Part shown: piece by piece, positions 1 to 64,000 of the stretch
Layout: each line of letters opens with the position of its first letter
Numbering within the stretch: position 1 is the first letter of the stretch
Source of the DNA: a virus
Strand: one strand, 5' to 3'
Length of the DNA: 64,000 nucleotides
IMG/VR virus record: IMGVR_UViG_3300025834_000005
Notes under the pieces: generated by a model
Seen by the model: the letters and a program-made list of their open reading frames with translations, nothing else
The model's database searches: none
Told to the model about the DNA's origin: nothing
Program-made: the position numbers and the translations under genes

Positions 1-48
1 CTTGGTTGAAATAGGTGTTGAGGTTAATGAAAAGTTCTCTTAATAATT

Positions 49-78
49 TGTAACCTTTTGAATTGATTTACGTATAAC
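49..78 (+). promoter_or_regulatory. phage-type promoter motif TGTAACC-N13-TACGTATAAC
   Basis: copy 1; upstream of 107..322. Confidence 0.6.
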
Positions 79-106
79 ATAGAAACAAACACTAAAAACA
101 TTTAAG

Positions 107-322
107 ATGGCAGTTACAAAAGTTCAAAGCAGATTCTTCGAAAATGAAATGGCTCACAATCCTTCGCTGTATGTTAACAGGAAATGTAATTCAGTTAACC
201 TGACAACATTGGCAGAAAGTTTTATCGACGAACATTCACCGTCGAATCAGGAACAGGTTTATGAGGGTGCTGTTGATTGGTACAAAAATTGGAGAGGTAA
301 AGTAGGTTACAACAACAATTAA
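107..322 (+). CDS. hypothetical protein, 71 aa
   Basis: track ORF; ATG downstream of promoter motif 49..78; hairpin terminator 373..410 follows. Confidence 0.6.
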   Translation: MAVTKVQSRFFENEMAHNPSLYVNRKCNSVNLTTLAESFIDEHSPSNQEQVYEGAVDWYKNWRGKVGYNNN

Positions 323-372
323 AATATTTTTTTCATTCCTTTTAGTTTTAAGTTTTATTAATTATTTGTTAG

Positions 373-410
373 GCATCGGAAGGTATCATGAACCCTTTCG
401 ATGCTTTTTT
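373..410 (+). terminator. intrinsic terminator
   Basis: GCATCGGAAGG / CCTTTCGATGC stem followed by T6. Confidence 0.7.
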
Positions 411-487
411 GCAATGTACTGGTTTTAATTAAAAATGCAATGTACAGAAGAAACTAATCTTAATTAAAAACACATTGTGCGATTCTT

Positions 488-517
488 TGTAACCTTTTTA
501 TTTAATTTACGTATAAC
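488..517 (+). promoter_or_regulatory. phage-type promoter motif
   Basis: copy 2; upstream of 533..994. Confidence 0.6.
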
Positions 518-532
518 ATAGAAACAAATACC

Positions 533-994
533 ATGAGATCAATAGAATATCTTGTTCAATTATTTCCTGATAAAACATGTAGAGAGATTCTGGCTATTCA
601 AACAGCAGATAAGCTCGAAGACGACATGAAGTATGAAAAGGTTAACAAAAAGAAGTTGAAGTTCATCGAAGATCATAATACCAATGGTGGATATTATTGT
701 GGTCGGTTCGGCAGTGACCAACGTTATTTCTATCGAGTTTTCAATATGAGAATGGAAGGCTCTGATATCTATATGGACGTTGAAACTTTGGTAGTCTTTA
801 TGAATCAGGAAGGCGTTAAACATCAGGTAACAAAAACTGGCGATGTTAGCGTGGAAAGGCGTACCAAAGTATGGCAGAAGGAAGACACTTACTGTTTGGA
901 AAACAGGGAACGAGTAACAAAAAAAGAATGGGATGCTATTAATGATTATGTTAATAATCTGGCAAAGTTCTGGGATCATATCAAAAAAGTGTAA
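533..994 (+). CDS. hypothetical protein, 153 aa
   Basis: promoter motif 488..517 upstream; TAA stop lies inside next promoter motif (TGTAACC). Confidence 0.65.
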   Translation: MRSIEYLVQLFPDKTCREILAIQTADKLEDDMKYEKVNKKKLKFIEDHNTNGGYYCGRFGSDQRYFYRVFNMRMEGSDIYMDVETLVVFMNQEGVKHQVTKTGDVSVERRTKVWQKEDTYCLENRERVTKKEWDAINDYVNNLAKFWDHIKKV

Positions 995-1019
995 CCTTTT
1001 TGATTCATTTACGTATAAC
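990..1019 (+). promoter_or_regulatory. phage-type promoter motif
   Basis: copy 3; upstream of 1035..1244. Confidence 0.6.
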
Positions 1020-1034
1020 ATAGAAACAAAAGCC

Positions 1035-1244
1035 ATGAGAGAAATAACATTCGAAGTAACATTGAGGTTCAGTTCAAAGGTAACAGCTGACGAGGAAATT
1101 CTTGAAGTTCAGCAAAACATATTGGATGCGATTGTTAGACAAGCTGAAAGTGCAATTCTCGCACCATTGGATAGTGATGCATTCACAACAAATATTAAAG
1201 TGTTTGAACCGTTAACACAGGTTGCAGTGTCACACACTTTTTAA
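1035..1244 (+). CDS. hypothetical protein, 69 aa
   Basis: internal ATG of track ORF 933..1244; the first 34 residues of the track ORF are just a translation of promoter motif 990..1019. Confidence 0.6.
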   Translation: MREITFEVTLRFSSKVTADEEILEVQQNILDAIVRQAESAILAPLDSDAFTTNIKVFEPLTQVAVSHTF

Positions 1245-1307
1245 TTAAAAATATAGTCTTGAGTTTGTTTTAGTTTTAAGTTTGTTTATGTATTTGCCCC
1301 GAAAAGT

Positions 1308-1337
1308 TGTAACCTTTTTGGGGCATTTGCGTATAAC
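1308..1337 (+). promoter_or_regulatory. phage-type promoter motif
   Basis: copy 4 (TTGCGTATAAC); TTGTAAC sits in the loop of the GCCCCGAAAAG/CTTTTTGGGGC hairpin. Confidence 0.6.
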
Positions 1338-1360
1338 ATAGAAACAAACACTTTAAAGAT

Positions 1361-1759
1361 ATGAGAAAAGTTTCAAGGGAATTAGCGATCAGTATGATTT
1401 TACAAGTTATCGTGGTTAATCTTCAAAGGAATAGCGGCACAGGCAAAGGAATTGAAGCTTTATGTAATCGTTTAGAAAAAGGATTCACAGGCTATCAGAG
1501 TTATTCAGACTCTGAATTAGAATCTGAATACGATTATTTGACTAATAAAATTGATCCATTTAAAATTGAAAAACCATCATTTCAATTAGAACGTGACATT
1601 ACACAGGTTAATCGTTACATGTTCACAGTCCATGCTGACACTATCGACCAAGCGTCTGATATATTAGACCAATGCCTTGAAGCTGGCGAAATGCCTTGCT
1701 TGTATCAACACACTGATGATGGTGTTATATCATGCTATGACCGAATCGCTGACTGTTAA
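1361..1759 (+). CDS. hypothetical protein, 132 aa
   Basis: promoter motif 1308..1337 upstream; long ORF in coding-dense + strand. Confidence 0.65.
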   Translation: MRKVSRELAISMILQVIVVNLQRNSGTGKGIEALCNRLEKGFTGYQSYSDSELESEYDYLTNKIDPFKIEKPSFQLERDITQVNRYMFTVHADTIDQASDILDQCLEAGEMPCLYQHTDDGVISCYDRIADC

Positions 1760-1779
1760 GATTTTAAATTAAAAACGAT

Positions 1780-2049
1780 ATGATGTACCCTAATAAGATT
1801 TTTACCTCAGAGGTTGTTATTGATAAAAACATATTCGGTGGAAAATCACATTTTGTGATTACCGTTGCTGCTCAAAATGCCATAGTCGCAAAACAATATG
1901 TTAAGGAAAAGATTGGTATTGATGTTGAACCTCAATGGATTATGAATGCAGCCTATCCAACAATATACAATCAAACAGGTAGCACACCGTTAGCTGTTCA
2001 AGCTAAAATAATAGGCAATAATACCTTTCATACTGATTTTAATGTGTAA
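1780..2049 (+). CDS. hypothetical protein, 89 aa
   Basis: A-rich junction (AAATTAAAAAC) before ATG; stop inside promoter motif 2045..2074. Confidence 0.6.
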   Translation: MMYPNKIFTSEVVIDKNIFGGKSHFVITVAAQNAIVAKQYVKEKIGIDVEPQWIMNAAYPTIYNQTGSTPLAVQAKIIGNNTFHTDFNV

Positions 2050-2074
2050 CCTTTTAATCTGATTTACGTATAAC
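2045..2074 (+). promoter_or_regulatory. phage-type promoter motif
   Basis: copy 5; upstream of 2097..2660. Confidence 0.6.
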
Positions 2075-2096
2075 ATAGAAACAAACAACAAACGCT

Positions 2097-2660
2097 ATGG
2101 GATGGACACAGTTTAGATTAAAAGAACCAGTTAAGAATTGGTTTAAGAATCGGTGGGAATCAACAGATGGTTACAAAGTATTGGATTCAGCATTGGTTCA
2201 GCGTACAACTTTGTATGCAGCTATACAGAAAATTGAAACAGGCGAAGTGTTTTGTGCCGTTTACTTAATCAGGTGGTCTAATGAGTATTTCAATTTCTGT
2301 TACAAAGATATGACTGAGTTTGCTGGGCCTTGTGAAGCAAAATGTCCTCAACGTATTTTCGATCTGTTAACTCCATTAAGTGACGACGAAGATAATAACT
2401 ATGCACGTGAATGGCGTAAAAGAGTTGAGTCGCTTTTAATTAAAAGGAAAGAACTCTCAGGTTGCGTTAAGATCATTAAACTTGAAAACCCTATCGGGTT
2501 TGGAAGAGGCTATCGTTTTCAATACTTCAAAAAGGTTGGAAGAGTGTTCTATGCAGGCACAATGGAAGAAACAGGCGTCTTTGACTCAACAACAAGAGTA
2601 TCAGGTTTTAATCCAACAGATTATAAATATGAATTGATTGACTGTATTGAATCAGTTTAA
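2097..2660 (+). CDS. hypothetical protein, 187 aa
   Basis: promoter motif 2045..2074 upstream; terminator hairpin 2665..2692 downstream. Confidence 0.7.
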   Translation: MGWTQFRLKEPVKNWFKNRWESTDGYKVLDSALVQRTTLYAAIQKIETGEVFCAVYLIRWSNEYFNFCYKDMTEFAGPCEAKCPQRIFDLLTPLSDDEDNNYAREWRKRVESLLIKRKELSGCVKIIKLENPIGFGRGYRFQYFKKVGRVFYAGTMEETGVFDSTTRVSGFNPTDYKYELIDCIESV

Positions 2661-2664
2661 ATAA

Positions 2665-2693
2665 AAAAGGTTACATTAGTTTGTAACCTTTTT
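2665..2693 (+). terminator. hairpin sharing its 3' arm with promoter motif 2682..2711
   Basis: AAAAGGTTACA-ttagtt-TGTAACCTTTT. Confidence 0.55.
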
Positions 2694-2711
2694 GATTCAT
2701 TTACGTATAAC
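2682..2711 (+). promoter_or_regulatory. phage-type promoter motif
   Basis: copy 6; upstream of 2733..3692. Confidence 0.6.
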
Positions 2712-2732
2712 ATAGAAACAAAAACATTTACT

Positions 2733-3692
2733 ATGAAAATTCCACAAAGTAATCTACCAACTGTTCAGGGTTTTTATTTCGTAAGAACGTCAGAGTCAGC
2801 CATGTGGCAACTTCTTCTTGAGGTTATCGGTATTGCTCCGTTCATGGGCGTTGCAACTATTCACGCTTTATTTAAAGAAAGTGATACAACGATTCTTGAG
2901 AATCTTACAGATTTATATTGGAGCGAAGTGATTGAATTGAAAGCCATTCAGGACGACGTTCACGTAGGATTTAAGATCACAAAAGACACGAAAGACACTA
3001 TCATTTTTCATTTGGGCAACGATGAAACAAAGGTAAATGACATTGTTGCAGAAGCCGAAGACTTTTTCAAAGCAAAGATTATAGAACACTTAGACAATGT
3101 ACCTGATGATGATGTTGAGGTTGCACTCGAAAACGGATTCATTGATAATGAAGACCTTGGCATTGCCATTTGCCTTTCATGGTCACAGGTTTTAATTAAC
3201 AACCCATTGTACAGAGTTAGGTGTGGTGAAACAATTTGTACGGTTGGCGAACTACGTTCAGCAATGGCTGACTGTGATGATAATGATTCAATGATCTTAG
3301 CACCGTGCGATGAAGAGGGCGACGAAACAGATCACTATCCTTTTTATGTTGATATTTATGACGGCTTAAAGGACGACAAAGGCAATGAGTTTAAAGAGGT
3401 TCGTTTGTGTCAGCAGAATCATGAGGCTTGGGATGCAAAAAAATCTTACGATGCTATCTTAACACCCGTTGTTGATTTTCCACCGTTCCAAAAATGTAAA
3501 CAAGTTGTTGTACGACCCGACATTTTAAAACGTGAAGAAGGCGTTCCAGTTGGCGATAAATATTATTATGCTTCAGAGCCGTTACTTTCACGTTGGCTAC
3601 ATGAGGATGAACCCAATGAAACATTTCAAGTTTACTTTGCGGACAAATGGCGTGACGCTGAATCAATTGATTGGAATGACTATGTAAAATAA
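2733..3692 (+). CDS. hypothetical acidic protein, 319 aa
   Basis: promoter motif 2682..2711 upstream; hairpin 3711..3742 downstream. Confidence 0.7.
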   Translation: MKIPQSNLPTVQGFYFVRTSESAMWQLLLEVIGIAPFMGVATIHALFKESDTTILENLTDLYWSEVIELKAIQDDVHVGFKITKDTKDTIIFHLGNDETKVNDIVAEAEDFFKAKIIEHLDNVPDDDVEVALENGFIDNEDLGIAICLSWSQVLINNPLYRVRCGETICTVGELRSAMADCDDNDSMILAPCDEEGDETDHYPFYVDIYDGLKDDKGNEFKEVRLCQQNHEAWDAKKSYDAILTPVVDFPPFQKCKQVVVRPDILKREEGVPVGDKYYYASEPLLSRWLHEDEPNETFQVYFADKWRDAESIDWNDYVK

Positions 3693-3710
3693 CCCAATAC
3701 GATTTTAATT

Positions 3711-3742
3711 AAAAAGGTTGCAATTAATTTTGTAACCTTTTT
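3711..3742 (+). terminator. hairpin sharing its 3' arm with promoter motif 3731..3760
   Basis: AAAAAGGTTGCA-N8-TGTAACCTTTTT. Confidence 0.55.
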
Positions 3743-3760
3743 TTATGGTTTACGTATAAC
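3731..3760 (+). promoter_or_regulatory. phage-type promoter motif
   Basis: copy 7; upstream of 3776..4039. Confidence 0.6.
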
Positions 3761-3775
3761 ATAGAAACAAACGCT

Positions 3776-4039
3776 ATGACACAGAAAGACTTTAAAGAGA
3801 CTTGCAATATCGCTGAATACGGCAAAGGAATTAATAAGCGTAATGCTATTTACTTTGACAGAAACACTCAAGGTTATAAGTACATGGTTAAATGTGGTGT
3901 GGATGTTATGAAACGTGCAGAGTTGCTTAAATTGGCTTATACATGGTTTACAGAGGGCGTTGTTCACATTCCTTATAATGTGAAATACAGGTTTGCCGAA
4001 TCAGATAATGATCGTTTCAAAGTTTCATTAATGGGTTAA
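3776..4039 (+). CDS. hypothetical protein, 87 aa
   Basis: promoter motif 3731..3760 upstream. Confidence 0.6.
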   Translation: MTQKDFKETCNIAEYGKGINKRNAIYFDRNTQGYKYMVKCGVDVMKRAELLKLAYTWFTEGVVHIPYNVKYRFAESDNDRFKVSLMG

Positions 4040-4057
4040 TCTTTTTAATTAAAAATC

Positions 4058-4369
4058 ATGAGAAAGCTAATTGAGAAAATGTATGGCGGTTTGATAAAAA
4101 CTAAAAGTGATATTATCACCATTAAAGATTATTCGAATGAGAATAAAATGCTTGAGTATGGCTTCAGTCCTTTCTCTCACTATAATAAGCCAAAAACATT
4201 ATTCTATTATTGGTGGGATATGCTTGAAATTCAATCACAGGTTGAAGATTTTGATTTAGATGTGTTTGAAGTTGAGCTATTAGCATTCTTCAATGTTCAT
4301 TATGGTAAGAGAGGCAAACGTGTTGAGGCTTATTATATTGGTACAAAGGAACGAGTTTCTGATTATTAA
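4058..4369 (+). CDS. hypothetical protein, 103 aa
   Basis: ATG directly after TTAATTAAAAA junction motif. Confidence 0.6.
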   Translation: MRKLIEKMYGGLIKTKSDIITIKDYSNENKMLEYGFSPFSHYNKPKTLFYYWWDMLEIQSQVEDFDLDVFEVELLAFFNVHYGKRGKRVEAYYIGTKERVSDY

Positions 4370-4370
4370 T

Positions 4371-4400
4371 TGTAACCTTTATTTTCCATTTACGTATAAC
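4371..4400 (+). promoter_or_regulatory. phage-type promoter motif
   Basis: copy 8; upstream of 4416..4730. Confidence 0.6.
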
Positions 4401-4415
4401 ATAGAAACAAACACT

Positions 4416-4730
4416 ATGAAAGTAACAGGATTTATTCACACGGAAACAAAACTTGATCTTCAACCTTTCGGAAATTTTAAATTTTCATGGGCAAAGAAAA
4501 AAGCAGTTTCGCCTAATGTTATTATGATAAGGGAGCTTGTTATGGGTGATCGTTGGAACGTGGGCGACGAAAGTTACAATGCTTTAATAAAGGAAATGAA
4601 GAAAACAAAAACCGATGTATTTGTTAATGTTGTGCACTCAAAAAATTATTATTACACAACAGTCGGGAAACCTTACATCATTTCAATTGATCATATAAAT
4701 CTTCGAAACCATGAATCAACCATACGTTAG
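4416..4730 (+). CDS. hypothetical protein, 104 aa
   Basis: internal ATG of track ORF 4293..4730, placed after promoter motif 4371..4400. Confidence 0.6.
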   Translation: MKVTGFIHTETKLDLQPFGNFKFSWAKKKAVSPNVIMIRELVMGDRWNVGDESYNALIKEMKKTKTDVFVNVVHSKNYYYTTVGKPYIISIDHINLRNHESTIR

Positions 4731-4938
4731 TTATAATACCCATCAATTTAAAAGCGATGGAAAATGTATTCAGACCTATAAAAAGGTTGTAAAGGAAATG
4801 GCGGTTTTAATTAAAAAGAGTTGGGACAATGAGGTTCATGTATTTCGCCAAAGACGTGGATGTTGGGGGGAATGGTTTGAGATATGGGGATTAGACGCAA
4901 ACGGCAAACCTAAAATAAATAAACAGGGTTGGCAATGA
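4711..4938 (+). CDS. hypothetical protein, 75 aa
   Basis: track ORF, 20-nt overlap with upstream gene. Confidence 0.5.
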   Translation: MNQPYVSYNTHQFKSDGKCIQTYKKVVKEMAVLIKKSWDNEVHVFRQRRGCWGEWFEIWGLDANGKPKINKQGWQ

Positions 4939-4941
4939 TCT

Positions 4942-4971
4942 TGTAACCTTTTGGATTCATTTACGTATAAC
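4942..4971 (+). promoter_or_regulatory. phage-type promoter motif
   Basis: copy 9; upstream of 4993..5229. Confidence 0.6.
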
Positions 4972-4992
4972 TTAGAAACAAATACTTATCCA

Positions 4993-5229
4993 ATGTTCTA
5001 CGAAATCAACGTTGCCAAAGACACAAAAAGCAATTACAGAAATGAGGTTAATTACAGGCATTTCTTCGCTACAGCACCCAGAAGCATCACAACTGATGAT
5101 GAATTAAAAACAGCACTCGAAATCTTTATGGTTGCATTTCCTGAACCAATGTATAACATAACGGTTACAAGAGACGACCAAAGGAGTGAGGGTGTTAACA
5201 TTGAGGACTTTTTAAATAAGAAGCGATGA
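4993..5229 (+). CDS. hypothetical protein, 78 aa
   Basis: internal ATG of track ORF 4951..5229, after promoter motif 4942..4971. Confidence 0.6.
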   Translation: MFYEINVAKDTKSNYRNEVNYRHFFATAPRSITTDDELKTALEIFMVAFPEPMYNITVTRDDQRSEGVNIEDFLNKKR

Positions 5230-5387
5230 AAAAGGAAAAGAAACATAGGTATTATGATATGAAGTATTGGGTTGGCTTCAATCTTATCGAAACAGAAAAT
5301 TGGTATAAGAGTCTGAATGATGCACATAAGTACTGCAACCGACTTGATTATAAAATTTTAAGCATAAAATATATCGGTTGGAAATAA
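5226..5387 (+). CDS. hypothetical protein, 53 aa (below ORF-track cutoff)
   Basis: hand-translated MKKEKKHRYYDMKYW...; ATGA start/stop overlap with 4993..5229. Confidence 0.45.
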   Translation: MKKEKKHRYYDMKYWVGFNLIETENWYKSLNDAHKYCNRLDYKILSIKYIGWK

Positions 5388-5400
5388 AAATAACAATCTT

Positions 5401-5430
5401 TGTAACCTTTTTAAAGTATTTACGTATAAC
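5401..5430 (+). promoter_or_regulatory. phage-type promoter motif
   Basis: copy 10; upstream of noncoding unit 5431..5925. Confidence 0.6.
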
Positions 5431-5925
5431 ATAGAAACAAAGCATAAACAATTAAAACTTTCATCATGAAAAAGAATTAATAAAAATATTCAGATAGGGC
5501 TTATCAATCTCAGGTAGGTAAAGCGGAATAAGGCTGAACATCTATATAAGAAAAGCGAAAGCAAACATCCGCACAGGTTTGCAATTAGCAGTGGACGCAT
5601 TAAAAGGAAGCGTACATGAAAAACATTGGAGGAAATATATAACAAGTACTTCAAATTCCTTTTCTTTAATCGTGACGTTTTTGAAAAGAGTGAGTAGTTT
5701 CGGATGCGGTTAGAGTAATAAGTTAAACGAAAGCGATGATCTTGAGGGAGCAAATAAAAAACTCCAAGTGATTAGTTCATAGCATGTTAACGTAATTTGT
5801 TTTGGGTTTATTCAGGTACGTTGACGCTCACTTAAGATCATTTACAATATTATATTACCTGTATGGGTAATAAACCCGATAAATAACCTGTATGGGTTTA
5901 TTTACCGATTAAAAATAAATCATTT
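5431..5925 (+). ncRNA. candidate large (about 500 nt) noncoding transcript
   Basis: promoter motif 5401..5430 is followed only by a 4-codon mini-ORF (5466..5480); purine-rich, GCGAAAGC-type loops, 12-bp hairpin 5866-5877/5894-5906. Confidence 0.3.
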
Positions 5926-5950
5926 GAATTTCAAGTTTGTTTGTTTGTTT

Positions 5951-5978
5951 AAAAGGTTACATTAATTTGTAACCTTTT
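5951..5978 (+). terminator. hairpin sharing its 3' arm with promoter motif 5968..5997
   Basis: AAAAGGTTACA-N6-TGTAACCTTTT followed by a T-run. Confidence 0.55.
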
Positions 5979-5997
5979 TTTTGTGTTTACGTATAAC
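5968..5997 (+). promoter_or_regulatory. phage-type promoter motif
   Basis: copy 11; upstream of 6013..6432. Confidence 0.6.
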
Positions 5998-6012
5998 AAA
6001 GAAACAAACGAT

Positions 6013-6432
6013 ATGAATACTAAACAGTGTTTAAATTGCGGTCACAACAATATCAATGGCGTTGTTAAAATTGATGACTTAGGTTCGCATATGATCTGCA
6101 AGAAATGTTGTTCATCCTTTGATACGATTGTTGAGGCGAATGACTCTTATACAATAGGTTATTCTTATTTAAAAAACAAATACGGCTACAAAGGTATTGT
6201 CTATACATCGGCATTCAGAGAGAAACTTCATAAGACTTATTCAGTTAAAGCTCGTAGGGAATTGGAAGCAAATGCAACCGAAAAGGATTATCACACTTTT
6301 TTAAAACCCATTGACAAAGATAACTTTGATGACAGATGCATCGAATTATTATTAGGTCAGTATTATTATGGCTATACGATTAGATTCGAATTGTTTGATA
6401 AGCTATGCAGTATGGGTATCATTAGTTTGTAA
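6013..6432 (+). CDS. Cys-rich (CxxC...CxxC) zinc-ribbon-like protein, 139 aa
   Basis: start after promoter motif 5968..5997; CLNCGHNN...CKKCC near N-terminus; stop in next promoter motif. Confidence 0.6.
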   Translation: MNTKQCLNCGHNNINGVVKIDDLGSHMICKKCCSSFDTIVEANDSYTIGYSYLKNKYGYKGIVYTSAFREKLHKTYSVKARRELEANATEKDYHTFLKPIDKDNFDDRCIELLLGQYYYGYTIRFELFDKLCSMGIISL

Positions 6433-6457
6433 CCTTTTCAATTCATTTACGTATAAC
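6428..6457 (+). promoter_or_regulatory. phage-type promoter motif
   Basis: copy 12; upstream of 6472..6714. Confidence 0.6.
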
Positions 6458-6471
6458 ATAGAAACAAGGAA

Positions 6472-6714
6472 ATGAATTTATATACATTAAAACAGAATGT
6501 TGAGGACTGGTTACGAAGAAAAGGAATTGAAAACTGTTCCGTTATAGGCTTAGGCAAAGGTTGTAGAGGCGTTGAGATATGGATGCGTAAAGGTAATGCA
6601 GAAAGCTTCATAGCAGAACATGGCAATACTCTTGAAACGGCACTGTATAAAGGATATTTTACGTCTTCTCATAATGGATATGCTGTTTATGTATCAATGG
6701 TACTGAATAAATAA
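6472..6714 (+). CDS. hypothetical protein, 80 aa
   Basis: promoter motif 6428..6457 upstream. Confidence 0.6.
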   Translation: MNLYTLKQNVEDWLRRKGIENCSVIGLGKGCRGVEIWMRKGNAESFIAEHGNTLETALYKGYFTSSHNGYAVYVSMVLNK

Positions 6715-6731
6715 CTCTTAATTAAAAACAG

Positions 6732-7112
6732 ATGAAAGACAAATGCGAAGAAAGTGGAACATTTAAATATAACTGTACAGTATATGAGTTTAAAAGTGGC
6801 TCAATAGGTTCATACTTTACTGAACGATACTACGGTGGCTCGAATGAAATATTCGTTTCAGTCGTTGTTCCCGAAGAGATATACGTTTTAATTAAAAACA
6901 TGAATGCTGACATGTTGGATTGGAGTAGCAATGATAATGTTATCGCATTTCATAAATGGTTGAATACCATTAGCTTAAGCCAGGTTTATGATGATATGCT
7001 TATCGAGGGTAAGCTACTTGAATACTTAGGCGACATGGAATGGAAATTTAAAACAACAGAAGAACTCATTGAACACGTGACAAAAAAGATCATAGAGTTT
7101 AAAGCTTTGTAA
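6732..7112 (+). CDS. hypothetical protein, 126 aa
   Basis: TTAATTAAAAAC junction before ATG; stop in promoter motif 7108..7137. Confidence 0.6.
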   Translation: MKDKCEESGTFKYNCTVYEFKSGSIGSYFTERYYGGSNEIFVSVVVPEEIYVLIKNMNADMLDWSSNDNVIAFHKWLNTISLSQVYDDMLIEGKLLEYLGDMEWKFKTTEELIEHVTKKIIEFKAL

Positions 7113-7137
7113 CCTTTTATTTTCATTTACGTATAAC
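7108..7137 (+). promoter_or_regulatory. phage-type promoter motif
   Basis: copy 13; upstream of 7153..7422. Confidence 0.6.
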
Positions 7138-7152
7138 ATAGAAACAAAGGAA

Positions 7153-7422
7153 ATGAAAACGAAACGATTCACAATAGTAGCATTCCATAATTCAGATATG
7201 GATAATCAACAGCACTTCTTTTCAACATCACATACCCAACAGCTTGAAGTTGATAAGTATAAATGGATTCCTGTTACATATGCGCTACCAATGCTTGTAA
7301 CGCCACGTATGGAATTGATTGATGGAATTGTAAGGAACAAAGCAGAGTGGACAGTTATCTTTGCAAAGGATTCAATTGAAGTTCCAAACCCTGATGAAAA
7401 TTTTAAAGTAACTGATTTTTAA
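7153..7422 (+). CDS. hypothetical protein, 89 aa
   Basis: promoter motif 7108..7137 upstream. Confidence 0.6.
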   Translation: MKTKRFTIVAFHNSDMDNQQHFFSTSHTQQLEVDKYKWIPVTYALPMLVTPRMELIDGIVRNKAEWTVIFAKDSIEVPNPDENFKVTDF

Positions 7423-7433
7423 TTAAAAACGCT

Positions 7434-7679
7434 ATGGAGAATAATATTATCGCATTGGTTGACAACTTCATTAAAACCTATGGAGTCAAAGTAAAAAACA
7501 AAGAAACAGATGCTTATGTTGAACTCATGATGGATGATCATGATTGTATTGAAAAAAGCAAGTACTATAAAAATGGCTCGGTTAAGGTAGAACAGTTCTA
7601 CATACCTCAGAACAATTCCTTTTACACTGATAACGACGACCTGTTAAGATTGATGATCGTTGCTCATTTCGGATTGTAA
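7434..7679 (+). CDS. hypothetical protein, 81 aa
   Basis: TTAATTAAAAAC junction; stop in promoter motif 7675..7704. Confidence 0.6.
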   Translation: MENNIIALVDNFIKTYGVKVKNKETDAYVELMMDDHDCIEKSKYYKNGSVKVEQFYIPQNNSFYTDNDDLLRLMIVAHFGL

Positions 7680-7704
7680 CCTTTTACTTTCATTTACGTA
7701 TAAC
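7675..7704 (+). promoter_or_regulatory. phage-type promoter motif
   Basis: copy 14; upstream of 7724..8584. Confidence 0.6.
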
Positions 7705-7723
7705 ATAGAAACAAACAAACATC

Positions 7724-8584
7724 ATGGGCAGACCAAAGAGAGTATTTCCGAAGAATTTACCACAGTTCAATTTACTGCATACCCGAAAGGTGAAAATGTA
7801 TTGCGGTACTGAATTAACAGCTTTACATATCGTAAAAGAAACTGAACAGTATTATATCAGTATCGACACTTGGTCAGGCTGTTGTGTTCCTTTCAAGTTA
7901 AAGAAAAAGAACGGCGACCTAAGCTATAACATTCCTGTTCTAAAGGATGAAAAAGCCATTAAGTTTTTAAATGAGAATGCTTGGCATGATTGGGTTGCAA
8001 AAGAATTAGCAACAACGCAAGTTAATATCTTTAGTAAGGACAAAGAACTTGTGCCTCACATACCTGATTCTGACACAGTTGAAACCCTTGCGTTTCTTGA
8101 CAGGTTGTTCCCCGATAAGAAAAAAGTTTTCTTTTACGAATTAACTTCAATAATATCATCCTTTTGTCATGGTGCATTCATAAGCTATGATAAGGAACAT
8201 AATATTGAAGAACCAACAAAGCATGATATTGAACAGCGTGGGTATTATACCTCAAAATATATTGGCAGATTCAATGGCGGTGCTGTTACTTATCCTGATA
8301 ATGTAAATGCTTTATATGCTATCTATGATAAAATTGAACGTAGCAAAGAGAATGAAAAAATTAAGCAAGCTGCTTATCATAATTATGCAATTGCACAGAA
8401 TGAGTTTTTGTTAGCTAATCATAATCTGACTGATACGTTCATTGCGTTAGGTGAAAATGCTGTTGTTTGTCCTTATGCTTATACTCACTGTTGCGTTAAG
8501 GGTTCTGCATATGAGAATGCAGGCGAGATTTATTTCATTGTCACTGATGATACAGTTTATTTTCAAGACGAAAGACATTTTTAA
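7724..8584 (+). CDS. hypothetical protein, 286 aa
   Basis: promoter motif 7675..7704 upstream; long ORF. Confidence 0.7.
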   Translation: MGRPKRVFPKNLPQFNLLHTRKVKMYCGTELTALHIVKETEQYYISIDTWSGCCVPFKLKKKNGDLSYNIPVLKDEKAIKFLNENAWHDWVAKELATTQVNIFSKDKELVPHIPDSDTVETLAFLDRLFPDKKKVFFYELTSIISSFCHGAFISYDKEHNIEEPTKHDIEQRGYYTSKYIGRFNGGAVTYPDNVNALYAIYDKIERSKENEKIKQAAYHNYAIAQNEFLLANHNLTDTFIALGENAVVCPYAYTHCCVKGSAYENAGEIYFIVTDDTVYFQDERHF

Positions 8585-8614
8585 TGTAACCTTTTAATTT
8601 CATTTACGTATAAC
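8585..8614 (+). promoter_or_regulatory. phage-type promoter motif
   Basis: copy 15; upstream of 8633..8983. Confidence 0.6.
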
Positions 8615-8632
8615 ATAGAAACAGTAACTATC

Positions 8633-8983
8633 ATGCAAAAGATTTTTTTCGTACCAGTATTATCCAAAGAAGAAATAATCATATTTAATATGACTGCTCG
8701 TGTTTATCGGGAATATGAAAATGCTGTCAGCGACTTTCCAAACAGAACCATTGCGGCTGTTGATATAACCCCAATGGGTGAAACATTCAGGGCTGAAATT
8801 ATGATCGTAGTTGATGATGACGATGATCGCACACCAACATTTTATGTTGATATCCCACCAACCAACGGCGACGAATGGACTAACATTGAATCATTCAAGT
8901 ATCGCCCTGATGCAATTGAATTTGCGAAAGAGAGATTTCATGCTGACGATAATGGCATGGTAAGTTTAGTTAGTCAATCTTAA
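8633..8983 (+). CDS. hypothetical protein, 116 aa
   Basis: promoter motif 8585..8614 upstream. Confidence 0.6.
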   Translation: MQKIFFVPVLSKEEIIIFNMTARVYREYENAVSDFPNRTIAAVDITPMGETFRAEIMIVVDDDDDRTPTFYVDIPPTNGDEWTNIESFKYRPDAIEFAKERFHADDNGMVSLVSQS

Positions 8984-8994
8984 TTAAAAACGCT

Positions 8995-9162
8995 ATGCAA
9001 AGACAAGAATTAATTGATGCTGTTATTCAGCAGTTAAAATCCGATATTGAAAGTAACGATGTTACTGTATTGAATGAGTTATTGCATGAGGTTGATACAA
9101 TGACTCTTATCCAATCATTACCTGAGTCTGAACATGAGAAATACATTAAAGAATTATTGTAA
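8995..9162 (+). CDS. hypothetical protein, 55 aa (below ORF-track cutoff)
   Basis: hand-translated MQRQELIDAVIQQLKSD...; TTAATTAAAAAC junction; stop in promoter motif 9158..9187. Confidence 0.45.
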   Translation: MQRQELIDAVIQQLKSDIESNDVTVLNELLHEVDTMTLIQSLPESEHEKYIKELL

Positions 9163-9187
9163 CCTTTTAAATTGATTTACGTATAAC
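9158..9187 (+). promoter_or_regulatory. phage-type promoter motif
   Basis: copy 16; upstream of 9206..9395. Confidence 0.6.
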
Positions 9188-9205
9188 ATAGAAACAATAT
9201 CTATC

Positions 9206-9395
9206 ATGACTGAAAAAGAAAGATCAATTGATTTTGCGAATTTCGCACAGAACTGCCTTAACAGGCAAAAGAAAAAAGGCATTGGTTTATCTATGGCCTA
9301 CGATTACTGACCGTTGGATATCGTTAACTGAACTGTATGAACAGTATATTGCAGACCCAAAGGTTACTGATGAAATTAAAAAAACCATATTTTAA
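9206..9395 (+). pseudogene. small gene interrupted by an apparent +1 frameshift
   Basis: ATG frame (after promoter 9158..9187) stops at 9308..9310; adjacent frame is open 9210..9395 without ATG and reads protein-like (..WPTITDRWISLTELYEQYIADPK..); A-run AAAAGAAAAAAGG lies in the overlap. Confidence 0.3.
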
Positions 9396-9405
9396 AATAT
9401 CTATC

Positions 9406-9633
9406 ATGAATAAAGCAAAGTTTGTAAGAGAGATCACTGTTAAAGACCCTGACACAAAGGGTGAAGTTTCCTTATCCGTTTATAAACACCCAAACGGCGG
9501 CATATTTGCCATTGACAGCTCATTTGTTGATCAGATGTTTGATGAAGATGAAAAAGTAATCATACTTGATCCTTTAGCTCAGACAGAATTTACACATAAA
9601 AAGAAAGTTCTAATTGAATTAGTTGAAGAATAA
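9406..9633 (+). CDS. hypothetical protein, 75 aa
   Basis: internal ATG (MNKAKFVREI) of track ORF 9337..9633; same ATATCTATCATG context as 9206. Confidence 0.55.
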   Translation: MNKAKFVREITVKDPDTKGEVSLSVYKHPNGGIFAIDSSFVDQMFDEDEKVIILDPLAQTEFTHKKKVLIELVEE

Positions 9634-9636
9634 TAT

Positions 9637-9672
9637 AAGTTTGTTTGTTTAGTTTTAAGTTTGTTTGTTTAG
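9637..9672 (+). repeat. 16-nt direct repeat AAGTTTGTTTGTTTAG x2
   Basis: copies at 9637-9652 and 9657-9672 separated by TTTT; related TAGTTTTAAGTTTGTTT at 1271-1287 and 343-359. Confidence 0.7.
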
Positions 9673-9683
9673 CCCTGAGAAGT

Positions 9684-9713
9684 TGTAACCTTCTTGGGGC
9701 TTTTACGTATAAC
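9684..9713 (+). promoter_or_regulatory. phage-type promoter motif
   Basis: copy 17; TTGTAAC in the loop of the GCCCTGAGAAG/CTTCTTGGGGC hairpin; ATG 9719 only 5 nt downstream. Confidence 0.55.
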
Positions 9714-9718
9714 ACAAT

Positions 9719-10120
9719 ATGGAAAAGAAAGACAAAATTGGAATGCAAATAAACCCTTTTATGATGATGGGTGTAGGCGAACCACCGATAGCTCATTTAT
9801 GCTATAATCACGCTGATATAACGTCTGCATTAGCTATGGAACGTGCTCACATCCATGAGCCTCATTTGCCCATTATATTCATGGGTGAACCGCAAGGTGG
9901 TATGGTTTTAATTAAAAAGTTTAATGATCTGTTCTATCCAATATCTGTTCTGGGTTTTAATTTAGAATATAGTGACAGCATTAAGGTTTTAATTAAAAAT
10001 GGTTTTAACAAATGGGAAACATTTCACGCTGAATACCTTTTAATTAAGAATAAGAAGTCAAAGCAAACAAGATCAGTGCGATTAGCCATTGAAAAAACAT
10101 ACGAAAAGATTTCAAAATAG
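9719..10120 (+). CDS. hypothetical protein, 133 aa
   Basis: promoter motif 9684..9713 upstream; contains three in-frame TTAATTAA (LIK) motifs. Confidence 0.65.
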   Translation: MEKKDKIGMQINPFMMMGVGEPPIAHLCYNHADITSALAMERAHIHEPHLPIIFMGEPQGGMVLIKKFNDLFYPISVLGFNLEYSDSIKVLIKNGFNKWETFHAEYLLIKNKKSKQTRSVRLAIEKTYEKISK

Positions 10121-10121
10121 T

Positions 10122-10151
10122 TGTAACCTTTTATTTTCATTTACGTATAAC
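10122..10151 (+). promoter_or_regulatory. phage-type promoter motif
   Basis: copy 18; upstream of candidate sRNA 10152..10230. Confidence 0.6.
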
Positions 10152-10230
10152 TAAATGGTTGACAACAGAGACGGCGTCGAGAGAGTGGACTCCACAGTGC
10201 CTTATAGTCTGGGTTTAGAACCATTCTTAA
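10152..10230 (+). ncRNA. candidate small RNA between two promoter motifs
   Basis: no ORF; closing stem AATGGTT (10154-10160) / AACCATT (10219-10225); internal GC-rich hairpins (GACggcGTC, GTGGactCCAC). Confidence 0.3.
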
Positions 10231-10242
10231 TAAGGAATGATC

Positions 10243-10272
10243 TGTAACCTTTGCAAACCATTTACGTATAAC
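10243..10272 (+). promoter_or_regulatory. phage-type promoter motif
   Basis: copy 19; upstream of 10304..11116. Confidence 0.6.
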
Positions 10273-10303
10273 TTAGAAACAAACACTTTAAAACTTTAGT
10301 ATT

Positions 10304-11116
10304 ATGGAATTTACGACAATCGGAAAAGCGAAAAAAGAAACAGGTTTATCTTATTTAGGTGGTATCAATATTTCTTCGAAATTGACCAAAAACATGAAAG
10401 TCAATGTAATGACTTACTGTATCTATCTTTCACCTGCACACACATCTGGCTATGATGTTTGTCCAGAATCTACTTATGAGTGCCGTTTGGGTTGCTTAGC
10501 TACATCAGGACGTGCTGCAATGGATATTATTTCAGGCAAAAATGTGATCGGCAAAGCTCGAATCAAAAAAACTGAACTGTTCTTTGAACATAATGAGTAC
10601 TTTATGAACTGGCTTGTTGCTGAAATGACAGCGGCGAAAAAGAAAGCCGACAAACAAGGTTTTGTGTTTTCTGCACGTTTGAACGGAACGTCGGATATTG
10701 ATTGGGCAAATACTATGTTAAACGGAAAAAACATCTTCCAAATTTTTGATACGACATTGTTTTACGATTACACAAAAATCGTATCAAAGTTTGACAATAT
10801 CGCACCGAATTACTCTTTAACATATTCTTATACAGGTCGCAATTGGGCTATGTGTGCGAAGTTAATGGACAAAGGTTTTAACGTTGCTATGATCTTCAAT
10901 GTAAAGGATGAAAAATACCTGCCTGCAATGTACAAAGGTTATAACGTTGTGAACGGCGATTTAAATGATTACCGTATTGCAGACGCAAAGGGTATCATTG
11001 TAGGTCTTAAATGGAAAAGAATACAAAACAAAGAAGCCGAAAAGAAAGTGCTTAATTCAGTGTTCGTTGTGAACGTTGAGGGTCTTTCGAAAGAGTTTAC
11101 CAATGTACCAAAGTAA
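10304..11116 (+). CDS. hypothetical protein with Cys cluster (CPESTYECRLGC), 270 aa
   Basis: promoter motif 10243..10272 upstream; strong terminator 11128..11168 downstream. Confidence 0.7.
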   Translation: MEFTTIGKAKKETGLSYLGGINISSKLTKNMKVNVMTYCIYLSPAHTSGYDVCPESTYECRLGCLATSGRAAMDIISGKNVIGKARIKKTELFFEHNEYFMNWLVAEMTAAKKKADKQGFVFSARLNGTSDIDWANTMLNGKNIFQIFDTTLFYDYTKIVSKFDNIAPNYSLTYSYTGRNWAMCAKLMDKGFNVAMIFNVKDEKYLPAMYKGYNVVNGDLNDYRIADAKGIIVGLKWKRIQNKEAEKKVLNSVFVVNVEGLSKEFTNVPK

Positions 11117-11127
11117 ACATAATCAAA

Positions 11128-11168
11128 ATGTTAACCTTAAGCTTAATGCTTAAGGTTAACATTTTTTT
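11128..11168 (+). terminator. intrinsic terminator
   Basis: perfect 15-bp stem ATGTTAACCTTAAGC / GCTTAAGGTTAACAT followed by T7. Confidence 0.8.
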
Positions 11169-11205
11169 GCAATGTACCATTAATCATTCTTAAATAAAAA
11201 TACAA

Positions 11206-11397
11206 ATGAAAGACCTTAGACAATACGTTATATTAAAATCGTTATCTTATCCGTTAATCGCTACGGATATTCAGGAACAATTTCAACTATGCTTGGATGA
11301 AATTGAACAGGGTGAAAGTGCCTCAAATGAAGTGGCGATATGTTATTCAGCCATTGATGAACTTATCGAAGACTTTAATAAAACGGTTATTAATTAA
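11206..11397 (+). CDS. hypothetical protein, 63 aa
   Basis: track ORF; A-rich leader. Confidence 0.55.
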   Translation: MKDLRQYVILKSLSYPLIATDIQEQFQLCLDEIEQGESASNEVAICYSAIDELIEDFNKTVIN

Positions 11398-11403
11398 AAA
11401 GCA

Positions 11404-11622
11404 ATGTACAGATATAGGATCGTTTCCAATTATGGCTTCGGGGATATCACATGGCTTGAGCGATATCTAACACAGAAACAGGTTGTTAAGTACTTTGTGT
11501 CGCATGAAATGTACCCAAAGAAAACCAAATTCAGTGATATACCTACAACCAGTGATCATATTTATTATTGTGAAATTGATAACATAGGCGATACACTTGA
11601 AAACACATTCAGCGAATCTTAA
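11404..11622 (+). CDS. hypothetical protein, 72 aa
   Basis: TTAATTAAAAAG junction before ATG. Confidence 0.55.
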   Translation: MYRYRIVSNYGFGDITWLERYLTQKQVVKYFVSHEMYPKKTKFSDIPTTSDHIYYCEIDNIGDTLENTFSES

Positions 11623-11633
11623 TTAAAAACAAT

Positions 11634-11822
11634 ATGGCAAAGTATAAAATTGATAAGTTTGTACGTACAGATAAGGAACCTGCAATGCATATGGTAATGT
11701 ACAATAAAATATCTGAGGGTATTGAAAGAGAATTAAAACGACAGAAAGCAGCTGGCAAAAAGTTTATCAGTGATGAAGAAATTGATAAACTTGTCGATGA
11801 TGCTATTAAAGAATGCATGTAA
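11634..11822 (+). CDS. hypothetical protein, 62 aa
   Basis: TTAATTAAAAAC junction; stop in promoter motif 11818..11847. Confidence 0.55.
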   Translation: MAKYKIDKFVRTDKEPAMHMVMYNKISEGIERELKRQKAAGKKFISDEEIDKLVDDAIKECM

Positions 11823-11847
11823 CCTTTTCAATTCATTTACGTATAAC
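11818..11847 (+). promoter_or_regulatory. phage-type promoter motif
   Basis: copy 20; upstream of 11863..12219. Confidence 0.6.
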
Positions 11848-11862
11848 ATATAAACATATATC

Positions 11863-12219
11863 ATGAAAGAGAATACAAACGTTGTTGGCAATGTACTGGA
11901 TTTAAAGACAGCTGTATGTCGGGAGTTTAACATTCCTGAGATTGTAACAGTTATCGCACGTAGCGGACTTATGAGGGCTGGTTCATGGGGTTTTACCAAT
12001 CCAATGATAACTGTTCCGAATAAAGCATTCAGATTCACAGTAACTGGTATGGTGTTTAAAGGTTGGGTACACATTGTACTTAATGGCTTAGACCTATTCG
12101 ATATCTATTATACCAACAAAAAGGATGTCATTAAAAAGGTTAGCAATGATGTTTACATCATGGATTTAATTGAAACGTTAGACGTTAACATTGAACGAAC
12201 CAAAAAGCACTTGAGATAA
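11863..12219 (+). CDS. hypothetical protein, 118 aa
   Basis: promoter motif 11818..11847 upstream. Confidence 0.65.
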   Translation: MKENTNVVGNVLDLKTAVCREFNIPEIVTVIARSGLMRAGSWGFTNPMITVPNKAFRFTVTGMVFKGWVHIVLNGLDLFDIYYTNKKDVIKKVSNDVYIMDLIETLDVNIERTKKHLR

Positions 12220-12278
12220 TGTACTTTTAATTAAAAATGGTTTGTACATCTTAATTAAAAAGAGATTGTACAATCCAT

Positions 12279-12308
12279 TGTAACCTTTTATATCATTGTA
12301 CGTATAAC
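12279..12308 (+). promoter_or_regulatory. phage-type promoter motif
   Basis: copy 21 (CATTGTACGTATAAC variant); upstream of 12325..12585. Confidence 0.55.
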
Positions 12309-12324
12309 AATAAAAATTTTAGAT

Positions 12325-12585
12325 ATGTATTTCACAGTAAACAAAAATGAAGGCTCGGTAGGAATTGATAATCATGTCTGCACCATATTAGCATATAACA
12401 CTGATGAACTTAAGGTAGCTTTGTTTAAAGGCTTATCAGAACATTTCGATGCAGCTATCACACTGCCAGAGATTGATATCGACTCTATGCTATATGGTCG
12501 TGAATTGGAAATCAATATTGTTGCAGCCAAAGACGAAGACAGTATTACATATCCTATTATCATAAATGAAACTTGGATGTATTAA
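12325..12585 (+). CDS. hypothetical protein, 86 aa
   Basis: promoter motif 12279..12308 upstream. Confidence 0.6.
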   Translation: MYFTVNKNEGSVGIDNHVCTILAYNTDELKVALFKGLSEHFDAAITLPEIDIDSMLYGRELEINIVAAKDEDSITYPIIINETWMY

Positions 12586-12603
12586 CTTTTAATTAAAAAC
12601 CAT

Positions 12604-12921
12604 ATGGAAATTTCTTACAGATCAAAATCGAATGAATACGGCATTGGTATTCAGATCAACTACCAGCCAGAAGAGGTTGACACATTGTCCCTTTTAATTA
12701 ACGAGCTTGAAGCTAATAACTTCAAGAAACGTTTATCTGGAATCCCAGACAGAGTTAAACAGAAATCACGCAAGGTATTCTTTTATCGTACAGGTAGCAG
12801 ACCTTTTGGTATATTCACTGGCGACGAGGTTGTATTCTTTGTTAACGAGTCTGAAAAGATTCTTAAACGTTACGATAAGAACTTTAACCTTAAAACATTG
12901 TTACCATACGATAACGACTAA
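12604..12921 (+). CDS. hypothetical protein, 105 aa
   Basis: TTAATTAAAAAC junction before ATG. Confidence 0.6.
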   Translation: MEISYRSKSNEYGIGIQINYQPEEVDTLSLLINELEANNFKKRLSGIPDRVKQKSRKVFFYRTGSRPFGIFTGDEVVFFVNESEKILKRYDKNFNLKTLLPYDND

Positions 12922-12925
12922 TCAT

Positions 12926-12955
12926 TGTAACCTTTTTTATCATTGTACGTATAAC
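12926..12955 (+). promoter_or_regulatory. phage-type promoter motif
   Basis: copy 22 (CATTGTACGTATAAC variant); upstream of 12982..13530. Confidence 0.55.
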
Positions 12956-12981
12956 ATAGAAACATTCTAAATAAGATATTT

Positions 12982-13530
12982 ATGACAGCACCAAAAGTTG
13001 AATTGAAAAACATTAAATTCCATGAAGGCATGGAGGGTCAAGGCTTTAATGCAGACCTATGGATTAACGGCGTTAACTGCATGCATGTGAGGGACAGCGG
13101 CGACGGCGGAGAACTGGACAGCCGTGACAATATCTATAAGAATCCTAAAGCTGACATTGTCCGTGAGAATATCAAACAGCTGAATGTACATATTGCCAGC
13201 CTACCTGATTACGTCTACCCAGCGAGAGACGGACAAAGAGAATTGAGAATCAAAATTGATCTGGCTATCTTTGTCGAAGAGCTTTTAAATAAGATGGCTA
13301 AAGAAAAAGAAGCTAAAAAGATTGCTAAGCTTCAACTGGATAATATTCTCTGGGGACAGCCAAATGGTTCGAGCTATATGAAAATGAAGCTTGTTGCACC
13401 AATCAAAGATACACCTGCTGATATGCTTAGTAAGACGGTTGCCCACATCAGGGCTATATACTTCAAAACTGGTGACGTCTTTCTGAATACCAACTTCGCT
13501 GAATTCCAATCGCCATCTACTCTTAATTAA
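12982..13530 (+). CDS. hypothetical protein, 182 aa
   Basis: promoter motif 12926..12955 upstream. Confidence 0.65.
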   Translation: MTAPKVELKNIKFHEGMEGQGFNADLWINGVNCMHVRDSGDGGELDSRDNIYKNPKADIVRENIKQLNVHIASLPDYVYPARDGQRELRIKIDLAIFVEELLNKMAKEKEAKKIAKLQLDNILWGQPNGSSYMKMKLVAPIKDTPADMLSKTVAHIRAIYFKTGDVFLNTNFAEFQSPSTLN

Positions 13531-13537
13531 AAACCAT

Positions 13538-13789
13538 ATGACTCATTTTTACGATATCAAGGTTCTGAGAAAAATCTTTTATGATCTTGTAGCTAAAGGT
13601 AACTACACTACAGACATAGCAAAAAGCATTGGGTGCACACCGCCGACTCTCACCAAGGTATTGAATAACCAATCGATCTTAAGAGCAAGCTGCTGTGAGC
13701 TTTTAATTAAAAACTATAATGTGAATCCTGATTATCTCTACAGAGGTATCGAACCAATGTACATCGAAACAATTGAACCAGTAAAATAA
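13538..13789 (+). CDS. putative helix-turn-helix protein, 83 aa
   Basis: TTAATTAAAAAC junction; segment IAKSIGCTPPTLTKVLNNQS looks like an HTH (by eye only). Confidence 0.5.
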   Translation: MTHFYDIKVLRKIFYDLVAKGNYTTDIAKSIGCTPPTLTKVLNNQSILRASCCELLIKNYNVNPDYLYRGIEPMYIETIEPVK

Positions 13790-13795
13790 ATTAGC

Positions 13796-14098
13796 ATGGC
13801 AACAGAAGAAGTATATAATATCACCAAGGAAGAATTACAAGACCTTATGGCTGGCTTACAAGCAGTACAAGATAATGACTTTGCAATACAAGCCGTTGTA
13901 TCAGGGTCTGCCTCTCAGATTACCCAAGGGTTTGTTATTGGGAGACAAACAGATGAAATGGACGAGACCATCCTTACCATGAGTAAGACGTTAAGCAATG
14001 TACGGAACAGAGGCTATAGGGTTGAGACAGTTAAACCAAAACCCAAAGGTAAAACCCTTCATGAGGTTTTGGGCTTAAAGGATGCAGCTAAGAAATAA
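13796..14098 (+). CDS. hypothetical protein, 100 aa
   Basis: track ORF; bidirectional terminator 14131..14166 downstream. Confidence 0.55.
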   Translation: MATEEVYNITKEELQDLMAGLQAVQDNDFAIQAVVSGSASQITQGFVIGRQTDEMDETILTMSKTLSNVRNRGYRVETVKPKPKGKTLHEVLGLKDAAKK

Positions 14099-14130
14099 GA
14101 TTGAAAGGCACACCTCCTTTTAATTAAAAA

Positions 14131-14166
14131 CCCTGAAAGCAATTAAGCTTTCAGGGTTTTCTTTTT
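14131..14166. terminator. bidirectional terminator between convergent genes
   Basis: CCCTGAAAGC / GCTTTCAGGG flanked by A-run and T-run. Confidence 0.75.
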
Positions 14167-14209
14167 ATATTAAACGGAATTATATATGGAGGTTGTTTCT
14201 AATTAAAAA

Positions 14210-14779
14210 TCAATTAACCCATACGAGCTTATCGATCTCTTCGTTGATGATCTTCTTAATATTGATTTGGTTTTCTAATAAATTAACACTACCTTTGTCG
14301 GCTCTGTATATGTTAAACACAATGTCCTCTGGCATATGCTTCTTAATTAAAAAGTATGCCTCAATGTCTTTACCCCTATCATCATATACATCAATAGCTT
14401 TTATGTTCCTCTCCCATCTAAGGAAATCATAAATCCTTTCACCCTTGTCAACATTATGATCATTCATAAAGATACCATCAACCTCAATGCCATTCTTATT
14501 TAAAACCTTTATAAGATCAGGTCTCAATGCTTCAATCCTACTGGTTAATATAATAACCATTGTATTAGGATTAGCACCTTCTTTGGCTAATATGTTAGCT
14601 ATATCATTGTACGGTTTAATATCAAACACATCAATGTCCAAGCTGGCTGGTGAACTCCACCAACCCTTATCAGGAAAATCTTTGCCAGTCCTTTCCTTAT
14701 ATAATACCATACCTTCCTCTGGTGATGGGGAATTCATAAGTGTTCCGTCAAAATCAAATGCTACCAATTTCGTTATCAT
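14210..14779 (-). CDS. HAD-superfamily phosphatase / nucleotidase-like protein
   Basis: MITKLVAFDFDGTL (DxDGT motif I), ILTSR (motif II), VYDDRGKD (motif III-like); start moved to the ATG just before the DxD motif. Confidence 0.7.
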   Translation of the reverse strand: MITKLVAFDFDGTLMNSPSPEEGMVLYKERTGKDFPDKGWWSSPASLDIDVFDIKPYNDIANILAKEGANPNTMVIILTSRIEALRPDLIKVLNKNGIEVDGIFMNDHNVDKGERIYDFLRWERNIKAIDVYDDRGKDIEAYFLIKKHMPEDIVFNIYRADKGSVNLLENQINIKKIINEEIDKLVWVN

Positions 14780-14962
14780 CAATGTACAGTTTAATCTAAA
14801 TACTATTTTAATTAAAAACCATTGTACGACCATCTGTACCATTGTACGAGAACCTTATCGACACCACAAAAGTAGTTATTATAAATGAATCCACCAAATA
14901 AAATGTGGGAATATTGTAAACTTTTATCGGAATAATGTAACTATTAGGCTTGTACATGATAT

Positions 14963-14970
14963 TATCTTTG
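14963..14970 (+). promoter_or_regulatory. TAnnTTTG (-7) box for 15007..15519
   Basis: TATCTTTG; no TTG at the canonical -33 distance. Confidence 0.3.
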
Positions 14971-15006
14971 TATCGGAAATAGTTCCAGAATATTAATATC
15001 TATCAT

Positions 15007-15519
15007 ATGGATCATTTAATAGATTTATCAAGATTTCAATGCAAATCAAGACATTTTAATTTAATAGAAGCTTTTAAGTCTGAGCCTAAACAACCAGCAA
15101 AAATTACATCCTTGAAGACTGCTGATACAATACCAGTAGTATCAGTAAAATATAAGACCGTTAAAATAAAACCAGTTAAAGCAAAAGCAATAGGCTTTAA
15201 AGTTACTAAGGCTAAGCCAGCTAAGGTAGTAAAAGCAAAACCATTAAAGATTAACTATAAAGCTGAAACAACTAAAGAGGTTAAACCCATAGGTTATACA
15301 GTTAAAAAAATACCAATAGTAGATCATATCATAATTAAACCAGTATTAAACTATGAACAAAGAAGTGGCTTACAAGCACTTAAGCAAGGTACACGGCTCG
15401 TTCATAATACTAACGTAATTACTAAATTAGCAAGTAAAGGATTCGCATCATATAATAACTCAATGTGGAATATTACTGATAAGGGATTGAACTATCTGAG
15501 GTATTCACCAATGATGTAA
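15007..15519 (+). CDS. lysine-rich KP/KA-repeat protein (histone H1-like, putative DNA-binding), 170 aa
   Basis: KTVKIKPVKAKAIGFKVTKAKPAKVVKAKPLKI repeats; TATCTTTG box 14963..14970 upstream. Confidence 0.55.
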   Translation: MDHLIDLSRFQCKSRHFNLIEAFKSEPKQPAKITSLKTADTIPVVSVKYKTVKIKPVKAKAIGFKVTKAKPAKVVKAKPLKINYKAETTKEVKPIGYTVKKIPIVDHIIIKPVLNYEQRSGLQALKQGTRLVHNTNVITKLASKGFASYNNSMWNITDKGLNYLRYSPMM

Positions 15520-15536
15520 AAATATATCCATCGACT

Positions 15537-15566
15537 TGTAACCTTTTTATTTCTTATACGTATAAC
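15537..15566 (+). promoter_or_regulatory. phage-type promoter motif
   Basis: copy 23; upstream of 15584..15922. Confidence 0.6.
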
Positions 15567-15583
15567 TAAGAAAACAATTAGTT

Positions 15584-15922
15584 ATGAAGAAATTAACAGC
15601 TTTAGATTACGAAGAGAAATTGAAACGAAACCAAGTCGATGGAGATATAAACCTTACATTCGCTACACTCGTATGTGCTGAACTCGAACTACACCTGCGT
15701 GAGGAAATGACAGCTATGGAACATGATCATATAGCCGACATTAAAAGACTGTCAGACGCTATAAGCGATTGTATGTCTGTTATCGATAAAACATCTGGGT
15801 CAATTCCTATCCCTCACGTAGTAGACGGTGACGGTGGCGAACTACCAGAGATATGCTTCTGGGGTCAACAAAGACTCTTGGGTGATGTTGAACATGCTGG
15901 ATATAATGCAGGTCAAAAATAA
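15584..15922 (+). CDS. hypothetical acidic protein, 112 aa
   Basis: promoter motif 15537..15566 upstream. Confidence 0.6.
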   Translation: MKKLTALDYEEKLKRNQVDGDINLTFATLVCAELELHLREEMTAMEHDHIADIKRLSDAISDCMSVIDKTSGSIPIPHVVDGDGGELPEICFWGQQRLLGDVEHAGYNAGQK

Positions 15923-15933
15923 ATAGCTTTTTT

Positions 15934-15963
15934 TGTAACCTTTTATAAATAATTACGTATAAC
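15934..15963 (+). promoter_or_regulatory. phage-type promoter motif
   Basis: copy 24; upstream of 15979..16920. Confidence 0.6.
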
Positions 15964-15978
15964 TAAGAAAATTAATAT

Positions 15979-16920
15979 ATGACGAATAAATACAACAATG
16001 ACGAATTAGCCAACAGCAAACATGCAGATGTTATCAGACTATTGGATATCAATAAGAAGATCGCTAAGCTATATCGTAAAGCAGGCAAACTCGAATTCCG
16101 TAATGGCTTCGTAGAAGAAGCTGGCAAGAACCTAATCAAGGCTGTCGAGCTTGACCCATCAACAAAACGTTCTTACAAATTCAATGGCGAGAAACTTTAC
16201 CTACAAAAGGTAGAAGAAGAAATTCCTGTGCCAAATGAATTCGATGAAATACTCGACCAGATTTTCGGAGAAAAGCTAAACGATCATTCTGAATTCCTTT
16301 CTACCCAATCAGATTTCCTTAACAATATAATGGAAAACAGTCGTAAGAGAACCGTACAGAAATTACAAGGCGAAGAACTTGCTAAGAAAGCCTATACAGC
16401 TAAAGATATCGACGTCCCTGAATACGCTACCCTTTTTGCTATGCCTGTTCAAACAGGTAGCCAAGAAGATATTATTGAATTCCAAATCGAAGACCTTCTT
16501 GGTGATATCGAAAACATTCTGGGTCTTTTAAATAAAAACGCTTCCGCAAAAACAGAACCTGTAAAGGCTTGGAATAAACTTCCTACTAACGACCCTTGGG
16601 CAGATTTTGTTAAACAGCTTAACGTTACAGGTAAACTGAATCACCCTGTAGCTCCTCTCACTTCAACTGGTGAGAAAATTATCGACGCTAAAGCCGACAG
16701 AACAGCTACCAAAAAACAAATCCAAGGTGTAGCCGATGCTATTAAAGCTAATTCAAATCGTTTTAATAAGCCACAAGCTGTTACCAAAGAAGTGATCGAC
16801 GCAATGCCTAATCAAAAGCTTGCATCACAACTCGATACCTATATGAAAATCAAAAATCGTAAAGGTAGCGACGAAGTTACCCTCGAAGATATCGTAAATC
16901 TTCTTACTGGTAAATACTAA
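15979..16920 (+). CDS. hypothetical protein, 313 aa
   Basis: promoter motif 15934..15963 upstream; hairpin 16929..16965 downstream. Confidence 0.65.
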   Translation: MTNKYNNDELANSKHADVIRLLDINKKIAKLYRKAGKLEFRNGFVEEAGKNLIKAVELDPSTKRSYKFNGEKLYLQKVEEEIPVPNEFDEILDQIFGEKLNDHSEFLSTQSDFLNNIMENSRKRTVQKLQGEELAKKAYTAKDIDVPEYATLFAMPVQTGSQEDIIEFQIEDLLGDIENILGLLNKNASAKTEPVKAWNKLPTNDPWADFVKQLNVTGKLNHPVAPLTSTGEKIIDAKADRTATKKQIQGVADAIKANSNRFNKPQAVTKEVIDAMPNQKLASQLDTYMKIKNRKGSDEVTLEDIVNLLTGKY

Positions 16921-17498
16921 TATGCAAAAATAATCATAGGGGTCAAACAGATCACTATGATTATTATGTTATTCTTATACAGCGTTTTACCTAAAACAGC
17001 CGTTAGCCAAACAGGTCATTAGTAGCCCAAATATCTTCTCCGTTCTGGTTGCAAAATCATAGATATTCATTAATGACCTGTTATTTAAGTTCTTAACATA
17101 TTGAAAAACTATGATAATCGAATTCTCTATAGGGGTCTGAGAGGCTATTTATCATATTACAATGTCCATAATTATAATTATTTATAAAAATGGTTTCTGA
17201 AAAAAAGCACATGGGTCGTCGCTCTTCGTGTCGGTACACAAAATGCTTAGTTTTTAATCAAAAACCCTACCCAATTAGACATTTAGACAAGCGTCTAATT
17301 AAAACCCCTATTATTCAGCGTCTAACTCCTTGATACTCAGCAAAACCTTTTTCAAATAAAAATGATCAGATTCTAACCATTTTAATTAAAATAGGGTAGT
17401 TATGGTACAAATAAAATAGCTTTTTTTATTTGATCATTTTCTGATCAAAATTACCCATATAAATGACGTAAAAATGATCAAAAATAGGTTATGTTTTT
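16921..17498. other. repeat-rich intergenic region (candidate replication origin or control region)
   Basis: no ORF; ATAGGGGTC x2 (16936, 17129); 12-bp inverted repeat 17010-17021/17071-17082; four TGATCA palindromes flanked by A/T tracts (17363, 17431, 17442, 17475); GCGTCTAA x2. Confidence 0.35.
16929..16965 (+). terminator. hairpin after 15979..16920
   Basis: AATAATCATAG / CTATGATTATT 11-bp stem. Confidence 0.5.
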
Positions 17499-17528
17499 TG
17501 TAACCTTTCAGGTTGTTTTACGTATAAC
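17499..17528 (+). promoter_or_regulatory. phage-type promoter motif
   Basis: copy 25; upstream of 17555..18061. Confidence 0.6.
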
Positions 17529-17554
17529 GAAGAAACAATTTAATATTTTAATCT

Positions 17555-18061
17555 ATGAAAAAGCTTTTATTATTTATGGTATTATTATTCTCTATGATGA
17601 TATCACAGGCACAGGTTGGTATTTTCTCAATAGGCGTAGGTGCATCGTCATTTAATGTTGAGACGGAAGGTTCATCAAATATCGGCTTAGGTATATCTTT
17701 ATCAGTCGGTAGAGTGTATTTTGATGTAGCCAGCAATTTGGCTCATGGTAAGGGTGAGCAATTAGATTTTAGTTCTGATTACACATATCCTACTAACAAG
17801 ATATCGGCAGGTGTTGTTAATATAGGATATATTATTCCTATTAAAAAAATACATATTATACCCACTATTGGATATGGTTTCAGTAACAGGATATATCAAG
17901 ACCCAATTGGGTGGGACACTTATTACAATGGAAAGAGTGATGGAGCAATTAATTTGGGTGTTATCGGTAGTATATCATTAACTGATAATATTAAACTATA
18001 TGCTGGGGCAGGGACATTTGAAAGGTTTAAGGCTGGTATTACATTTAGTACAGGATATTAA
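17555..18061 (+). CDS. putative outer-membrane beta-barrel protein, 168 aa
   Basis: signal peptide MKKLLLFMVLLFSMMISQAQ; alternating Gly/aromatic strands; C-terminal ...ITFSTGY; promoter motif 17499..17528. Confidence 0.55.
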   Translation: MKKLLLFMVLLFSMMISQAQVGIFSIGVGASSFNVETEGSSNIGLGISLSVGRVYFDVASNLAHGKGEQLDFSSDYTYPTNKISAGVVNIGYIIPIKKIHIIPTIGYGFSNRIYQDPIGWDTYYNGKSDGAINLGVIGSISLTDNIKLYAGAGTFERFKAGITFSTGY

Positions 18062-18077
18062 AATATTCGCTTAAAGT

Positions 18078-18107
18078 TGTAACCTTTTATATTTTTCCAC
18101 GTATAAG
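18078..18107 (+). promoter_or_regulatory. phage-type promoter motif
   Basis: copy 26 (CACGTATAAG variant); upstream of 18136..18936. Confidence 0.5.
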
Positions 18108-18135
18108 GAATAAAAATAACATTTAAATATTGGGT

Positions 18136-18936
18136 ATGGATAAACAGAGTAAAATTTTTGAAACTACGGATTACAGCAAGTTTAAAACTTTGGTTGGTAA
18201 TCGTGAAGTTAACAAATTGCATGTGAAAAAGCTTAAAGAATCCTTTGAGCGGCAATACATGAAAACGATTATCACCGTCAATGAATTCTTTGAGATTATT
18301 GATGGACAGCATAGATTAGCTGCTGCTATAGCTTTGAAGGCTGAAAAGGGTATCGTTCTTCCAATCTATTATATTATCATGGTTGGCTATGGTTTGAAGC
18401 AAGTTCAAGCCTTGAATAATGATAATAAGAACTGGAATAAGAAAGATTATTTGAAAACATTTTGTGATCAAGATATTGAGAGCTACAATATGTATAAGGA
18501 ATTTAAGGAATTATTTCCTATGTTTGGTGATGTTGTATGTGAAATGTTGTTAACTGATAAGCTTTCACATACCAAAAACAGTACTGATTCCACATTGATT
18601 TCGAAAACGAATAAAGATGGCTCATACACTACAAATGATTTTATCGAAGGTAATTTAGTAATACCTGACTATGCTAAGTCTATTGCTAATGCGAATAAGA
18701 TATTAACAATAAAACCTTATTATACCGATGGCTATATGAAACCTCAATTTGTTAGGGCTATGCTTGGTGTGATGAAAAACCCTGATTATTCTCATGATAG
18801 AATGCTTAATAGGTTAGCTGTTAAATCGACATCTTTGAGAAACTGTACAAAGGTATCTGAATACAGGGATTTGATCGATTATGTTTACAACTACGACATG
18901 AGGGCTTTTAACAAGCTTAATTTAAAATCATACTAA
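18136..18936 (+). CDS. ParB-like nuclease-domain protein
   Basis: IIDGQHRLAAA (DGxHR ParB/sulfiredoxin-type motif); ATG start chosen over the TTG at 18130; promoter motif 18078..18107. Confidence 0.6.
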   Translation: MDKQSKIFETTDYSKFKTLVGNREVNKLHVKKLKESFERQYMKTIITVNEFFEIIDGQHRLAAAIALKAEKGIVLPIYYIIMVGYGLKQVQALNNDNKNWNKKDYLKTFCDQDIESYNMYKEFKELFPMFGDVVCEMLLTDKLSHTKNSTDSTLISKTNKDGSYTTNDFIEGNLVIPDYAKSIANANKILTIKPYYTDGYMKPQFVRAMLGVMKNPDYSHDRMLNRLAVKSTSLRNCTKVSEYRDLIDYVYNYDMRAFNKLNLKSY

Positions 18937-18955
18937 TATTATTCATTAATATTTG

Positions 18956-18986
18956 AAAAGGTTATGGCTTAAAGTTGTAACCTTTT
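18956..18986 (+). terminator. hairpin sharing its 3' arm with promoter motif 18976..19005
   Basis: AAAAGGTTA-N13-TAACCTTTT. Confidence 0.45.
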
Positions 18987-19005
18987 TTATTTTATAACGT
19001 ATAAC
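18976..19005 (+). promoter_or_regulatory. phage-type promoter motif
   Basis: copy 27; identical over all 30 nt to copy 40. Confidence 0.6.
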
Positions 19006-19023
19006 GAAGAAACAATTTACTCT

Positions 19024-19311
19024 ATGTTCAATCCACATTTACCATCGGTTCTAAGTGATTCTTTAACGAAAGAACAAATGAAGTCTGCTTATGCTGATTT
19101 GCACTCCAACATGTATGATGCTTTATCTAATCTAAGCACTGGAACTATGTGGGAATCATACAGTATGAATTTTGAATTGCTTAATTTATATCGTATTCTC
19201 TATACTGCCAATGGCGATATTAAAAACCTGAAAGCAGTTGATGAATGTGATAGAAGATTAAAAGCTATTGAGATATTATTGGCTGAGATTAAAACTGGTC
19301 TTGGATTTTAA
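19024..19311 (+). CDS. hypothetical protein, 95 aa
   Basis: promoter motif 18976..19005 upstream. Confidence 0.6.
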   Translation: MFNPHLPSVLSDSLTKEQMKSAYADLHSNMYDALSNLSTGTMWESYSMNFELLNLYRILYTANGDIKNLKAVDECDRRLKAIEILLAEIKTGLGF

Positions 19312-19329
19312 TTAATTAAAATATATATC

Positions 19330-20004
19330 ATGTATAAAGATTGTAAGGTTTATTTGATCAACTCTGGTATTGATGCTGTTGTTGGTGATATTACATCCTA
19401 TCCTTTAGGATTGGCTATTGCTTTATTTCAGCCTAAGAATAATGAAAAGGCGTATAATCTTTATGTAACTGTTGAGGATAAGATTAATGTTGGTGATTGG
19501 TGTTTACATGCTATGGGTGATGTTGCTAATAACGATCATAAGTTGATACAGGCTACTGTTTCCAATGTTGAATCTATTCAGGAATGGTGGAATAAGGTTA
19601 TTGCTTCATCCGATAAGTCTCTTGGTTATCCTATACTCTCAGATGATTTTGTTGAGACATTTATTCGTTCTTATGTCAAGGATAATAATATTATATCCAT
19701 GAAGATTCAGTATGAGAGGTGGATTACCAATTTGGGTAGACCTTTTGTAGTTAGTGATGATTATCCTATTACTCAAAGAATATACGAAGAAGGTACTGGC
19801 TTAAGGGTTGTTGTCAATATTGATGGCACTGTTAATTTAAAAGAGGTTGATGATTATCTTTTATTGATTGAAGGTAAGATCATTAAAACAGGTGATAAGG
19901 CTGATATTCGTAGAGCTTATAATAAGGCTTTGTGTATGTATAATGATGGTAATTCGGATATGATGCCTATAATGGCTAAGATTATAAAAACACCTAATAA
20001 ATAA
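19330..20004 (+). CDS. hypothetical protein, 224 aa
   Basis: track ORF, tightly packed after 19024..19311. Confidence 0.65.
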   Translation: MYKDCKVYLINSGIDAVVGDITSYPLGLAIALFQPKNNEKAYNLYVTVEDKINVGDWCLHAMGDVANNDHKLIQATVSNVESIQEWWNKVIASSDKSLGYPILSDDFVETFIRSYVKDNNIISMKIQYERWITNLGRPFVVSDDYPITQRIYEEGTGLRVVVNIDGTVNLKEVDDYLLLIEGKIIKTGDKADIRRAYNKALCMYNDGNSDMMPIMAKIIKTPNK

Positions 20005-20011
20005 AACGCAT

Positions 20012-20305
20012 ATGAAGAATTATATTACATTTGAAAAAGCGGAATTAAAGTCTGTTATTACCACATTAGGTAATAATTTACAAACCATTGCAGATAGTAT
20101 TGCATATTTTCAACAATATGCTAAGCTAAAAGGTGTTCAGCATGATTATATGATATCGTCGGCATTAGTAAAAATCAATGAAAGTTTAGGTACTTTGAAA
20201 CATGAGTTTAATTTGCCAATTGAGCCAAATATATGTTTAGACCCTATTACCCAAATAACACTTGATAAAGTGATTGAAAGGGTTAACAAAGCACATGCTA
20301 AATAA
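20012..20305 (+). CDS. hypothetical protein, 97 aa
   Basis: track ORF. Confidence 0.6.
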   Translation: MKNYITFEKAELKSVITTLGNNLQTIADSIAYFQQYAKLKGVQHDYMISSALVKINESLGTLKHEFNLPIEPNICLDPITQITLDKVIERVNKAHAK

Positions 20306-20314
20306 AATTCTATC

Positions 20315-20692
20315 ATGAACACAAAAGAAGAGATTTTATCAGACATAATGATGTTAAGGGTTGACTGTCCCGATTGTCATGGTCTCTATGATGATGATCA
20401 GTATACATGCACTACATGTTGGTGTGAAGGTGGTAATGACACTATCAATGTTTTTAATTGGTTGAAGGATAACCCTGAGACTATGGGATTAATAGTTAAG
20501 CCGAAGGTTTTCAATCCTTATGAATTAGATGTAACCATTGATAATGTGGATTCACGCACAGGGTATTTTAAATTAAAAAACCAATATGTGAATGAGTTGT
20601 TCAATGGTTATATTACTACAACGGAGTATATGGAGAAAATGAATACTTTATATCAAAAGGAGTTCAGATATTTTGATAAAGATATGGAATAG
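20315..20692 (+). CDS. Cys-rich protein (CPDCHG...CTTCWC), 125 aa
   Basis: track ORF; paired CxxC motifs. Confidence 0.6.
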   Translation: MNTKEEILSDIMMLRVDCPDCHGLYDDDQYTCTTCWCEGGNDTINVFNWLKDNPETMGLIVKPKVFNPYELDVTIDNVDSRTGYFKLKNQYVNELFNGYITTTEYMEKMNTLYQKEFRYFDKDME

Positions 20693-20717
20693 GTTTTAAT
20701 TAAAAAGTAAATATATT

Positions 20718-20924
20718 ATGGCAGACATAAAAGATTTGGATAGTGGCGATTTCCCTGATAAGGGAAAGTCAACGAGATATAATTATGATGTTGACTGTAC
20801 GCCAGCAAATATGTGTATTCTCATACGAAAGCTAAATGAGTTAACATCACGTCTTAATTCAGTTCAAAGTAGATTAGAGGCTAAGATTTTGAATGATCGA
20901 GAAGGCGCATATAAATTCAGGTAA
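20718..20924 (+). CDS. hypothetical protein, 68 aa
   Basis: TTAATTAAAAAG junction upstream. Confidence 0.55.
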   Translation: MADIKDLDSGDFPDKGKSTRYNYDVDCTPANMCILIRKLNELTSRLNSVQSRLEAKILNDREGAYKFR

Positions 20925-20939
20925 GCTATGAATAATTCC

Positions 20940-20970
20940 TTGTGGTATTCGATAATTATATTTATCTTTG
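20940..20970 (+). promoter_or_regulatory. host-type (Bacteroidota sigmaA-like) promoter
   Basis: TTG-N20-TATCTTTG (TAnnTTTG), 17 nt before ATG 20988. Confidence 0.55.
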
Positions 20971-20987
20971 CATTAAAATAATTAATT

Positions 20988-21416
20988 ATGACAAAGTATT
21001 ATGACGTTAATACGAAGACGTTTTCAAAGTTTAATGAAGCCCAGAGGAATTTATTAAATGCTATTTATATTGACCCAACTGTTTACGAAGGTACGAAAGA
21101 TGCCGTTGTTTATCAATATCATGCTGTTCAGTTACATTTAAATGATTTTCTTTCAGAAGATGATGTTTTTCTTGTGTTGAGCGAAGTACGAAAACTAAAT
21201 GATTTTAAGGTTCTTTTGTATAATCCTGTTGCTGAAATTATAAGACTTGAAACTACATTGATTGTGGATAGAATTGAGTCATATGTTAATTTTGACAATT
21301 CACATAATGGTGGTGGCAACACTAAAATATTCACTGAACTTGCTATAAGCGAAGTATCTAACGAGATCAAAAATAGGATTCGCAAACTCATTCTGGACTT
21401 TTGCGAGGTTTTTTAA
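20988..21416 (+). CDS. hypothetical protein, 142 aa
   Basis: host-type promoter TTG-N20-TATCTTTG at 20940..20970. Confidence 0.6.
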   Translation: MTKYYDVNTKTFSKFNEAQRNLLNAIYIDPTVYEGTKDAVVYQYHAVQLHLNDFLSEDDVFLVLSEVRKLNDFKVLLYNPVAEIIRLETTLIVDRIESYVNFDNSHNGGGNTKIFTELAISEVSNEIKNRIRKLILDFCEVF

Positions 21417-21437
21417 TTAAAACCCATATAATATCTG

Positions 21438-21468
21438 AAAAGGTTATGACTTTAAGTTGTAACCTTTT
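21438..21468 (+). terminator. hairpin sharing its 3' arm with promoter motif 21458..21487
   Basis: AAAAGGTTA-N13-TAACCTTTT. Confidence 0.45.
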
Positions 21469-21487
21469 TTATTTGTTTACGTATAAC
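21458..21487 (+). promoter_or_regulatory. phage-type promoter motif
   Basis: copy 28; upstream of 21504..22034. Confidence 0.6.
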
Positions 21488-21503
21488 ATAGAAAATAGAG
21501 ATC

Positions 21504-22034
21504 ATGATTAAAGAATTTACCCATAATGATTTGTTGTTGAGAAGAGGTTGCTACAGTTTGAAGCAGGCTTGTGCATTTTGCACAGGCAGACCAAAGATTA
21601 TATCCATGAATGACATAATGAATTCTGATATTTCGATAAAGGATAAGACATGGTTTTTATTTAACGAAACAAGCTTAACTAAACGTGAGTCATTTGAATT
21701 AGTGTATAAGATCATGACGATTATTCTGCCTATATATGAGTCTGGCAATACTGACAATAAAAATCCAAGATTAGCTCTTGAAGATTTAAAGATATATATT
21801 GATTCTGATTATAGTAAAAGTCTTAATTTATATAAATATAGATTTAATGATACAACCGAGGGAAATTATGACTCTGCCTACGCTTCATTTAGTTATGCAT
21901 CGTTTGCTTTTAACGATTTAATGGCTGAAATGCATTATACGGCAATTTCTTGTGCTGTTGCAGCTGTTTGTATTGGTTATTATAATGAATATAAAAATGA
22001 AATGTTAAGGGTTTTGAATGAATTTACACTATAA
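21504..22034 (+). CDS. hypothetical protein, 176 aa
   Basis: promoter motif 21458..21487 upstream. Confidence 0.65.
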   Translation: MIKEFTHNDLLLRRGCYSLKQACAFCTGRPKIISMNDIMNSDISIKDKTWFLFNETSLTKRESFELVYKIMTIILPIYESGNTDNKNPRLALEDLKIYIDSDYSKSLNLYKYRFNDTTEGNYDSAYASFSYASFAFNDLMAEMHYTAISCAVAAVCIGYYNEYKNEMLRVLNEFTL

Positions 22035-22037
22035 GTT

Positions 22038-22397
22038 ATGAGACTATCTGAATTAAAGAAGGGTGATATTTTCAAGTTTGGTGATAAGGATTGGGATGCT
22101 AAACATAAGCTGCATTCACTTGTTATTAAACCAAATGGTAAGATAGTTATATTTTTCTTTTCGATTAATTTTCAGGGTAAGAATGAAGAAGCTAAGTCGG
22201 ATTCATTTACGTGGAGAGACACCGATGTTGAGGTATTCATACCCAAGTTTTATTTATCGGAGCAAAGAAGAACAAAAGGGTTGCCATGTATTCCTGTTAG
22301 CAATATGAGACATATCATAGGTGGTGAAGTTAATCCAATTAACATGTCAGATGTTTACTGCTGCCATGATAAATATTGGTATGATATTATTTATTAA
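22038..22397 (+). CDS. hypothetical protein, 119 aa
   Basis: track ORF, 3 nt after the previous stop. Confidence 0.6.
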   Translation: MRLSELKKGDIFKFGDKDWDAKHKLHSLVIKPNGKIVIFFFSINFQGKNEEAKSDSFTWRDTDVEVFIPKFYLSEQRRTKGLPCIPVSNMRHIIGGEVNPINMSDVYCCHDKYWYDIIY

Positions 22398-22402
22398 ATC
22401 AC

Positions 22403-22433
22403 TTGCCGTATTTAATAAATATATGTACTTTTG
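22403..22433 (+). promoter_or_regulatory. host-type (Bacteroidota sigmaA-like) promoter
   Basis: TTG-N20-TACTTTTG before ATG 22451. Confidence 0.55.
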
Positions 22434-22450
22434 CATTATTATAGCTCTGG

Positions 22451-22708
22451 ATGGGCTTTGTAAAATCTATTAATATTATGACAACAGTTAAAGCTAAATT
22501 TACATGTAGTTCCGTTATAGCTAATGCATACGGAAATTCAACAACGGCACATTTTCATGCTGTATATGGCAGCAACGGCGAAAACGCTGATTATGCGAAA
22601 GCAACTCCCTGCGGAAACATTTCGATTGTAATTGATAATGATGTACCTGCTTCGAAATTCTTTGAACAAGGCACAGACTATTATTTAACCTTCGAAGCCG
22701 TTAAATAA
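22451..22708 (+). CDS. hypothetical protein, 85 aa (alternative start 22478)
   Basis: host-type promoter TTG-N20-TACTTTTG at 22403..22433. Confidence 0.55.
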   Translation: MGFVKSINIMTTVKAKFTCSSVIANAYGNSTTAHFHAVYGSNGENADYAKATPCGNISIVIDNDVPASKFFEQGTDYYLTFEAVK

Positions 22709-22804
22709 ATATGTGTTTAAATTAATTTTCAGTAGTTTATAACACTATAATCGATTATTATTCGATTATCTGTGCAAATTATACTAAAAGGTTATGGATT
22801 ATTC

Positions 22805-22834
22805 TGTAACCTTTTTGTTTTGTTTACGTATAAG
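22805..22834 (+). promoter_or_regulatory. phage-type promoter motif
   Basis: copy 29 (TATAAG variant); upstream of 22849..23100. Confidence 0.5.
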
Positions 22835-22848
22835 TAATAAAAATAGTC

Positions 22849-23100
22849 ATGAATAGGAAATTACATAACACACCAGAAGATCGTTTATATTTGAGTGAAT
22901 TGATTGCAGATGGTAAATTACCATTGGCTACATTTGAGATAGGCGTTTTTACATCTATATTGGCTGATGGTTTTAAAGTCATCACTCATTTTGGTAAGGT
23001 TACTTCAATTGATCTTGAAGATGGCTATTGTGAATGGAGATCAGCAGGGAATGATATGCCATGTATTAATATCAATGTAATTACACTAATAAATCCGTAA
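22849..23100 (+). CDS. hypothetical protein, 83 aa
   Basis: promoter motif 22805..22834; stop in next promoter motif. Confidence 0.6.
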   Translation: MNRKLHNTPEDRLYLSELIADGKLPLATFEIGVFTSILADGFKVITHFGKVTSIDLEDGYCEWRSAGNDMPCININVITLINP

Positions 23101-23125
23101 CCTTTTTTGTTTGTTTACGTATAAC
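23096..23125 (+). promoter_or_regulatory. phage-type promoter motif
   Basis: copy 30 (CGTAACC); upstream of 23140..23256. Confidence 0.55.
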
Positions 23126-23139
23126 ATAGAAAATATAAC

Positions 23140-23256
23140 ATGAAAGAGAATTTAAAATCAATAGCATTAATCATTTTGATTGTAATAGCTATTGCTATGG
23201 TTATTAACAGTCGTAGAGCTGTTGATGTTTCAGTGCAAATGGAAAATAGAAAATAA
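23140..23256 (+). CDS. small single-pass membrane protein, 38 aa
   Basis: hand-translated MKENLKSIALIILIVIAIAMVINSRR...; directly after promoter motif 23096..23125. Confidence 0.4.
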   Translation: MKENLKSIALIILIVIAIAMVINSRRAVDVSVQMENRK

Positions 23257-23257
23257 T

Positions 23258-23545
23258 ATGGAAAAGATTTTCACACCTGAGTTTTTGAAAGAGATTGGCT
23301 TCACATTGGTTTATGAGAAGATCAGTGAGTTCAAACCTAATTTGCCTTATGGCTGTGCTAAAGACAGAATAGGTATGACACATATCTATTGGAATGAGGA
23401 TGGTCACCATGTTACTTACTTCGGTGAGCCATTAGAACCTAATATTGCCATGAGTATTCGTAAGGATGCTGATACCCGATATGCTTTCAATGGCTATGTT
23501 TTTAATCAAGATGACGTTCGTAGGTTATTAAAACTAAGTTATTAA
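23258..23545 (+). CDS. hypothetical protein, 95 aa
   Basis: internal ATG (MEKIFTPEF) of track ORF 23192..23545, 1 nt after the stop of 23140..23256. Confidence 0.55.
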   Translation: MEKIFTPEFLKEIGFTLVYEKISEFKPNLPYGCAKDRIGMTHIYWNEDGHHVTYFGEPLEPNIAMSIRKDADTRYAFNGYVFNQDDVRRLLKLSY

Positions 23546-23648
23546 TTATGAGATATTTATTGGGTTGTGGCACTTAACGGCATGGACACCATATGATCAT
23601 ACTCCTTGGGACACCTATCATAGGTGGATTGATTAAATATCATTTTTT

Positions 23649-23678
23649 TGTAACCTTTTGTTTTTAATTACGTATAAC
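23649..23678 (+). promoter_or_regulatory. phage-type promoter motif
   Basis: copy 31; upstream of 23695..24105. Confidence 0.6.
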
Positions 23679-23694
23679 ATAGAAAATATAGATC

Positions 23695-24105
23695 ATGGAA
23701 GAATTATTTGTACCATATGCGTTGGCTTTGAAATTGAATAAGTATTTTGATGAAAAGACTTTTAGGGTTTATGACCTTCAAGGATATTTCCAAGATGAAA
23801 CTGTTATGGAATCTATGGAATTGACGGCAGTTAAAGCTCCAACCTATGCACAGGTGATTGATTGGTTCAGATTAAAATATGACCAACATATCGTTATAGC
23901 ACCATATTACAATCCCCTTTTCACTGAGACGTTATACTATGATGTGGCTATAGCCAATAGGGATAATTCGTATGAGGGTTTGATAACCAATGCTATAGAC
24001 AGGATGGGCGAGAAATGGATTAAAAACCCAAATAAATATCATTTGTATGAGGATTATTATGTTGGGTTGAATGCTATTATTAACGAAGCTTTAGAGCTGA
24101 TTTAA
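23695..24105 (+). CDS. paralog family A member (N-term ..YALALKL.., C-term ..NEALELI)
   Basis: promoter motif 23649..23678; shares three blocks with six other ORFs in the window. Confidence 0.65.
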   Translation: MEELFVPYALALKLNKYFDEKTFRVYDLQGYFQDETVMESMELTAVKAPTYAQVIDWFRLKYDQHIVIAPYYNPLFTETLYYDVAIANRDNSYEGLITNAIDRMGEKWIKNPNKYHLYEDYYVGLNAIINEALELI

Positions 24106-24115
24106 ATTAAAAACG

Positions 24116-24523
24116 ATGGAAGTATTATTTATCAGCTATGCGTTGGCTAAGAAGCTTAAGGAAAAGGGATTTGATTTAAAATGCTTAGCTTATTACAGCG
24201 GAGTTAATTTAACATATTCTCCTGTTATAATGGGCAGAAGTTTTCCCACAAAGAAACTTGAAGACCATGAGTTTTTAGCTCCGTTGTACCAACAGGTTAC
24301 CGACTGGCTTAGGAATATACATGAGATTCATATTGAGATTGATTTAACTGACAATACAACTGAATATTATTATTCTTATTGCATTATTAATTCAAAGGTT
24401 AGAGAATATGACGATCAGGATATGGTTGATCAAGCCATGAGAGCATATAATTGGGATTACAAATCTCCTGACTATTATGCTGCTTTGAATACTGCTATCG
24501 AAGATGCTTTGAAACAAATTTAA
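24116..24523 (+). CDS. paralog family A member
   Basis: MEVLFISYALAKKLKEKGF..., YQQVTDWLRNIHEIHIEI, ...AIEDALKQI. Confidence 0.65.
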   Translation: MEVLFISYALAKKLKEKGFDLKCLAYYSGVNLTYSPVIMGRSFPTKKLEDHEFLAPLYQQVTDWLRNIHEIHIEIDLTDNTTEYYYSYCIINSKVREYDDQDMVDQAMRAYNWDYKSPDYYAALNTAIEDALKQI

Positions 24524-24533
24524 ATTAAAAACA

Positions 24534-24836
24534 ATGGAAGACAAATTAATATCATACGAGTTGGCTTTAAAGCTACAGCTAAAAGGGTTCTGTCCCAGAG
24601 CATTTTTAATGACAAATGTTTTATATAAGGACAGAGTGGCATATATTACTCAATCCATGTTACAGAAATGGTTTAGGGAAGTGCATCATATTGAACTGTC
24701 TGTGCTTTCTCATAAAATGGACGGTGTAAATACATATGTTGTTATCATCGGCGATGATAGATTAACATACACTGGGTTTAGCACATATGAAAGTGCTTTA
24801 GAGACTGGCTTATTGACTGCTTTAGCACGGATTTAA
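24534..24836 (+). CDS. paralog family A member (short)
   Basis: MEDKLISYELALKLQLKGF..., TQSMLQKWFREVHHIELSV, YESALETGLLTALARI. Confidence 0.6.
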   Translation: MEDKLISYELALKLQLKGFCPRAFLMTNVLYKDRVAYITQSMLQKWFREVHHIELSVLSHKMDGVNTYVVIIGDDRLTYTGFSTYESALETGLLTALARI

Positions 24837-24846
24837 ATTAAAAACG

Positions 24847-25064
24847 ATGAAATTTGTAGATTTAAAAAAGTGCGATAAAGATGCTATACATGATGCTCTT
24901 TCCAAGCTGATATCATAGGACTTAACGACGATGATCAGGTTGAGCGGTATTACAATAAGTTGCCATTAGAAATTAAGCAGAATGGCAAGTATTGGGGTTT
25001 TAGCGATTCAATAATAAGAGATCATATATATGTTTTCTTTGTAAATAATAAGCACAGCCTGTAA
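24847..25064 (+). pseudogene. small gene interrupted by an apparent -1 frameshift
   Basis: ATG frame stops at 24916..24918; the -1 frame is open 24894..25064 with no ATG, reads protein-like (..ADIIGLNDDDQVERYYNKLPLEIKQNGKYWGF..) and ends on the TAA of promoter motif 25060..25089. Confidence 0.3.
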
Positions 25065-25089
25065 CCTTTTCATTTGATTTACGTATAAC
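25060..25089 (+). promoter_or_regulatory. phage-type promoter motif
   Basis: copy 32; upstream of 25104..25499. Confidence 0.6.
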
Positions 25090-25103
25090 ATAGAAAATAA
25101 ATT

Positions 25104-25499
25104 ATGAGTGTAGATTTAAAATACCTTTTTATTTCATCTGAATTAACCACGAGGCTTATGGCAAAGGGCTTTAATGAATCTTGTGTTGCTACATGGTTTG
25201 CCGATGATACAAATGTTATTTATTATGGGCATCCTCATAATTTAAGGGATATTCCAGCACCTGTATATCAGCAGGTTGTTGATTGGTTTAGGATTAAACA
25301 TGGGTTAATTATCGCATATGATATGTGTGAAATGAAATGCACGTATAATCCAGCTGAGAAATACCATAAATTCAGCCTATTTAAAGTAATTAACTGTAAT
25401 AGCGTTAACGCTTTATCGTATAGTGCTGAGCATACATGCCATGATGAATATTATAAAGCATTTATATTTACAATTGAAGAAGCATTAAAACTTATTTAA
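25104..25499 (+). CDS. paralog family A member
   Basis: promoter motif 25060..25089; LFISSELTTRLMAKGF, YQQVVDWFRIKHGLII, ...IEEALKLI. Confidence 0.65.
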   Translation: MSVDLKYLFISSELTTRLMAKGFNESCVATWFADDTNVIYYGHPHNLRDIPAPVYQQVVDWFRIKHGLIIAYDMCEMKCTYNPAEKYHKFSLFKVINCNSVNALSYSAEHTCHDEYYKAFIFTIEEALKLI

Positions 25500-25500
25500 T

Positions 25501-26001
25501 ATGACAGCAAAAGAAGAAAAGACACTTGAAACAATGATGAAAATTGTTCAGGATTTAAGGACTGAAAATACTTTATTCCGTCAGGATATTAAGACTCAGG
25601 TTGAGGCTATTAAGGCTAAAACAGATAGAACATTTCTACCAGTTTCCTTGGAACAGGATATTTTAAAAACTGCTCAACGAGCTATTGGCGAAAGTATTTC
25701 GAAGGTAATGACAGGCTATGACAGTCCATTGGTTAAGTTGGTTAAGTCCGTAGTTGATGAAAATTCAAGTACATTAAGGGTAATCATATCTGATAGCTTC
25801 AAGCAAGTAATATCAACTGACGAGTTTAAGCAATCCATTGTGTCAGCATTTTCTCATAAGGTAGCCAGAACGATCATATCCAACAATGATGGATTATTCG
25901 ACAAGGTTAGCAATGAGTTGAAACAAGATTCTGTATTCAAAGCAAGAATGGCGATGGCTGTTTCAAATGTTGTTGAGGAATGTCTAAGAGATAGAGAGTA
26001 A
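25501..26001 (+). CDS. hypothetical protein, 166 aa
   Basis: track ORF, start 2 nt after the previous stop. Confidence 0.6.
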   Translation: MTAKEEKTLETMMKIVQDLRTENTLFRQDIKTQVEAIKAKTDRTFLPVSLEQDILKTAQRAIGESISKVMTGYDSPLVKLVKSVVDENSSTLRVIISDSFKQVISTDEFKQSIVSAFSHKVARTIISNNDGLFDKVSNELKQDSVFKARMAMAVSNVVEECLRDRE

Positions 26002-26014
26002 AAATATTCTTCTG

Positions 26015-26194
26015 CTGATAATAAACAATAGTGTAATCGGTGAGTTAACACCCACAAGGAATGGCGTACTATCCTAAGCTATAGTCCACTAAGGGACGCT
26101 GTTTGTTATCAGGTTTTAATTGAAATGACTTAAGTTTACACATCGTTGAGAAATCGGCGTATCTGGTGACGATTCCAGAGTTCTCATTTCAATT
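26015..26194 (+). ncRNA. two adjacent stem-closed noncoding domains
   Basis: CTGATAATAAACA (26015-26027) pairs with TGTTTGTTATCAG (26100-26112); AATTGAAATGA (26118-26128) pairs with TCATTTCAATT (26184-26194); no ORF. Confidence 0.25.
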
Positions 26195-26260
26195 CATATT
26201 ACACTTACTTAGAGGTGTTGAGAAGAACTGTTAAGGTTATGGAAGATACTTGTTATTTTC

Positions 26261-26290
26261 TGTAACCTTTTTCATTCATATACGTATAAC
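26261..26290 (+). promoter_or_regulatory. phage-type promoter motif
   Basis: copy 33; upstream of 26305..26487. Confidence 0.6.
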
Positions 26291-26304
26291 ATAGAAAATA
26301 TATC

Positions 26305-26487
26305 ATGACAATTGCTGAAATAATTATCGAACGCAGGTTAAAAGCTGGTATGACCCAAAAGGAATTAGCAAAAAAAATGGCAATTCCTAAATATAGACTT
26401 GTTGAGTATGAGAATGGCAAGCATGAGCCGAGCTTTTTAACGTATAAGAATTTAGTGAGAATCTGTAACAACATCTATAAAATATAA
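26305..26487 (+). CDS. XRE/Cro-type helix-turn-helix transcriptional regulator, 60 aa
   Basis: RRLKAGMTQKELAKKMAIPKYRLVEYENGKHEPS matches the XRE HTH pattern; promoter motif 26261..26290. Confidence 0.7.
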   Translation: MTIAEIIIERRLKAGMTQKELAKKMAIPKYRLVEYENGKHEPSFLTYKNLVRICNNIYKI

Positions 26488-26490
26488 ACC

Positions 26491-26688
26491 ATGAGCAACG
26501 AAATTAAAGCTAAGGATAAGGTGGTAGTCTTCATCATGGGCGATACGCATACTGTTGAGGTTTTCTCAACTGATTCAAAATACATTTACTTTACTGACCC
26601 ATCATATAAAGGCATTAAAGGTCTTGAACACAATCTATTCAGTAGATCGAAAACTACCGATCATATACTTCAAGTAAAAAAACTTTAA
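26491..26688 (+). CDS. hypothetical protein, 65 aa
   Basis: track ORF immediately after the HTH gene. Confidence 0.55.
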   Translation: MSNEIKAKDKVVVFIMGDTHTVEVFSTDSKYIYFTDPSYKGIKGLEHNLFSRSKTTDHILQVKKL

Positions 26689-26692
26689 CATA

Positions 26693-27274
26693 ATGAAAAA
26701 TATAATTATTATTTTACTCTCAATCTTATTTGTATCATGTTATGTAAAAAACGATGAACGTAGGATTAGCGAATATCTCGATGCAACCGAGTACGAGTGT
26801 GATATTGTGTATATTCGTCCAGACAGTGCATATGTTTTAAATGCGTTAGATGATTTTAATATGTTAAAGAATAAAACTGATCGATCATTAGATTCAATCG
26901 ATGCTTTGGAATTTCGTTTCTTTAAGACCGATGCATCTGTTCAGAGCTTAAGAGAATATGTCGATAAGGCAATGACCATTGCAAGGAACAACAATGCTTT
27001 ATATAGTGACTATGTGAAGCGGTTAAACTCTAAGCCAGAGGCTTGTTACAGAGTAAAGTATAGCGTAAAAATGGGAGCATCCAGAGAATATAAGGAAATG
27101 TTTTATGTCGTTAAACATATGTCAGATGGAAGCTTTTCAATGTGTTTCAGACCTGTTAATTCAGATTATTTCCTGATAGGCACTGACTACGTTTTTGATA
27201 GCTCCAAATGTTATATAGCTATTGGAGATTTTATAGATCGTAATTGGCTATATTCAGTATTTATATTAAATTGA
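26693..27274 (+). CDS. putative lipoprotein, 193 aa
   Basis: MKNIIIILLSILFVSC: signal peptide with a lipobox-like cysteine. Confidence 0.6.
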   Translation: MKNIIIILLSILFVSCYVKNDERRISEYLDATEYECDIVYIRPDSAYVLNALDDFNMLKNKTDRSLDSIDALEFRFFKTDASVQSLREYVDKAMTIARNNNALYSDYVKRLNSKPEACYRVKYSVKMGASREYKEMFYVVKHMSDGSFSMCFRPVNSDYFLIGTDYVFDSSKCYIAIGDFIDRNWLYSVFILN

Positions 27275-27278
27275 TTAC

Positions 27279-28172
27279 ATGGACATAATTAAAATCATTA
27301 ACGAGGAAATTGACGGACTATCCAAAGGATATATTTATCATGGAACTACAAAGGGTGCAGCTGTAAACATTCAGCGTACTGGTTACATGAAAATATATGA
27401 CACAGGCGATAAGTATTCTTCAATATCTTTCACTGGCAAAATAGATTATGCCAGATATTATGCCAAAGTCAAAGGTGGTCAGCGTGGACAAATCATCTTG
27501 CGTACTCCATTAACATCTGACTTTACTTTATCCGATAAGATCGCACGTAACTCAGGCTATGAGTATGTGACGTTTAAGGAAATTCCTATTGACAGGTTAG
27601 AGGTGTTAGTAAATGAAAAAGAGTGGAAACCTTTAAGTAGTTGGGATGTTATCTTCAATGAGCCAAAGGCTATGAATGAGAGTGTTGAGCGCAGAGACAT
27701 GACAATATCCTCAATGGGTTTGTTTGATCTGGAAGATACAATATTAAATAAGATTCCTAATGGCTGTCTATATCATGGAGCTAAAGATATCTCATGGCTT
27801 CATAACGTTTCAGATATCGACACAGTTAGCCATACGGTTAATGCGGAATCCAAATATTTCTTTCTCGCAGTTAAGAAAGACACTGCTTTTAATTACAGCA
27901 CATCACCAGACCCTAAAAATACCTTGCAGAAGATATTAACAAAGGATAGCGGAATCTCTGCTTTTAAATTAAAAGCAGGTTCTAAATTTAAAAAGCTTGG
28001 TTCTTCTGACTATGGAGCAGCTAAGGATTATAAGGAAATGGAGTCTGTTTTAGACGATTATAGAAACAAAGGGTACGATTATGTGATTAACACATGGGAT
28101 GCCAATAATCATGTTATACTGAACAACAGCATACTATCACTAAAGGGAGTTTATTTCAATACGCCTGTATAA
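27279..28172 (+). CDS. hypothetical protein with two YHG[TA] segments (possible ADP-ribosyltransferase/Tpt1-like fold)
   Basis: IYHGTTKGAAVNIQRTGY...SISFT...YEYVTFKE, and a second LYHGAKDISWLHNV; resemblance to the ART H-Y-E pattern judged by eye only. Confidence 0.5.
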   Translation: MDIIKIINEEIDGLSKGYIYHGTTKGAAVNIQRTGYMKIYDTGDKYSSISFTGKIDYARYYAKVKGGQRGQIILRTPLTSDFTLSDKIARNSGYEYVTFKEIPIDRLEVLVNEKEWKPLSSWDVIFNEPKAMNESVERRDMTISSMGLFDLEDTILNKIPNGCLYHGAKDISWLHNVSDIDTVSHTVNAESKYFFLAVKKDTAFNYSTSPDPKNTLQKILTKDSGISAFKLKAGSKFKKLGSSDYGAAKDYKEMESVLDDYRNKGYDYVINTWDANNHVILNNSILSLKGVYFNTPV

Positions 28173-28190
28173 GATATTCGTTTTTAATTA

Positions 28191-28233
28191 AAAAGGTTAC
28201 AAGAAAGATTTATGGTCTTTCTTGTAACCTTTT
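28191..28233 (+). terminator. 18-bp hairpin sharing its 3' arm with promoter motif 28223..28252
   Basis: AAAAGGTTACAAGAAAGA / TCTTTCTTGTAACCTTTT, perfect. Confidence 0.65.
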
Positions 28234-28252
28234 TGTTTTACATACGTATAAC
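28223..28252 (+). promoter_or_regulatory. phage-type promoter motif
   Basis: copy 34; upstream of 28270..28524. Confidence 0.6.
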
Positions 28253-28269
28253 AGAGAAAATAAAATTAT

Positions 28270-28524
28270 ATGAAAAATTCAGAGGTTGTCATTAAATTTA
28301 GTCCAGAATTTATTATCAGGGAAATTAACGGCGAAAAAACATGTACCGTTGATATTACGTTCGATGTAAGTCGCTGTGCAGCAGACAAGATTAAAGATTT
28401 TTGTGAAGTACTTGGAATGAACAGTATGTTCTATAATCTGAAACTTAATGGTAATGATGTGACAACATTTGTAACATCTTTTGATTTTATTAACTCACTA
28501 TTACGTGGACAGATTAGCTTATGA
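28270..28524 (+). CDS. hypothetical protein, 84 aa
   Basis: promoter motif 28223..28252 upstream. Confidence 0.6.
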   Translation: MKNSEVVIKFSPEFIIREINGEKTCTVDITFDVSRCAADKIKDFCEVLGMNSMFYNLKLNGNDVTTFVTSFDFINSLLRGQISL

Positions 28525-29135
28525 TTATAATAGACTCAAAAATATATAAAGGCAAAAAGTATTCCATTATCATTGATAAGGAAGATTATGAACGTGTCAT
28601 GGCTTTCGCTCCAAATGGGTGGGAAATCAAATACACTAAAGGTTCTAATAATCCTTATGTGATAACCAGAAAGACTGTTGTTATTGATGGTGTAAAGGTT
28701 CGTAAAAATTACTATTTACATAGATTCGTTATGAATGTATTACATGATTCGAGCATTCATATTGATCACATTCACACCCAAACATTGGATAATCGTAAGT
28801 CTGAATTAAGAGCAGCTACGAGGTCGCAGAACATGAGTAATCGCACATCAAAGAAAACAAGTGCGTGTAAATTTTTAGGCGTTTCTTATTGCACCAGTGT
28901 AAAAGGTTTGAAGAAATATCGTGCAAACATAAAAGCAGAGCATGTAAAGAGTAACATTCATCTTGGTTATTATGCCGATGAAGATAGTGCTGGACTTGCT
29001 TACAATCTGGCAGCGAGAGTTATACATGAAACATTTGCCAACTTAAACGATATTGATTACTCAAAGATCGTTGACAGAGTAAGCGTATCAAATTACATTA
29101 AAGGTGTGCTACAAAAATATCAATTCATAAATTAA
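28521..29135 (+). CDS. HNH homing endonuclease with AP2-like DNA-binding domain
   Basis: HIDHIHTQTLDNRKSELRAATRSQNMSN (HNH); FLGVSY..KYRANI..HLGYYADEDSAGLAYNLAA (AP2-like). Confidence 0.7.
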   Translation: MIIIDSKIYKGKKYSIIIDKEDYERVMAFAPNGWEIKYTKGSNNPYVITRKTVVIDGVKVRKNYYLHRFVMNVLHDSSIHIDHIHTQTLDNRKSELRAATRSQNMSNRTSKKTSACKFLGVSYCTSVKGLKKYRANIKAEHVKSNIHLGYYADEDSAGLAYNLAARVIHETFANLNDIDYSKIVDRVSVSNYIKGVLQKYQFIN

Positions 29136-29140
29136 ACATC

Positions 29141-29539
29141 ATGAAAGAAGTCTTAATTAATTTTGAAACAGCTAATTTAGCCAAAGAAAAAGGATTCACA
29201 TTAGATCGTTATATAGACTCTGCATGTTATTTGCTGAATAAAGAATTATTCCCTTCGGTCTTTAGCCTTCAAAATTATGATTGCGGTGTAGGGAGAGAAC
29301 TTACCAAATTTATCTATGCTCCAACTCAATCATTACTCCAAAAATGGCTTAGAGAGAAGTACGACACGCATGTTCAAATTGTGCTAACAGAGATTCAGGG
29401 TGAAGATATATATCCATACTATTTTTATTTAATGGGTATCACCAATAAAATACTTATCAGCAATCTTTCTAAGCAATTTCAAACATATGAAGAAGCTTTA
29501 GAGGCTGGCTTACAGGAAGCATTAAAACTTATACCATGA
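29141..29539 (+). CDS. paralog family A member
   Basis: MKEVLINFETANLAKEKGF, TQSLLQKWLREKYDTHVQI, YEEALEAGLQEALKLI. Confidence 0.65.
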   Translation: MKEVLINFETANLAKEKGFTLDRYIDSACYLLNKELFPSVFSLQNYDCGVGRELTKFIYAPTQSLLQKWLREKYDTHVQIVLTEIQGEDIYPYYFYLMGITNKILISNLSKQFQTYEEALEAGLQEALKLIP

Positions 29540-29913
29540 AAGACGTTTACATCAGCTTTGAAACAGCTAAATTAGCCAAAGAAAAAGGATTTACAGAAGT
29601 TAGTCAATACCCTTTATGGTTTCATGAAAATGGTAAAGAAGCAGGTATGTTTGAAGATTTGTGGAATATAAAAAAATCTGAATATCTTGAACATGAATGT
29701 ATAATAAGATCAACTCAATCATTACTCCAAAAATGGCTTAGAGAAATCAAAGACATTGATGTGTTTGCATACTCTGTTAGGTTCACAGGCTATCTCGAAA
29801 TAGGATATTACACATATTCGATCAGAGGTGAAAGCCCTGTAAAGAACTATAGATTCGATACTTATGAAGAGGCGTTAGAGTTTGGCTTGAAAGAAGCGTT
29901 AAAACTTATTTAA
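29536..29913 (+). CDS. paralog family A member
   Basis: MKDVYISFETAKLAKEKGF, TQSLLQKWLREIKDIDV, YEEALEFGLKEALKLI; 4-nt overlap with the previous gene. Confidence 0.65.
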   Translation: MKDVYISFETAKLAKEKGFTEVSQYPLWFHENGKEAGMFEDLWNIKKSEYLEHECIIRSTQSLLQKWLREIKDIDVFAYSVRFTGYLEIGYYTYSIRGESPVKNYRFDTYEEALEFGLKEALKLI

Positions 29914-29916
29914 AAC

Positions 29917-29946
29917 TGTAACCTTTTCATTCGATTTACGTATAAC
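29917..29946 (+). promoter_or_regulatory. phage-type promoter motif
   Basis: copy 35; upstream of 29961..30359. Confidence 0.6.
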
Positions 29947-29960
29947 GTAGAAAATAAGTC

Positions 29961-30359
29961 ATGAAGAAACATATTCCAACATCCGAAGAGATCGTCGCAA
30001 ATAATAAAATATTTGCCTTGTTTATGGGTATGATACCTGTAAAGACATGGACTGCATACTGCGAAAGATTCCATTTGGAATGCGAAGTTGTAAAATATTC
30101 GAATGGCTTATCCACTGATGATTTGGAATACCATAAGTCGTGGGATTGGTTAATGACGGTGTATGAAGCTATTAATCATAGAGCAAATGAAACATGGCGA
30201 TGTATGACTATTGGTCATGGTTGTTCGTTTGTTGACAATACCAAATTTAAAATGGATGAACAGTTTTATCATTGCACAGGCGATCTAAAACAAGACGTAT
30301 ATGACTCTTGTTTAGAGGCTGTTGATTACCTTAACAATCCCGATAATTACAAGTTTTAA
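29961..30359 (+). CDS. paralog family B member
   Basis: promoter motif 29917..29946; NNKIFALFMG and SWDWLMTVYEAI shared with 30369..30797. Confidence 0.6.
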   Translation: MKKHIPTSEEIVANNKIFALFMGMIPVKTWTAYCERFHLECEVVKYSNGLSTDDLEYHKSWDWLMTVYEAINHRANETWRCMTIGHGCSFVDNTKFKMDEQFYHCTGDLKQDVYDSCLEAVDYLNNPDNYKF

Positions 30360-30368
30360 TTAAAAGCT

Positions 30369-30797
30369 ATGACACATTTTTATGAGGATAAGATAATTGA
30401 GAATAATAAACTGATTGCCACCTTCGTGGGATTAATACTTACATGGGTTAGTACCAACAGTTATTTCGAACCAAATGATTGTGATTTAGATATTGTGTGC
30501 CCTGATGGGTTTGATCATGATACACAATTAATGTATTTGTATGATGAAGAACAGCCAGATCATTGCTATAAATTTAACACTGAATGGAATTGGCTAATGG
30601 TTGCCGTTGATAAGATTGAATCATTAGGCTATACATTCGATATATCCACAACAGGAGCAACATTTTTTGATAAGAAAGATATAGGCTCATGTAATGGATA
30701 TTTCAGCAAGGGCGATGGTACAAAAATAAATGCTGCTTATAGTGCAGTTGTTGCTTTCATTAAATGGTATAATAAGAAGTTTTCATTACCTAAGTAA
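30369..30797 (+). CDS. paralog family B member
   Basis: NNKLIATFVG and EWNWLMVAVDKI shared with 29961..30359. Confidence 0.6.
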   Translation: MTHFYEDKIIENNKLIATFVGLILTWVSTNSYFEPNDCDLDIVCPDGFDHDTQLMYLYDEEQPDHCYKFNTEWNWLMVAVDKIESLGYTFDISTTGATFFDKKDIGSCNGYFSKGDGTKINAAYSAVVAFIKWYNKKFSLPK

Positions 30798-30968
30798 ACG
30801 GATATTCTTGGAGATACCAATGGTGTCGTTGTCGTAAAACCCATCGATGATTGAGTTATTAATATCGTCTTTCAACGAAAATGTGTCGTGATAGACGAAT
30901 GGCTTTTGCTTATTAACAACGCAACTATTCATTGTAATTAAAAACATTAATACGATTAAAATTCTCAT
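30786..30968 (-). CDS. small lipoprotein, 60 aa
   Basis: MRILIVLMFLITMNSC signal/lipobox; start moved to the internal ATG of track ORF 30786..31013. Confidence 0.45.
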   Translation of the reverse strand: MRILIVLMFLITMNSCVVNKQKPFVYHDTFSLKDDINNSIIDGFYDNDTIGISKNIRLLR

Positions 30969-31058
30969 AATTCTTTTAATATAAATATTCGATAAAGAAT
31001 TAAAAGTCAGCAAATTATATTACAATTCAGTTAATAAAATATTACAAAAATATTACAC

Positions 31059-31238
31059 ATGATTAAGAAAACATCCTCAGAGTGGATTAAGGAAACCACT
31101 ATTATTGTATATGACCCTGATGGTTGGGACAGAGAGAATTACCAATTCTCATGGTTTGAGGAACTGATTACAAAAGAAGAGTTTGATAAACGTTTAATGG
31201 GTTCAACTGTCTTAAGCGGATTTAAAAAGAATTTGTAA
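31059..31238 (+). CDS. hypothetical protein, 59 aa (below ORF-track cutoff)
   Basis: hand-translated MIKKTSSEWIKETTIIVYDPDGWDRENYQFSWFEE...; stop in promoter motif 31234..31263. Confidence 0.45.
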   Translation: MIKKTSSEWIKETTIIVYDPDGWDRENYQFSWFEELITKEEFDKRLMGSTVLSGFKKNL

Positions 31239-31263
31239 CCTTTTCATTTTATTTACGTATAAC
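31234..31263 (+). promoter_or_regulatory. phage-type promoter motif
   Basis: copy 36; upstream of 31280..31519. Confidence 0.6.
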
Positions 31264-31279
31264 ATAGAAAATATAAAAC

Positions 31280-31519
31280 ATGATACAGTTAAAGATTAGT
31301 GACAAAAATTGGGTAAGTATTAAAGACGTTGAGTTCGAAATGTGTATTCCTTATTGGTGCAAAACCGAAAAGGGTGATATCGTTATGGCTGCTTTTTATT
31401 CAAACGATAGTTCTACAGGCATGGCTGAATGCTTTGTTGATGATGGTGGCTTGAAGATCAATGGAAATTCATTTTACATCCTGAAAAACGCTATGGTTCA
31501 ACCTGTTATATTCAAATAA
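31280..31519 (+). CDS. hypothetical protein, 79 aa
   Basis: promoter motif 31234..31263 upstream. Confidence 0.6.
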   Translation: MIQLKISDKNWVSIKDVEFEMCIPYWCKTEKGDIVMAAFYSNDSSTGMAECFVDDGGLKINGNSFYILKNAMVQPVIFK

Positions 31520-31521
31520 TT

Positions 31522-31707
31522 ATGATAGTAAGAGCAAATGCCTCAAAAGATACTCTCAGAAGTGAAGTTCGTCAGTTAAAACAACACGCACATTGGCTTT
31601 ATTTTGAGACTCGTAAGCACGAAAAGGAAATCGCAAAGCTAAATACAGAAGGCGTAAAAAATGCTAAAAGACTTGTGGAAATGGAAACACGTTTAAAACA
31701 AAAATAG
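31522..31707 (+). CDS. hypothetical coiled-coil-like basic protein, 61 aa
   Basis: track ORF. Confidence 0.5.
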   Translation: MIVRANASKDTLRSEVRQLKQHAHWLYFETRKHEKEIAKLNTEGVKNAKRLVEMETRLKQK

Positions 31708-31709
31708 TT

Positions 31710-31982
31710 ATGAATACAGATTCAAAATATTCAAACGACTACTATGATCACGTGATGGGTATAAAACCATCAACAGGCAATCTTGCGATTGTTTTTGATA
31801 TTATCAATGATATATCGAATAGACGTGGAATCGGCAATGAGTTCGATGAAATAGATGCCGATATTCAGGATGAAATTGTTGAAAAATGGTTAAAACTTAT
31901 TGAAAATCATGTGGGGAAACATTTAAACAAAGTAAGTGGTGGTTTTATATACCCATCATTTCTATCATATTTCTGCCTATAA
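31710..31982 (+). CDS. hypothetical protein, 90 aa
   Basis: track ORF. Confidence 0.55.
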   Translation: MNTDSKYSNDYYDHVMGIKPSTGNLAIVFDIINDISNRRGIGNEFDEIDADIQDEIVEKWLKLIENHVGKHLNKVSGGFIYPSFLSYFCL

Positions 31983-32109
31983 TGAGCGCATGGTGCTTCA
32001 AAGGCGAAACGTCTGCAAACTGTCAATGGCGAATAATTCTTGTGTAATTCATTGTAATAGTGATACATACCTTATCTATAAGCATAATACTTGCTAAATA
32101 TTTACAACC

Positions 32110-32325
32110 ATGAGATATTATATAATCCCTTTGATGGTCTTTTTATGTGGTTGGTGGACTGTTAGCTCTATAAAAAATATTTGGAGAAGTAGAAAGAATT
32201 ATAGCATTAGACTAACATATTTCACATGTTTGTGGATTGCTTTAATGATTTCTATTACAGCGGAAGCCTTTATATTATGCATATCCTATCCTAAATTTTG
32301 GGAATTTATAGCACGACACTGGTAA
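32110..32325 (+). CDS. small membrane protein (2 TM), 71 aa
   Basis: hydrophobic segments IIPLMVFLCGWWTV and CLWIALMISITAEAFILCI. Confidence 0.5.
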   Translation: MRYYIIPLMVFLCGWWTVSSIKNIWRSRKNYSIRLTYFTCLWIALMISITAEAFILCISYPKFWEFIARHW

Positions 32326-32340
32326 TTTTAATTAAAAACT

Positions 32341-32568
32341 ATGGAAATAGAAATTTGTAACCGTTGCGACGGTAAAGGAACTGCGAAATCAATGGACGGT
32401 TTAGGCGATTATACTTATGACACCTGTAAAAAATGTAATGGCACTGGAAGATTATTTACACGAACATATAAATATCAGGTGGCAATGGACTACAACATCA
32501 GTAAGTTACACACAGCTGACGCTGAAATTTGTAACATAATCAGAGCAATGGAAAATAACACGTATTAA
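32341..32568 (+). CDS. DnaJ-type CxxCxGxG zinc-finger protein, 75 aa
   Basis: CNRCDGKGT and CKKCNGTGR repeats. Confidence 0.55.
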   Translation: MEIEICNRCDGKGTAKSMDGLGDYTYDTCKKCNGTGRLFTRTYKYQVAMDYNISKLHTADAEICNIIRAMENNTY

Positions 32569-32571
32569 GTT

Positions 32572-32877
32572 ATGGAAAATTTTACACATGGGGTTATAGT
32601 GATTAATCCCTTATTAGCTAACGAAGAAGGCGTTCCAATTCTACATTTTGTAGGGTATTATGATGAACCAGATTCAGCGGATATCGAAGACTTAAAATTG
32701 GAGTTAGGTACTGACGAATCATTTGGCTTAGTCGAAATGCAAAATGCTGGCTTGCTTGAATATTATCCAGCAACACCAGAAATTCTTGAATACTATATAG
32801 AAATTTCTCAAAACATTCCAGATGGCGTAAATGTTAGAGAAGTTAAACATGATATTACAGACCCAAGTAATAATTAA
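32572..32877 (+). CDS. hypothetical acidic protein, 101 aa
   Basis: track ORF. Confidence 0.55.
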   Translation: MENFTHGVIVINPLLANEEGVPILHFVGYYDEPDSADIEDLKLELGTDESFGLVEMQNAGLLEYYPATPEILEYYIEISQNIPDGVNVREVKHDITDPSNN

Positions 32878-32880
32878 GTT

Positions 32881-33027
32881 ATGATAGTAATTATACTACC
32901 CGAAGCCGAATATTTGGTATCACATTATAATACCAAACAGTGGGAACAATCAGTTAAGATCACTAATTGGGAACATGACTTTGAGAAAAAGCAGTATACT
33001 ATAAAATATACTGAGAAGGAATCGTAA
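32881..33027 (+). CDS. hypothetical protein, 48 aa (below ORF-track cutoff)
   Basis: hand-translated MIVIILPEAEYLVSHYNTKQWEQ...; stop in promoter motif 33023..33052. Confidence 0.4.
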   Translation: MIVIILPEAEYLVSHYNTKQWEQSVKITNWEHDFEKKQYTIKYTEKES

Positions 33028-33052
33028 CCTTTTCAACTACTTTACGTATAAT
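33023..33052 (+). promoter_or_regulatory. phage-type promoter motif
   Basis: copy 37 (CGTAACC, TATAAT); upstream of 33070..33297. Confidence 0.55.
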
Positions 33053-33069
33053 ATAGAAAATAAATAATT

Positions 33070-33297
33070 ATGCCAGAAGCAAAATTTGAAACAATTGTAG
33101 TGCATTCTCGTAGTAAAGAAGCTTGGAATATTATAAGCACGAGATTAGGCGCAAAATATAAGGTAGCTATCATTCCATATGTCGTAGGCGATGACACTAA
33201 TGTCAACACACGTAATAGATTGGAAGCACTCGGACACGCTGAGTTTATTAGCGAATGTCTGAATCATTACGAAGAAGTTATGAACAAATTTCAATAA
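33070..33297 (+). CDS. hypothetical protein, 75 aa
   Basis: promoter motif 33023..33052 upstream. Confidence 0.6.
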   Translation: MPEAKFETIVVHSRSKEAWNIISTRLGAKYKVAIIPYVVGDDTNVNTRNRLEALGHAEFISECLNHYEEVMNKFQ

Positions 33298-33301
33298 AAT
33301 T

Positions 33302-33988
33302 ATGAAAAAACCAACATTTGCATTAAACTTTAGGATATCTGTTGATAGTTCACAGAACCAACGATTCACAAAGGATGAAGTTATTACCGAGCTTCGAAAC
33401 AGTGGCGTTAATATCGAAAGAGGATTAATCATCCGTAAACGTGATGGTGATGTTATGGGCGAAGTCTTAGATACTCCGACACTATTTGATCAGGTTATTC
33501 ATGATATCAAAAGAGTTAATAAACTCGACACTAAATCAATACCAGAGAAAGTATTGAAGTTTAATGAAGAGTTTGGCGAGTTCAGTACAGAATTGATTAA
33601 GCTATTAGGCATTACCTATAAACCATACGATGAAGAGCATTTTATCGAAGAATCGGCAGATGCTTTACAAGTCCAGCTATCTATTCAATTGGCAGCATGT
33701 GAGTTGAAGGGTATTGATTTCAACAGAGTATTGGAAGCACTTTTAATTAAAAACAAGAAGTGGGAAGCCATGAGTCCGAAATATACAAGAAATGAAAAAC
33801 CCGATATATGCGTTGCGGTGATTGGTTTAACACACGGCGAGGCAAGGGCATTAGCATTAAAAAATGGTCACATCCTCCGTATAACTCGTTCAGATAAAAA
33901 TGATTACATAATCACTTGTGATTTTAGAACTGATCGTGTTAGCGTTGAAATGGATAACGGCGTAGTGACTAAGGCAATCATATCATAA
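33302..33988 (+). CDS. MazG-like nucleotide pyrophosphohydrolase-domain protein, 228 aa
   Basis: central LKFNEEFGEFSTELIK and EESADALQVQLSIQLA resemble MazG EExxE/ExxD helices. Confidence 0.5.
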   Translation: MKKPTFALNFRISVDSSQNQRFTKDEVITELRNSGVNIERGLIIRKRDGDVMGEVLDTPTLFDQVIHDIKRVNKLDTKSIPEKVLKFNEEFGEFSTELIKLLGITYKPYDEEHFIEESADALQVQLSIQLAACELKGIDFNRVLEALLIKNKKWEAMSPKYTRNEKPDICVAVIGLTHGEARALALKNGHILRITRSDKNDYIITCDFRTDRVSVEMDNGVVTKAIIS

Positions 33989-34147
33989 ATGACTAAGAAA
34001 TCAAATGCCGCAAGACGGCGTCGAAATAACCGTGATAAAAGCGACAAGAAGGATTCAGAAGAAAGACGGAATTTCTGTGGAAAGTGCGGAACTGTCTGGT
34101 TTGGTGACGGTGCATGTCCTAACTGCTATATGCATAAGTGGAAATGA
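33989..34147 (+). CDS. basic zinc-ribbon mini-protein, 52 aa
   Basis: hand-translated MTKKSNAARRRRNNRDK...CGKCG...CPNC; hidden under antisense track ORF 34055..34330. Confidence 0.45.
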   Translation: MTKKSNAARRRRNNRDKSDKKDSEERRNFCGKCGTVWFGDGACPNCYMHKWK

Positions 34148-42687: not shown

Positions 42688-43190
42688 TGGACAAGCAAAT
42701 TACATTTGAGACTGCAAAACTGGCAGCAGAAAAGGGCATTACAAAGGCTTTCTTTCAACGTGATATGTTATCGTCGGATATGAGTCATATGTATCATCCT
42801 GATGGCATGTATGGTGCTTATAATGACTATCATGAGTGTTTCAGAGTCTATGACCCTAAGAATCCTAATCAGACTGTCATACCTATGAAATATTCAGAGC
42901 TAACGCAATCCATGACCCAGACGAGATTGCAAACAATATTGCGAAATTATTATGATATTAATGTTGCGGTGTCATTTAAACCAAATACAAAAAAATGGGA
43001 TTTTATCACATACTCTATGTCATTGAATGGTAAAGAGTATACCGAGTATTATTACCAATATTACACAACACGAAAAGGCAGAGAGTACGATTCATATGAA
43101 GATGCTTTAGAAGAAGCTTTAAAAGAGGGAATTTCTTTATCAAAGGATTGTAACCTTTTCAAACCTTTTACGTATAACATAGAAAATTAG
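42687..43190 (+). CDS. paralog family A member (long)
   Basis: MDKQITFETAKLAAEKGI, TQTRLQTILRNYYDINVAV, YEDALEEALKEGI; reading frame runs through promoter motif 43149..43178. Confidence 0.6.
   Translation: MDKQITFETAKLAAEKGITKAFFQRDMLSSDMSHMYHPDGMYGAYNDYHECFRVYDPKNPNQTVIPMKYSELTQSMTQTRLQTILRNYYDINVAVSFKPNTKKWDFITYSMSLNGKEYTEYYYQYYTTRKGREYDSYEDALEEALKEGISLSKDCNLFKPFTYNIEN
43149..43178 (+). promoter_or_regulatory. phage-type promoter motif
   Basis: copy 45; lies inside the 3' end of 42687..43190; upstream of 43194..43448. Confidence 0.6.
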
Positions 43191-43193
43191 ATC

Positions 43194-43448
43194 ATGTATA
43201 CACAAATTACTGAAAACGGAGATTTAATTAAGATGGATTACAATGGTATGATCTTTACAACCTACAATATAAAGGGAATGATCATACCTGTAAAATGTAA
43301 TCATTGTGGCAAAGCTTACGACCTCGCAACAGCACGTATTAATCATAGATTTGCTGACTGCGACCAATTTACAACACCATGTTGTGGCTATCAGTTTGCA
43401 GATACACGAGAATATAAATCATTTAAAGATTTTGAACGTTTAAATTAA
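43194..43448 (+). CDS. Cys-rich protein (CNHCGK...CDQFTTPCCG), 84 aa
   Basis: promoter motif 43149..43178 upstream. Confidence 0.6.
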   Translation: MYTQITENGDLIKMDYNGMIFTTYNIKGMIIPVKCNHCGKAYDLATARINHRFADCDQFTTPCCGYQFADTREYKSFKDFERLN

Positions 43449-43455
43449 AAATATC

Positions 43456-43758
43456 ATGGAAAAAATAAACATTTTAAATAAGCAGGGAATGCTTACAGAT
43501 GAAGATCGTTTAGAACCTTTCTTCCAAAGTTGTAGCTATTTTACTTTCGAAACCAACTTGGAGTTATCAATTCCTGTTAAGGTTACACCTCATGGCAATG
43601 GTGGAAAATATCCTTTGGATTGGTATTCACAAGACCTTGCAAGCTTTATTTGCTACTGGAAACATTTCGTAATGAAAGACTTGAATGGCTTCTCAGGATT
43701 CAGTCATGTGAAATTCGAATTAGTTAATTGTGAACTTGTTCAAACTACAAAGCCATGA
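43456..43758 (+). CDS. hypothetical protein, 100 aa
   Basis: track ORF. Confidence 0.6.
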   Translation: MEKINILNKQGMLTDEDRLEPFFQSCSYFTFETNLELSIPVKVTPHGNGGKYPLDWYSQDLASFICYWKHFVMKDLNGFSGFSHVKFELVNCELVQTTKP

Positions 43759-43955
43759 AAACAGAATACATAAAGCATCGCAAATCTATATACAATTCAA
43801 TTACTACTCTTAAGGGTATTGTAAAAGATATGGCTAATTCATCATTCTTATCAAAAGAAGAGAAACAAGCGGCATTAAAGGTTGTTGAAGCTTTTGAAGC
43901 TTTACGTGCAGAATATTGTAAAATTCATATAAATGAATTAAATGAAAACATTTGA
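43755..43955 (+). CDS. hypothetical protein, 66 aa
   Basis: ATGA overlap. Confidence 0.55.
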   Translation: MKTEYIKHRKSIYNSITTLKGIVKDMANSSFLSKEEKQAALKVVEAFEALRAEYCKIHINELNENI

Positions 43956-44379
43956 AGATACAAAGACTGAATTATTAGCTAAGGCTAAAGCTTGCGGAGC
44001 ATGTAAAAAGCAGTATAGCAGAGCTAAGAAAGTCACAACCATTCGTGGACTGGCAAAGGTTGTGACCGATAATTGGGGCTTTGCATGTAGTCATCAGTTA
44101 ATAACAGTGGAAATGCTTAATGCAATACCAACATCCAATGACCCAAGTACTTATAGGATATCGATATTACTTCAAAACATGCCAGAATTTATAGGTTATT
44201 ATGATTTAGTTGATTTGACTGGCGGTAATCTTGATTATATTATAAGTGCTCAGCCTCATCTTATTGAATATTTTAAGGATGATTTATACAAGCTCGATAA
44301 TTATGACATTCATAGTCTATTATTTGATCAGCCTCAACTTATCGCATATTTTCCCAATTATAAAAATCCATTATTCTGA
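43942..44379 (+). CDS. hypothetical protein, 145 aa
   Basis: track ORF. Confidence 0.6.
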   Translation: MKTFEDTKTELLAKAKACGACKKQYSRAKKVTTIRGLAKVVTDNWGFACSHQLITVEMLNAIPTSNDPSTYRISILLQNMPEFIGYYDLVDLTGGNLDYIISAQPHLIEYFKDDLYKLDNYDIHSLLFDQPQLIAYFPNYKNPLF

Positions 44380-44600
44380 TGAACGCAAAAGATTTAGAAA
44401 GCTTGACAAATGAGGAAATGAAAGACATCTTAAATAGAAGTGAGAAACCATTTCCTACAATCGTCCACGACTATGTTTATGGTAACGATAAGTTTATACA
44501 AAAAACATTTAATGCAGACTCTTACAGTAGACTAAACAGGGTTATTAGAGTTGTACAAGCTATGGTAATCGTAAGATTTCAACAAGGACTTATTAATTAA
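44379..44600 (+). CDS. hypothetical protein, 73 aa
   Basis: TGATG overlap. Confidence 0.55.
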   Translation: MNAKDLESLTNEEMKDILNRSEKPFPTIVHDYVYGNDKFIQKTFNADSYSRLNRVIRVVQAMVIVRFQQGLIN

Positions 44601-44605
44601 AAGCC

Positions 44606-45208
44606 ATGAAAACAATCGCACAGTTAAGAAACAACTTAAGGTTTCACCCAGAGGAAATTAACAGTTCAATCAAATACTTCAAAGAGTTAAAGATTGATTG
44701 GAACGTTTATCTACCATCAAAAGGTTTTAATTTACAACGAGATTTCGTATGGACTCTCGATCAGAAACGTGAGATCATATGGTCTATTCTAATGAAAAGG
44801 CTTATTCCACGTATGGCAGTCATTTGTAATCATGATATGGTATATCAGATCATTGACGGTAAACAAAGATTATCAGCTATGATCGACTTTGTTGATAACA
44901 AATATACTTTGCTGATTGATGGTAACGAGTACTATTTTTGTGACTTACCATTGGATTATCAACAGACTATCAGTAATTATTACTTTGCTTATTACATCGT
45001 GCATGAAGAATCATTAAGGTTTCCAATAACAGACGAAGATAAAATTGACTGGTTTAAGTTTATCAATTTTGCTGGCACTCCGCAAGAGTCTGAACATATG
45101 GATAAATTAACAGCTGTGAAAAAAGCGTGTGCTTACGGTGATCATTTTAACGCTGATAATGAGTGTCCTAAATTAATGAGTTGTTTTGATTGCGATAAAT
45201 TCAGATAA
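44606..45208 (+). CDS. DUF262-like (ParB-fold, DGxQR) protein, 200 aa
   Basis: IIDGKQRLSAMIDF and C-terminal FINFAGTPQ; paralog of 45846..46403. Confidence 0.6.
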   Translation: MKTIAQLRNNLRFHPEEINSSIKYFKELKIDWNVYLPSKGFNLQRDFVWTLDQKREIIWSILMKRLIPRMAVICNHDMVYQIIDGKQRLSAMIDFVDNKYTLLIDGNEYYFCDLPLDYQQTISNYYFAYYIVHEESLRFPITDEDKIDWFKFINFAGTPQESEHMDKLTAVKKACAYGDHFNADNECPKLMSCFDCDKFR

Positions 45209-45210
45209 GT

Positions 45211-45240
45211 TGTAACCTTTTCGATTCATTTACGTATAAT
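45211..45240 (+). promoter_or_regulatory. phage-type promoter motif
   Basis: copy 46 (TATAAT); upstream of 45259..45426. Confidence 0.6.
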
Positions 45241-45258
45241 GTAGAAACATTCGAAGAT

Positions 45259-45426
45259 ATGCTTGAACTTGATACCGATTTAATCTCTGTTGATAACGGA
45301 GAAATATTTGAAGGAACACGTGAACAGTTTGCAAACTGTTATTTCGACAATTCTACCAACGTCCAGATAGCCGACTGGTGCTATAGCAATGACTGGAAAT
45401 TAGTAATTAACGGTTCGTTGATTTAA
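45259..45426 (+). CDS. hypothetical protein, 55 aa (below ORF-track cutoff)
   Basis: hand-translated MLELDTDLISVDNGEIFEGTREQFANCYF...; promoter motif 45211..45240. Confidence 0.45.
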   Translation: MLELDTDLISVDNGEIFEGTREQFANCYFDNSTNVQIADWCYSNDWKLVINGSLI

Positions 45427-45427
45427 T

Positions 45428-45457
45428 TGTAACATTTTTTAATAAATTACGTATAAT
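45428..45457 (+). promoter_or_regulatory. phage-type promoter motif
   Basis: copy 47 (TGTAACA, TATAAT); upstream of 45475..45846. Confidence 0.55.
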
Positions 45458-45474
45458 AAATAAAATATAAAGCT

Positions 45475-45846
45475 ATGATAAAAAATTTCGAGGAAATTAC
45501 AGTTGGGTTGACAGCAAGGGAATTAAACATAATACCTATTTTTATTAAATTCATTTCGGATTACGATCAATCTAATCCGATTAAGGCATCTAAAATTGTT
45601 GCAGCACTGGACGAGATTTTAGAGGCTCAGGGGTTGGGAATTAAGATGAATGAGGTGAGAGTACGTAAATGCTCCAATCACATCAGAACCAATTCTCTGC
45701 TACCTTTAATCGCAACGTCTAAAGGATATTTTGTGTCTTATGATCAGGACGTTATTGCCATGCAAATTCAGAGTTTATATGAACGTGCCGAAGCTGTAAA
45801 TGCGTCGGCTGATGGATTATCACTATTTGTGAATAATAATAAATAA
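45475..45846 (+). CDS. hypothetical protein, 123 aa
   Basis: variant promoter motif 45428..45457. Confidence 0.6.
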   Translation: MIKNFEEITVGLTARELNIIPIFIKFISDYDQSNPIKASKIVAALDEILEAQGLGIKMNEVRVRKCSNHIRTNSLLPLIATSKGYFVSYDQDVIAMQIQSLYERAEAVNASADGLSLFVNNNK

Positions 45847-46403
45847 TGAATATTCTCAAACTATCACAGATTCGTAAGCCATTAAACTTTAAGGTTCAAA
45901 TGGGAATCAGCATGGATATACATGATATGATTGATGGTCATTATGGGGACGTTATGGATTTTGATGTTTATTTACCGACAAAAGGAATGAATCTACAACG
46001 TCCTTTGGTTTGGTCTGATGAACAGAAACAGGAATTTGTTATCTCAGTACTGAAAGGTATTGAGGTAGCATCTATTTCTGTCATAATTTATAGGGATGAT
46101 ACCTTGAATAGTAATCATACTCGTCTCATTAAAGTTATTGATGGTAAGCAGAGAATAACAACGCTTATGTCCTTCATTCAAAATGAGTTTCCATTAGTCA
46201 TTAATGGCGATAAGTATTTCTATAACGATATGGAAGATATAGCTAAGTCTGTTCTCAGATCATTTTGGTTTAGGAGTAACAGAGTTTATGAATACCCTGA
46301 CAAACTGATTTCAGATGATGATAAGATCGCTTGGTTTGAAATGATTAACTTTTCTGGAACACCACAAGATGTTGCTCACTTAAATAATTTGAAAAAAGTG
46401 TAA
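45846..46403 (+). CDS. DUF262-like (ParB-fold, DGxQR) protein, 185 aa
   Basis: VIDGKQRITTLMSF and MINFSGTPQ; stop in promoter motif 46399..46428. Confidence 0.6.
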   Translation: MNILKLSQIRKPLNFKVQMGISMDIHDMIDGHYGDVMDFDVYLPTKGMNLQRPLVWSDEQKQEFVISVLKGIEVASISVIIYRDDTLNSNHTRLIKVIDGKQRITTLMSFIQNEFPLVINGDKYFYNDMEDIAKSVLRSFWFRSNRVYEYPDKLISDDDKIAWFEMINFSGTPQDVAHLNNLKKV

Positions 46404-46428
46404 CCTTTTGAATCCATCTACGTATAGC
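46399..46428 (+). promoter_or_regulatory. phage-type promoter motif
   Basis: copy 48 (CTACGTATAGC); upstream of 46452..46721. Confidence 0.55.
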
Positions 46429-46451
46429 ATAGAAACATTAAATATATTCAT

Positions 46452-46721
46452 ATGAGAACGAACGGCGAAATTTTAAATGATGTAATTGACGCAGAAAGCA
46501 AGAGTATTCCAAAGGCTATGAGGTCTGACTTTCGGAGCAAAAGAGAATGCCCTGATCGGACGCTTGCGTTAAAAGCTATGATGGAACTTCGTGGAAAGAT
46601 TAATTTAATCGCAAATGTTTATTGCGGAAAGTTCGACCCATCAACATTGGCTAAGCTAAGTCGTGAAGAGATCATTGAGCATATTGACGAATTCCATGAT
46701 TGGCTCGGAAACTTTAATTAA
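46452..46721 (+). CDS. hypothetical protein, 89 aa
   Basis: promoter motif 46399..46428. Confidence 0.6.
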   Translation: MRTNGEILNDVIDAESKSIPKAMRSDFRSKRECPDRTLALKAMMELRGKINLIANVYCGKFDPSTLAKLSREEIIEHIDEFHDWLGNFN

Positions 46722-46732
46722 AAATTATAAAT

Positions 46733-47134
46733 ATGATTCCAAATTATTCAGATGTATTCAAACTTCCATTGAAGTTGTATTACTCAAAAGTATTCTCAGA
46801 TAATCGCATGGCATTTGATTTCGCCATGAAGATGTTATATAAGAATGCTGTTACATTGACACCCGAAATTCAAGAAACGATTGTATCAATTTTAAATAAA
46901 GAGGATGCTGTGGTAGCTAATTTCAACGTGCCGACAGTATTCGCATATGAAAACGGCATCATCTATGTTTTTGATAATGATGGTAATAAACGTGAATTTA
47001 TCATTCTACGTGGATGGGGAATGCTCACAGGCACTGGTGGCGATTTACATTTAAAACCAGAGGATGCTGCTAAGATTCAGGATGATTTTGCTGAATATAT
47101 TATGTCAACATTGAAAGCCTTTAAAAATAAATGA
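46733..47134 (+). CDS. hypothetical protein, 133 aa
   Basis: TTAATTAAAAAT junction. Confidence 0.6.
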   Translation: MIPNYSDVFKLPLKLYYSKVFSDNRMAFDFAMKMLYKNAVTLTPEIQETIVSILNKEDAVVANFNVPTVFAYENGIIYVFDNDGNKREFIILRGWGMLTGTGGDLHLKPEDAAKIQDDFAEYIMSTLKAFKNK

Positions 47135-47260
47135 AAGCAACCACAGTAATCGAAGAAGCATTGGCTTTTGCGTGTCAGACTTAACTTTTGTTGAAAAGAG
47201 ATACTATGGTTCAAGGCTATTAGTTGTAAAAACAATTTTAGAAACAAAATACAAATATTT

Positions 47261-47464
47261 ATGATAAAGATAGATTGTAAATACATAAAAGATACTGTTG
47301 AGAACAGAGAAATTATGACAGAGAAATTCGGAAAAATTACTCCCTTTAGTGATTTCTCATACATTGAATTCAATCATATAACAAAAATATGGCGCACATG
47401 TTTTATGATTGAATGGTTATACTGTGAACAGCCTGTTTTATCCAACATTAATGATTTAGTATAA
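47261..47464 (+). CDS. hypothetical protein, 67 aa
   Basis: track ORF. Confidence 0.5.
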   Translation: MIKIDCKYIKDTVENREIMTEKFGKITPFSDFSYIEFNHITKIWRTCFMIEWLYCEQPVLSNINDLV

Positions 47465-47763
47465 TGAGCTTTTTTAATTTATTTCCTTGGGATAACGGAG
47501 TTGATCCATACTTCGTTAATGATGAAGGTTTTGAGTGGTATATCGATAAGGATATTACCGATTGGGCAACTAAAGATACTGACACTGGTATTAAAGGACT
47601 TAAAGGCGTCATGTGCTTTTTCGTAAAAAAAGGCGACGATATCAACAGGGTTTTAATTAACGATCAACAGCAGATACTTGCAGATGATCGCAGCCTTGAA
47701 CAGATATGCGTAAAGATCGACTTAATGAAGATCGTAAAAAATTATGAATTACATGAAAAATAA
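47464..47763 (+). CDS. hypothetical protein, 99 aa
   Basis: TAATG overlap. Confidence 0.55.
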   Translation: MSFFNLFPWDNGVDPYFVNDEGFEWYIDKDITDWATKDTDTGIKGLKGVMCFFVKKGDDINRVLINDQQQILADDRSLEQICVKIDLMKIVKNYELHEK

Positions 47764-47766
47764 ATT

Positions 47767-48180
47767 ATGAAAGCATTTAAAGCATGGATTAATCATCTGG
47801 TATTAAAATATGTCGGAAGAATTGAATATGTCGTCACATCAGTTCATGTAAGTGGAAGCGTTGATGTCGGAAATTACAGCACATTAAAAGACGTTAATGC
47901 GTTTGTGAATGACATTAATACTGACAGGTATTGGGACGTCCAGAAAATAGAAAAGTTCAGAAGATATGATTTCAAATATCATAAGGAAGTTTTACATTCG
48001 CCAATGCACTTTCGTATTGAAAATGTGACTGAAATGGAAACACTCAACACTTATGCTTTTTGTTTTTTACTGAAACATAAAAGCTTAACAAACACTCGCC
48101 GTGTTAGTTCGAAGAATGCTATAGACGAAGAAACCTTCCTGAATAAAGATTTCAGCGAGGTTACCAACCAATTTTTGTAA
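47767..48180 (+). CDS. hypothetical protein, 137 aa
   Basis: stop in promoter motif 48176..48205. Confidence 0.6.
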   Translation: MKAFKAWINHLVLKYVGRIEYVVTSVHVSGSVDVGNYSTLKDVNAFVNDINTDRYWDVQKIEKFRRYDFKYHKEVLHSPMHFRIENVTEMETLNTYAFCFLLKHKSLTNTRRVSSKNAIDEETFLNKDFSEVTNQFL

Positions 48181-48205
48181 CCTTTTTATTTCATTTACGT
48201 ATAAC
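48176..48205 (+). promoter_or_regulatory. phage-type promoter motif
   Basis: copy 49; upstream of 48220..48516. Confidence 0.6.
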
Positions 48206-48219
48206 TAAGAAAATAATAT

Positions 48220-48516
48220 ATGAACCTGATCGACGAAATTAATAAAGCTGGAATCGAAAACTGTATGTTTTTAGTTCCAATGAAGCCTGTTCAAACTGTA
48301 TTCGGTTTGATATCGTATACAAGTAGTTCAGACCCTGACGTTATCGTACCTGCAAAAATTACTGAGGAACGATATAAGTTAAGGGAAAATTACAAAATAA
48401 CCCTGAAATCTATATATCTGCACTTCGGGAAACAACATTTTTATGTCTCCGATTTGAGAATGATGATCGAAAGTGGTACTATTGAGTTCTTTGTGAAACC
48501 AAACATAAGCGAATAG
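48220..48516 (+). CDS. hypothetical protein, 98 aa
   Basis: promoter motif 48176..48205. Confidence 0.6.
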   Translation: MNLIDEINKAGIENCMFLVPMKPVQTVFGLISYTSSSDPDVIVPAKITEERYKLRENYKITLKSIYLHFGKQHFYVSDLRMMIESGTIEFFVKPNISE

Positions 48517-48518
48517 CA

Positions 48519-48704
48519 ATGGCTGAGATTAACAACAAAGACGATTTCTCAAAAGAAGAAGCTAAATTCATGTATGATATGCTTCATAAAAATTATCATG
48601 AGGCTGAGCGTATGTTAAAAACATTAACATTCACCAACTCTGAGCGTGAGATTACAGAAGCACGAAAAGCAATGTCATTTATCTTAATGAATAAAGTTCG
48701 ATAG
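48519..48704 (+). CDS. hypothetical protein, 61 aa
   Basis: track ORF. Confidence 0.5.
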   Translation: MAEINNKDDFSKEEAKFMYDMLHKNYHEAERMLKTLTFTNSEREITEARKAMSFILMNKVR

Positions 48705-48705
48705 T

Positions 48706-49107
48706 ATGAAACTACAGGTATACGGCTACGATGGCTACGGTTATCTTTACAAAGGTATTCTTTACAAGGTTTGGAAAGTAGAGAAAAGTTACAATGCCAC
48801 TACATTCGAATGGTATATTAAATGTAATGATAATGACGGTACAGATGTTCTCGATGAAAGAGTTGGAAGTCATTCTTATACAAGCAGAGGTGCTGCTATT
48901 GATAATGCTAAGTATTATATTGATAAATACCTGACAAGGATTTCGCTTGTATATCCAAACCCTGTTGACTTTGGCTTCACTGACTATAATGATGCTATGG
49001 CTATTGACACCAGACTCAACAGTCTTGATAGACATGCCAGAAAGAATGCCTTTAGCTTGGCATTATTTAGATGGATGGAGCAAGAAATGAAAAAGAAGGA
49101 ATTATGA
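48706..49107 (+). CDS. hypothetical protein, 133 aa
   Basis: track ORF. Confidence 0.6.
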   Translation: MKLQVYGYDGYGYLYKGILYKVWKVEKSYNATTFEWYIKCNDNDGTDVLDERVGSHSYTSRGAAIDNAKYYIDKYLTRISLVYPNPVDFGFTDYNDAMAIDTRLNSLDRHARKNAFSLALFRWMEQEMKKKEL

Positions 49108-49277
49108 AGCCATACGGTAGAGAGAAAAAATTGCAAGGCTTTGGTAAATGGAAGACTGACGTTCACCCACCAAAGGGACTTGTTAACTGGTGGGAAAATA
49201 TATGTGAAGTTCTCTCTCGTGGGAGAATGAAGCAGATTACAAAAAAAGAAATTGATCGTGAAATAAACGACAAATAA
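49104..49277 (+). CDS. hypothetical basic protein, 57 aa
   Basis: internal ATG (MKPYGREKK) of track ORF 49071..49277; ATGA overlap. Confidence 0.5.
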   Translation: MKPYGREKKLQGFGKWKTDVHPPKGLVNWWENICEVLSRGRMKQITKKEIDREINDK

Positions 49278-49279
49278 GT

Positions 49280-49309
49280 TGTAACCTTATTTGTCGTTTT
49301 TCGTATAAC
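49280..49309 (+). promoter_or_regulatory. phage-type promoter motif
   Basis: copy 50 (TTCGTATAAC); upstream of 49326..49607. Confidence 0.55.
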
Positions 49310-49325
49310 TAAGAAAATATCATCA

Positions 49326-49607
49326 ATGAAAAATTCAAAGACAGTTGTTAAAGGCGATAAGACTTTTGTTTACACCTTAGTTAAAGGTGCTATAAAGGAA
49401 CATGACTTTGTGGTATCTAAACGTTACTTCGAACTGATGGATGAAAACGGAATGTTTTTAGCTCGAATCATAGACAGACTATGTCCCATTGAAATCATTG
49501 AGGTAAAAATGTATAACGGAGAATTAGCAGCTAATTGGTATATTGGAGAATCATTAACAAAACGATGTTCAATTGTGAACGTTGAAATATTGCACAATAA
49601 ACTGTAA
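49326..49607 (+). CDS. hypothetical protein, 93 aa
   Basis: promoter motif 49280..49309; stop in promoter motif 49603..49632. Confidence 0.6.
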   Translation: MKNSKTVVKGDKTFVYTLVKGAIKEHDFVVSKRYFELMDENGMFLARIIDRLCPIEIIEVKMYNGELAANWYIGESLTKRCSIVNVEILHNKL

Positions 49608-49632
49608 CCTTTATATTTCATTTACGTATAAC
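49603..49632 (+). promoter_or_regulatory. phage-type promoter motif
   Basis: copy 51; upstream of 49648..50103. Confidence 0.6.
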
Positions 49633-49647
49633 TCAAAAAATATTTAC

Positions 49648-50103
49648 ATGAAAGCATTTAACACTTGCGAAATGAGAAAAATTGAGGAAATTGAAGATAT
49701 TATAGAATCATTGCCGAAGCCATTAAAAAGGAAATTCTTAAGAGGTATCTCGACATTCTATCTCGCTACACGTGATCAATTAAAGAACATGATTGAAAAT
49801 GAAGCTTTTTACATTCGCTACGACGGCGATAGAATTGCCACAACTATTTTCATTTACGGCATATATGAAGCTTTAGGTATCAATGATAAGGAAATTGAAA
49901 AGCACTGGAAACATGTAAGGAAAGCACAAGCAGAACTACACTGGTCTTACTCAGCTATGGCTAAGAATCCACGACAGGATAATAAAGACAGTCTTAATCA
50001 TGGTAATGGTCAATGTAATGCTTATTCGCTTCGGCGTCCAAAACTATGTAGGAAAACTGCATGGAAACGATTTTACAAATTATTCCCACGTTTAAAAAAA
50101 TAA
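49648..50103 (+). CDS. hypothetical protein, 151 aa
   Basis: internal ATG (MKAFNTCEM) after promoter motif 49603..49632. Confidence 0.6.
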   Translation: MKAFNTCEMRKIEEIEDIIESLPKPLKRKFLRGISTFYLATRDQLKNMIENEAFYIRYDGDRIATTIFIYGIYEALGINDKEIEKHWKHVRKAQAELHWSYSAMAKNPRQDNKDSLNHGNGQCNAYSLRRPKLCRKTAWKRFYKLFPRLKK

Positions 50104-50105
50104 TT

Positions 50106-50384
50106 ATGAAAGCAAAATTATTAAAAATAGTCCGCAAGCGATACTCTATTAAGAAGATTGTCGAAGTTACCAATCCTGATTCGAATTATCGTTTTTGTAA
50201 AACATTTCCGTTTTGGGCAATTTACGAAGAAGGTAAACTTAGTTTCGATTGCTGGAATAAAGCATTAGTATTCGAGAGCTACGAATTTGCGTATAAAAAA
50301 TTGGTAACAGTTATCCATAATACATATTACACGAAGATAAAGGGCGATGACGATAAGATCGAAAAGGTCTGGTGGAATAAATAA
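50106..50384 (+). CDS. hypothetical protein, 92 aa
   Basis: internal ATG (MKAKLLKIV) of track ORF 50061..50384, 2 nt after the previous stop. Confidence 0.55.
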   Translation: MKAKLLKIVRKRYSIKKIVEVTNPDSNYRFCKTFPFWAIYEEGKLSFDCWNKALVFESYEFAYKKLVTVIHNTYYTKIKGDDDKIEKVWWNK

Positions 50385-50404
50385 TAACTTTTAATTAAAA
50401 ATAC

Positions 50405-50581
50405 ATGAAATCAATTCTTTTTATAATCTGGATGTTACTAACACTTGTGTTGGTAGCGAGTATCGTAGGCATGCTATTATTAGCACCTCAAACATTTTTA
50501 GCCGCTGATAATAAGCCATCAACATGGATGTTTATGGGCAGAGCATTATTAGCAAGTATCTTATCTGATGATTTAAAATAA
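50405..50581 (+). CDS. small membrane protein, 58 aa (below ORF-track cutoff)
   Basis: hand-translated MKSILFIIWMLLTLVLVASIVGMLLLAP...; TTAATTAAAAAT junction. Confidence 0.45.
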   Translation: MKSILFIIWMLLTLVLVASIVGMLLLAPQTFLAADNKPSTWMFMGRALLASILSDDLK

Positions 50582-50582
50582 T

Positions 50583-51095
50583 ATGAGCAATTTAACAAAA
50601 GAAGAATATATTGCCAGACAGGATATGATACACAATCCTATCATTGAGAAATATGGATTGATTATACATTATTTACTTGCTGATGTTTTTAACATATCAG
50701 CAATGGAAAAGATATGCGAAAATCTGGGATATACCACTGTAAGAGTGAAATATGAAATGGATAAGTTTAGCTTTTATTCTCAATTATATTTCGGTAAAAA
50801 GCTTATTGGTACGATTAGTAATCAGGGTTTGCCCTCTATAGAGTTATATAAACGTAACAAGAAGCATGCAGCCATAATATCCAAAGACGATAAGTTTATC
50901 ACGCCAATCAAAGGAATTCATCGAGTACTTGACTGGCATGAGGTTCAAGGCAAATACCATATTTTAGCCAATAACGAAATCGTTCTACATTTTTTGCCTG
51001 TTGTGATTGACGAAGAAATGATCACAGAGTTTTTAAATAAGACTGGCTTGTCTAAAGATGTTAAACATCTTAAATCTTTAGACAAGATGAAATAA
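50583..51095 (+). CDS. hypothetical protein, 170 aa
   Basis: track ORF. Confidence 0.6.
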   Translation: MSNLTKEEYIARQDMIHNPIIEKYGLIIHYLLADVFNISAMEKICENLGYTTVRVKYEMDKFSFYSQLYFGKKLIGTISNQGLPSIELYKRNKKHAAIISKDDKFITPIKGIHRVLDWHEVQGKYHILANNEIVLHFLPVVIDEEMITEFLNKTGLSKDVKHLKSLDKMK

Positions 51096-51097
51096 TT

Positions 51098-51127
51098 TGT
51101 AACCTTTTTATCTCATTTACGTATAAC
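51098..51127 (+). promoter_or_regulatory. phage-type promoter motif
   Basis: copy 52; upstream of 51146..51376. Confidence 0.6.
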
Positions 51128-51145
51128 ATAGAAACGATTGATATT

Positions 51146-51376
51146 ATGGAAAAATGCGAACATGGATGGCACACAGGTGAATGCTGTTGTAATTGTAAGA
51201 GTCAGATCACATTACACAAGCACCCTTGGAATAATGAGCCTATATTAAAAGGAGCAATTCTGGAAAAGACAGGCTTATTCGCATGCATTGTTGAGTATCA
51301 TGTTGATGGTAATCAATCGGGCTTCGTTCTTGAAAAAGAACATGGATTTTGTGAATTACACGTATATAAAAAATAA
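51146..51376 (+). CDS. Cys-rich protein (CEHGWHTGECCCNC), 76 aa
   Basis: promoter motif 51098..51127. Confidence 0.6.
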   Translation: MEKCEHGWHTGECCCNCKSQITLHKHPWNNEPILKGAILEKTGLFACIVEYHVDGNQSGFVLEKEHGFCELHVYKK

Positions 51377-51384
51377 TACAAGTT

Positions 51385-51600
51385 ATGGGAAAAGTTATCT
51401 TAACATTTAAGAACGGCAAGACAGAAAGCTTTAGATGTAAAAATCAGGAGAAAGCTGACGCCATCGCAAAAAAGAGACCTAATGTATCTTCTCATAAATT
51501 CTATGAGGAAAACGAATATATTCCAAAAGCAGCAAAGAAAATTGTTGTTAAACACGAATTGACTTTAGAAGAAATGGAACGCATGATAAAATTTATGTAA
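51385..51600 (+). CDS. hypothetical protein, 71 aa
   Basis: track ORF. Confidence 0.55.
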   Translation: MGKVILTFKNGKTESFRCKNQEKADAIAKKRPNVSSHKFYEENEYIPKAAKKIVVKHELTLEEMERMIKFM

Positions 51601-51929
51601 TGAAATCATTAAGAAACTTCGAATCAAAATATCTCACAGCCGAAATAATCGAATATATAAAAAGTGAAGGCTTCGAGCATCATGGAAATGATAGCTATTG
51701 TTTTAAGGAAACTGACTTAGAATGGGTTGATTTTTGTTATTTCAAACATATCGACGAATGCCAAACATTTTGCATAAATGTCTACATATTCGATAACATG
51801 ATCGGTGTTGATGTTGACTATAATTGTGGTGGAAATCTTGCCACATATACTTGGAAGTTTGTTCATTATGACTTCGAAAAAGCATATGATCATATGGTTG
51901 ATATTGTTAAAAGATATGTTAGCCAATGA
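51600..51929 (+). CDS. hypothetical protein, 109 aa
   Basis: TAATG overlap. Confidence 0.55.
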   Translation: MKSLRNFESKYLTAEIIEYIKSEGFEHHGNDSYCFKETDLEWVDFCYFKHIDECQTFCINVYIFDNMIGVDVDYNCGGNLATYTWKFVHYDFEKAYDHMVDIVKRYVSQ

Positions 51930-52600
51930 ATAATATGCTTGACGATGTTATCGAAATAAAAGATCACAGGCTGAACCCTTTGGATATCATAATACTGATT
52001 TTATCTATATATGTGCTTGGCGTTGTGGTTATTGACACATTATGGGTGTTACCAGCAGAAATATCGAGACTATTAAGTTATATCGACAACATAATATGCG
52101 TTGTGTTTTTTTATGACTTCGTAACAAACTTTCGTAAAGCGAAGAATAAATTAAAGTTTATGCGATTAGGTTGGATTGATCTACTATCGTGTATACCTAT
52201 GGTTGATTACTTACGTGCTGGTAGAATGCTTAGACTTATACGATTAATTCGTGTTGTGAGAGCATTTAAGACCACCAATCATTTAGTTAATCACATCTTT
52301 GCCAATAAATCAAAAGGTGCTCTAACGTCTGTCTTTGTCGTAGCAATGCTATTTGTATTATTCTCAGCGATAGCGATTCTTGAAGTTGAGAACGACCCTA
52401 ATAGTAACATAAAAACTGCCGAGGATGCTATTTGGTGGGCGTATGTTACTGTTACAACTGTTGGGTATGGTGATAAATTTCCAGTAACAACAGAGGGCAG
52501 AGTTATTGCAGCAGCTTTAATGACCGTAGGCGTAGGCTTATTCGGTACATTCACCGCATATATTTCATCATTATTTGTAACTAATAGTAAAAATCCGTAA
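51926..52600 (+). CDS. voltage-gated-type (6-TM) potassium channel
   Basis: selectivity filter TVTTVGYGD; S4-like RMLRLIRLIRVVRAFK with Arg at every third position; about six hydrophobic helices in 224 aa. Confidence 0.85.
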   Translation: MNNMLDDVIEIKDHRLNPLDIIILILSIYVLGVVVIDTLWVLPAEISRLLSYIDNIICVVFFYDFVTNFRKAKNKLKFMRLGWIDLLSCIPMVDYLRAGRMLRLIRLIRVVRAFKTTNHLVNHIFANKSKGALTSVFVVAMLFVLFSAIAILEVENDPNSNIKTAEDAIWWAYVTVTTVGYGDKFPVTTEGRVIAAALMTVGVGLFGTFTAYISSLFVTNSKNP

Positions 52601-52625
52601 CATTTTATAATTAGTTACGTATAAC
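52596..52625 (+). promoter_or_regulatory. phage-type promoter motif
   Basis: copy 53 (CGTAACA); upstream of 52641..52805. Confidence 0.55.
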
Positions 52626-52640
52626 ATAGAAAATTTAAGC

Positions 52641-52805
52641 ATGAAAAGACTTAATTTAGTATTAGGAGTTATTATTGGTATCGTTTTTACTTGCGGTGCA
52701 TCATTATTTTTAGTTGCCTTATGGCTACTTGGTGCGCCTGAACCATTCGAAAAATGGCAGGTTTTAATGGATAGCCTTGTTTTTTTTGACGATAAAAAGA
52801 AATAG
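52641..52805 (+). CDS. small membrane protein, 54 aa (below ORF-track cutoff)
   Basis: hand-translated MKRLNLVLGVIIGIVFTCGASLFLVALWLLG...; promoter motif 52596..52625. Confidence 0.45.
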   Translation: MKRLNLVLGVIIGIVFTCGASLFLVALWLLGAPEPFEKWQVLMDSLVFFDDKKK

Positions 52806-52807
52806 TC

Positions 52808-53068
52808 ATGTCACATTGGAATCATAGAATTTTAGCCGTAAGTAATGAAGTATATCCTGATGATATATATTTAGAAATGTATGAAGTCTATTATGACGAT
52901 AATGGCATTCCTAATGGGTATACAGCTAATCCGATCACTATTGGTAGCGAAGATATTAAAGGCATTCGTTGGTCTTTAAATCGAATGAAAGATGCCTTAA
53001 AAGAACCTATACTATGGAAAGGTAAAAGATTTCCAGAAGAATATAAACCCTTAATTAATAATCTATAA
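52808..53068 (+). CDS. hypothetical protein, 86 aa
   Basis: track ORF. Confidence 0.55.
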   Translation: MSHWNHRILAVSNEVYPDDIYLEMYEVYYDDNGIPNGYTANPITIGSEDIKGIRWSLNRMKDALKEPILWKGKRFPEEYKPLINNL

Positions 53069-53070
53069 AC

Positions 53071-53364
53071 ATGTACGACTATAAAGAACATGCCGATTTT
53101 TGTAAATATTATGACAACGGACAAAAAAGAAATTATTGGCTTTTGGGTTACTTCGGTGGCGGTGCTGTTTGCATTAGCGACGCATTCGAAATAGCTAAAG
53201 ACTATGCCAAAGAATATAACGTTGCTTTGGATTCCGTTAAAATCGACGAAATATTAAGCTCCCGACGTTACAAAGGATATAAATTCATTTTCTCAACAAC
53301 TGTGCAAGAACAGGACGAACAGGCAATATTTTATGACGATGTTCATAAAATATTAAGAGATTAA
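53071..53364 (+). CDS. hypothetical protein, 97 aa
   Basis: track ORF. Confidence 0.55.
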   Translation: MYDYKEHADFCKYYDNGQKRNYWLLGYFGGGAVCISDAFEIAKDYAKEYNVALDSVKIDEILSSRRYKGYKFIFSTTVQEQDEQAIFYDDVHKILRD

Positions 53365-53365
53365 T

Positions 53366-53395
53366 TGTAACCTTTCGACATTATTTACGTATAAC
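53366..53395 (+). promoter_or_regulatory. phage-type promoter motif
   Basis: copy 54; upstream of 53414..53722. Confidence 0.6.
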
Positions 53396-53413
53396 TTAAA
53401 AAAATTAATCATT

Positions 53414-53722
53414 ATGAATTACAGAAACATTCAATCAGGTCACATTATCAGCGAAAGCTACTGGCGCAAATTGCCTTTATGCAAACAACGCACATTCACA
53501 TCAACCTTCGCTGAACCAACACATACCATTTCCGAAAGCGGTGACGACGGAAGTTCTGATGGTATGGGTATATTCACAACACTGCTTATCGCTGATGCTT
53601 TAAGTGATTCTGGCAGCATGTTCGGAAGTTCCGACATGGGTTCAAGCGATTCGGGTTCGAGTTCATCTTTTGATTTCGGTGGTGGAGATTTCGGTGGCGG
53701 TGGTGCTGGTGGTGACTTTTAA
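53414..53722 (+). CDS. protein with a TM segment and Gly/Ser/Asp-rich tail, 102 aa
   Basis: GIFTTLLIADAL followed by GSSDMGSSDSGSSSSFDFGGGDFGGGGAGGDF; promoter motif 53366..53395. Confidence 0.55.
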   Translation: MNYRNIQSGHIISESYWRKLPLCKQRTFTSTFAEPTHTISESGDDGSSDGMGIFTTLLIADALSDSGSMFGSSDMGSSDSGSSSSFDFGGGDFGGGGAGGDF

Positions 53723-53728
53723 TTAAAA

Positions 53729-53986
53729 ATGAAAAAAGCATTATTTGTTTTGGCATTCCTTACAATATGTATTGGAATGCCTGTTTTTACCTCTTATGTA
53801 TCTGGCTCAGACACTTATAGAAAATTCGATATCCTTGAATATAAAGGATGTAAAGTAATGGGTAAGATTAAGGAAGGTAATGAAGATTGGGATTGGTACG
53901 TGCTAAAGAATAACACAACAGCTAAATTAGTGCAAGTGCCCTCATGGTTTGGTATGGTATATAATATAGGAGATAGTATAAAATAA
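53729..53986 (+). CDS. small secreted/membrane protein, 85 aa
   Basis: N-terminal MKKALFVLAFLTICIGMPVF. Confidence 0.55.
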   Translation: MKKALFVLAFLTICIGMPVFTSYVSGSDTYRKFDILEYKGCKVMGKIKEGNEDWDWYVLKNNTTAKLVQVPSWFGMVYNIGDSIK

Positions 53987-54001
53987 ACAAACATATAAAT
54001 A

Positions 54002-54529
54002 ATGTTTAAGAATCAACTAAATAAGTGTTATAAAACGGAAGACGGCGAGTTATGGCTATCACGAAGCGTTGCTGTTGTCGGCGTTATATTTGCTGTTACC
54101 GATAATTTCTCTATGAAAGTATTAACCTTAAAAAGGTCAGCAACAATGATCGATAAACCAAATCGTTGGTGTTTACCATGTGGCTATCTGGATTGGAATG
54201 AAACACTTGAAGAAGCTGTTGAGCGTGAGGTATATGAAGAAACAGGATTCTTAATGCGTGATCACAGTAAACAGTTACTCAGAGATATGCCTTATTTTCA
54301 TATTAATTCAGATCATACTAAATCCAATAGGCAGAATGTGTCTATCTCATTTGCGAAGGTGTATATGTTTGAAACACTTCCTGAACTTGTGTTAAATGAA
54401 GAAGTAAGCGAACTCGCATGGACACCTATCAATGAAGCAAGCTTAAAAGCATTGGATTTAACATTTGGTCATTATGACTTAGTTACTGCCGTTCAAAAAG
54501 AAATTAATCGTACAAACTTTACAAGATAA
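54002..54529 (+). CDS. NUDIX hydrolase
   Basis: Nudix box GYLDWNETLEEAVEREVYEETG (Gx5Ex7REUxEExGU). Confidence 0.8.
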   Translation: MFKNQLNKCYKTEDGELWLSRSVAVVGVIFAVTDNFSMKVLTLKRSATMIDKPNRWCLPCGYLDWNETLEEAVEREVYEETGFLMRDHSKQLLRDMPYFHINSDHTKSNRQNVSISFAKVYMFETLPELVLNEEVSELAWTPINEASLKALDLTFGHYDLVTAVQKEINRTNFTR

Positions 54530-54533
54530 TATT

Positions 54534-54770
54534 ATGTTTGAATCAAAAGAAGAATTATTAATGGCAATTCAAAGATGCTTGCCATATGCAGATCAGATTC
54601 AGAAACTTGACTTTTCAACGAGCAGCAATTCTATATCATTTGTGTGGCGATGTGAGCATTTCAAAATAGATTTAAGCGGACAAGTTGGAGTAATCGATGA
54701 TGGCTGCATTGTGTATTCAAGTATATGTATTATATTTAGAGAACTTTTAAGGCGAGAATGGCTGAAATAA
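54534..54770 (+). CDS. hypothetical protein, 78 aa
   Basis: track ORF. Confidence 0.55.
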   Translation: MFESKEELLMAIQRCLPYADQIQKLDFSTSSNSISFVWRCEHFKIDLSGQVGVIDDGCIVYSSICIIFRELLRREWLK

Positions 54771-54806
54771 TTTGTTTAAGGTATTTATAATAAAAAGTAA
54801 ATTATT

Positions 54807-55442
54807 ATGAATCTAACGAACATAATCGAAGGATGCCTTAATGAGATTTATCCTGTATCTTTCGATATGAAGGAGTTTAATAGCATTAAATCATTTGCAA
54901 AAAAAGCTAAGTATTGCGCAGAAAGATTACAAAGAATTTCATCAGGCTCTGGTAGGATTGTCTATAAGATTGACGACGAAAAGGTTATAAAACTTGCTAA
55001 AAACCTTAAAGGAATAGCACAGAATGAAACCGAATCAGATCAATACATTCAGACAAATTACAGCGAAGTGGTTGCCAAGTGCTATGATTGGGACGATGCC
55101 AATAATTTCTGGCTTGAAATGGAATTGGCTCGTAAGATGAATGCCAATGATTTTAAACGTATTGTAGGCTATCCACTTAACGGCGAGAACTCTATTGAAG
55201 CATGGTTAACCAAAGTGGTTGATAAAACATCAAGATATAGAATATCACCAGAAGTGATGGAAGTATTAAATGAATCAGAATTCACATATGCTTTACATGA
55301 TTTAGTCGGTAGTTATAGTATGCAAAAAGGTGACTTTTTTAAATTAAACTCGTGGGGTAAAGTATTAAGAGACGGTAAAGAAGCAGCGGTGTTAATTGAC
55401 TTTGGCTTAAGTGAGAATGTTTGGAAAGAATATTACTCATAA
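54807..55442 (+). CDS. protein-kinase-like protein (atypical Ser/Thr kinase fold)
   Basis: Gly-rich loop SSGSGRIVYKI, VIKLAK lysine, LHDL...N, and LIDFGLSE (DFG). Confidence 0.5.
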   Translation: MNLTNIIEGCLNEIYPVSFDMKEFNSIKSFAKKAKYCAERLQRISSGSGRIVYKIDDEKVIKLAKNLKGIAQNETESDQYIQTNYSEVVAKCYDWDDANNFWLEMELARKMNANDFKRIVGYPLNGENSIEAWLTKVVDKTSRYRISPEVMEVLNESEFTYALHDLVGSYSMQKGDFFKLNSWGKVLRDGKEAAVLIDFGLSENVWKEYYS

Positions 55443-55445
55443 ATC

Positions 55446-55475
55446 TGTAACCTTTATTTACTAATTACGTATTTA
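55446..55475 (+). promoter_or_regulatory. phage-type promoter motif (degenerate)
   Basis: copy 55: same geometry, but TACGTATTTA replaces TACGTATAAC. Confidence 0.4.
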
Positions 55476-55492
55476 TGTAAAAAAATATTGAC

Positions 55493-55957
55493 ATGAGAAC
55501 TGATAAAATACTGATCAAAGAAGATTATGAATCAAGATTACGTGATCTTGCTGGCGTATCAAATGCTATTAACGAAGACGTTGACAAAATTATGATCAAA
55601 GAAGATATTGACGAACCTGTTGAAACCGTACTTAATGGCATGAATAATCAGAAAGCCAGAACATATGTTGGAAACGTAGCAAGAAAAGCCTTTCACACAG
55701 GTATTTATAGAGACGATTCATGGCAACCAGTAGCAGCTATCTACAAAGCATTGGGTAATGCTGGTATTGATTACGATATGACAGGTTCTCAGTATTCGCC
55801 AGAGTTCCCAAACACATATAAAAAATGGGAACTTACCTTCAAGTTCACCAATGATAAAGGTAAACCAAGCGAACTACATGGTCAAATCATGGCAGCTGGC
55901 GCAGGTTCAGTAGAACAGCCATTAGATAGATACGATTTGAATTTCACGATCTATTAA
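55493..55957 (+). CDS. hypothetical protein, 154 aa
   Basis: degenerate promoter motif 55446..55475. Confidence 0.6.
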   Translation: MRTDKILIKEDYESRLRDLAGVSNAINEDVDKIMIKEDIDEPVETVLNGMNNQKARTYVGNVARKAFHTGIYRDDSWQPVAAIYKALGNAGIDYDMTGSQYSPEFPNTYKKWELTFKFTNDKGKPSELHGQIMAAGAGSVEQPLDRYDLNFTIY

Positions 55958-55994
55958 ATCCAAATAAAAATATTTAAAAAAGGTTGCATTAGTT

Positions 55995-56024
55995 TGTAAC
56001 TTTTTTTTTGTGCTTACGTATAAC
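55995..56024 (+). promoter_or_regulatory. phage-type promoter motif
   Basis: copy 56 (TGTAACT); upstream of 56039..56317. Confidence 0.55.
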
Positions 56025-56038
56025 ATAGAAACAATTAT

Positions 56039-56317
56039 ATGAAAGCATTAAAAATTATTTTAAAAGGTTTGTTATCGCCATTTTACATGGCATTTCTATT
56101 GGTATTGATACCAACATTCCTGTTGATGATTATGTTAAATCTTGCAGGCGTTCTATTGCTTGAGTTATTCGCCGTATTTTATTGCGTTTTTGTTCTTCCA
56201 TTTTACACAGTAACGTCAGCATTTCCTAAATATGTTTGGAAATGTTTGAAAAGAGGTTATATTTTCAAATCTCTTGTAGCTGATAAGGATGACGATTATA
56301 AAGGATTCGGAGCATGA
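56039..56317 (+). CDS. membrane protein (2 TM), 92 aa
   Basis: promoter motif 55995..56024; hydrophobic FYMAFLLVLIPTFLLMIMLNLAGVLLLELFAVFYCVFVLPF. Confidence 0.6.
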   Translation: MKALKIILKGLLSPFYMAFLLVLIPTFLLMIMLNLAGVLLLELFAVFYCVFVLPFYTVTSAFPKYVWKCLKRGYIFKSLVADKDDDYKGFGA

Positions 56318-56661
56318 AGGTAATAATTGCTGGCGGTAGAGACTTCAAAGATTACGAATATCTTTCGACGTGCTGTGATAAATATCTAAGCAAACAGACC
56401 GAAATTGAGATCGTAAGCGGTGCTGCTAATGGTGCTGATAAGCTCGGAGAGAGGTACGCCAAAGAAAAAGGCTACCCAATATCAAGTCACCAAGCTGATT
56501 GGGATAGGTACAAAAAGAGTGCTGGCTACATAAGGAATAAAGAAATGGCAGAATACGCCGATGCTTTAATCGCTTTCTGGGATGGTAAGAGTAAGGGTAC
56601 TAAGCATATGATTGATCTTGCCAGAGAATTAGGATTAAAAGTTCGAATAATTTCCTATTAA
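56314..56661 (+). CDS. SLOG/DUF2493-family protein
   Basis: MKVIIAGGRDF...VSGAANGADKLGERYAKEKG...ADWDRYKKSAGYIRNKEMAEYADALIAFWDGKSKGTKHMIDLA matches my memory of the DUF2493 pattern. Confidence 0.7.
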   Translation: MKVIIAGGRDFKDYEYLSTCCDKYLSKQTEIEIVSGAANGADKLGERYAKEKGYPISSHQADWDRYKKSAGYIRNKEMAEYADALIAFWDGKSKGTKHMIDLARELGLKVRIISY

Positions 56662-56663
56662 GT

Positions 56664-56693
56664 TGTAACCTTTTTATTTCATTTACGTATAAC
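56664..56693 (+). promoter_or_regulatory. phage-type promoter motif
   Basis: copy 57; upstream of 56708..57310. Confidence 0.6.
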
Positions 56694-56707
56694 ATAGAAA
56701 ATTAGAT

Positions 56708-57310
56708 ATGATCTCAGCAAATATTACAACATACATTGGTCAAGACTCTGATGCTCAGCACTATTACTGTAATTACTTTGACAGTCCTAATATATATGGA
56801 TTGCCTAAAGAACGTTATTCTGTGGGTAGAAATGAGGATATCGACTTAGATCGAATTATTACTGACCCACACGAAGTCTTAAGGATGAACGATAAACACG
56901 ATAGATGGTATATCGGTATGGAAACTGCCAGATACAATTCAGTCGAACAGATTCATGCTAAATTGTTGGAACTCTTTCCTAATGAGGATATGATCACATA
57001 TTATGAAGATAAGCTTTTCAAGGAAACTATATACATCAAGGACGGCATCAATTTAGGCGTCAAGGCATTTGGCGAAGTTTGGACATATGCCCCAAGCTCA
57101 TACTATAAAGATTTAATATCTGATGATGTTGTTGTGAAAATCAAATGTGATGATTGTGGGCATGAGTATACTCTCGATGAAGTAACCTATGAACAAGAAA
57201 CTATTGATCATGAGGGTAAAACGAGAGATTGGGTTCGTTTCACTAAAAAAAGAGACATGGATGAAGTATGTTGCAAACATTTTAATTTACTCTGGAACGT
57301 AATATTATGA
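56708..57310 (+). CDS. hypothetical protein, 200 aa
   Basis: promoter motif 56664..56693. Confidence 0.65.
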   Translation: MISANITTYIGQDSDAQHYYCNYFDSPNIYGLPKERYSVGRNEDIDLDRIITDPHEVLRMNDKHDRWYIGMETARYNSVEQIHAKLLELFPNEDMITYYEDKLFKETIYIKDGINLGVKAFGEVWTYAPSSYYKDLISDDVVVKIKCDDCGHEYTLDEVTYEQETIDHEGKTRDWVRFTKKRDMDEVCCKHFNLLWNVIL

Positions 57311-57786
57311 AAAACTATTTTTGGGTGAAGCCTAATTATTCATGGTGTAAAACTGACTATTTATTGGCTTATAAAAGTGACTCTGAATACATTTCAGTTG
57401 AAAATGGCGAACGTTATGGCGATATTCATTTATTCAATGTAATACCTATAAAAAAACCTGTGTTCGTACAAAAAACAAAAATTACGACAAAGGAAACTGG
57501 CGACATAATGAATGTCTTAAGAACTAAAGGCATTATTAATAATGGTGTGGCTTATGTAACAGGAAAATGGCTAAAGCCCTGTGCAAAGGGATATGGCTTA
57601 AATCCTAAAGACATTAAAGACGACGCATTTTACTATGTTTCTGATGGTAGGTGGGAATTTAAACCAAAAGAGGTTTCACCATTTTATGTATCAGAACATA
57701 TCATTCAATACTGTAATGAGAGCATTCTTGAGCATAATAATAAAACCGATACAGATTACGATTGCATGGAAGCTTGGAATCAATAA
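57307..57786 (+). CDS. hypothetical protein, 159 aa
   Basis: ATGA overlap. Confidence 0.6.
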   Translation: MKNYFWVKPNYSWCKTDYLLAYKSDSEYISVENGERYGDIHLFNVIPIKKPVFVQKTKITTKETGDIMNVLRTKGIINNGVAYVTGKWLKPCAKGYGLNPKDIKDDAFYYVSDGRWEFKPKEVSPFYVSEHIIQYCNESILEHNNKTDTDYDCMEAWNQ

Positions 57787-57950
57787 AATATTGCGGAACG
57801 CACGTCCCTATCAACGTGGCTAAAGTAAATGAATGGGGAATTATAGAGATTTCTACAGGTAACGCAGCCATCTCTTAATAGTGAAGTTGTTCTAACTCGT
57901 CGTTGAGGACAGCCTTTAATAATAAAGGGTTGGGCAAATAGTTATGGATA

Positions 57951-57980
57951 ATAAGCCTGTAGTGTTACTTACAGGCTTAT
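57951..57980. terminator. bidirectional terminator between convergent genes
   Basis: ATAAGCCTGTA / TACAGGCTTAT 11-bp stem, T-rich on the + side. Confidence 0.65.
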
Positions 57981-58477
57981 TTCTTTTTATATAATATACT
58001 GTTAGATATCTCGATCAAATCAGAAGTGTGAATCTTTGACATAACGTCTTTCCGATCACTACGCTGATATTTGTAATTGAATTCTGGCGTTGGTTTGAAT
58101 TCGTCAAATACTTTCTCTTTCATATATTTCTGTAAAGCATATTTACCAACAATGATAAATGAATCCTTTTGTTCGAATGCGAAAAAATCAGCCTTACCAT
58201 ATGCCCATCCTTCAAAGCCTCCAACATTTTTAAATTCAATATAGTGAATAGTTTCGTCAACATCTTCATCTGATCTTAAAGTTTTCTTCATACTTTTAAC
58301 ATCAAATAATAGTCTGCATTGTTGTGGCGTACCAAAATACAGATGCACGCCAACATCCCAATGCTCTTTCATGTCCTGATAAGGTGTTGATTTAAAAGCT
58401 GTTTTAAATAATTTAGCAAACTCAATTTCACATGGCGTTGCATTTGCAAAACATCTATCAATTTCGTCTTGTAGCAT
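57977..58477 (-). CDS. PD-(D/E)xK nuclease-like protein (putative), 166 aa
   Basis: LLFDVKS ... IEFKNV gives D-x22-ExK spacing; divergent from cas3; TATCTTTG box on the - strand at 58494..58501. Confidence 0.5.
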   Translation of the reverse strand: MLQDEIDRCFANATPCEIEFAKLFKTAFKSTPYQDMKEHWDVGVHLYFGTPQQCRLLFDVKSMKKTLRSDEDVDETIHYIEFKNVGGFEGWAYGKADFFAFEQKDSFIIVGKYALQKYMKEKVFDEFKPTPEFNYKYQRSDRKDVMSKIHTSDLIEISNSILYKKK

Positions 58478-58493
58478 AATTCTATATTTTATA

Positions 58494-58501
58494 CAAAGAT
58501 A
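58494..58501 (-). promoter_or_regulatory. TAnnTTTG (-7) box for 57977..58477
   Basis: - strand TATCTTTG 16 nt before the ATG; no clear -33 TTG. Confidence 0.35.
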
Positions 58502-58518
58502 TAAAATATATCACTATT

Positions 58519-58548
58519 TGTAACCTTTTTTAATCATTTACGTATAAT
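58519..58548 (+). promoter_or_regulatory. phage-type promoter motif
   Basis: copy 58 (TATAAT); 17 nt upstream of the cas3 ATG 58566. Confidence 0.6.
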
Positions 58549-58565
58549 AAAGAAAATATAAAAAT

Positions 58566-60842
58566 ATGTTGTTAGCAAAAAGCACTGGAAATATAACATT
58601 GTTAAGTCATTCCACGTTGGTTTCGCATATATGCGAGAAATTAATAAAAAAAGCCTTAAATGTAAAAGATGATGATCTGATTAAGTCAATTAAAATCGGC
58701 GGATTATTACATGACATAGCAAAAGCTTTGTCTATTTTTCAGAAAATGCTGAAAAAACAAAGGGATGAAGATAGTGCGAAAAATAAATTCAGGCATAATG
58801 AGATAGGTTGGGCATTTTTATACAGTTACTTAAATGTTAACGACAGTATACTGTCGTTGGTACTGGATATGATATACTGGCATCATGGGATATCAAATGA
58901 AATGGGTAAATACACATCAGATGAAATTCTCGATAGTATAGCAGATAAGGACGCTGAAATATTAATAATGAAAAATGTTTTAGTGGAATTACTTGGTGCT
59001 GAATATTTATTATCTGCACCACGAGAAGATATATATGGTAAAAAAACTCCCATATATTACACCCTTGACAATTTGAATGAATTTACAGAAAAATCAATAT
59101 TATGTCGCACGTGCTTAATTTCAGCTGATAGACTTGCATCGAAATTAGAAGAGTCTAAATACGCATATGACATTGATAATGAGATTAATTTAATCATTGC
59201 AAAGGAAACGCCATTCAAAATAACAACCTGTCCGAGTGAATATAATAAGAGCAGATTTGACGCTCAGTTGGAGATAGCAAAAAAATGCTCTAACACAACC
59301 ATTGTCAAAGGCCCTGGCGGTTTCGGTAAAACCTGCGTAGGCTTAATCTGGGCATCTTTAAGCAATAAAAAGGTTATATGGGCATGCCCCAGAAATGGCG
59401 TTGCTGAATCAGCATACATATCATTGAAGAATGAAATAGAGTCATTTGGACTGAATATAAAAATGGAATTATTTCTAACTGGCGAGATAAAAGAAGCTAA
59501 TTATGATATCCAAGAACCCTTTACATCTGATATCATAGTAACGAATATTGACAATTTTCTCAGTCCAACCGTTAGTATGCGTTCAGCTGACCGACTATTT
59601 TTAATTAATAATGCTGATGTTATATTTGACGAATATCATGAATTAACAACAGAAGCCGCATTATTCGCATGTTCCATAAATATCATGCGTCTACGCAACA
59701 TGTTTACAGATTCAAGAACATTATTTTTATCTGCAACACCGATAGCTGTGGAATTTTTATGGAATACTATATCCAGACCCACATTAGTATTACCAAATGC
59801 TGCAACACATTACAAAGCTGCTCATGATCGTAAAGCATTAATTCGAATTACTGATAACTTACCTAAGTTAGAGGAATCAAATACATTATATTTGACAAAC
59901 GCTATTTCAAATGCACAAGATTATAAGGACATGTTTGACTGTAATAGTTTAATACACAGCGGATTCACAGAAGAAGATAAGCATACGAAAATACTTGACC
60001 TATATACTGTATATGGTAAGTCAAGTATTAGAAATATAAAAAAGCCCAATGTTATGGGTACTCGCATCATACAAGCCAGTTTTGATATATCATTTCAAAA
60101 TGTTTCTGAATCAGTTTTATCGCCAGAGGCAACGATGCAAGCATTACCGAGAGGCGAAAGATGGGGCGATTATATCAAACAAGCAATATTTACGACATAT
60201 AACGTTCGTGGTTATGAATCTAAAGCCGAAAATAAAGTGCGTGACATACTATATGAGAAAGACCTTACAGATATATGGTTTGAATATTTGAGACAGTTTA
60301 ATGGTACTCAAATGTCATTTGACGAACTATACTGCGTATATAATGAATACAGTTCAATTCATAAAAAGGAAATTAAGGATTATATACTAAGGAAATATCG
60401 CACAAGCAGAACAATTCTCAGTACGATCTACCCAAAACATTTCAGAAATATTTCAAAAACAGCGATAAAAACAGCTGGAAGTAATAAATTAAGATCAGTC
60501 GGTAACGAAATATTCGTAACAATGCGATATTATAATTCAGATAAATATACCAATCCTATAAGCACAAGAATATATAAATCTATCGATATCGACTTTGATG
60601 AAACCTCAAAAACAAGGACTCAATTAATTCATGCGATGCAAGCAATATCAAAAAGCGGTGACGAAAGGTTTGAATATGAGGAACTTCTAAATAACAAGGA
60701 AAACATGACCTTAGACGCAATCCGAAAATACGGTTTAAAATCAAATACACCATATATAAGGTTTGACCAAGTATATCATCCTGACTACGGCGGTATAAAA
60801 CCAGCACGATTAGAAAATATTTTAAAAAGCTTAAAAAAGTAG
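58566..60842 (+). CDS. cas3: Cas3 HD nuclease / SF2 helicase
   Basis: HD motifs LLSHS, LLHDIAK, RHNEIGW, YWHHG, SADRLAS; helicase motifs GPGGFGKT (I), DEYH (II), SAT (III), IQASFD (V); promoter motif 58519..58548. Confidence 0.85.
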   Translation: MLLAKSTGNITLLSHSTLVSHICEKLIKKALNVKDDDLIKSIKIGGLLHDIAKALSIFQKMLKKQRDEDSAKNKFRHNEIGWAFLYSYLNVNDSILSLVLDMIYWHHGISNEMGKYTSDEILDSIADKDAEILIMKNVLVELLGAEYLLSAPREDIYGKKTPIYYTLDNLNEFTEKSILCRTCLISADRLASKLEESKYAYDIDNEINLIIAKETPFKITTCPSEYNKSRFDAQLEIAKKCSNTTIVKGPGGFGKTCVGLIWASLSNKKVIWACPRNGVAESAYISLKNEIESFGLNIKMELFLTGEIKEANYDIQEPFTSDIIVTNIDNFLSPTVSMRSADRLFLINNADVIFDEYHELTTEAALFACSINIMRLRNMFTDSRTLFLSATPIAVEFLWNTISRPTLVLPNAATHYKAAHDRKALIRITDNLPKLEESNTLYLTNAISNAQDYKDMFDCNSLIHSGFTEEDKHTKILDLYTVYGKSSIRNIKKPNVMGTRIIQASFDISFQNVSESVLSPEATMQALPRGERWGDYIKQAIFTTYNVRGYESKAENKVRDILYEKDLTDIWFEYLRQFNGTQMSFDELYCVYNEYSSIHKKEIKDYILRKYRTSRTILSTIYPKHFRNISKTAIKTAGSNKLRSVGNEIFVTMRYYNSDKYTNPISTRIYKSIDIDFDETSKTRTQLIHAMQAISKSGDERFEYEELLNNKENMTLDAIRKYGLKSNTPYIRFDQVYHPDYGGIKPARLENILKSLKK

Positions 60843-60872
60843 TTGTATATATAAAAATAAGTTTTACCTTTG
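60843..60872 (+). promoter_or_regulatory. host-type promoter in front of cas7-cas5-cas6
   Basis: TTG-N19-TACCTTTG, 37 nt before ATG 60910. Confidence 0.5.
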
Positions 60873-60909
60873 TCGCATAATAATAAATCAAATTTTAATA
60901 ATTTTAAAA

Positions 60910-61980
60910 ATGACAGTAAAAAACATTTTATTTAAAGTCGATCTAATCGGCAATGGTATCGTAAACATGGACTCGAATGAGCAGAAATGGGTTTTTAATG
61001 ATACCGACTCACACCTGAAATCCTTTTATAAAAACACTTCATATGCGAAGAAAAATTTCTACAAAGATGAAAACGGTAAATTGATTTACAAGATCAAGAT
61101 TTCATCTGATTGTCTTAAACACGACATGTATAAGACAGACGTGATCGCACAATCTCCAAAGATCGCTATTGAGGACACAGTGCTTTATGCTTTTATTGCG
61201 TCTCCCATGTCAATTGCCAGAGGCTACCTGTTCGCAAACAAAAAGGAAACGTTAAAGAGACGTGGTGCTCTATGCATTTGTGACGCTGAACAAACCTGTA
61301 ACGCTGTATCGACTATGGAATTCTTTTCCAAATCAGGCGAAAAAACCACAAACGATGGCGACACGGATAAAGCAGATACAACTATCTACAAAAAAGAAAC
61401 TGTTGGGGATATTAAGTATACTACAATCGGAGATATCGACCTATCAGCTTTGCAGTTCATCAGCACCGATCAGGTTTTCGATAGGTTCGCTTTTAATCCT
61501 GATAAATTTTCGATGTATAAATCATTCTTAAGCATGAGAATGAAAAACTTCAACTCTGAATTAGGTTACTACCAACTGAACGGTTCAGCTATTGATATTC
61601 CTGAGTACGGAATTAAGCTTTCAAATGAAAACGTTCTTGATCTTGTTAAAGACACCCTGAAAAAGCTGTTGGCTATTAACATAAAAAGAAAAGGCTCGTT
61701 CGCTAAAGTATCTTCTTTGAAAATTAAACTGGTTGAAAATCCGATTGAAGAATTTTTAACAGGTGACGATAACTGGATTGATTTAAAAAGCTTCGAAGAT
61801 ATCGATAAACTCGATTTTGTTGCTGACGACTTCTACGGCTATGTTGATCTTGCCGAAGCATTGAAACGCAGAGAAGCTATCGAAGAAGCCTTAAGAGCTG
61901 AAAAAGCTAAGGATAAAGCTGAAAAGCTTGATAAAGATTCTAAGAAAGCAGCATCAAAAAAAGCTAAAGATGCCGAGTGA
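60910..61980 (+). CDS. cas7: Cas7-like backbone subunit with Lys/Glu-rich C-terminal tail
   Basis: position in the operon; GNGIVNMDSNE and ISSDCLKHDMYK resemble the Cas7 (Csa2/DevR-type) N-terminal motifs; tail EEALRAEKAKDKAEKLDKDSKKAASKKAKDAE. Confidence 0.55.
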   Translation: MTVKNILFKVDLIGNGIVNMDSNEQKWVFNDTDSHLKSFYKNTSYAKKNFYKDENGKLIYKIKISSDCLKHDMYKTDVIAQSPKIAIEDTVLYAFIASPMSIARGYLFANKKETLKRRGALCICDAEQTCNAVSTMEFFSKSGEKTTNDGDTDKADTTIYKKETVGDIKYTTIGDIDLSALQFISTDQVFDRFAFNPDKFSMYKSFLSMRMKNFNSELGYYQLNGSAIDIPEYGIKLSNENVLDLVKDTLKKLLAINIKRKGSFAKVSSLKIKLVENPIEEFLTGDDNWIDLKSFEDIDKLDFVADDFYGYVDLAEALKRREAIEEALRAEKAKDKAEKLDKDSKKAASKKAKDAE

Positions 61981-62803
61981 GATTAAATGCTTAACTTTAA
62001 AGTTCCGAAACGCTAAACTGTTTCGGAACGATAAAAAATGCCCTGATTATGTATCAGATATCAACGGCATTAGAAAAAGAACCGATGAGCCTCAGTATGT
62101 TGAGCCTATAACTGCTTATCAGGTAGCCAACGTATTACGAACATTATTCGGCGAAAGACCTGTTCCATCATTAAGGAAAGTTTTATTCACTGGTGATAAA
62201 TATTATCATGATAAGGCAAACGAATCATTAATACGTATTGATGGCTATAAACGATTTAATAAAAATAAACAAGAATTTCAGTATGTAACTGAATTAATGT
62301 CAACAAAAAAAATCGTAAGCAATAGCTATAATTCGACGCCAGTTATAACATGGAATATTGTAAAAAGATATGTGGGTGATGAAAACATGGAATGGTTTAT
62401 CGCCGAGCTATCAAGACTTATGATCAATCCTTTGGATAAACCATTTGAAGAGGTTCGTGCTGTATTACTAAACAGCGATTACAATATTCTTGCTACTGGA
62501 CTTAAAGCCAGAATGCTTACAGGTTTAGTTGAGTATATAAAAAATGATAAGATGGCTTATCAGATGACAGCTAAAACAGAAACAGCCTTGATCTATAATA
62601 ATGGTATTGAGAATATTGTTGTTTTAAGCGGAGAGATATTAGTTCCTGTTAGCGATGAAGACCTTGAAAAACTCTCAAAATCAAAGGGTTGTTCAACAAT
62701 TCTCGATGGCGGCTTAGTTTGGATTGACTCGATCAAATCCTATAACTTTGTTTCTGATGATGGCTTTACCAAAGTATGCGACATTTCAACTGAAAAATAT
62801 TAA
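61970..62803 (+). CDS. cas5: Cas5-like subunit (277 aa from ATG 61970; track ORF starts at 61928)
   Basis: position between the cas7-like gene and cas6; N-terminus LTLKFRNAKLFRN...PITAYQVANVLRTLFGE resembles the Cas5 N-terminal strand-helix pattern; 11-nt overlap with the cas7-like gene. Confidence 0.45.
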   Translation: MPSEIKCLTLKFRNAKLFRNDKKCPDYVSDINGIRKRTDEPQYVEPITAYQVANVLRTLFGERPVPSLRKVLFTGDKYYHDKANESLIRIDGYKRFNKNKQEFQYVTELMSTKKIVSNSYNSTPVITWNIVKRYVGDENMEWFIAELSRLMINPLDKPFEEVRAVLLNSDYNILATGLKARMLTGLVEYIKNDKMAYQMTAKTETALIYNNGIENIVVLSGEILVPVSDEDLEKLSKSKGCSTILDGGLVWIDSIKSYNFVSDDGFTKVCDISTEKY

Positions 62804-62806
62804 ACA

Positions 62807-63541
62807 ATGAGATTAAAAGTAGAATTCAATTCGACAACAGAAAGCGTACCCAGCAATCTAAAGCATTTAAATAGCTTTATTCATAGGATTTTGGGCGAAA
62901 ATAACATATACCATAACAAAAGCGGAGACTACAGCATTTCGCATCTATGTGGCGGTAAACTAAGCAAAGATAGATTAACTGTTTCCTTTCCCAATGGTAG
63001 CCCATTTATTATCATAACCTCTGAGGATATGACATTTTTAAATAAGATTATCGTGGGGTTAATGGATGAAAAAAATAAGGATTATGGTTTTGGCGTGACA
63101 TTTAAAAACATGACCTTTATTAATGAGGAATTGTATAATGGATGGAATCACTTCTTTGTGCTATCGCCAATTTTAATTAAAGGACGTGAGGAAAATGACC
63201 CAAGATACATCAATATCCTATCTAAAGATGAATCTGGTAGACATACGGTTATTAATGAGAATTATAAAGACAGACTGCAAAAACAGATCATTCATAAATT
63301 CTCAACAATCGACCCTACCTTAGACTTCTCAGACTTTGAACTGGTTATCAGCGACAAGCTTAAACGTGTGTATAATATCATGGATAAAAATGTTATTAAT
63401 TCAGCCTCTGTGTTTCAATTCAGCGTCAAAACAAATAAAAAGGTTGCTACCATGCTCTACAATATCGGCGTAGGTCAATCAACTAATTCAGGCTTTGGCA
63501 CGATCTATAAAACCGAAAATTATGATCTTTTCAAATTTTAG
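62807..63541 (+). CDS. cas6: Cas6-like crRNA endoribonuclease
   Basis: MRLKVEF... start, C-terminal Gly-rich loop GVGQSTNSGFGTIYK, located immediately upstream of the array. Confidence 0.65.
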   Translation: MRLKVEFNSTTESVPSNLKHLNSFIHRILGENNIYHNKSGDYSISHLCGGKLSKDRLTVSFPNGSPFIIITSEDMTFLNKIIVGLMDEKNKDYGFGVTFKNMTFINEELYNGWNHFFVLSPILIKGREENDPRYINILSKDESGRHTVINENYKDRLQKQIIHKFSTIDPTLDFSDFELVISDKLKRVYNIMDKNVINSASVFQFSVKTNKKVATMLYNIGVGQSTNSGFGTIYKTENYDLFKF

Positions 63542-63550
63542 GAATAAGAA

Positions 63551-63591
63551 AATCATGACAAAAGAACCCCATAATAGCTTTTGTCATGATT
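63551..63591 (+). terminator. hairpin between cas6 and the CRISPR array
   Basis: AATCATGACAAAAG / CTTTTGTCATGATT 14-bp stem followed by TTTAT. Confidence 0.55.
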
Positions 63592-63648
63592 TTATGGATC
63601 AAAATGCGAATGTAACTAACTGTGATAGTCGCATTTGCTGCGAGGTAC

Positions 63649-64000
63649 AGTGGTATATAATTCGATTCTAAAGGGAATCACAACTAATTCATGTGCGGTA
63701 ATGCTGCAAACCAGAGTGGTATATAATTCGATTCTAAAGGGAATCACAACACTTATTGACGAGGCAGATGCAATTGCGACAGTGGTATATAATTCGATTC
63801 TAAAGGGAATCACAACTTCTCATGTATTTATTATCGAAGCCAGACAAGTGGTATATAATTCGATTCTAAAGGGAATCACAACGTGGCATGTAAGATTGCA
63901 GCAGGTAGCTTGAGTGGTATATAATTCGATTCTAAAGGGAATCACAAATAAGCTTCAAAAGTATGATAATGACATTATAGTGGTATATAGTTCAACACCA
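63649..64000 (+). CRISPR. CRISPR array: 36-nt repeat AGTGGTATATAATTCGATTCTAAAGGGAATCACAAC, 30-nt spacers
   Basis: repeats at 63649-63684, 63715-63750, 63781-63816, 63847-63882, 63913-63948 (last base C to A), and a degenerate sixth repeat from 63979 cut by the window end; five unique 30-nt spacers. Confidence 0.95.

Follow-up and report, generated by a model that had tools for sequence, protein, structure and literature searches.

An array of ECF-type promoters in a huge phage of Bacteroidota and its probable dependence on a phage-encoded σ factor

The 64,000-nt stretch of viral DNA analysed here (IMG/VR record IMGVR_UViG_3300025834_000005; hereinafter, the window) contains 58 copies of a promoter-like motif of nearly invariant geometry. 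On balance, we favour the interpretation that all copies are promoters of the ECF (group 4 σ) type, and that a phage ECF σ factor, itself produced by σA-dependent transcription, drives a very large early regulon. The window is part of a ~328-kb circular genome of a huge phage of Bacteroidota. The array passes both window ends, its copies numbering at least 76 over an 83-kb composite, and the very large regulon proposed in a first-pass annotation of the window is supported.

TGTAACC-N13-TACGTATAAC has 39 exact matches in the window versus none in 100 dinucleotide shuffles. With up to three mismatches allowed, 57 matches are found, all on the + strand, versus 0.17 expected by chance. Copy 44 (41667-41695; ATG at 41711) is a further copy with perfect boxes and N12 in place of N13, giving a TGTAAC-to-CGTA spacer of 15. 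The annotated total therefore stands (39 exact copies, 18 that carry 1-3 mismatches and one whose spacer is short by 1 nt), as does the identical spacing of the other 57. Copy 55 (55446-55475; ATG at 55493) is, as described, the sole copy with a damaged 3' box, TACGTATTTA; its three mismatches all lie past CGTAT, and TGTAAC-N16-CGTA is intact. The only minus-strand near-match, at 28201 (three mismatches, N12), is not a copy; it is the complementary arm of the copy 34 hairpin.

The conserved block exceeds the 30 nt first described. Specifically, tTGTAACCTTTT is followed by 7-8 variable nt, TTTACGTATAAC and atAgAAA, forming a promoter unit of ~40 bp with the core TGTAAC-N16-CGTA and a T-tract after the -35 element. 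TGTAAC and CGTAT are 99-100% conserved among 76 copies, and the middle is variable but of fixed length. Comparison with related phages and host genomes shows two invariant parts, (T)GTAAC and CGTA(T)AA, separated by 16 nt, while variation is seen in the final C, in the bases preceding CGT and in the T that precedes TGTAAC; in orthologous copies between relatives, the boxes are conserved and the spacers have diverged. The register TTGTAA-N19-TATAAC, read from the sequence at first, is thus wrong. The -35 element would be TGTAAC, continued by C and the T-tract, and the -10 element would be CGTA(TAAC), with a 16-bp spacer between them.

The copies behave as promoters: they occur on one strand only, keep a steady distance of 14-18 nt to the ATG and also precede noncoding RNAs. 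The distance from motif end to the ORF-opening ATG is 3-34 nt (median 16, n = 55 copies), in agreement with the earlier observation that copies end shortly before an ATG or a noncoding unit; the remaining three (5401, 35051 and 36748) lead into noncoding or long-leader sequence. There are 58 copies per ~133 + strand ORFs (≥50 aa), or about one per 2.3 genes, within the estimate of one per 1-3 genes. The genes behind the copies are small, mostly without assigned function, and number 1-3 per promoter; the copies also serve genes for DNA and RNA ligases, a CRISPR-Cas operon and a small number of noncoding RNAs.

Exact copies, given here with coordinates and the ATG position, include 1 (49-78; 107), 2 (488-517; 533), 8 (4371-4400; 4416), 9 (4942-4971; 4993), 15 (8585-8614; 8633), 19 (10243-10272; 10304, a GP88-family gene), 21 (12279-12308; 12325), 22 (12926-12955; 12982), 23 (15537-15566; 15584), 24 (15934-15963; 15979), 25 (17499-17528; 17555), 31 (23649-23678; 23695), 32 (25060-25089; 25104), 35 (29917-29946; 29961), 38 (34312-34341; 34376), 42 (37660-37689; 37705, with the DNA ligase gene 37875-39242 in the operon), 45 (43149-43178; 43194, within the 3' end of ORF 42687-43190), 52 (51098-51127; 51146), 54 (53366-53395; 53414) and 57 (56664-56693; 56708). 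One mismatch is present in copies 40 (36434-36463; 36477), 46 (45211-45240; 45259) and 58 (58519-58548; 58566, the cas3 gene), and two in copies 26 (18078-18107; 18136), 37 (33023-33052; 33070), 43 (40978-41007; 41040) and 47 (45428-45457; 45475).

At many copies, the stop codon of the upstream ORF falls within TGTAAC or its -35 equivalent. This is seen at exact copies 3 (990-1019; ATG at 1035), where the TAA of ORF 533-994 is used, 5 (2045-2074; 2097; ORF 1780-2049), 12 (6428-6457; 6472; ORF 5983-6432), 13 (7108-7137; 7153; ORF 6732-7112), 14 (7675-7704; 7724; ORF 7434-7679), 16 (9158-9187; 9206; ORF 8995-9162), 20 (11818-11847; 11863; ORF 11634-11822), 36 (31234-31263; 31280; ORF 31059-31238), 49 (48176-48205; 48220; ORF 47767-48180) and 51 (49603-49632; 49648; ORF 49326-49607). 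It is also seen at copies 30 (23096-23125; one mismatch, CGTAACC; 23140; ORF 22849-23100), 48 (46399-46428; one mismatch; 46452; ORF 45846-46403) and 53 (52596-52625; two mismatches; 52641; ORF 51926-52600).

At several copies, the -35 element is shared with a terminator-like or other hairpin, or lies in a hairpin loop. Terminator-like hairpins share it at copies 7 (3731-3760; exact; ATG at 3776), 11 (5968-5997; exact; 6013) and 27 (18976-19005; one mismatch; 19024). Other hairpins do so at exact copies 28 (21458-21487; 21504), 33 (26261-26290; 26305) and 34 (28223-28252; 28270; the strongest, -26.5 kcal/mol), at copies 29 (22805-22834; 22849) and 56 (55995-56024; 56039), each with one mismatch, and at copy 44. 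In exact copy 6 (2682-2711; 2733), the -35 element together with the T-tract makes up the 3' arm of the hairpin AAAAAGGTTACA/TGTAACCTTTTT. The -35 hexamer falls within the loop of a hairpin of -18 kcal/mol at copy 4 (1308-1337; one mismatch; 1361), and the -35 element lies in a hairpin loop at copies 17 (9684-9713; exact; 9719) and 50 (49280-49309; one mismatch; 49326). Because the ATG is just 5 nt past the motif at copy 17, a leaderless mRNA is predicted there.

Four copies precede other kinds of sequence. Copy 10 (5401-5430; exact) is followed by a 5-codon ORF and ~540 nt (5431-5967) without a long + strand ORF. Copy 18 (10122-10151; exact) lies directly upstream of a predicted small noncoding RNA unit of ~90 nt (10152-10242, + strand), whose 3' half is kept in four divergent relatives and there always follows a motif copy directly; a search of Rfam gave no match for this unit, and the 30-codon ORF after copy 18 is probably spurious. 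Copy 39 (35051-35080; one mismatch) precedes the RNA ligase gene at 35276 after a ~195-nt leader with GTAAACGATGCT repeats. Copy 41 (36748-36777; one mismatch) is upstream of a tRNA-like noncoding unit of ~160 nt (36778-36940, + strand) with an acceptor-like stem and the T arm GGTTCGATTCC. ARAGORN calls this unit only in relaxed mode, with a 64-nt insertion; it has 94.5% identity in the related sequence L016, where the promoter is conserved along with it.

The phage motif fits the published rules for ECF promoters, namely 'AAC' in the -35 element, 'CGT' in the -10 element (SigW promoters have TGAAAC...CGTA), a T-tract like that of tGAAACnTTTt, and spacers of 14-17 (PMC5758882). It also matches the 'SM6/SigECF' promoters of Flavobacterium psychrophilum, GTAAC-N16-CGT(ATAAC), whose experimentally mapped starts are at C+12; for the rpoD promoter of that species, TGTAAC-N17-TACGTATAAC, the start maps to C+13 (PMC9723704 Table S2). 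The suggestion that the motif is a promoter is thus borne out by mapped starts in a Bacteroidota host, and the proposed start 5-10 nt after TATAAC agrees with these data, in which the start is 5 nt after. From the C+12 starts of F. psychrophilum, phage transcription is therefore predicted to begin 5 nt after TATAAC, at an A that lies 12 nt past the C of CGT, within the conserved AGAAA. The predicted leaders would be A-rich, 10-14 nt long and without a Shine-Dalgarno sequence.

As the first-pass annotation noted, the motif is not of the σA type, and the Bacteroidota σA consensus occurs separately. TTG-N19-21-TAnnTTTG has eight full + strand matches versus 3.0 ± 1.5 in shuffles, and four TAnnTTTG boxes are in intergenic gaps that lack the array motif, just 5' of an ATG. 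Candidate σA-type promoters in such gaps are TTG-N20-TATCTTTG (20940-20970, +; full consensus, 17 nt before the ATG at 20988), TTG-N20-TACTTTTG (22403-22433, +; full consensus, before ORF 22451-22708) and TTG-N19-TACCTTTG (60843-60872, +; before the Cas7fv-like gene at 60910).

A search for σ-like genes outside the window revealed two of the ECF type just upstream. The σ1 gene (L022:1934-2488, 184 aa) lies 7.5-7.0 kb upstream of window position 1, and the σ2 gene (L022:5174-5716, 180 aa) lies within the array, also upstream of the window. Both proteins contain only Sigma70_r2 and r4_2 domains, have ECF-type families as their best NCBIfam matches after the generic σ-70 model, and have B. subtilis SigW as the best solved-structure match (E = 3e-13 and 1e-9, respectively). 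No anti-σ partner was seen, which is unusual for cellular ECF σ factors and expected for a phage. The motif is absent from σ1 itself and the 2.7 kb upstream of it; the first copy of the array is 277 nt past the σ1 stop, and 32 more follow in the next 17.7 kb. The σ1 gene is preceded by a σA-type TAccTTTG box rather than the array motif. This layout, with a σ gene at the head of the array, recurs in at least three related phage lineages (L025/L007, L009, L034, L097). In a neighbour-joining sketch without support values, the head σ factors group together, apart from the σ2 clade. A TAnnTTTG box precedes the ATG of the head σ gene by ~35-50 nt in four lineages, which supports a cascade from σA to phage σ to array.

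The phage σ factor and the alternative host σ factor named as possible readers of the motif thus both gain support, while the phage RNA polymerase and the appropriator do not. The same motif is present as a single copy 5' of rpoD or queA in Bacteroidota genomes, so it is not a REP-like repeat. Since exact matches occur in uninfected genomes, there is a host ECF σ of the same specificity, which could by itself recognise the phage promoters. Because σA-type boxes precede both phage σ genes, position alone does not identify the reader. The start of the array right after σ1 and the recurrence of the head-σ layout in related lineages favour σ1, and we infer that it reads the array. A phage RNA polymerase or appropriator is not supported, as the element has the geometry recognised by a bacterial ECF holoenzyme and also serves as a promoter in hosts that lack the phage. 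No RNA polymerase or σ gene is present among the 135 window proteins, although a phage polymerase or other transcription factor may be encoded elsewhere, ~94 kb of the 328-kb genome having been examined.

With σ1 as the reader, host RNA polymerase containing Bacteroidota σA would transcribe σ1 from its TAccTTTG box at infection, and σ1 would then bring host core polymerase to the at least 76 near-identical promoters. The array is plausibly expressed early, judging from its position and gene content. Bringing its own σ factor is a familiar strategy for a phage, but the scale here is unusually large: the promoter array starts right after the phage's own ECF σ gene and serves mainly accessory genes.

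The exact pattern TGTAACC-N13-TACGTATAAC occurs 39 times in the window, compared with none in 100 dinucleotide-preserving shuffles. When up to 3 mismatches are allowed, 57 matches are found, all on the + strand, against 0.17 expected, and one more copy with perfect boxes and a 12-nt gap is located at 41667. This reproduces the 58 copies counted in the first-pass annotation (49–58548), including copy 44 with its irregular spacing and copy 55 (55446) with its damaged box. The sole near-match on the minus strand (28201) was rejected as a copy, being the complementary arm of a hairpin. An information-content profile of all copies indicates that the conserved block exceeds the length reported earlier. 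Specifically, it comprises tTGTAACCTTTT, 7–8 variable bases, TTTACGTATAAC, and atAgAAA. The end of the motif is followed by an ORF-opening ATG after 3–34 nt (median 16, mostly 14–18). ORFs of 50 aa or more on the + strand number about 133 and fill 85% of the window, which corresponds to one copy per 2.3 genes.

The array of motif copies extends beyond both window ends, with 76 copies in an 83-kb composite of the window and its flanking DNA. Its first ~20 kb (window −6.7 to +12.9 kb) contain 35 near-perfect copies, about one per gene, most of which carry the leader ATAGAAACAAAC. Further along the array, the copies become sparser and more degenerate, and the leader becomes ATAGAAAATA. A short repeated word, CACAATGTTCG (variants include GCAATGTACAG and CACATTGTGCG), stands just upstream of several of the first copies, often after TTAATTAAAA (window 420–487, and 2730–3000 of L022, the upstream flank).

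Related phage contigs contain variants of the array, namely TCGTATAAT with leader cttaaacaaaca in L007, TGTAACATT with a 14-nt gap in L009, AACGTATAAG in L005, L013, L015, and L016, and AACGTAGAAC in L001. The promoter spacers of L007 contain GCACAATGTTCG. Across these contigs (T)GTAAC and CGTA are constant, 16 bp apart (occasionally 15 or 17 bp), whereas TATAAC and the T preceding TGTAAC differ. The earlier proposal of TTGTAA and TATAAC boxes with a 19-nt spacer thus fails on comparison with the related arrays, in which the constant element is GTAAC-N16-CGTA. Conservation between orthologous promoters was followed in five matched pairs only and is illustrative.

Promoters of ECF sigma factors contain ‘AAC’ in the −35 element and ‘CGT’ in the −10 element, with spacers of 14–17 bp (PMC5758882). 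In the −35 TGTAAC of the phage motif, A, A, and C are each present in 75–76 of 76 copies. The −10 CGTAT is present in 76 of 76, partly since the search demanded it, and it is also constant in divergent relatives despite changed flanking bases. The spacer is 16 bp in 57 window copies, 15 bp in one, and 17 bp in some relatives. A described example is the promoter of Bacillus subtilis SigW, TGAAAC...CGTA, with a homopolymeric T-tract just after the −35 element, as in tGAAACnTTTt (PMC5758882). The B. subtilis SigW, SigX, and SigV promoters are of ECF01/ECF30 type (Gaballa et al. 2018, PMC5758882). TGAAAC-N16-CGTA of SigW corresponds to TGTAAC-N16-CGTA of the phage, and its T-tract to that in TGTAACCTTTT. 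Because TGTAAC-C-TTTT...CGTA agrees with every published rule, the motif is assigned to the ECF (group 4) type, and the copies are very probably ECF-type promoters.

The motif is also distinct from the primary promoters of the inferred host phylum, as noted at first pass. The Bacteroidota σA consensus is TTG-N19-21-TAnnTTTG (PMC7366714). The TAnnTTTG box is absent from the motif and is located instead upstream of the phage sigma genes and in four motif-less gaps. Promoters of the E. coli σ70 type are not enriched (94 found, 94.8 expected). The Bacteroides thetaiotaomicron ‘PM2’ motif was considered as a host counterpart and rejected on account of its described near-palindromic form and its TGTT at −10.

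The same promoter exists in cellular genomes. In a search that covered 185,579 species with one genome apiece, the exact 30-nt pattern has 39 hits, 34 of them in Bacteroidota, and never more than one per locus (for example, L158:5909–5938, L152:5752–5781, and L146:2102–2131 among host loci L145–L182). About 12 hits are located 30–50 nt upstream of rpoD, the 287-aa primary sigma gene, mainly in Flavobacteriales, and ~15 are upstream of queA in Bacteroidales. The first-pass annotation had allowed for a REP-like repeat if the motif were equally common in the host. The motif is single-copy in hosts, and the phage copies lie on one strand. Being single-copy and phylum-conserved in hosts, the motif is therefore not REP-like, and represents a native promoter type of the host phylum. 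No ECF sigma gene was found beside the host rpoD and queA promoters within the 8-kb loci. The host hits point to a phylum-wide, apparently undescribed ECF-type promoter that controls the housekeeping sigma gene of the host.

Start sites have been mapped experimentally at such promoters in Flavobacterium psychrophilum, which belongs to the phylum of the inferred host (Guerin et al. 2021, PMC9723704). The ‘SM6/SigECF’ class of this bacterium shares the GTAAC-N16-CGT boxes and spacing and includes tttGTAACtttcgatacaaactagCGTATAACcaatA, while the rpoD promoter is aTGTAACtttttgcaaactcatTACGTATAACcacttG (PMC9723704). Two cases carry the full CGTATAAC or TACGTATAAC. In the table of start sites, which spans positions −50 to +10 (PMC9723704 Table S2), the start lies 12 nt downstream of the CGT cytosine in four N16 SM6 promoters and 13 nt downstream of it in the N17 rpoD promoter. 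Carrying this spacing over to the phage consensus CGTATAACATAGAAAC places the predicted phage start within the conserved AGAAA, at the A that lies 5 nt past TATAAC. Leaders would then typically measure 10–14 nt, and the transcript of the gene at 9719 would have practically no leader. The SM6 promoters differ from the phage set in being cellular, a few dozen per genome, variable in −35 and −10 details (ACAAT, CGTTTT, CGTC), and tied to starvation and type IX secretion genes, whereas in the phage at least 76 promoters are near-identical repeats of a single sequence and the leader is conserved.

The first-pass annotation proposed a search for sigma-like genes elsewhere in the phage, and two were found within ten kilobases upstream of the window. 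They encode proteins of 184 aa (sigma1, L022:1934–2488, 7.5–7.0 kb upstream of window position 1) and 180 aa (sigma2, L022:5174–5716) that contain sigma-70 regions 2 and 4 alone (Sigma70_r2, residues 11–79; r4_2, residues 120–171), with no region 1.1 or region 3. All PDB matches of both proteins are ECF sigmas, and the best solved-structure match of each is B. subtilis SigW. In NCBIfam-type family scoring, both pass only the generic TIGR02937 model, which also scores RpoD; their next-best hits are ECF-type families, and curated ECF subfamily membership is not reached (58–87 bits with the Sig70_bacteroi1, BldN, SigM, and SigW models, against cut-offs of 126–243). The phage sigmas are ECF-like in architecture and fall outside any named subfamily. 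They are only ~25–33% identical to anything outside this phage group; SigW, from another phylum, is ~25–30% identical. SigW is held by a membrane anti-sigma, whereas no anti-sigma domain is recorded among the genes neighboring the phage sigmas; a ~50-aa hydrophobic ORF follows sigma1. A co-transcribed anti-sigma is typical of the ECF family and not defining.

The position of sigma1 relates it to the array. The gene is located at a divergence point of the genome, and the motif was found neither upstream of it nor inside it in L022. Instead, a σA −7 box (TAnnTTTG), TACCTTTG, is located 41 nt before its ATG. The first copy of the motif follows 277 nt past the sigma1 stop codon, and the next 17.7 kb carry 32 copies. 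The same order of σA box, ECF sigma gene, and array start is repeated in L025/L007, L009, and L034, and in L097 the array begins 8 nt after a truncated sigma gene. In a rough neighbor-joining tree, the head-of-array sigmas cluster together, separate from the sigma2 clade. Within the array, five copies precede the sigma2 gene, which has its own σA-type box, conserved in L025. Between relatives, sigma2 is 63% identical and sigma1 41%. An array that starts right after a motif-less, σA-boxed sigma gene is the layout expected if the sigma product is needed first, and this position argues for a phage factor, short of proof.

At 13 copies, the TAA stop codon of the listed upstream ORF is inside the TGTAAC hexamer, and at ~14 further copies the upstream stop is 1–4 nt before TGTAAC. 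In 11 copies, TGTAACCTTTT(T) provides both the descending arm and the U-tract for a stable hairpin, of which the other arm is AAAAGGTTACA, while in 3 further copies the −35 hexamer is in the hairpin loop; the remaining copies have no strong hairpin. The hairpin-sharing copies are composite terminator/promoter units. They resemble the PeSLs of T4-like phages (Arbiol et al. 2010, PMC2839356; Comeau et al. 2014, PMC4122927), which are short, near-identical terminator-plus-promoter units between small ORFans in plastic regions. The likeness includes the stable hairpin overlapping the −35 element (~14 of 58 copies) and the mosaic gene order. PeSL promoters, however, are σ70 early promoters used by unmodified host holoenzyme, whereas those described here are ECF-type and a phage sigma is present.

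Genes without a copy between them are often joined by TTTTAATTAAAA, a palindrome with an internal PacI site that is present at 26 sites (52 two-strand matches, 0.85 expected), for example at window positions 1240, 4044, 7418, 12588, 20695, 30355, 39663, and 53718. It usually spans the stop codon, 0–12 nt before the next ATG, and some sites are inside ORFs. The palindrome looks like the standard promoter-less gene junction. Gene order differs among relatives. A GP88-family gene (window 10304–11116) is inside the array here and upstream of the sigma1 homologue in L025 (5899–6433). When window 19.3–26.3 kb is compared with L010 and L012, the genes of 19.3–20.6 kb come after the 26-kb genes in both.

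Exact protein matches assign the window to contigs of 328,334–328,453 bp from independent assemblies and several samples, with circularly permuted starts. The contigs are a complete or nearly complete huge-phage genome. No near-identical match to the window was found among GenBank phages, and the IMG/VR search returned none either. Among the 135 window proteins, only 21 Pfam families are matched, including GmrSD_N (three proteins), GP88, ion channel, NUDIX, glucosaminidase, DNA ligase, RNA ligase, HAD_SAK_1, HTH proteins, Cas3, and Cas6; Pfam detects no structural, replication-core, polymerase, or sigma gene among them. This accessory or host-takeover profile is consistent with early expression, the presumed timing. 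Minus-strand genes interrupt or border the array at L022:1–1933 (7.5–9.5 kb upstream), window 14210–14842(−), and window 57977–58477(−). Two of the minus-strand genes upstream, including a DUF932 gene, have σA-type boxes (TACCTTTG or TACTTTTG) and share a near-identical leader (...ttaacgttaaaaacaaacataatATG). A full σA consensus is present at 14897(−). GC skew goes negative at 14–18 kb and 58–60 kb.

Copies also precede noncoding units, which shows that the element acts as a signal for transcription rather than for translation. A ~90-nt noncoding unit (window 10152–10242) is flanked by a promoter copy on either side. Its 3’ half, CCTTATAGTCTGGGTTTAGAACCATTCTTAATAA, with a small hairpin, is kept in the divergent L094, L009, L092, and L066, and its homologues directly follow a motif copy in 4 of 4 relatives. 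A ~160-nt tRNA-like unit (window 36778–36940) has an 8-bp acceptor-like stem, a D-arm-like segment, a T arm GGTTCGATTCC, and a ~64-nt insertion. It is called ‘tRNA-Ile(aat) with intron’ by relaxed ARAGORN only, and is 94.5% identical in L016, promoter included. Default ARAGORN finds no tRNA or tmRNA, and Rfam, in gathering and E-value modes, returns nothing relevant for the noncoding units. Window 5431–5967, after copy 10, is a stretch of ~540 nt that is predicted to be highly structured and has no convincing ORF. A second such stretch, a ~195-nt leader (window 35081–35275) with three to four GTAAACGATGCT-like direct repeats, likewise follows a promoter copy, lacks a convincing ORF, and precedes the RNA ligase gene.

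The phage CRISPR-Cas system is located near the window end. Specifically, cas3 (HD plus helicase, 58566–60842) has an ECF-type copy upstream, a Cas7fv-like gene (60910–61980) has a σA-type box upstream, and these are followed by an unassigned gene (61970–62803), cas6 (62807–63541), and a CRISPR array from 63648 with ~10 copies of the 36-nt repeat AGTGGTATATAATTCGATTCTAAAGGGAATCACAAC in a 66-nt period, the distal repeats being degenerate. The system continues past the window to L018:11520. No cas1 or cas2 was found within 10 kb of it. The DNA downstream of cas6, in the CRISPR array region, differs between assemblies L017 and L018.

We regard a cascade from σA to sigma1 to the array as the probable mechanism. 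The host σA holoenzyme would make sigma1, and sigma1 with the host core polymerase would then fire the array. Alternatively, a host ECF sigma might read the array, with the phage sigmas serving other classes, e.g., late genes. A host sigma of this specificity clearly exists, and the reader would be the one that serves the identical rpoD and queA promoters and the SM6 regulon. In 34 Bacteroidota genomes the exact motif is present once, and ~27 of these occurrences lie ahead of rpoD or queA; start sites are mapped at such promoters without a phage. Moreover, the phage sigmas share only ~25–33% identity with anything outside this phage group, so their specificity is not readable from homology. 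On the other side, at least four lineages start the array right after a phage sigma gene with a σA box and without the motif, and a minor host sigma, generally gated by stress, would have to serve at least 76 competing consensus promoters. In addition, L009 and L097 pair a sigma1-type gene and the array without a sigma2-type gene in the sequence seen. We consider the host reader possible but rather doubtful. It is quite improbable that sigma2 reads the motif and sigma1 serves another class. The conserved σA-type box of sigma2, its higher conservation (which parallels that of the motif), and its structural match to SigW would suit such a role; however, its gene follows five copies, sigma2 can also be produced by read-through from the copy at L022:4492, and the head-of-array sigmas of other lineages cluster with sigma1.

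The length and conservation of the motif are reminiscent of T7-type promoters, and a phage RNA polymerase (T7-like single-subunit or phiKZ/AR9-like multisubunit) would have to be encoded elsewhere, which could be so as 94 of 328 kb were inspected. However, the motif is bipartite, with AAC and CGT cores and a middle of variable sequence and fixed length; the same motif works in phage-free hosts; and no polymerase domain is found in the 135 window proteins or the flanks. Recognition by σA itself, through TTGTAA and TATAAC with a 19-nt spacer, is at odds with the requirement of σA for TAnnTTTG, which is missing from the motif and found elsewhere, and with the variation of those two boxes among relatives in which CGTA and GTAAC stay constant. 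Together, these two readings are hardly credible. It is likewise very improbable that the copies serve chiefly as cassettes for recombination or mobility, or as selfish repeats of the REP/MITE kind, and are not essential to transcription. Mosaic gene order and the resemblance of the hairpin-plus-promoter composite to PeSLs (PMC4122927) are in its favor. In 27% of cases an alignment block ends no more than 30 nt from a copy, compared with 11% for random positions, but this enrichment is weak and partly an artefact, as the relatives are only 70–90% identical and the alignments anchor on the conserved motifs. PeSLs are themselves promoters, so that mobility would be an added role and no alternative. 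The copies also have a single orientation throughout and a fixed distance to start codons, and the host motif is single-copy, at promoters with mapped starts. The first-pass proposal of a non-σA promoter with a large regulon, read by a phage or alternative sigma, was correct in outline.

The favored cascade from σA through sigma1 to the array has parallels in other phages. Sigma cascades operate in SPO1 (gp28, gp33/34) and T4 (gp55). These phages share with the ‘group 2’ jumbo phages, which encode sigmas and no polymerase (PMC7824862), the strategy of re-programming the host core by phage sigmas instead of supplying a phage polymerase. Their sigmas are highly diverged or minimal and their promoters non-host-like, whereas here both sigma and promoter are of the ordinary ECF type. 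Coliphage phiEco32, in which early genes are read by σ70 and middle and late genes by gp36 (PMC12276001), is similar in that a two-domain (σ2-/σ4-like) phage sigma, made from σ70/σA-dependent early transcription, directs the host core polymerase to a phage-specific promoter class. In contrast to the present phage, with canonical ECF −35 and −10 elements of a host class in an accessory, presumably early region, phiEco32 promoters consist mainly of AATGTA at −11.5, require the co-factor gp79, and serve middle and late genes. Other phages associated with Bacteroidota commonly carry distant ECF-like sigmas (22–30% identity), in several cases under the annotation ‘sigma-W factor’; they include Bacteroides phages DAC16-23 (H11–H15), Rhodothermus phage RM378 (H6), and the crAss-like phages cr1_1, cr55_1, cr272_1, and cr273_1 (H18–H24). 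In the two that were checked, DAC19 and crAss-like cr1_1, no GTAAC-N16-CGT array was found within 20 kb of the sigma gene. Our literature search found no paper on the exact motif or on phage ECF promoter arrays in Bacteroidota.

The feature is real and very strong, and its principle, a phage redirecting the host polymerase with its own sigma, is a known one. The finding extends rather than overturns knowledge by adding another phage that brings its own sigma. What is notable is the scale, the canonical ECF character of both sigma and promoter, and the fact that the promoter is identical to one conserved in hosts ahead of rpoD and queA. The identity also draws attention to an ECF-type promoter ahead of the primary sigma gene of the host. 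An ECF sigma may drive rpoD in Flavobacteriales and queA in Bacteroidales from this 30-nt promoter. That the phage sigma/promoter pair is a deliberate copy of this phylum-wide circuit, judged jointly with its consequences and the portable cassettes described here, we consider unlikely. If true, the phage sigma could also switch on host rpoD and thereby keep σA for the σA-type genes of the phage, and a stress-induced host ECF sigma could fire the array and tie the phage programme to host starvation; the two consequences could hold singly or jointly. The ~45-bp promoter-plus-leader units, some of them fused to a terminator, may act as PeSL-like portable cassettes, which would move single accessory genes between huge phages with the expression signal attached.

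For an uncultured 328-kb phage, the finding provides a clean, testable programme of one sigma gene, one promoter sequence, and at least 76 units. The strong and compact sigma/promoter pair, with its 10–14-nt leader, is a candidate orthogonal expression part for Bacteroidota, in which genetic tools are scarce. For the phage itself, the array marks ~170 mostly unknown genes as co-regulated, including those of the phage CRISPR-Cas system, ligases, and small RNAs.

Follow-up and report, generated by a model that had tools for sequence, protein, structure and literature searches.

A directional A/T-only word at the early gene boundaries of an uncultured giant phage of Bacteroidota

The early region of an uncultured giant phage of Bacteroidota raises the question of what may be read in an A/T-only word of 13 letters, TTTTAATTAAAAA, which recurs there at about 50 gene boundaries and other sites. 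In the window, that is the whole stretch of 64,000 nucleotides analysed here, the 8-mer TTAATTAA is found at 50 exact sites, against 8.6 ± 3.1 (maximum 17) after dinucleotide shuffling; the first-pass annotation had counted about 48 with fewer than 10 expected, and its proviso that the enrichment might disappear under a third-order Markov background does not apply, because the order-3 model expects 9.0 sites, the excess thus surviving both controls. The core TTTTAATTAAAA, a perfect palindrome of 12 bp, is present in 25 copies where 0.12 are expected, and the 13-mer TTTTAATTAAAAA in 21 exact copies on the + strand where 0.05 are expected; when one mismatch is allowed, the matches are 81 against 2.7 ± 1.9. 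The earlier estimate that about half of the sites carry the long form is therefore roughly right (21 of 50), and the stretch from 21.4 to 28.2 kb is indeed free of sites, with only two (59601 and 63173) in the cas genes. The same enrichment is seen in the homologous early region of at least five related jumbo-phage genomes; in the complete, 328-kb genome of one of them (G005), 30 of the 42 copies of TTAATTAAAAA fall within about 32 kb. This enrichment is regional, and it is specific to certain lineages.

What recurs is in fact a directional unit, the 13-mer. The + strand, on which nearly all genes lie, has 21 exact copies of it and the - strand five, four of the latter being symmetric T5/A5 sites; likewise, 31 copies of TTAATTAAAAA stand against six of its reverse complement, and the unit in the window is asymmetric, with A at +3 in 39 of the 50 sites and T at -3 in 11. 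When an ATG lies at most 16 nt downstream, gene orientation prevails over the opposite one by 26 to 4 in the window, 14 to 4 in G005 and 11 to 3 in a second relative, G010, and in relatives with genes on the other strand the copies precede the ATGs of that strand. Copies away from starts, too, retain exactly the same unit, four T followed by five A around the core (Table 1).

Table 1. Copies of the word and of its variant in the window. P1, main early promoter; G003, closest relative.
Feature	Position	Strand	Context
Two copies (425, 460)	425..467	+	Interleaved with CAATGTAC boxes; second 28 nt before -35 box of P1 at 488
Gene-end copy	1241..1248	+	Stop of 933-1244; 67 nt before P1
Non-palindromic variant TTTAAATTAAAAA	1763..1775	+	4 nt before ATG 1780
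In-frame copy (Leu-Ile-Lys)	2436..2443	+	In 2097-2660
In-frame copy	3192..3199	+	In 2733-3692; CATTGTAC 5 nt later
Gene-end copy	3705..3712	.	26 nt before P1; minus strand: degenerate relative-type promoter spacer (TGCAACC-ttt-TTAATTAA-aat-CGTATTG)
Junction copy	4045..4052	+	5 nt before ATG 4058
In-frame full 13-mer	4807..4814	+	In 4711-4938
Junction copy	6718..6725	+	6 nt before ATG 6732; copy 3 nt after end of upstream stop
In-frame full 13-mer	6888..6895	+	In 6732-7112; in-frame ATG 4 nt later
Junction copy	7419..7426	+	7 nt before ATG 7434; first TAA = stop of 7153-7422; 18-mer same as 8980
Junction copy	8980..8987	+	7 nt before ATG 8995; first TAA = stop of 8633-8983; G003: ATGA overlap
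Three in-frame copies (9908, 9989, 10040)	9908..10047	+	In 9719-10120; first two are full 13-mers
Junction copy	11390..11397	+	6 nt before ATG 11404; upstream stop = second TAA
Junction copy	11619..11626	+	7 nt before ATG 11634; stop = first TAA
Two copies 24 nt apart (12227, 12251)	12227..12258	+	Interleaved with TTGTAC boxes; second 28 nt before P1 at 12279
Junction copy	12589..12596	+	7 nt before ATG 12604
In-frame copy	12694..12701	+	In 12604-12921
Junction copy	13523..13530	+	7 nt before ATG 13538; stop = second TAA
In-frame full 13-mer	13703..13710	+	In 13538-13789; G003 orthologue: GGA TTA TTC AAA GCT
Intergenic copy	14120..14127	+	22 nt past a stop; no gene start within 16 nt
Copy within minus-strand HAD-like ORF	14343..14350	+	In 14210-14842; A-run directed along + strand
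Full 13-mer within minus-strand HAD-like ORF	14808..14815	+	In 14210-14842; two CATTGTAC boxes after
Intergenic copy	17382..17389	+	6/7 match to -35 box just upstream
Two overlapping copies TTAATTAATTAA	19308..19319	+	10 nt before ATG 19330; first TAA = stop of 19024-19311; three-frame stops
Junction copy	20696..20703	+	14 nt before ATG 20718; kept in G003, homology ending just after
Gene-end copy	21413..21420	+	Stop of 20988-21416; 45 nt before P1
Variant TTTAAATTAAAAA	24101..24113	+	Before ATG 24116 (tandem paralogues); kept in G003
Variant TTTAAATTAAAAA	24519..24531	+	Before ATG 24534
Variant TTTAAATTAAAAA	24832..24844	+	End of 24534-24836
Gene-end copy	28184..28191	.	39 nt before P1; minus strand: relative-type promoter spacer (TGTAACC-ttt-TTAATTAA-aaa-CGAATAT)
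In-frame core only, without A-run	29153..29160	+	In 29141-29539
Junction copy	30356..30363	+	5 nt before ATG 30369; stop = first TAA
Junction copy	32328..32335	+	5 nt before ATG 32341; G003: unrelated 15-nt spacer
In-frame full 13-mer	33743..33750	+	In 33302-33988; G003 orthologue: TTG CTC GAA AAG AAT
Two overlapping copies in P1 transcript leader	34352..34363	+	12 nt before ATG 34376; kept in G003
In-frame copy	34580..34587	+	In 34376-34933; in-frame ATG 4 nt later; absent from G003 orthologue
Copy in last codons of 37705-37878	37855..37862	+	12 nt before ligase ATG 37875; absent from G003
Junction copy	39664..39671	+	10 nt before ATG 39682; stop = first TAA
In-frame core only	43224..43231	+	In 43194-43448
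Variant TTTAAATTAAAAA	43439..43451	+	Before ATG 43456
Junction copy	44593..44600	+	5 nt before ATG 44606; stop = second TAA
Junction copy	46714..46721	+	11 nt before ATG 46733; stop = second TAA
In-frame core only	47653..47660	+	In 47464-47763; absent from G003 orthologue
Junction copy	50391..50398	+	6 nt before ATG 50405
Copy at end of 52808-53068	53051..53058	+	12 nt before ATG 53071
Junction copy	53719..53726	+	2 nt before ATG 53729; stop = first TAA
In-frame core only	59601..59608	+	In cas3 gene
In-frame core only	63173..63180	+	In cas6 gene

At 20 distinct junctions the word lies 2-16 nt before an ATG, most often 5-7 nt (11 of 20); the sixteen pre-start sites listed earlier are all correct, and four more precede 19330, 34376, 37875 and 53071. 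Among the 26 promoter-less junctions with a gap of 5-30 nt, 16 carry the exact word and four more carry TTTAAATTAAAAA, in which the palindrome is broken and TAA in two frames and the A-run are retained; this variant, already noticed at 24.1, 24.5 and 24.8 kb, recurs at 1763, 20567 and 43439. That the sites provide the upstream stop codon holds for 11 of the 20 junction copies, where the TAA of the upstream gene is inside the word, and fails elsewhere, the stop ending 2-5 nt before the word at six other junctions. Genes led by the motif have A at -5, -6 and -7 in fractions of 0.85, 0.75 and 0.85, and at -12 in a fraction of 0.70; the final 10 nt, AAACGCTATG, are the same in these junctions and in the leaders of P1 promoters, and the start region behind the word is as free of structure as P1 leaders are (minimum free energy -5.0 and -5.1 kcal/mol, against -10.1 in random in-gene windows).

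The reading that we favour, with a probability of roughly 0.4, is that the word is a boundary element for stop and restart, through which ribosomes would be given the A-rich loading site without Shine-Dalgarno sequence that Bacteroidota use. It would act on polycistronic mRNA as a directional cistron-boundary element of early, non-structural gene cassettes: the 5' half of TTTTAATTAAAAA (U-UAA-U-UAA) would carry a stop codon in each of two frames out of three, so that any abutting upstream gene would be terminated, while the 3' half, counted from the next AUG, would put an A-run free of structure near -5 to -9 and AA near -12/-13, a loading context in which the next gene could be initiated or re-initiated without a promoter of its own. 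Enrichment, the 13-nt directional unit, its stop-to-start position, its use as stop codon and its orientation with genes here and in relatives are matters of observation, from which we infer that ribosomes use the word. In Flavobacterium johnsoniae, A at -3, -6, -12 and -13 promotes initiation (Baez et al. 2019, PMC6847099), to be compared with -5 to -7 and -12 in the motif-led genes of the window. The translational-coupling or RNA-signal option of the first-pass annotation is thus the best supported one for the 20 junction copies, by position, orientation and A-run; its remark that the palindrome is left unexplained by A-rich leaders was a fair point, answered here only in part. The TT before the core, which forces a terminal Phe codon on seven of the nine upstream genes stopping in the first TAA, is explained by the needs of neither stop nor A-run.

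The same junctions bear on the proposal of a second, middle or late, class of promoter, in which TTAATTAA would play the part of a -10-like box, as an analogue of T4 TATAAATA. Like the late box of T4, TTAATTAA has eight letters, all A or T; it is found upstream of many genes and sometimes within the upstream one, as T4 middle and late promoters can be, and its downstream flank in the relative G009, AAATTGTAT, resembles the -10 side of P1, AAATCGTATAA. The gap to the ATG, however, is 2-7 nt at 12 of the 20 junctions, which would put a transcription start 6-8 nt downstream of the word on the start codon or within it; the full range is only 2-16 nt, upstream of the word there is neither a terminator nor space for one, the word occurs also inside a leader initiated at P1 (34352), and the genes are small and early-type rather than virion genes, in a genome whose late box we take to be GTATTTAT and whose early box, P1. 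For copies inside genes the next start is 85-1300 nt away, beyond intervening P1 promoters. Moreover, an orthologous junction in G003 is an ATGA stop/start overlap, and no promoter is therefore needed there. A promoter role is accordingly very improbable, and for a packaging role no support was found.

In G003, the closest relative, the word is missing at most orthologous sites, other linkers being used at the junctions compared, so that translation as such can do without it. It might be, with little function of its own beyond that of a tolerated stop/start linker, a shared end-piece of small gene cassettes, copied and homogenised by recombination in a hyperplastic region, as in the PeSL cassettes of T4-type phages. 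Identical 18-mers at unrelated junctions (7419 and 8980; 12589 and 13523) would fit, as would the 14 extra nucleotides carrying the word where G003 has the ATGA overlap, the G003 homology that ends directly after the word at 20696 and begins within it at 19315, the mosaic nature of the whole region, which has few genes in common with relatives, promoter spacers homogenised within each genome and different between genomes, and a hybrid copy in the relative L136 made of -35 box, word and ATG. Thirteen nucleotides are, however, short for homologous exchange, the larger indel relative to G003 (9.2-11.9 kb) has P1 promoters, not the word, at its ends, in-gene copies arose by several substitutions without change of length, and the word persists across phages whose common proteins share only 57-66% identity, which argues for selection. 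We regard such a passive linker as quite improbable.

The boundary element covers the 20 junction copies and five variant junctions, not the approximately 28 of 50 copies that do not adjoin a start (ten intergenic, about 18 in-frame within genes), and a second reader of the word is therefore expected; the two uses can both be true. The ten intergenic copies have no gene start within 16 nt and mostly follow a stop directly, ahead of P1. Two loci carry tandem copies, 28 nt upstream of a -35 box; a 10-codon mini-ORF runs from the first copy into the second at 425..467, and a 5-codon one lies between 12227 and 12251. As to the in-frame sites, those listed earlier are real, and they can be read only as Leu-Ile-Lys, a TAA occurring in either of the other frames; their number is nonetheless excessive (20 against 7.0 ± 2.1 under synonymous-codon shuffling), the excess lying mainly in 0-15 kb, where the 8-mer has 11 such sites for 2.8 expected and the 13-mer 6 for 0.6. 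In all five comparable cases the word is absent from the G003 orthologue; at 33743 all five codons differ towards the word. An in-frame ATG after these copies is not enriched (4 of 20).

These copies would be accommodated if the dyad TTTTAATTAAAA, extending up to about 22 bp in relatives, were the target of a DNA-binding protein, encoded by the phage and probably dimeric, which would occlude the early ECF-like promoter of relatives from between -35 and -10 and act as a roadblock at cistron boundaries and inside genes, together shutting off or tuning the early-gene block, the A-run at junctions merely doubling as a translation leader. In most of the motif-rich relatives the word also fills the spacer of that promoter, upstream of the transcription start and at a fixed place (TGTAACC-ttt-TTAATTAA-aaat-CGTATAAT; L136, about 10 of 19 sites; G002, 10 of 28; G005, 5 of 43; G010, 7 of 30), which hints that a regulator may also read it there; two degenerate cases are found on the minus strand of the window (3705 and 28184), whose own 50-odd P1 promoters, against this proposal, do not carry the word. 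The number of perfect palindromes, the tandem copies before -35 boxes, the in-gene excess made by substitutions, the + orientation kept by two copies within a minus-strand gene, and the regional enrichment missing in G003 all favour an operator, and the spacer copies, the in-gene excess and the regional, lineage-specific enrichment count against the boundary element. The outer flanks are also partly mirror-like, giving 0.38 against their own mirror image and 0.53-0.62 against slid versions in G010 (0.33 and 0.48-0.68 in G002; 0.43 and 0.57-0.59 in the window, where mirror resemblance is again better), and left and right flanks show no covariation within sites, so that this is not a hairpin. 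The protein-binding option of the first-pass annotation is thereby strengthened, although the flanks in G009 and G005 show little or no symmetry. Further against it, the window unit is asymmetric and strongly co-oriented with genes, the non-palindromic TTTAAATTAAAAA serves the same junction position and is kept in G003, and an A/T-only 12-mer is a target of poor specificity; no candidate regulator was found, the GP88 family, the sole gene common to all motif-rich regions, being enzyme-like and present in motif-poor phages too. We hold an operator or stoperator-like site, the main rival of the boundary element, to be a somewhat unlikely explanation.

A reader of RNA could be envisaged instead, UUUUAAUUAAAAA in early transcripts being the target of a phage translational repressor or sequence-specific endoribonuclease that would switch off early genes or process their transcripts at cistron boundaries. 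T4 offers likenesses for both, RegA binding A/U-rich initiation regions and RegB cutting GGAG in early ribosome-binding sites. Orientation with transcription, proximity to start codons of early, non-structural genes and a regional, lineage-specific distribution would be expected of a co-evolving phage factor, and the gene-end, in-gene and promoter-spacer copies, the last of which would be transcribed by upstream read-through, could all be cleavage sites. A palindrome is, however, unnecessary in single-stranded RNA, the two copies in the minus-strand gene 14210-14842 are wrongly directed for its mRNA, and no RegA-family gene (PF01818) was found above cut-off in the records of four relatives, all of them fragments; an RNA target is thus improbable. 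For a word which would serve as a stop-and-restart boundary element and is expected to have a second reader, the closest parallels known are the start-associated sequences and the stoperators of mycobacteriophages.

The octamer TTAATTAA, made only of A and T and called the word in what follows, occurs 50 times in the window (66% A+T, nearly all genes on the + strand, as defined by simple longest-ORF calls), compared to 8.6 ± 3.1 occurrences in dinucleotide shuffles and to the 9.0 expected under an order-3 Markov model, so that the over-representation noticed in the first-pass annotation survives this background. When the 50 sites are aligned, T is found on the left flank at -2 (43/50) and -1 (34/50) and A on the right flank at +1, +2 and +3 (40, 43 and 39 of 50, respectively), no base is preferred at -3, and T at -4 and A at +4 are avoided; these flank preferences define the unit TTTTAATTAAAAA, a 12-bp perfect palindrome with one extra A, for which 81 matches with one mismatch are counted in the window against 2.7 expected. 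Chance or base composition as the source of the word is ruled out by the shuffle, Markov and 13-mer counts. Exact 13-mers are directional, 21 being on the + strand and five on the - strand, where all but one are symmetric T5/A5 sites. The density of the word peaks in the first 15 kb (26 sites); the gap described earlier from the sequence was borne out, with zero sites between 21.4 and 28.2 kb, as was the low density in the cas genes. The word is a genuine cis element of the early-gene cassettes, specific to one clade, whose function we infer. A literature search combining the word with phage and promoter returned nothing relevant and no paper describing the word, megablast of 12 kb of the window against deposited phages gave no match, and the window sequence is present in four DNA runs of glacier metagenomes, the only runs found.

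The far stronger motif of the window, which it dominates, is P1, the main early promoter motif (TTGTAACCTTTT-N10-TTTACGTATAACATAGAAA), present in about 53 + strand copies before genes (49-58560, e.g., 488-530 and 990-1032) and taken by us to be an ECF-sigma-type early promoter. Its -35 box TGTAACC doubles as a coding signal, since many upstream genes terminate at the TAA that it contains. Where -35 boxes are inverted (AAAAGGTTACA ... TGTAACCTTTT; see the table), they build hairpins resembling terminators, and the -35 element of the promoter itself makes up the 3' arm. A third motif, CA[AT]TGTAC, counts 18 copies, about two being expected, all on the + strand and all in 0-15 kb (412-14847); it follows TTAATTAA by 4-6 nt at seven sites (425, 460, 3192, 11390, 12227, 12251 and 14808), lies behind TTTTTTG at two (412 and 11170), and is also enriched in the homologous region of the related phage G005, frequently as an extension of the P1 -10 box (CAATGTACGTATAA). 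Just upstream of three P1 promoters, (A)GTTTGTTT repeats (AAGTTTGTTTGTTT...) are found (1254-1287, about 5930-5960 and about 9640-9680), and a GCCCC...GGGGC hairpin encloses two of these three promoters. The gene content of the window (small genes without an assigned function, ligases for RNA and DNA, and a type I CRISPR-Cas block accompanied by an array) is that of an early, non-structural region. A lone minus-strand gene (14210-14842) interrupts an otherwise + strand block; its product matches, at borderline level, the HAD domain found in RNA-repair proteins, and the gene takes its ATG from the reverse complement of a CATTGTAC box.

Coordinates of features of the window that accompany the word or P1, and of the CRISPR-Cas block
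Feature	Position (nt)	Remarks
Mini-ORF MQCTEETNLN	435-467	Start 2 nt behind one TTAATTAA, stop at the TAA within the following copy; a P1 promoter lies close downstream
Mini-ORF MVCTS	12237-12254	Start 2 nt behind one TTAATTAA, stop at the TAA within the following copy; a P1 promoter lies close downstream
Three tandem paralogous genes	23695-24844	Joined by one variant linker, GATTTAAATTAAAAAC(G/A)ATGGAAG
Genes stopping in TGTAACC (examples)	533-994, 1780-2049, 6732-7112, 7434-7679, 8995-9162	
Inverted -35 boxes	2668-2692, 5954-5978, 28194-28233, 34942-34976, 41653-41677	
Type I CRISPR-Cas block	58566-63993	Phage-borne
Cas3 HD-helicase	58566-60842	Within the CRISPR-Cas block
Two unassigned genes		In the CRISPR-Cas block, listed between Cas3 and Cas6
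Cas6	62807-63541	Within the CRISPR-Cas block
CRISPR array	63647 to window end	36-nt repeats

At 20 distinct junctions, out of about 48 distinct sites, the word lies 2-16 nt before the ATG of the next gene, most often at a distance of 5-7 nt (11/20), and the genes so preceded are unrelated to one another; the stop codon of the upstream gene falls inside the word at 11 of the 20 junctions and ends 2-5 nt before it at six others. The exact word occupies 16 of the 26 promoter-less junctions with a gap of 5-30 nt and the variant TTTAAATTAAAAA four more, while overlapping junctions and those with a gap of 0-4 nt have no space for it. The palindrome as such is unneeded at a junction, since the non-palindromic TTTAAATTAAAAA serves the same position. 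At the locus of the three tandem paralogues, the relative G003 has one gene copy with the linker.

The best supported reading of the junction copies, to which we would give a probability of roughly 0.4 on the evidence of sequence, is that they act as translational punctuation, i.e., as a boundary element on polycistronic early mRNA. According to this proposal, U-UAA-U-UAA would stop translation in two frames, and the A-run at -5 to -7, together with the A at -12, would allow ribosomes to load independently of a Shine-Dalgarno sequence; indeed, the word has no Shine-Dalgarno core but this A-run and the A at -12 instead, and upstream of the ATGs that it leads the fraction of A is 0.85, 0.75 and 0.85 at -5 to -7 and 0.70 at -12, with only 0.45 at -3. 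The A positions of the word match the initiation determinants described in Flavobacterium (PMC6847099). Start regions behind the word are as unstructured as P1 leaders, with which it shares identical last 10 nt; the T-run forces a terminal Phe codon in seven of the nine genes that stop in the first TAA. Descent of the junction copies from P1 was considered and rejected, a P1 half adjoining only about four of the 50 sites in the window. The middle or late promoter suggested in the first-pass annotation would also place the word upstream of genes, but in its T4-type late form it does not hold, given that only 2-7 nt separate the word from the ATG at 12 of the 20 junctions and that the genes are of early type; the late promoter box of this genome is presumably GTATTTAT, separate from the word, and a second promoter class is very improbable.

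Copies away from gene starts are of two kinds. Ten are intergenic, without a gene start within 16 nt, and for most of them a stop is no more than ~13 nt away and P1 lies 26-120 nt downstream; the ten include two tandem pairs, the second copy of which is exactly 28 nt before the -35 box. Sixteen others are read in-frame inside + strand genes and two lie in the minus-strand HAD-like ORF, the reading frame being forced by the TAA present in both other frames. In-frame copies exceed synonymous shuffles (20 vs 7.0 ± 2.1), mainly in 0-15 kb (11 vs 2.8 for the 8-mer, 6 vs 0.6 for the 13-mer), and codon choice is biased, TTA ATT being used in 20 of 31 Leu-Ile-Lys/Asn tripeptides against 20% expected. 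Selection of Leu-Ile-Lys as a protein motif was discarded, since the frame is forced by the two TAAs and the sequences of orthologues differ; a role as internal starts was also discarded, an in-frame ATG following within 20 nt in four of 20 copies, which is about chance.

The distribution of the word among related phages, collected from IMG/VR and metagenome contigs by pattern and protein searches, is regional and restricted to one lineage. In the closest relative compared (G003/G004; ligase 79% identical, nucleotide identity 70-93% in patches) P1 is also found, but the word counts only nine sites in about 115 kb. All five orthologous in-gene positions of G003/G004 are without the word; the 8983/8995 junction is there an ATGA overlap, other orthologous junctions carry unrelated A-rich linkers, and the intergenic copies 20696 and 34352 are kept. 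In the same phage (loci L018 and L064-L066) another repeat (…CGTACTATAGTGGAATGTAAAG) is present 35-40 times; it probably represents a CRISPR array of this phage, with a repeat type unlike that of the window. A linker spread by recombination would account for the breakpoints relative to G003 that fall at the word (20696 and 19315); the larger indel relative to G003 is bounded by P1 promoters, in a comparison covering few close relatives, and we regard this explanation as quite improbable.

Enrichment comparable to that of the window is confined to part of each motif-rich relative: 32/35 sites within 18-53 kb in G002, 30 of 42 TTAATTAAAAA copies within about 32 kb of small-gene region in G005 (a complete 328-kb genome), 27 of 31 12-mers in the first 33 kb of G009 and 22 12-mers in the first 46 kb of G010, the metagenome loci L135, L136 and L138 being likewise enriched. 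A highly iterated palindrome of the HIP1 type fails on this ground, the enrichment in G005 being regional and not genome-wide, as well as on the mostly intergenic position of the sites in relatives (e.g., 32/37 in G009) and on the directionality of the word in the window. The motif-rich regions are homologous to window 0-15 kb and all contain a gene of the GP88 family, the only gene common to all of them, whose product is 57-66% identical to that of 10304-11116; another relative, on a 265-kb contig, is closer by this protein (83%). Enrichment is seen only where GP88 is at least about 57% identical and not in phages where it is ≤55% identical; the occurrence of the protein, at ≤55% identity, in motif-poor phages led to its rejection as the cognate factor. 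The GP88-family protein (PF17338, phrog_1617) is highly conserved and has about 1,800 relatives, many at least 60% identical, with invariant Cys53, Cys60 and Cys64 and weak TIM-barrel-like fold matches of its model; a fusion with an endonuclease VII domain is seen in one homologue, and the gene is missing at the syntenic site of G003.

The word is the spacer of the early promoter in most motif-rich relatives, where this promoter has the sequence TGTAACC-ttt-TTAATTAA-aaat-CGTATAAT (about 10/19 copies in L136, 10/28 in G002, 7/30 in G010, 5/43 in G005 and none in G009); their other copies lie before ATGs in gene orientation, which holds also for minus-strand genes, or at gene ends. Outside promoters, with sites oriented by the local coding strand, a descriptive comparison of the outer flanks (positions 4-9) places them closer to their own mirror image than to slid versions of it, the lower value indicating closeness, in G010 (0.38 vs 0.53-0.62), G002 (0.33 vs 0.48-0.68) and the window (0.43 vs 0.57-0.59); this resemblance is not seen in G009 or G005. 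An RNA hairpin or cruciform was rejected, since complementarity within sites at positions 3-9 does not exceed that of permutations (six genomes, p 0.18-0.97), and the flank symmetry is not of the hairpin type because no covariation links the left and right flanks of a site.

The boundary element leaves unexplained the copies away from starts, those in the promoter spacers of relatives, the T-run, and the confinement of the word to one region and one lineage, all of which fit a trans-acting reader. The word could be a DNA operator or stoperator-like site for a putative phage protein, as suggested by its overlap with the early promoter of relatives and by the many further sites found throughout transcribed regions of the window, oriented with transcription; however, the P1 spacer of the window differs and P1 is here without the word, except in two degenerate minus-strand promoters of the relatives' type (3705 and 28184), which look like back-to-back promoter pairs because the left arm of the inverted boxes belongs to the minus-strand promoter. 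A search of the larger proteins encoded in 0-15 kb gave no candidate DNA-binding repressor, and we consider the operator unlikely, if a genuine contender. Reading of the word by an RNA-level factor, which would fit the same copies, is improbable, no RegA-like repressor gene (PF01818) scoring above cut-off in the records of four relatives, which are fragments. Translational punctuation at junctions may be compatible with either reader. More speculatively, and in our opinion doubtful, the word might be the site of a phage regulator for the whole early block of a lytic jumbo Bacteroidota phage clade, an operator in every ECF-like early promoter spacer of the relatives and, in this phage, a set of stoperator-like roadblocks at boundaries and in genes, co-opted as a stop/start linker; if so, one 13-nt word would serve transcription control, translation termination and initiation together.

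A portable stop-and-restart linker would offer a defined, testable sequence for reloading ribosomes without Shine-Dalgarno pairing and could aid operon building in Bacteroidota, while a regulator reading the word would imply global early-gene control in uncultured jumbo phages, with one site linking promoter spacers and cistron boundaries. In either case the word is a good annotation marker for gene starts and ends in these genomes.

Repeated junction words are known from a few well-studied phage groups (e.g., the SAS and stoperators of mycobacteriophages), and the word is clearly their counterpart in giant phages related to T4, whose hosts, Bacteroidota, start translation without regard to Shine-Dalgarno sequences. 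In T4-type phages, PeSL (promoter-early stem-loop) cassettes have reportedly been described by Arbiol et al. in 2010; PeSLs are repeated regulatory words that, like the word, flank small new ORFs in a part of the early region that is hyperplastic. Mosaic breakpoints coincide with PeSLs and, in the window, in part with the word, but a PeSL is a promoter with a stem-loop, a role taken here by P1 with its inverted -35 boxes, whereas TTAATTAA is a promoter-less stop/start linker.

The layout is, by analogy, closest to that of the SAS of Cluster K mycobacteriophages, a 13-nt word in one orientation 3-7 bp before starts, whose suggested but unproven role is in initiating translation (Pope et al. 2011, PMC3203893). 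Both words precede the starts of many unrelated genes, with 13 nt and one orientation, both are limited to a single phage group and, within the genome, to its non-structural half, and both sometimes contain the upstream stop. The SAS, however, is G-rich (GGGATAGGAGCCC) and contains a Shine-Dalgarno core, whereas the word is A/T-only, which fits hosts that ignore such sequences; moreover, nearly all SAS copies are at starts and here more than half are elsewhere, a promoter-spacer location is not reported for the SAS, and hosts and phage types are unrelated.

For the operator, the nearest analogue would be the stoperators of Cluster A mycobacteriophages, tens of 13-bp copies for the L5 repressor (Mavrich and Hatfull 2019, PMC6550527; McGinnis et al. 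2022, PMC9283540). In both systems copies are mostly in one orientation relative to transcription and the consensus differs between related phages; stoperators have one site at the early promoter and the rest across transcribed regions, the latter spread being similar to that found here. Stoperators, on the other hand, are asymmetric, monomer-bound and recognized by the known immunity repressor of temperate phages, whereas the word has a palindromic core and is only a candidate binding site, in a T4-like jumbo phage with no signs of lysogeny in the window, and its promoter-located copies occur in relatives and not in this phage. Finally, starts of Bacteroidota that lack a Shine-Dalgarno sequence are A-rich and unstructured, A being favoured at -6 and at -12/-13 (Baez et al. 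2019, PMC6847099); these host regions follow a loose compositional preference and have no counterpart to the T-run or palindrome of the word, which is an exact 13 nt. The word is a new version of the junction-associated repeats already known from other phages.

Follow-up and report, generated by a model that had tools for sequence, protein, structure and literature searches.

Compact and phage-borne type I systems

Vibriophage ICP1, an ∼125-kb phage that infects a gammaproteobacterium, carries a type I CRISPR-Cas system with Cas3-type interference that is used by the phage itself. This system is of the I-F1 type and includes Cas8f, Cas1, a Cas2-3 fusion, and 28-nt repeats. Among known type I systems, the smallest is the I-F2 (I-Fv) variant, represented by that of Shewanella putrefaciens CN-32 (PDB 5O6U, 5O7H, and 9G44). 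Its effector consists only of Cas7, Cas5, and Cas6, which operate together with Cas3, and both Cas8 and Cas11 are absent. Recognition of the PAM in I-F2 is accomplished by Cas5 alone, and Cas3 is brought in directly by Cas7 (PMC12956352). Compact CRISPR loci without Cas1, Cas2, and Cas4 have also been described in huge phages (Al-Shayeb et al. 2020; PMC7162821).

Here we describe a locus at the end of a 64,000-nt stretch of viral DNA (the window), in which a sequence-only reading had noted a compact type I-like module. We estimate a probability of roughly 75% that this locus is an interference-competent type I module lacking Cas8 and Cas11, that it is carried by an ∼328-kb phage with a probable Bacteroidota host, and that it is part of a large sister branch of I-F2 whose members are almost all associated with phages.

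Organization of the locus

The sequence-only reading had placed ORFs of 758, 356, 277, and 244 aa and an array of 36-nt repeats between positions 58519 and 64000, and we recovered all of these at the same coordinates. The genes cas3 (58566..60842), a Cas7fv-like gene (60910..61980), a putative Cas5fv-like gene (61970..62803), and cas6 (62807..63541) all reside on the + strand. The Cas5fv-like gene is read from the ATG at 61970; the longest ORF begins with a TTG at 61928 and corresponds to 291 aa.

The 5′ boundary of the module neighborhood is a terminator-like hairpin (57950..57981, no strand assigned) with a 13-bp stem and a T-run, where the upstream + strand genes end. Directly upstream of cas3 is a 166-aa ORF on the − strand (57977..58477) that has no functional assignment and no match in Pfam, NCBIfam, PADLOC, or PHROGs. 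This ORF is also present in other copies of the same phage (L042-L044). It is probably not part of the CRISPR system, because different genes occupy this place in the related loci L001, L004, L170, and L171.

A bipartite motif, GTAACCT-N9-16-TACGTATAA, occurs in 63 copies on the + strand and three copies on the − strand. The last + strand copy (58519..58548; TGTAACC...TTTACGTATAAT) ends 17 nt upstream of the cas3 ATG, and its earlier designation as copy 58 of a phage promoter motif agrees with this count, allowing for the stringency applied. Judging from its sequence and position, this copy is presumed to be the promoter of the cas operon, such that the phage's own repeated motif would drive cas3-cas7-cas5-cas6. 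In L042 and L043, an identical variant of the motif, TATAATAAAGAAAA, is located after the array end.

Identification of the Cas proteins

Profile searches uphold the reading of the 758-aa protein as a Cas3 with HD and SF2 helicase domains. The protein matches the Cas3_HD, DEAD, and Cas3-like_C_2 models, and TIGR01596 (cas3_HD) scores 62 bits, which is over its cutoff. The HD nuclease occupies approximately residues 12-192 and the SF2 helicase approximately residues 226-545, and these are followed by a C-terminal domain. No Cas2 domain is detected by profile searches and the HD domain starts at residue 12, indicating that this is a standalone Cas3. The PADLOC Cas3fv model matches residues 168-698 (1.5e-51), and the N-terminal HD part is best matched by Cas3b models (PDLC01761, 3e-29, residues 2-268). 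The only PDB sequence match of the protein is the I-F2 Cas3 chain 9g44_A (4.5e-27). Among 24 homologs with only 25-49% identity, HD residues H15, H49-D50, H77, H106-H107, and D188 are invariant (24/24), as are the helicase motifs GxGKT, DExH, SAT, and the Q/R/R of motif VI (24/24).

The assignment of the 244-aa protein as Cas6 is likewise sustained by TIGR01877 (63.2 bits, over the cutoff of 58.65), by PADLOC Cas6b (2.5e-26), and by the Cas_Cas6_C model. Its C-terminal glycine-rich loop reads GVGQSTNSGFG. Its sequence places this endoribonuclease with the general Cas6/Cas6b group and not with Cas6f.

For the 356-aa protein, a family model, PDB sequence matches, and a predicted structure agree with its proposed Cas7 identity. 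The NCBIfam Cas7fv model NF040577 matches with an E value of 1.2e-22 and a score of 80.7 bits, which is under the cutoff of 200, and the PDB chains 5o6u_C and 9g44_F match at 3e-11. The predicted structure (pLDDT 86.8) gives six top Foldseek matches that are all I-Fv/I-F2 Cas7 proteins (E 2.7e-17 to 7.7e-14), and the next match is a I-C Cas7 (1.3e-7). By Foldseek E value, the model therefore fits Cas7fv better than any other Cas7 protein by approximately ten orders of magnitude. Cas7b models give no significant match in the PADLOC search. The phage protein also has an extra C-terminal segment of ∼80 aa, not present in Shewanella Cas7fv, that closes with a Lys/Glu-rich tail predicted to form a single long helix (residues 314-355). 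This tail is present in 39 of 39 aligned homologs, and no alignment of the protein to Cas7fv extends into it. The sequence-only reading had raised the idea that the tail might take over functions of the missing large subunit.

The 277-aa protein, whose N terminus had been called Cas5-like, has no sequence match in any library searched (Pfam, NCBIfam, PADLOC, and others), and the earlier call is backed by predicted structure. The model (pLDDT 90.9) shows a RAMP core into which a helical domain is inserted at approximately residues 128-200. Foldseek ranks 5o6u_F first (E 9e-4, probability 0.99); this I-Fv Cascade chain of 336 aa is the single structural match behind the Cas5 assignment, and its TM-scores are modest (0.41/0.35). 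Other Cascade and Csm chains match weakly (E 0.03-1). Given the composition of the Shewanella complex, we infer by elimination that chain 5o6u_F is Cas5fv, and on the basis of the model the 277-aa protein is taken to be a Cas5fv-like subunit. In related loci, its gene stays between cas7 and cas6.

The CRISPR array and its spacers

The array (63649..64000, + strand) is composed of 36-nt repeats (AGTGGTATATAATTCGATTCTAAAGGGAATCACAAC) separated by 30-nt spacers, and it runs past the window end. Five repeats that are identical or nearly so lie within 63649-63948, and a sixth copy at 63979 is cut by the end of the window. In the source contig, the array extends to ∼64322 and has 11 repeats in total, the last six of which are degenerate. 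The repeats noted earlier are thus real, but the window shows only about half of the array. Each repeat can fold into a 6-bp hairpin located 5 nt from the repeat 3′ end.

Among assemblies of this phage, spacer 4 is either present or absent, and this internal gain or loss is the only array polymorphism. In a related lineage (L030, L031, L037, and L100), trailer-side spacers are held in common and the spacers adjacent to cas6 differ, which suggests acquisition in trans. Since this phage varies only at an internal spacer and its distal array is degenerate, recent acquisition is seen only in the relatives. The region between cas6 and the first repeat (63542..63648, + strand) is taken as the leader, because the clean repeats of this array and the variable spacers of the related lineage are both at the cas6-proximal end. 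The leader contains a 13-bp hairpin followed by TTT (63552-63590) that could terminate transcription between cas6 and the array, and no clear match to the phage promoter motif is seen in it.

Comparison of the spacers with sequence collections, as had been proposed, returned no protospacer for six spacers in large collections (four of this phage, one of which was also run against a metagenome collection, and two of the related lineage). Searches of INPHARED, the window, and the retrieved related loci with the whole array likewise found none. The spacers are probably directed against competing phages or other mobile elements, or against host DNA.

Distribution of the module and absence of other cas genes

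The module is not the isolated oddity it had appeared to be. Its Cas7 family has more than 190 homologs, and the Cas5-like protein is represented by 539 metagenomic clusters at 50% identity. The four genes, all with intact and syntenic ORFs, and an adjoining array are kept together in ∼40 loci. I-F-like repeats of 28 nt that form a hairpin, together with a 184-aa Cas6, occur in a distant clade of this Cas7/Cas3 family.

The absence of a large subunit and of adaptation genes, proposed earlier, holds for the regions scanned, which cover ∼74 kb of the ∼328-kb genome. Between positions 533 and 58477, 59 ORFs reach a length of 120 aa or more, a threshold larger than a Cas2-sized gene, and none of them belongs to the Cas1, Cas4, or Cas8 families. 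Beyond position 64000 the array continues, and the called genes of the 10 kb that follow it include no cas8, cas11, cas1, cas2, or cas4. In six other annotated phage contexts, no Cas8, Cas1, Cas2, or Cas4 is found within 10 kb of the module.

A model for function and its alternatives

If the module is active, Cas6 would cut the precursor crRNA at the 3′ hairpin of the 36-nt repeat, and the crRNA would probably retain a 5′ handle of ∼8 nt that ends in ...AUCACAAC. By homology with the Shewanella I-F2 Cascade, approximately five Cas7fv-like subunits would coat the 30-nt guide and Cas6 would remain on the 3′ hairpin, and the 5′ handle is presumably capped by the Cas5fv-like protein, whose inserted helical domain would read the PAM. 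Upon R-loop formation, the standalone Cas3 may dock on the Cas7/Cas5 surface without Cas8, as suggested by PDB 9G44, and then shred the target DNA with its intact catalytic motifs. New spacers would enter at the cas6-proximal end, where polarized turnover is seen in the related lineage, via an integrase acting in trans. A host type II system is the leading candidate for the source of Cas1-Cas2, because the length, spacing, and terminal sequence of the repeats match those associated with Cas9.

Some features of the locus would be expected of an ordinary member of the described subtype I-F2 (I-Fv) with nothing new about it: I-F2 proteins are the specific nearest relatives of Cas7 and the Cas3 helicase, the gene order cas3-cas7-cas5-cas6 and the absence of Cas8 and Cas11 agree with that subtype (PMC12956352), and an existing Pfam family, PF28157 (“Cas7fv-like”), already covers these Cas7 proteins. 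However, simple membership is quite improbable. Cas3 lacks the Cas2 fusion of I-F2, no cas1 adjoins the module (window ORFs of at least 120 aa and 10 kb downstream), the 244-aa Cas6 is Cas6b-like whereas that of Shewanella is Cas6f, and the repeats and spacers are 36 and 30 nt rather than 27-28 and 32 nt. In addition, Cas7 falls below the curated Cas7fv cutoff and carries its extra C-terminal helix, and the Cas5-like protein is invisible to all libraries searched, including PADLOC. A chimera derived mainly from type I-B, with loss of Cas8b and only a partial or convergent resemblance to I-F2, would account for the preference of Cas6 and of the Cas3 HD part for I-B models (Cas6b and the Cas3b model PDLC01761), and also for repeats that end in what we take to be typical I-B style, with an 8-nt handle (...ACAAC). 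This origin is unlikely, since Cas7 has no significant Cas7b match and is structurally far nearer to Cas7fv, and since the Cas3 helicase core matches Cas3fv and, among known structures, only the I-F2 Cas3. The 28-nt repeats and 184-aa Cas6 of the distant clade also argue for an I-F2-like ancestor that later exchanged its Cas6 and repeats, rather than for an I-B origin.

A remnant that is decaying or has been repurposed and can no longer degrade DNA, such as a crRNA-guided regulatory binder or a decoy against host CRISPR systems, is a very unlikely reading of the module. The lack of adaptation genes in the regions scanned, the degenerate half of the array, and the spacer searches that found no targets would fit such a remnant, and many huge-phage CRISPR systems have been reported without interference genes, adaptation genes, or both (PMC7162821). 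Yet the nuclease and helicase residues of Cas3 are invariant in 24 divergent homologs, the four ORFs are intact and syntenic in ∼40 loci, five repeats are identical or nearly so, and spacers turn over at the leader end in the related lineage. An origin in bacterial host DNA, such as a defense island or a MAG contig, is hardly credible. Three relatives, the only matches among 185,579 species genomes, do reside in contigs binned to Bacteroidota MAGs, and no virion structural gene is recognizable in the 64-kb window. Against this, the ∼328-kb source contig recurs in at least 13 assemblies and was recovered at nearly identical size in many independent ones, dense small ORFs lie on one strand behind the shared promoter motif, and the surroundings contain phage-type genes (ligases, GP88, and PHROG families). 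The nearest relative of the DNA ligase is that of Cellulophaga phages (46% identity), relatives of the module occur in 32 IMG/VR viral contigs, of which several measure 280-600 kb, and no tRNA or housekeeping genes were found. The earlier claim that the module is phage-borne is thus well founded, and the host is probably a member of the Bacteroidota.

Relationship to known systems

We therefore favor an active, phage-borne module and view it as a divergent I-F2 branch rather than as a wholly undescribed type I architecture. Of the proposal of an undescribed minimal variant, the lack of Cas8 holds in the regions scanned, but a Pfam family already exists for the Cas7 of the module. The observation that it resembles I-F2 without the Cas2-Cas3 fusion or the 28-nt repeat is supported by HMM, PDB, and Foldseek matches and by the array.

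Both ICP1 and this phage encode a type I system with Cas3. The Cas8f, Cas1, Cas2-3 fusion, 28-nt repeats, ∼125-kb genome, and gammaproteobacterial host of ICP1 have no counterpart here. Arrays of type II systems share the 36-nt repeats, 30-nt spacers, 5′ NNTGT start, and 3′ AATCACAAC end. A pattern built from the phage repeat 3′ end and a 66-nt period also retrieved arrays that adjoin Cas9 genes, although the likeness is partly built in because this pattern fixed a 9-nt 3′ end. By hand count, the repeats of L159 (phage type) and L054 are identical at 25 of 36 positions; the short contig of L054 has no cas gene, but the L054 repeat is almost the same as that of L077, which adjoins Cas9. The resemblance is confined to the array, since the type II effector is Cas9, whereas the phage module uses Cascade and Cas3, with processing by Cas6 and no requirement for a tracrRNA.

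As in the huge-phage loci described previously, the module is compact and has no adaptation genes nearby, but the type I example given there is a I-C variant without Cas6 in which another helicase replaces Cas3 (PMC7162821). An I-F2-like architecture is not mentioned in that study, in the 2025 classification text, or in the jumbo-phage surveys consulted; Al-Shayeb 2022 (Cell) lies outside this comparison.

The Shewanella I-F2 system shares with the phage module the set of effector proteins, the gene order, and the lack of Cas8 and Cas11. Its Cas7 and Cas3 helicase are the nearest relatives of the phage proteins in sequence and structure, and its chain 5o6u_F is the best structural match of the helical insertion-bearing Cas5-like model. 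This chain has 336 aa, whereas the phage protein has 277 aa and is unrecognizable by sequence. Moreover, I-F2 systems occur in bacterial islands or plasmids, whereas this module resides in huge phages. Compared with the smallest known type I system, the phage module is thus a distant, unnamed, phage-borne relative with a different repeat type.

Organization and genomic context of the phage cas locus

The four co-oriented ORFs and the repeat array that the sequence-only reading had placed between position 58519 and the end of the window are borne out by ORF calls and a repeat search. All lie on the plus strand: cas3 (58566–60842; 758 aa), a Cas7-like ORF (60910–61980; 356 aa), a Cas5-like ORF (from the ATG at 61970 to 62803; 277 aa), a Cas6 ORF (62807–63541; 244 aa), and a CRISPR array of 36-nt repeats and 30-nt spacers that starts at 63649 and runs past the window end. 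The 277-aa ORF overlaps the preceding cas7 by 11 nt, and the Cas5-like homologs of related loci begin at an ATG equivalent to that at 61970. The interval from promoter to array holds these four ORFs and no more.

A bipartite promoter-like motif, GTAACCT-N9-16-TACGTATAA(C)ATAGAAA, occurs between positions 50 and 58548 of the window, with 63 copies on the plus strand and three on the minus strand. Its usual position is 10–30 nt 5′ of a start codon. The final window copy (58519–58548) immediately precedes cas3, in agreement with the earlier claim that this gene sits directly behind a phage promoter motif, and the variant ...TATAATAAAGAAAA is common to the copies found before cas3 and after the array. 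A generic scan of the region for sigma-70 promoters and terminators gave no excess over shuffled sequences; the phage-specific motif alone is informative. The placement of the module behind this motif, amid small genes with the same motif, suggests that it is expressed within the phage program. Since G+C content is uniform across the window (31%–37%), the module is not conspicuous as a recent import. Just 5′ of cas3, a 166-aa ORF on the minus strand (57977–58477) has no match in Pfam, NCBIfam, PADLOC or PHROGs; its 3′ end meets a strong hairpin at 57950–57981.

The window is a series of small plus-strand ORFs. Recognizable genes encode an ATP-dependent DNA ligase, an RNA ligase, a NUDIX protein, a GP88-like protein, an ion channel (Ion_trans), and three proteins with a GmrSD_N (DUF262) domain. 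Between 533 and 58477, ORFs of ≥120 aa further include a weak DndB-like match, a glucosaminidase, and a HAD_SAK_1 RNA-repair-type domain, and this gene set is rich in accessory genes with a counter-defense look. No tRNAs were found in the window. The 10 kb past the array carry small ORFs, an RNA ligase, a LAGLIDADG-like gene, and a Thg1-like gene. In another assembly of the same phage (L042:15318–18329, 3′ of the array), these appear as a second RNA ligase, a LAGLIDADG-like protein, and a Thg1-like protein of the tRNA-His guanylyltransferase family, which, with the HAD_SAK_1 domain of the window, suggest a set of genes for RNA repair.

An identical Cas6 protein is found on at least 13 contigs; ten are longer than 200 kb. 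Lengths obtained for three of them are 328,334, 328,374, and 328,453 bp, with a recorded maximum of 328,505 bp. This repeated assembly at nearly the same size indicates that the window is part of a reproducible ∼328-kb element, consistent with a complete huge-phage genome. The DNA ligase of the window is 46% identical to those of Cellulophaga phages phi17:2 and phi4:1. Within the ∼74 kb inspected, the assignment to a phage is based on phage-type gene content, with no virion genes among the genes seen. Taken together, these data uphold the view that the module is of phage rather than host origin. Huge phages are known to carry CRISPR systems that have no adaptation genes, and no Cas1, Cas2 or Cas4 was found in the inspected ∼74 kb of this >200-kb genome. 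When 50,697 isolated phage records were searched, the module and a 20-kb stretch (each as DNA) and Cas7 (by tblastn) all gave no match, and thus the system is absent from the cultured phages of that collection.

Cas3 and Cas6 pass curated cutoffs

Cas3 matches the Cas3_HD, DEAD/ResIII, and Cas3 C-terminal domains, and its TIGR01596 score is above the cutoff. Residues 168–698, which comprise the helicase and the C-terminal part, match the PADLOC Cas3fv model (1.5e-51), and the best PADLOC matches of the HD part are Cas3b models. Among all PDB sequences, the sole match is chain A of 9G44, the Shewanella I-F2 Cas3 (4.5e-27). Because the HD domain begins at residue 12 of a 758-aa protein, there is no Cas2 domain. 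The 23 family homologs are about 740–880 aa by stop-to-stop ORF length. All HD and helicase catalytic residues are invariant in the 24-member alignment (25%–49% identity to the query), a degree of sequence conservation that is strong evidence for selection on nuclease-helicase activity.

The 244-aa Cas6 passes the TIGR01877 cutoff. Cas6b models match it at 2.5e-26, and Cas6f models do not match it at all. In the HMM libraries searched, Cas3 and Cas6 are the only two proteins of the module that pass curated cutoffs, and therefore loci of this kind could easily be mistyped or missed.

Cas7 and the Cas5-like subunit resemble I-F2 proteins

The 356-aa protein matches the NCBIfam model for Cas7fv (NF040577) with an E value of 1.2e-22. 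Its score of 80.7 bits lies far under the curated equivalog cutoff of 200, which makes it a relative of Cas7fv and not an equivalog. It also matches the PADLOC Cas7fv and Cas7f models and the Cas7fv chains of 5O6U and 9G44 (3e-11); the PADLOC Cas7b models give no match. A predicted structure (pLDDT 86.8, pTM 0.83, with 39 homologs as input) retrieves I-Fv/I-F2 Cas7 chains as its top six Foldseek matches (E 2.7e-17 to 7.7e-14, TM ≤0.75), followed in seventh place by I-C Cas7 (1.3e-7). No viral structure in BFVD matches at E ≤0.001. The sequence alignment with Cas7fv stops near residue 270. All 39 aligned homologs carry a C-terminal extension, modeled as a single helix (residues 314–355), whose Lys/Glu-rich composition is conserved and whose sequence is not.

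No match to the 277-aa protein exists in Pfam, NCBIfam, PADLOC or PDB, and a profile of 53 sequences found none either. Its predicted structure (pLDDT 90.9) finds as its top Foldseek match 5o6u_F, a 336-aa chain of I-Fv Cascade (probability 0.99, E 9e-4, TM 0.41/0.35). Since that complex comprises Cas5fv, Cas7fv (315 aa), and Cas6f only, we take the 336-aa chain, by elimination, to be Cas5fv. Further weak matches are to other Cascade chains and to Csm chains (E 0.03–1), among which type IV-A3 chains appear at E 0.03–0.3. A helical block at about residues 128–200 is inserted in a beta-rich core, an arrangement that fits a Cas5 with an extra helical domain. On this structural resemblance, we infer that the protein is a Cas5-like subunit. 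Thus, of the four proteins that the sequence-only reading had assigned to Cas families, Cas3, Cas7, and Cas6 are recognized by HMMs, whereas the fourth is matched by structure and not by sequence.

The hallmarks of a type I system are present: a Cas3 with HD and SF2 helicase domains, accompanied by Cas7, Cas5 (by structure only), and Cas6 beside an array. The Cascade genes sum to 877 aa and the whole system to 1,635 aa.

Repeats, spacers, and array context

The array in the window contains five copies of AGTGGTATATAATTCGATTCTAAAGGGAATCACAAC (the fifth ends in A) with 30-nt spacers, and a sixth, diverged repeat that is cut off by the window end. In the ∼328-kb contigs (L043:10843–11516), the array runs on to about 64322, with six increasingly degenerate repeats beyond the first five. 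These distal repeats differ in their 5′ half (AGTGGTATATAGTTCAACACC...). A hairpin and a further copy of the promoter motif lie 3′ of the full array. Between cas6 and the first repeat, a perfect 13-bp hairpin (63552–63590; ATCATGACAAAAG ... CTTTTGTCATGAT) is followed by TTT, and transcription toward the array might be terminated or attenuated there. Neither CRISPR-DR nor any other Rfam family matched the array or leader.

Relatives that form the main clade share 36-nt repeats, 30-nt spacers, and the 3′ end (A/G)AGGGAATCACAAC. The repeats fold into a weak 5–6-bp hairpin located 5–6 nt from the 3′ end, and the stem varies by locus (AUUCC/GGAAU, AUUCU/GGAAU). Repeats of this type may resemble the direct repeats of type VI-B (Cas13b) systems. 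A search of the literature for the repeat 3′ end as text returned nothing relevant. In one related locus (L001:9437–9781; also in L002 and L003), an extra array with the same 36-nt repeat lies between cas3 and cas7, besides the array after cas6.

No protospacer was found in any spacer search, which covered INPHARED, IMG/VR, a metagenome collection, and the fetched loci. None of the five window spacers recurs elsewhere in the window or in the initial set of related loci. The whole array gave chance-level matches against INPHARED (E ≤10), and no match was found in IMG/VR for spacer 1 (as an exact 30-mer) or for spacers 2–4 (with every sixth base free), nor for spacer 1 in the metagenome collection. 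In IMG/VR, the leader-end spacers of two related loci (L030 and L031) match nothing but their own arrays, and comparison of every array with every fetched locus yielded repeat-to-repeat matches only.

Arrays turn over without adaptation genes nearby

Searches of the window (ORFs ≥120 aa), of the 10 kb that follow, and of the surroundings of six annotated related loci found no Cas1. Precomputed Pfam annotation of seven distinct phage contexts shows no Cas1, Cas2, Cas4 or Cas8 within 10 kb. Similarly, no member of the Cas8 or Cas11 families was found in the window (ORFs ≥120 aa) or within 10 kb in the seven phage contexts. The region past position 64000, a possible location for cas1, cas2, cas4 or cas8, has no cas genes in the 10 kb that follow the array. 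The earlier statement that the module has neither a large subunit nor adaptation genes therefore stands for the ∼74 kb inspected and for six other annotated contexts. A small subunit may be produced via internal translation.

Spacer content nevertheless differs between assemblies. Three other assemblies of this phage (L042, L044, and L045) lack the fourth spacer of the window, and this difference is internal and looks more like a deletion than an acquisition. Four assemblies of one related lineage present a different picture (reverse-strand coordinates L030:12726–14479, L031:12726–14265, L037:12727–12894, and L100:1629–3710). Their arrays have trailer-side spacers in common and differ in the spacers proximal to cas6, with internal losses scattered among them, a pattern that looks like the classical signature of polarized acquisition. 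In another phage, represented by two assemblies with identical flanks, the array has ten repeats in one (L004, 12704–13332) and two in the other (L005, 8239–8340), and the shorter array retains the last spacer alone.

Because no integrase gene lies nearby, acquisition of spacers in trans is the most economical reading. We infer that a type II module of the host is the natural candidate for supplying this function. Given leader-end turnover with no integrase in the vicinity, the question of who loads phage CRISPR arrays is now directly testable.

Distribution of the family and a distant clade

More than 190 homologs of Cas7 occur in a metagenomic protein collection. Among the matches listed, all 120 Cas7 homologs are assigned by precomputed annotation to Pfam PF28157, "Cas7fv-like," and any name given by the source is "hypothetical protein." The Cas5-like profile, searched against 1.84 billion proteins, matches 539 clusters (50% identity) at E ≤1e-3 and 275 at E ≤1e-30; the best 150 matches were listed. 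Relatives are found on 32 IMG/VR viral contigs, of which 19 are >60 kb and 12 are 280–600 kb or >120 kb, and on three contigs among 185,579 species-representative genomes, all of them from Bacteroidota MAGs; these are lower bounds, since both scans used a short peptide pattern. The four-gene set was recovered by tblastn at nearly all loci, usually in the order cas3-cas7-cas5-cas6-array, and in some related loci cas3 is placed 3′ of the array. The family is one effector lineage that is apparently specialized for huge phages of Bacteroidota.

A distant clade is represented by three IMG/VR viral contigs (L036, L038, and L040) and by a contig of a Bacteroidaceae MAG (L009, 7610–12824). Cas7 in this clade is 25%–30% identical to the query, and Cas6 is 184 aa. 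The repeats are 28 nt with a strong hairpin and a AAUUGAAA tail (...GTGCGGGAATTGAAA), which is I-F-like, and the spacers are 32–34 nt. Here, an I-F-like array architecture accompanies the standalone Cas3 of the family. Most simply, an ancestor resembling I-F2 gave rise to the family, and an exchange of Cas6 and repeat in the main clade came afterward. The arrangement seen in the distant clade may represent the ancestral condition.

A repeat class shared with type II systems

A metagenome scan for two AATCACAAC ends 65–67 nt apart returned >120 contigs. Six of these (L048, L063, L100, L118, L139, and L159) belong to the Cas7fv-like phage family. Many of the other arrays adjoin large Cas9 ORFs (TIGR01865, E 1e-134 to 2e-290), which places the phage repeat in a 36/30 class (5′ NNTGT ... 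AATCACAAC 3′) that is common to type II. Cas9-adjacent arrays with the 36/30 architecture and the AATCACAAC end include those of contigs L047, L060, L061, L077, L098, and L158. Three arrays (L084, L130, and L141) lie near 420–450-aa TnpB/Cas12f-like ORFs, some on contigs >200 kb. A single 36/30 repeat class thus seems to be used with several types of effector. Type II systems dominate in few phyla, Bacteroidota included (PMC12669027).

These observations can be combined into a single scenario, which we offer tentatively and judge more apt to fail than to hold as a whole. The main clade would have swapped an I-F-like repeat and Cas6f for a type II-like repeat and a Cas6b-like nuclease, the host type II system would write the spacers, and the Cas7 helix would replace Cas11 and Cas8. 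The ancestral repeat would be the 28-nt hairpin repeat with the AAUUGAAA handle retained by the distant clade, and the new array, with its 36-nt repeat and 30-nt spacers, would be writable by the host type II Cas1-Cas2. The conserved Lys/Glu-rich Cas7 helix, which may run along the belly of the complex, would hold the displaced strand in place of the missing Cas11 and Cas8. If this scenario is true, then a phage type I effector uses host type II memories, which would be adaptation in trans across both types and genomes.

Proposed mechanism and comparison with known systems

In the Shewanella I-F2 system, the PAM is sensed by Cas5 alone, and the central docking of Cas3 on the Cas7 backbone and on Cas5 involves no Cas8 (PMC12956352). 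By homology, the phage array transcript would be processed by Cas6, whose cut is predicted to leave an 8-nt AUCACAAC handle. The complex built on each crRNA (30-nt guide) would comprise the Cas5-like protein, Cas6, and about five copies of Cas7. The complex would then locate a PAM-flanked target and form an R-loop, and Cas3 would dock straight onto the complex and shred the target. As a phage CRISPR-Cas3 system of the I-F2 lineage, the module is genuine, conserved, and probably active, and several of its features are distinctive.

The sole mention of a comparable form in the 2025 classification is "a I-F variant intermediate between I-F1 and I-F2." In the literature searched, no paper connects I-F2/I-Fv to huge or jumbo phages. 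The architecture is not described in the I-F2 papers, the 2025 classification, a 2023 survey of rare systems, or recent jumbo-phage surveys, and it may have been described earlier elsewhere. The Pfam family name "Cas7fv-like" shows that the proteins themselves have been seen before. The sequence-only proposal of an undescribed minimal variant therefore survives with regard to the distinct Cas3, Cas6, and array, but not with regard to novelty of the lineage, which is that of I-F2 and has PF28157 as an existing family.

Among other known systems, the I-F1 system of phage ICP1 has Cas8f and an adaptation module, and the phage module described here is unlike it; it is also unlike the I-C variant of huge phages. 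The resemblance to I-B is limited to Cas6 and the HD part of Cas3, and the module has neither Cas8b nor a match to Cas7b. Type IV systems have Csf-type Cas7 and Cas5 and either DinG or no nuclease, and they do not have Cas3. The phage module matches a DinG model marginally (0.0024), but it has a complete Cas3.

The closest relative is I-F2, and the two are proposed, by homology, to work alike. Both have an effector without the Cas8 and Cas11 families. In contrast to I-F2, which encodes Cas2-3f2 and has a 27–28-nt hairpin repeat with 32-nt spacers (PMC12956352), the phage Cas3 has no Cas2 domain and the array is of the 36/30 type. The start of the HD domain at residue 12 and this array architecture confirm the initial suggestion of an I-F2-like module with neither a Cas2-Cas3 fusion nor a 28-nt repeat. 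The phage module further differs in its Cas6, which is of the Cas6b/general type and not Cas6f, in having no adjacent cas1 in the searched regions, and in a Cas7 that scores under the curated Cas7fv cutoff. For editing and regulation, I-F2 is under development as the most compact of the type I tools (PMC11343773, PMC12956352). With an unfused Cas3, another Cas6 and repeat type, and a new appendage on Cas7, the phage systems provide independent Cas8-less solutions to PAM reading and Cas3 recruitment. As a sister branch of I-F2, the phage family is large and diverse, and most of it is unannotated.
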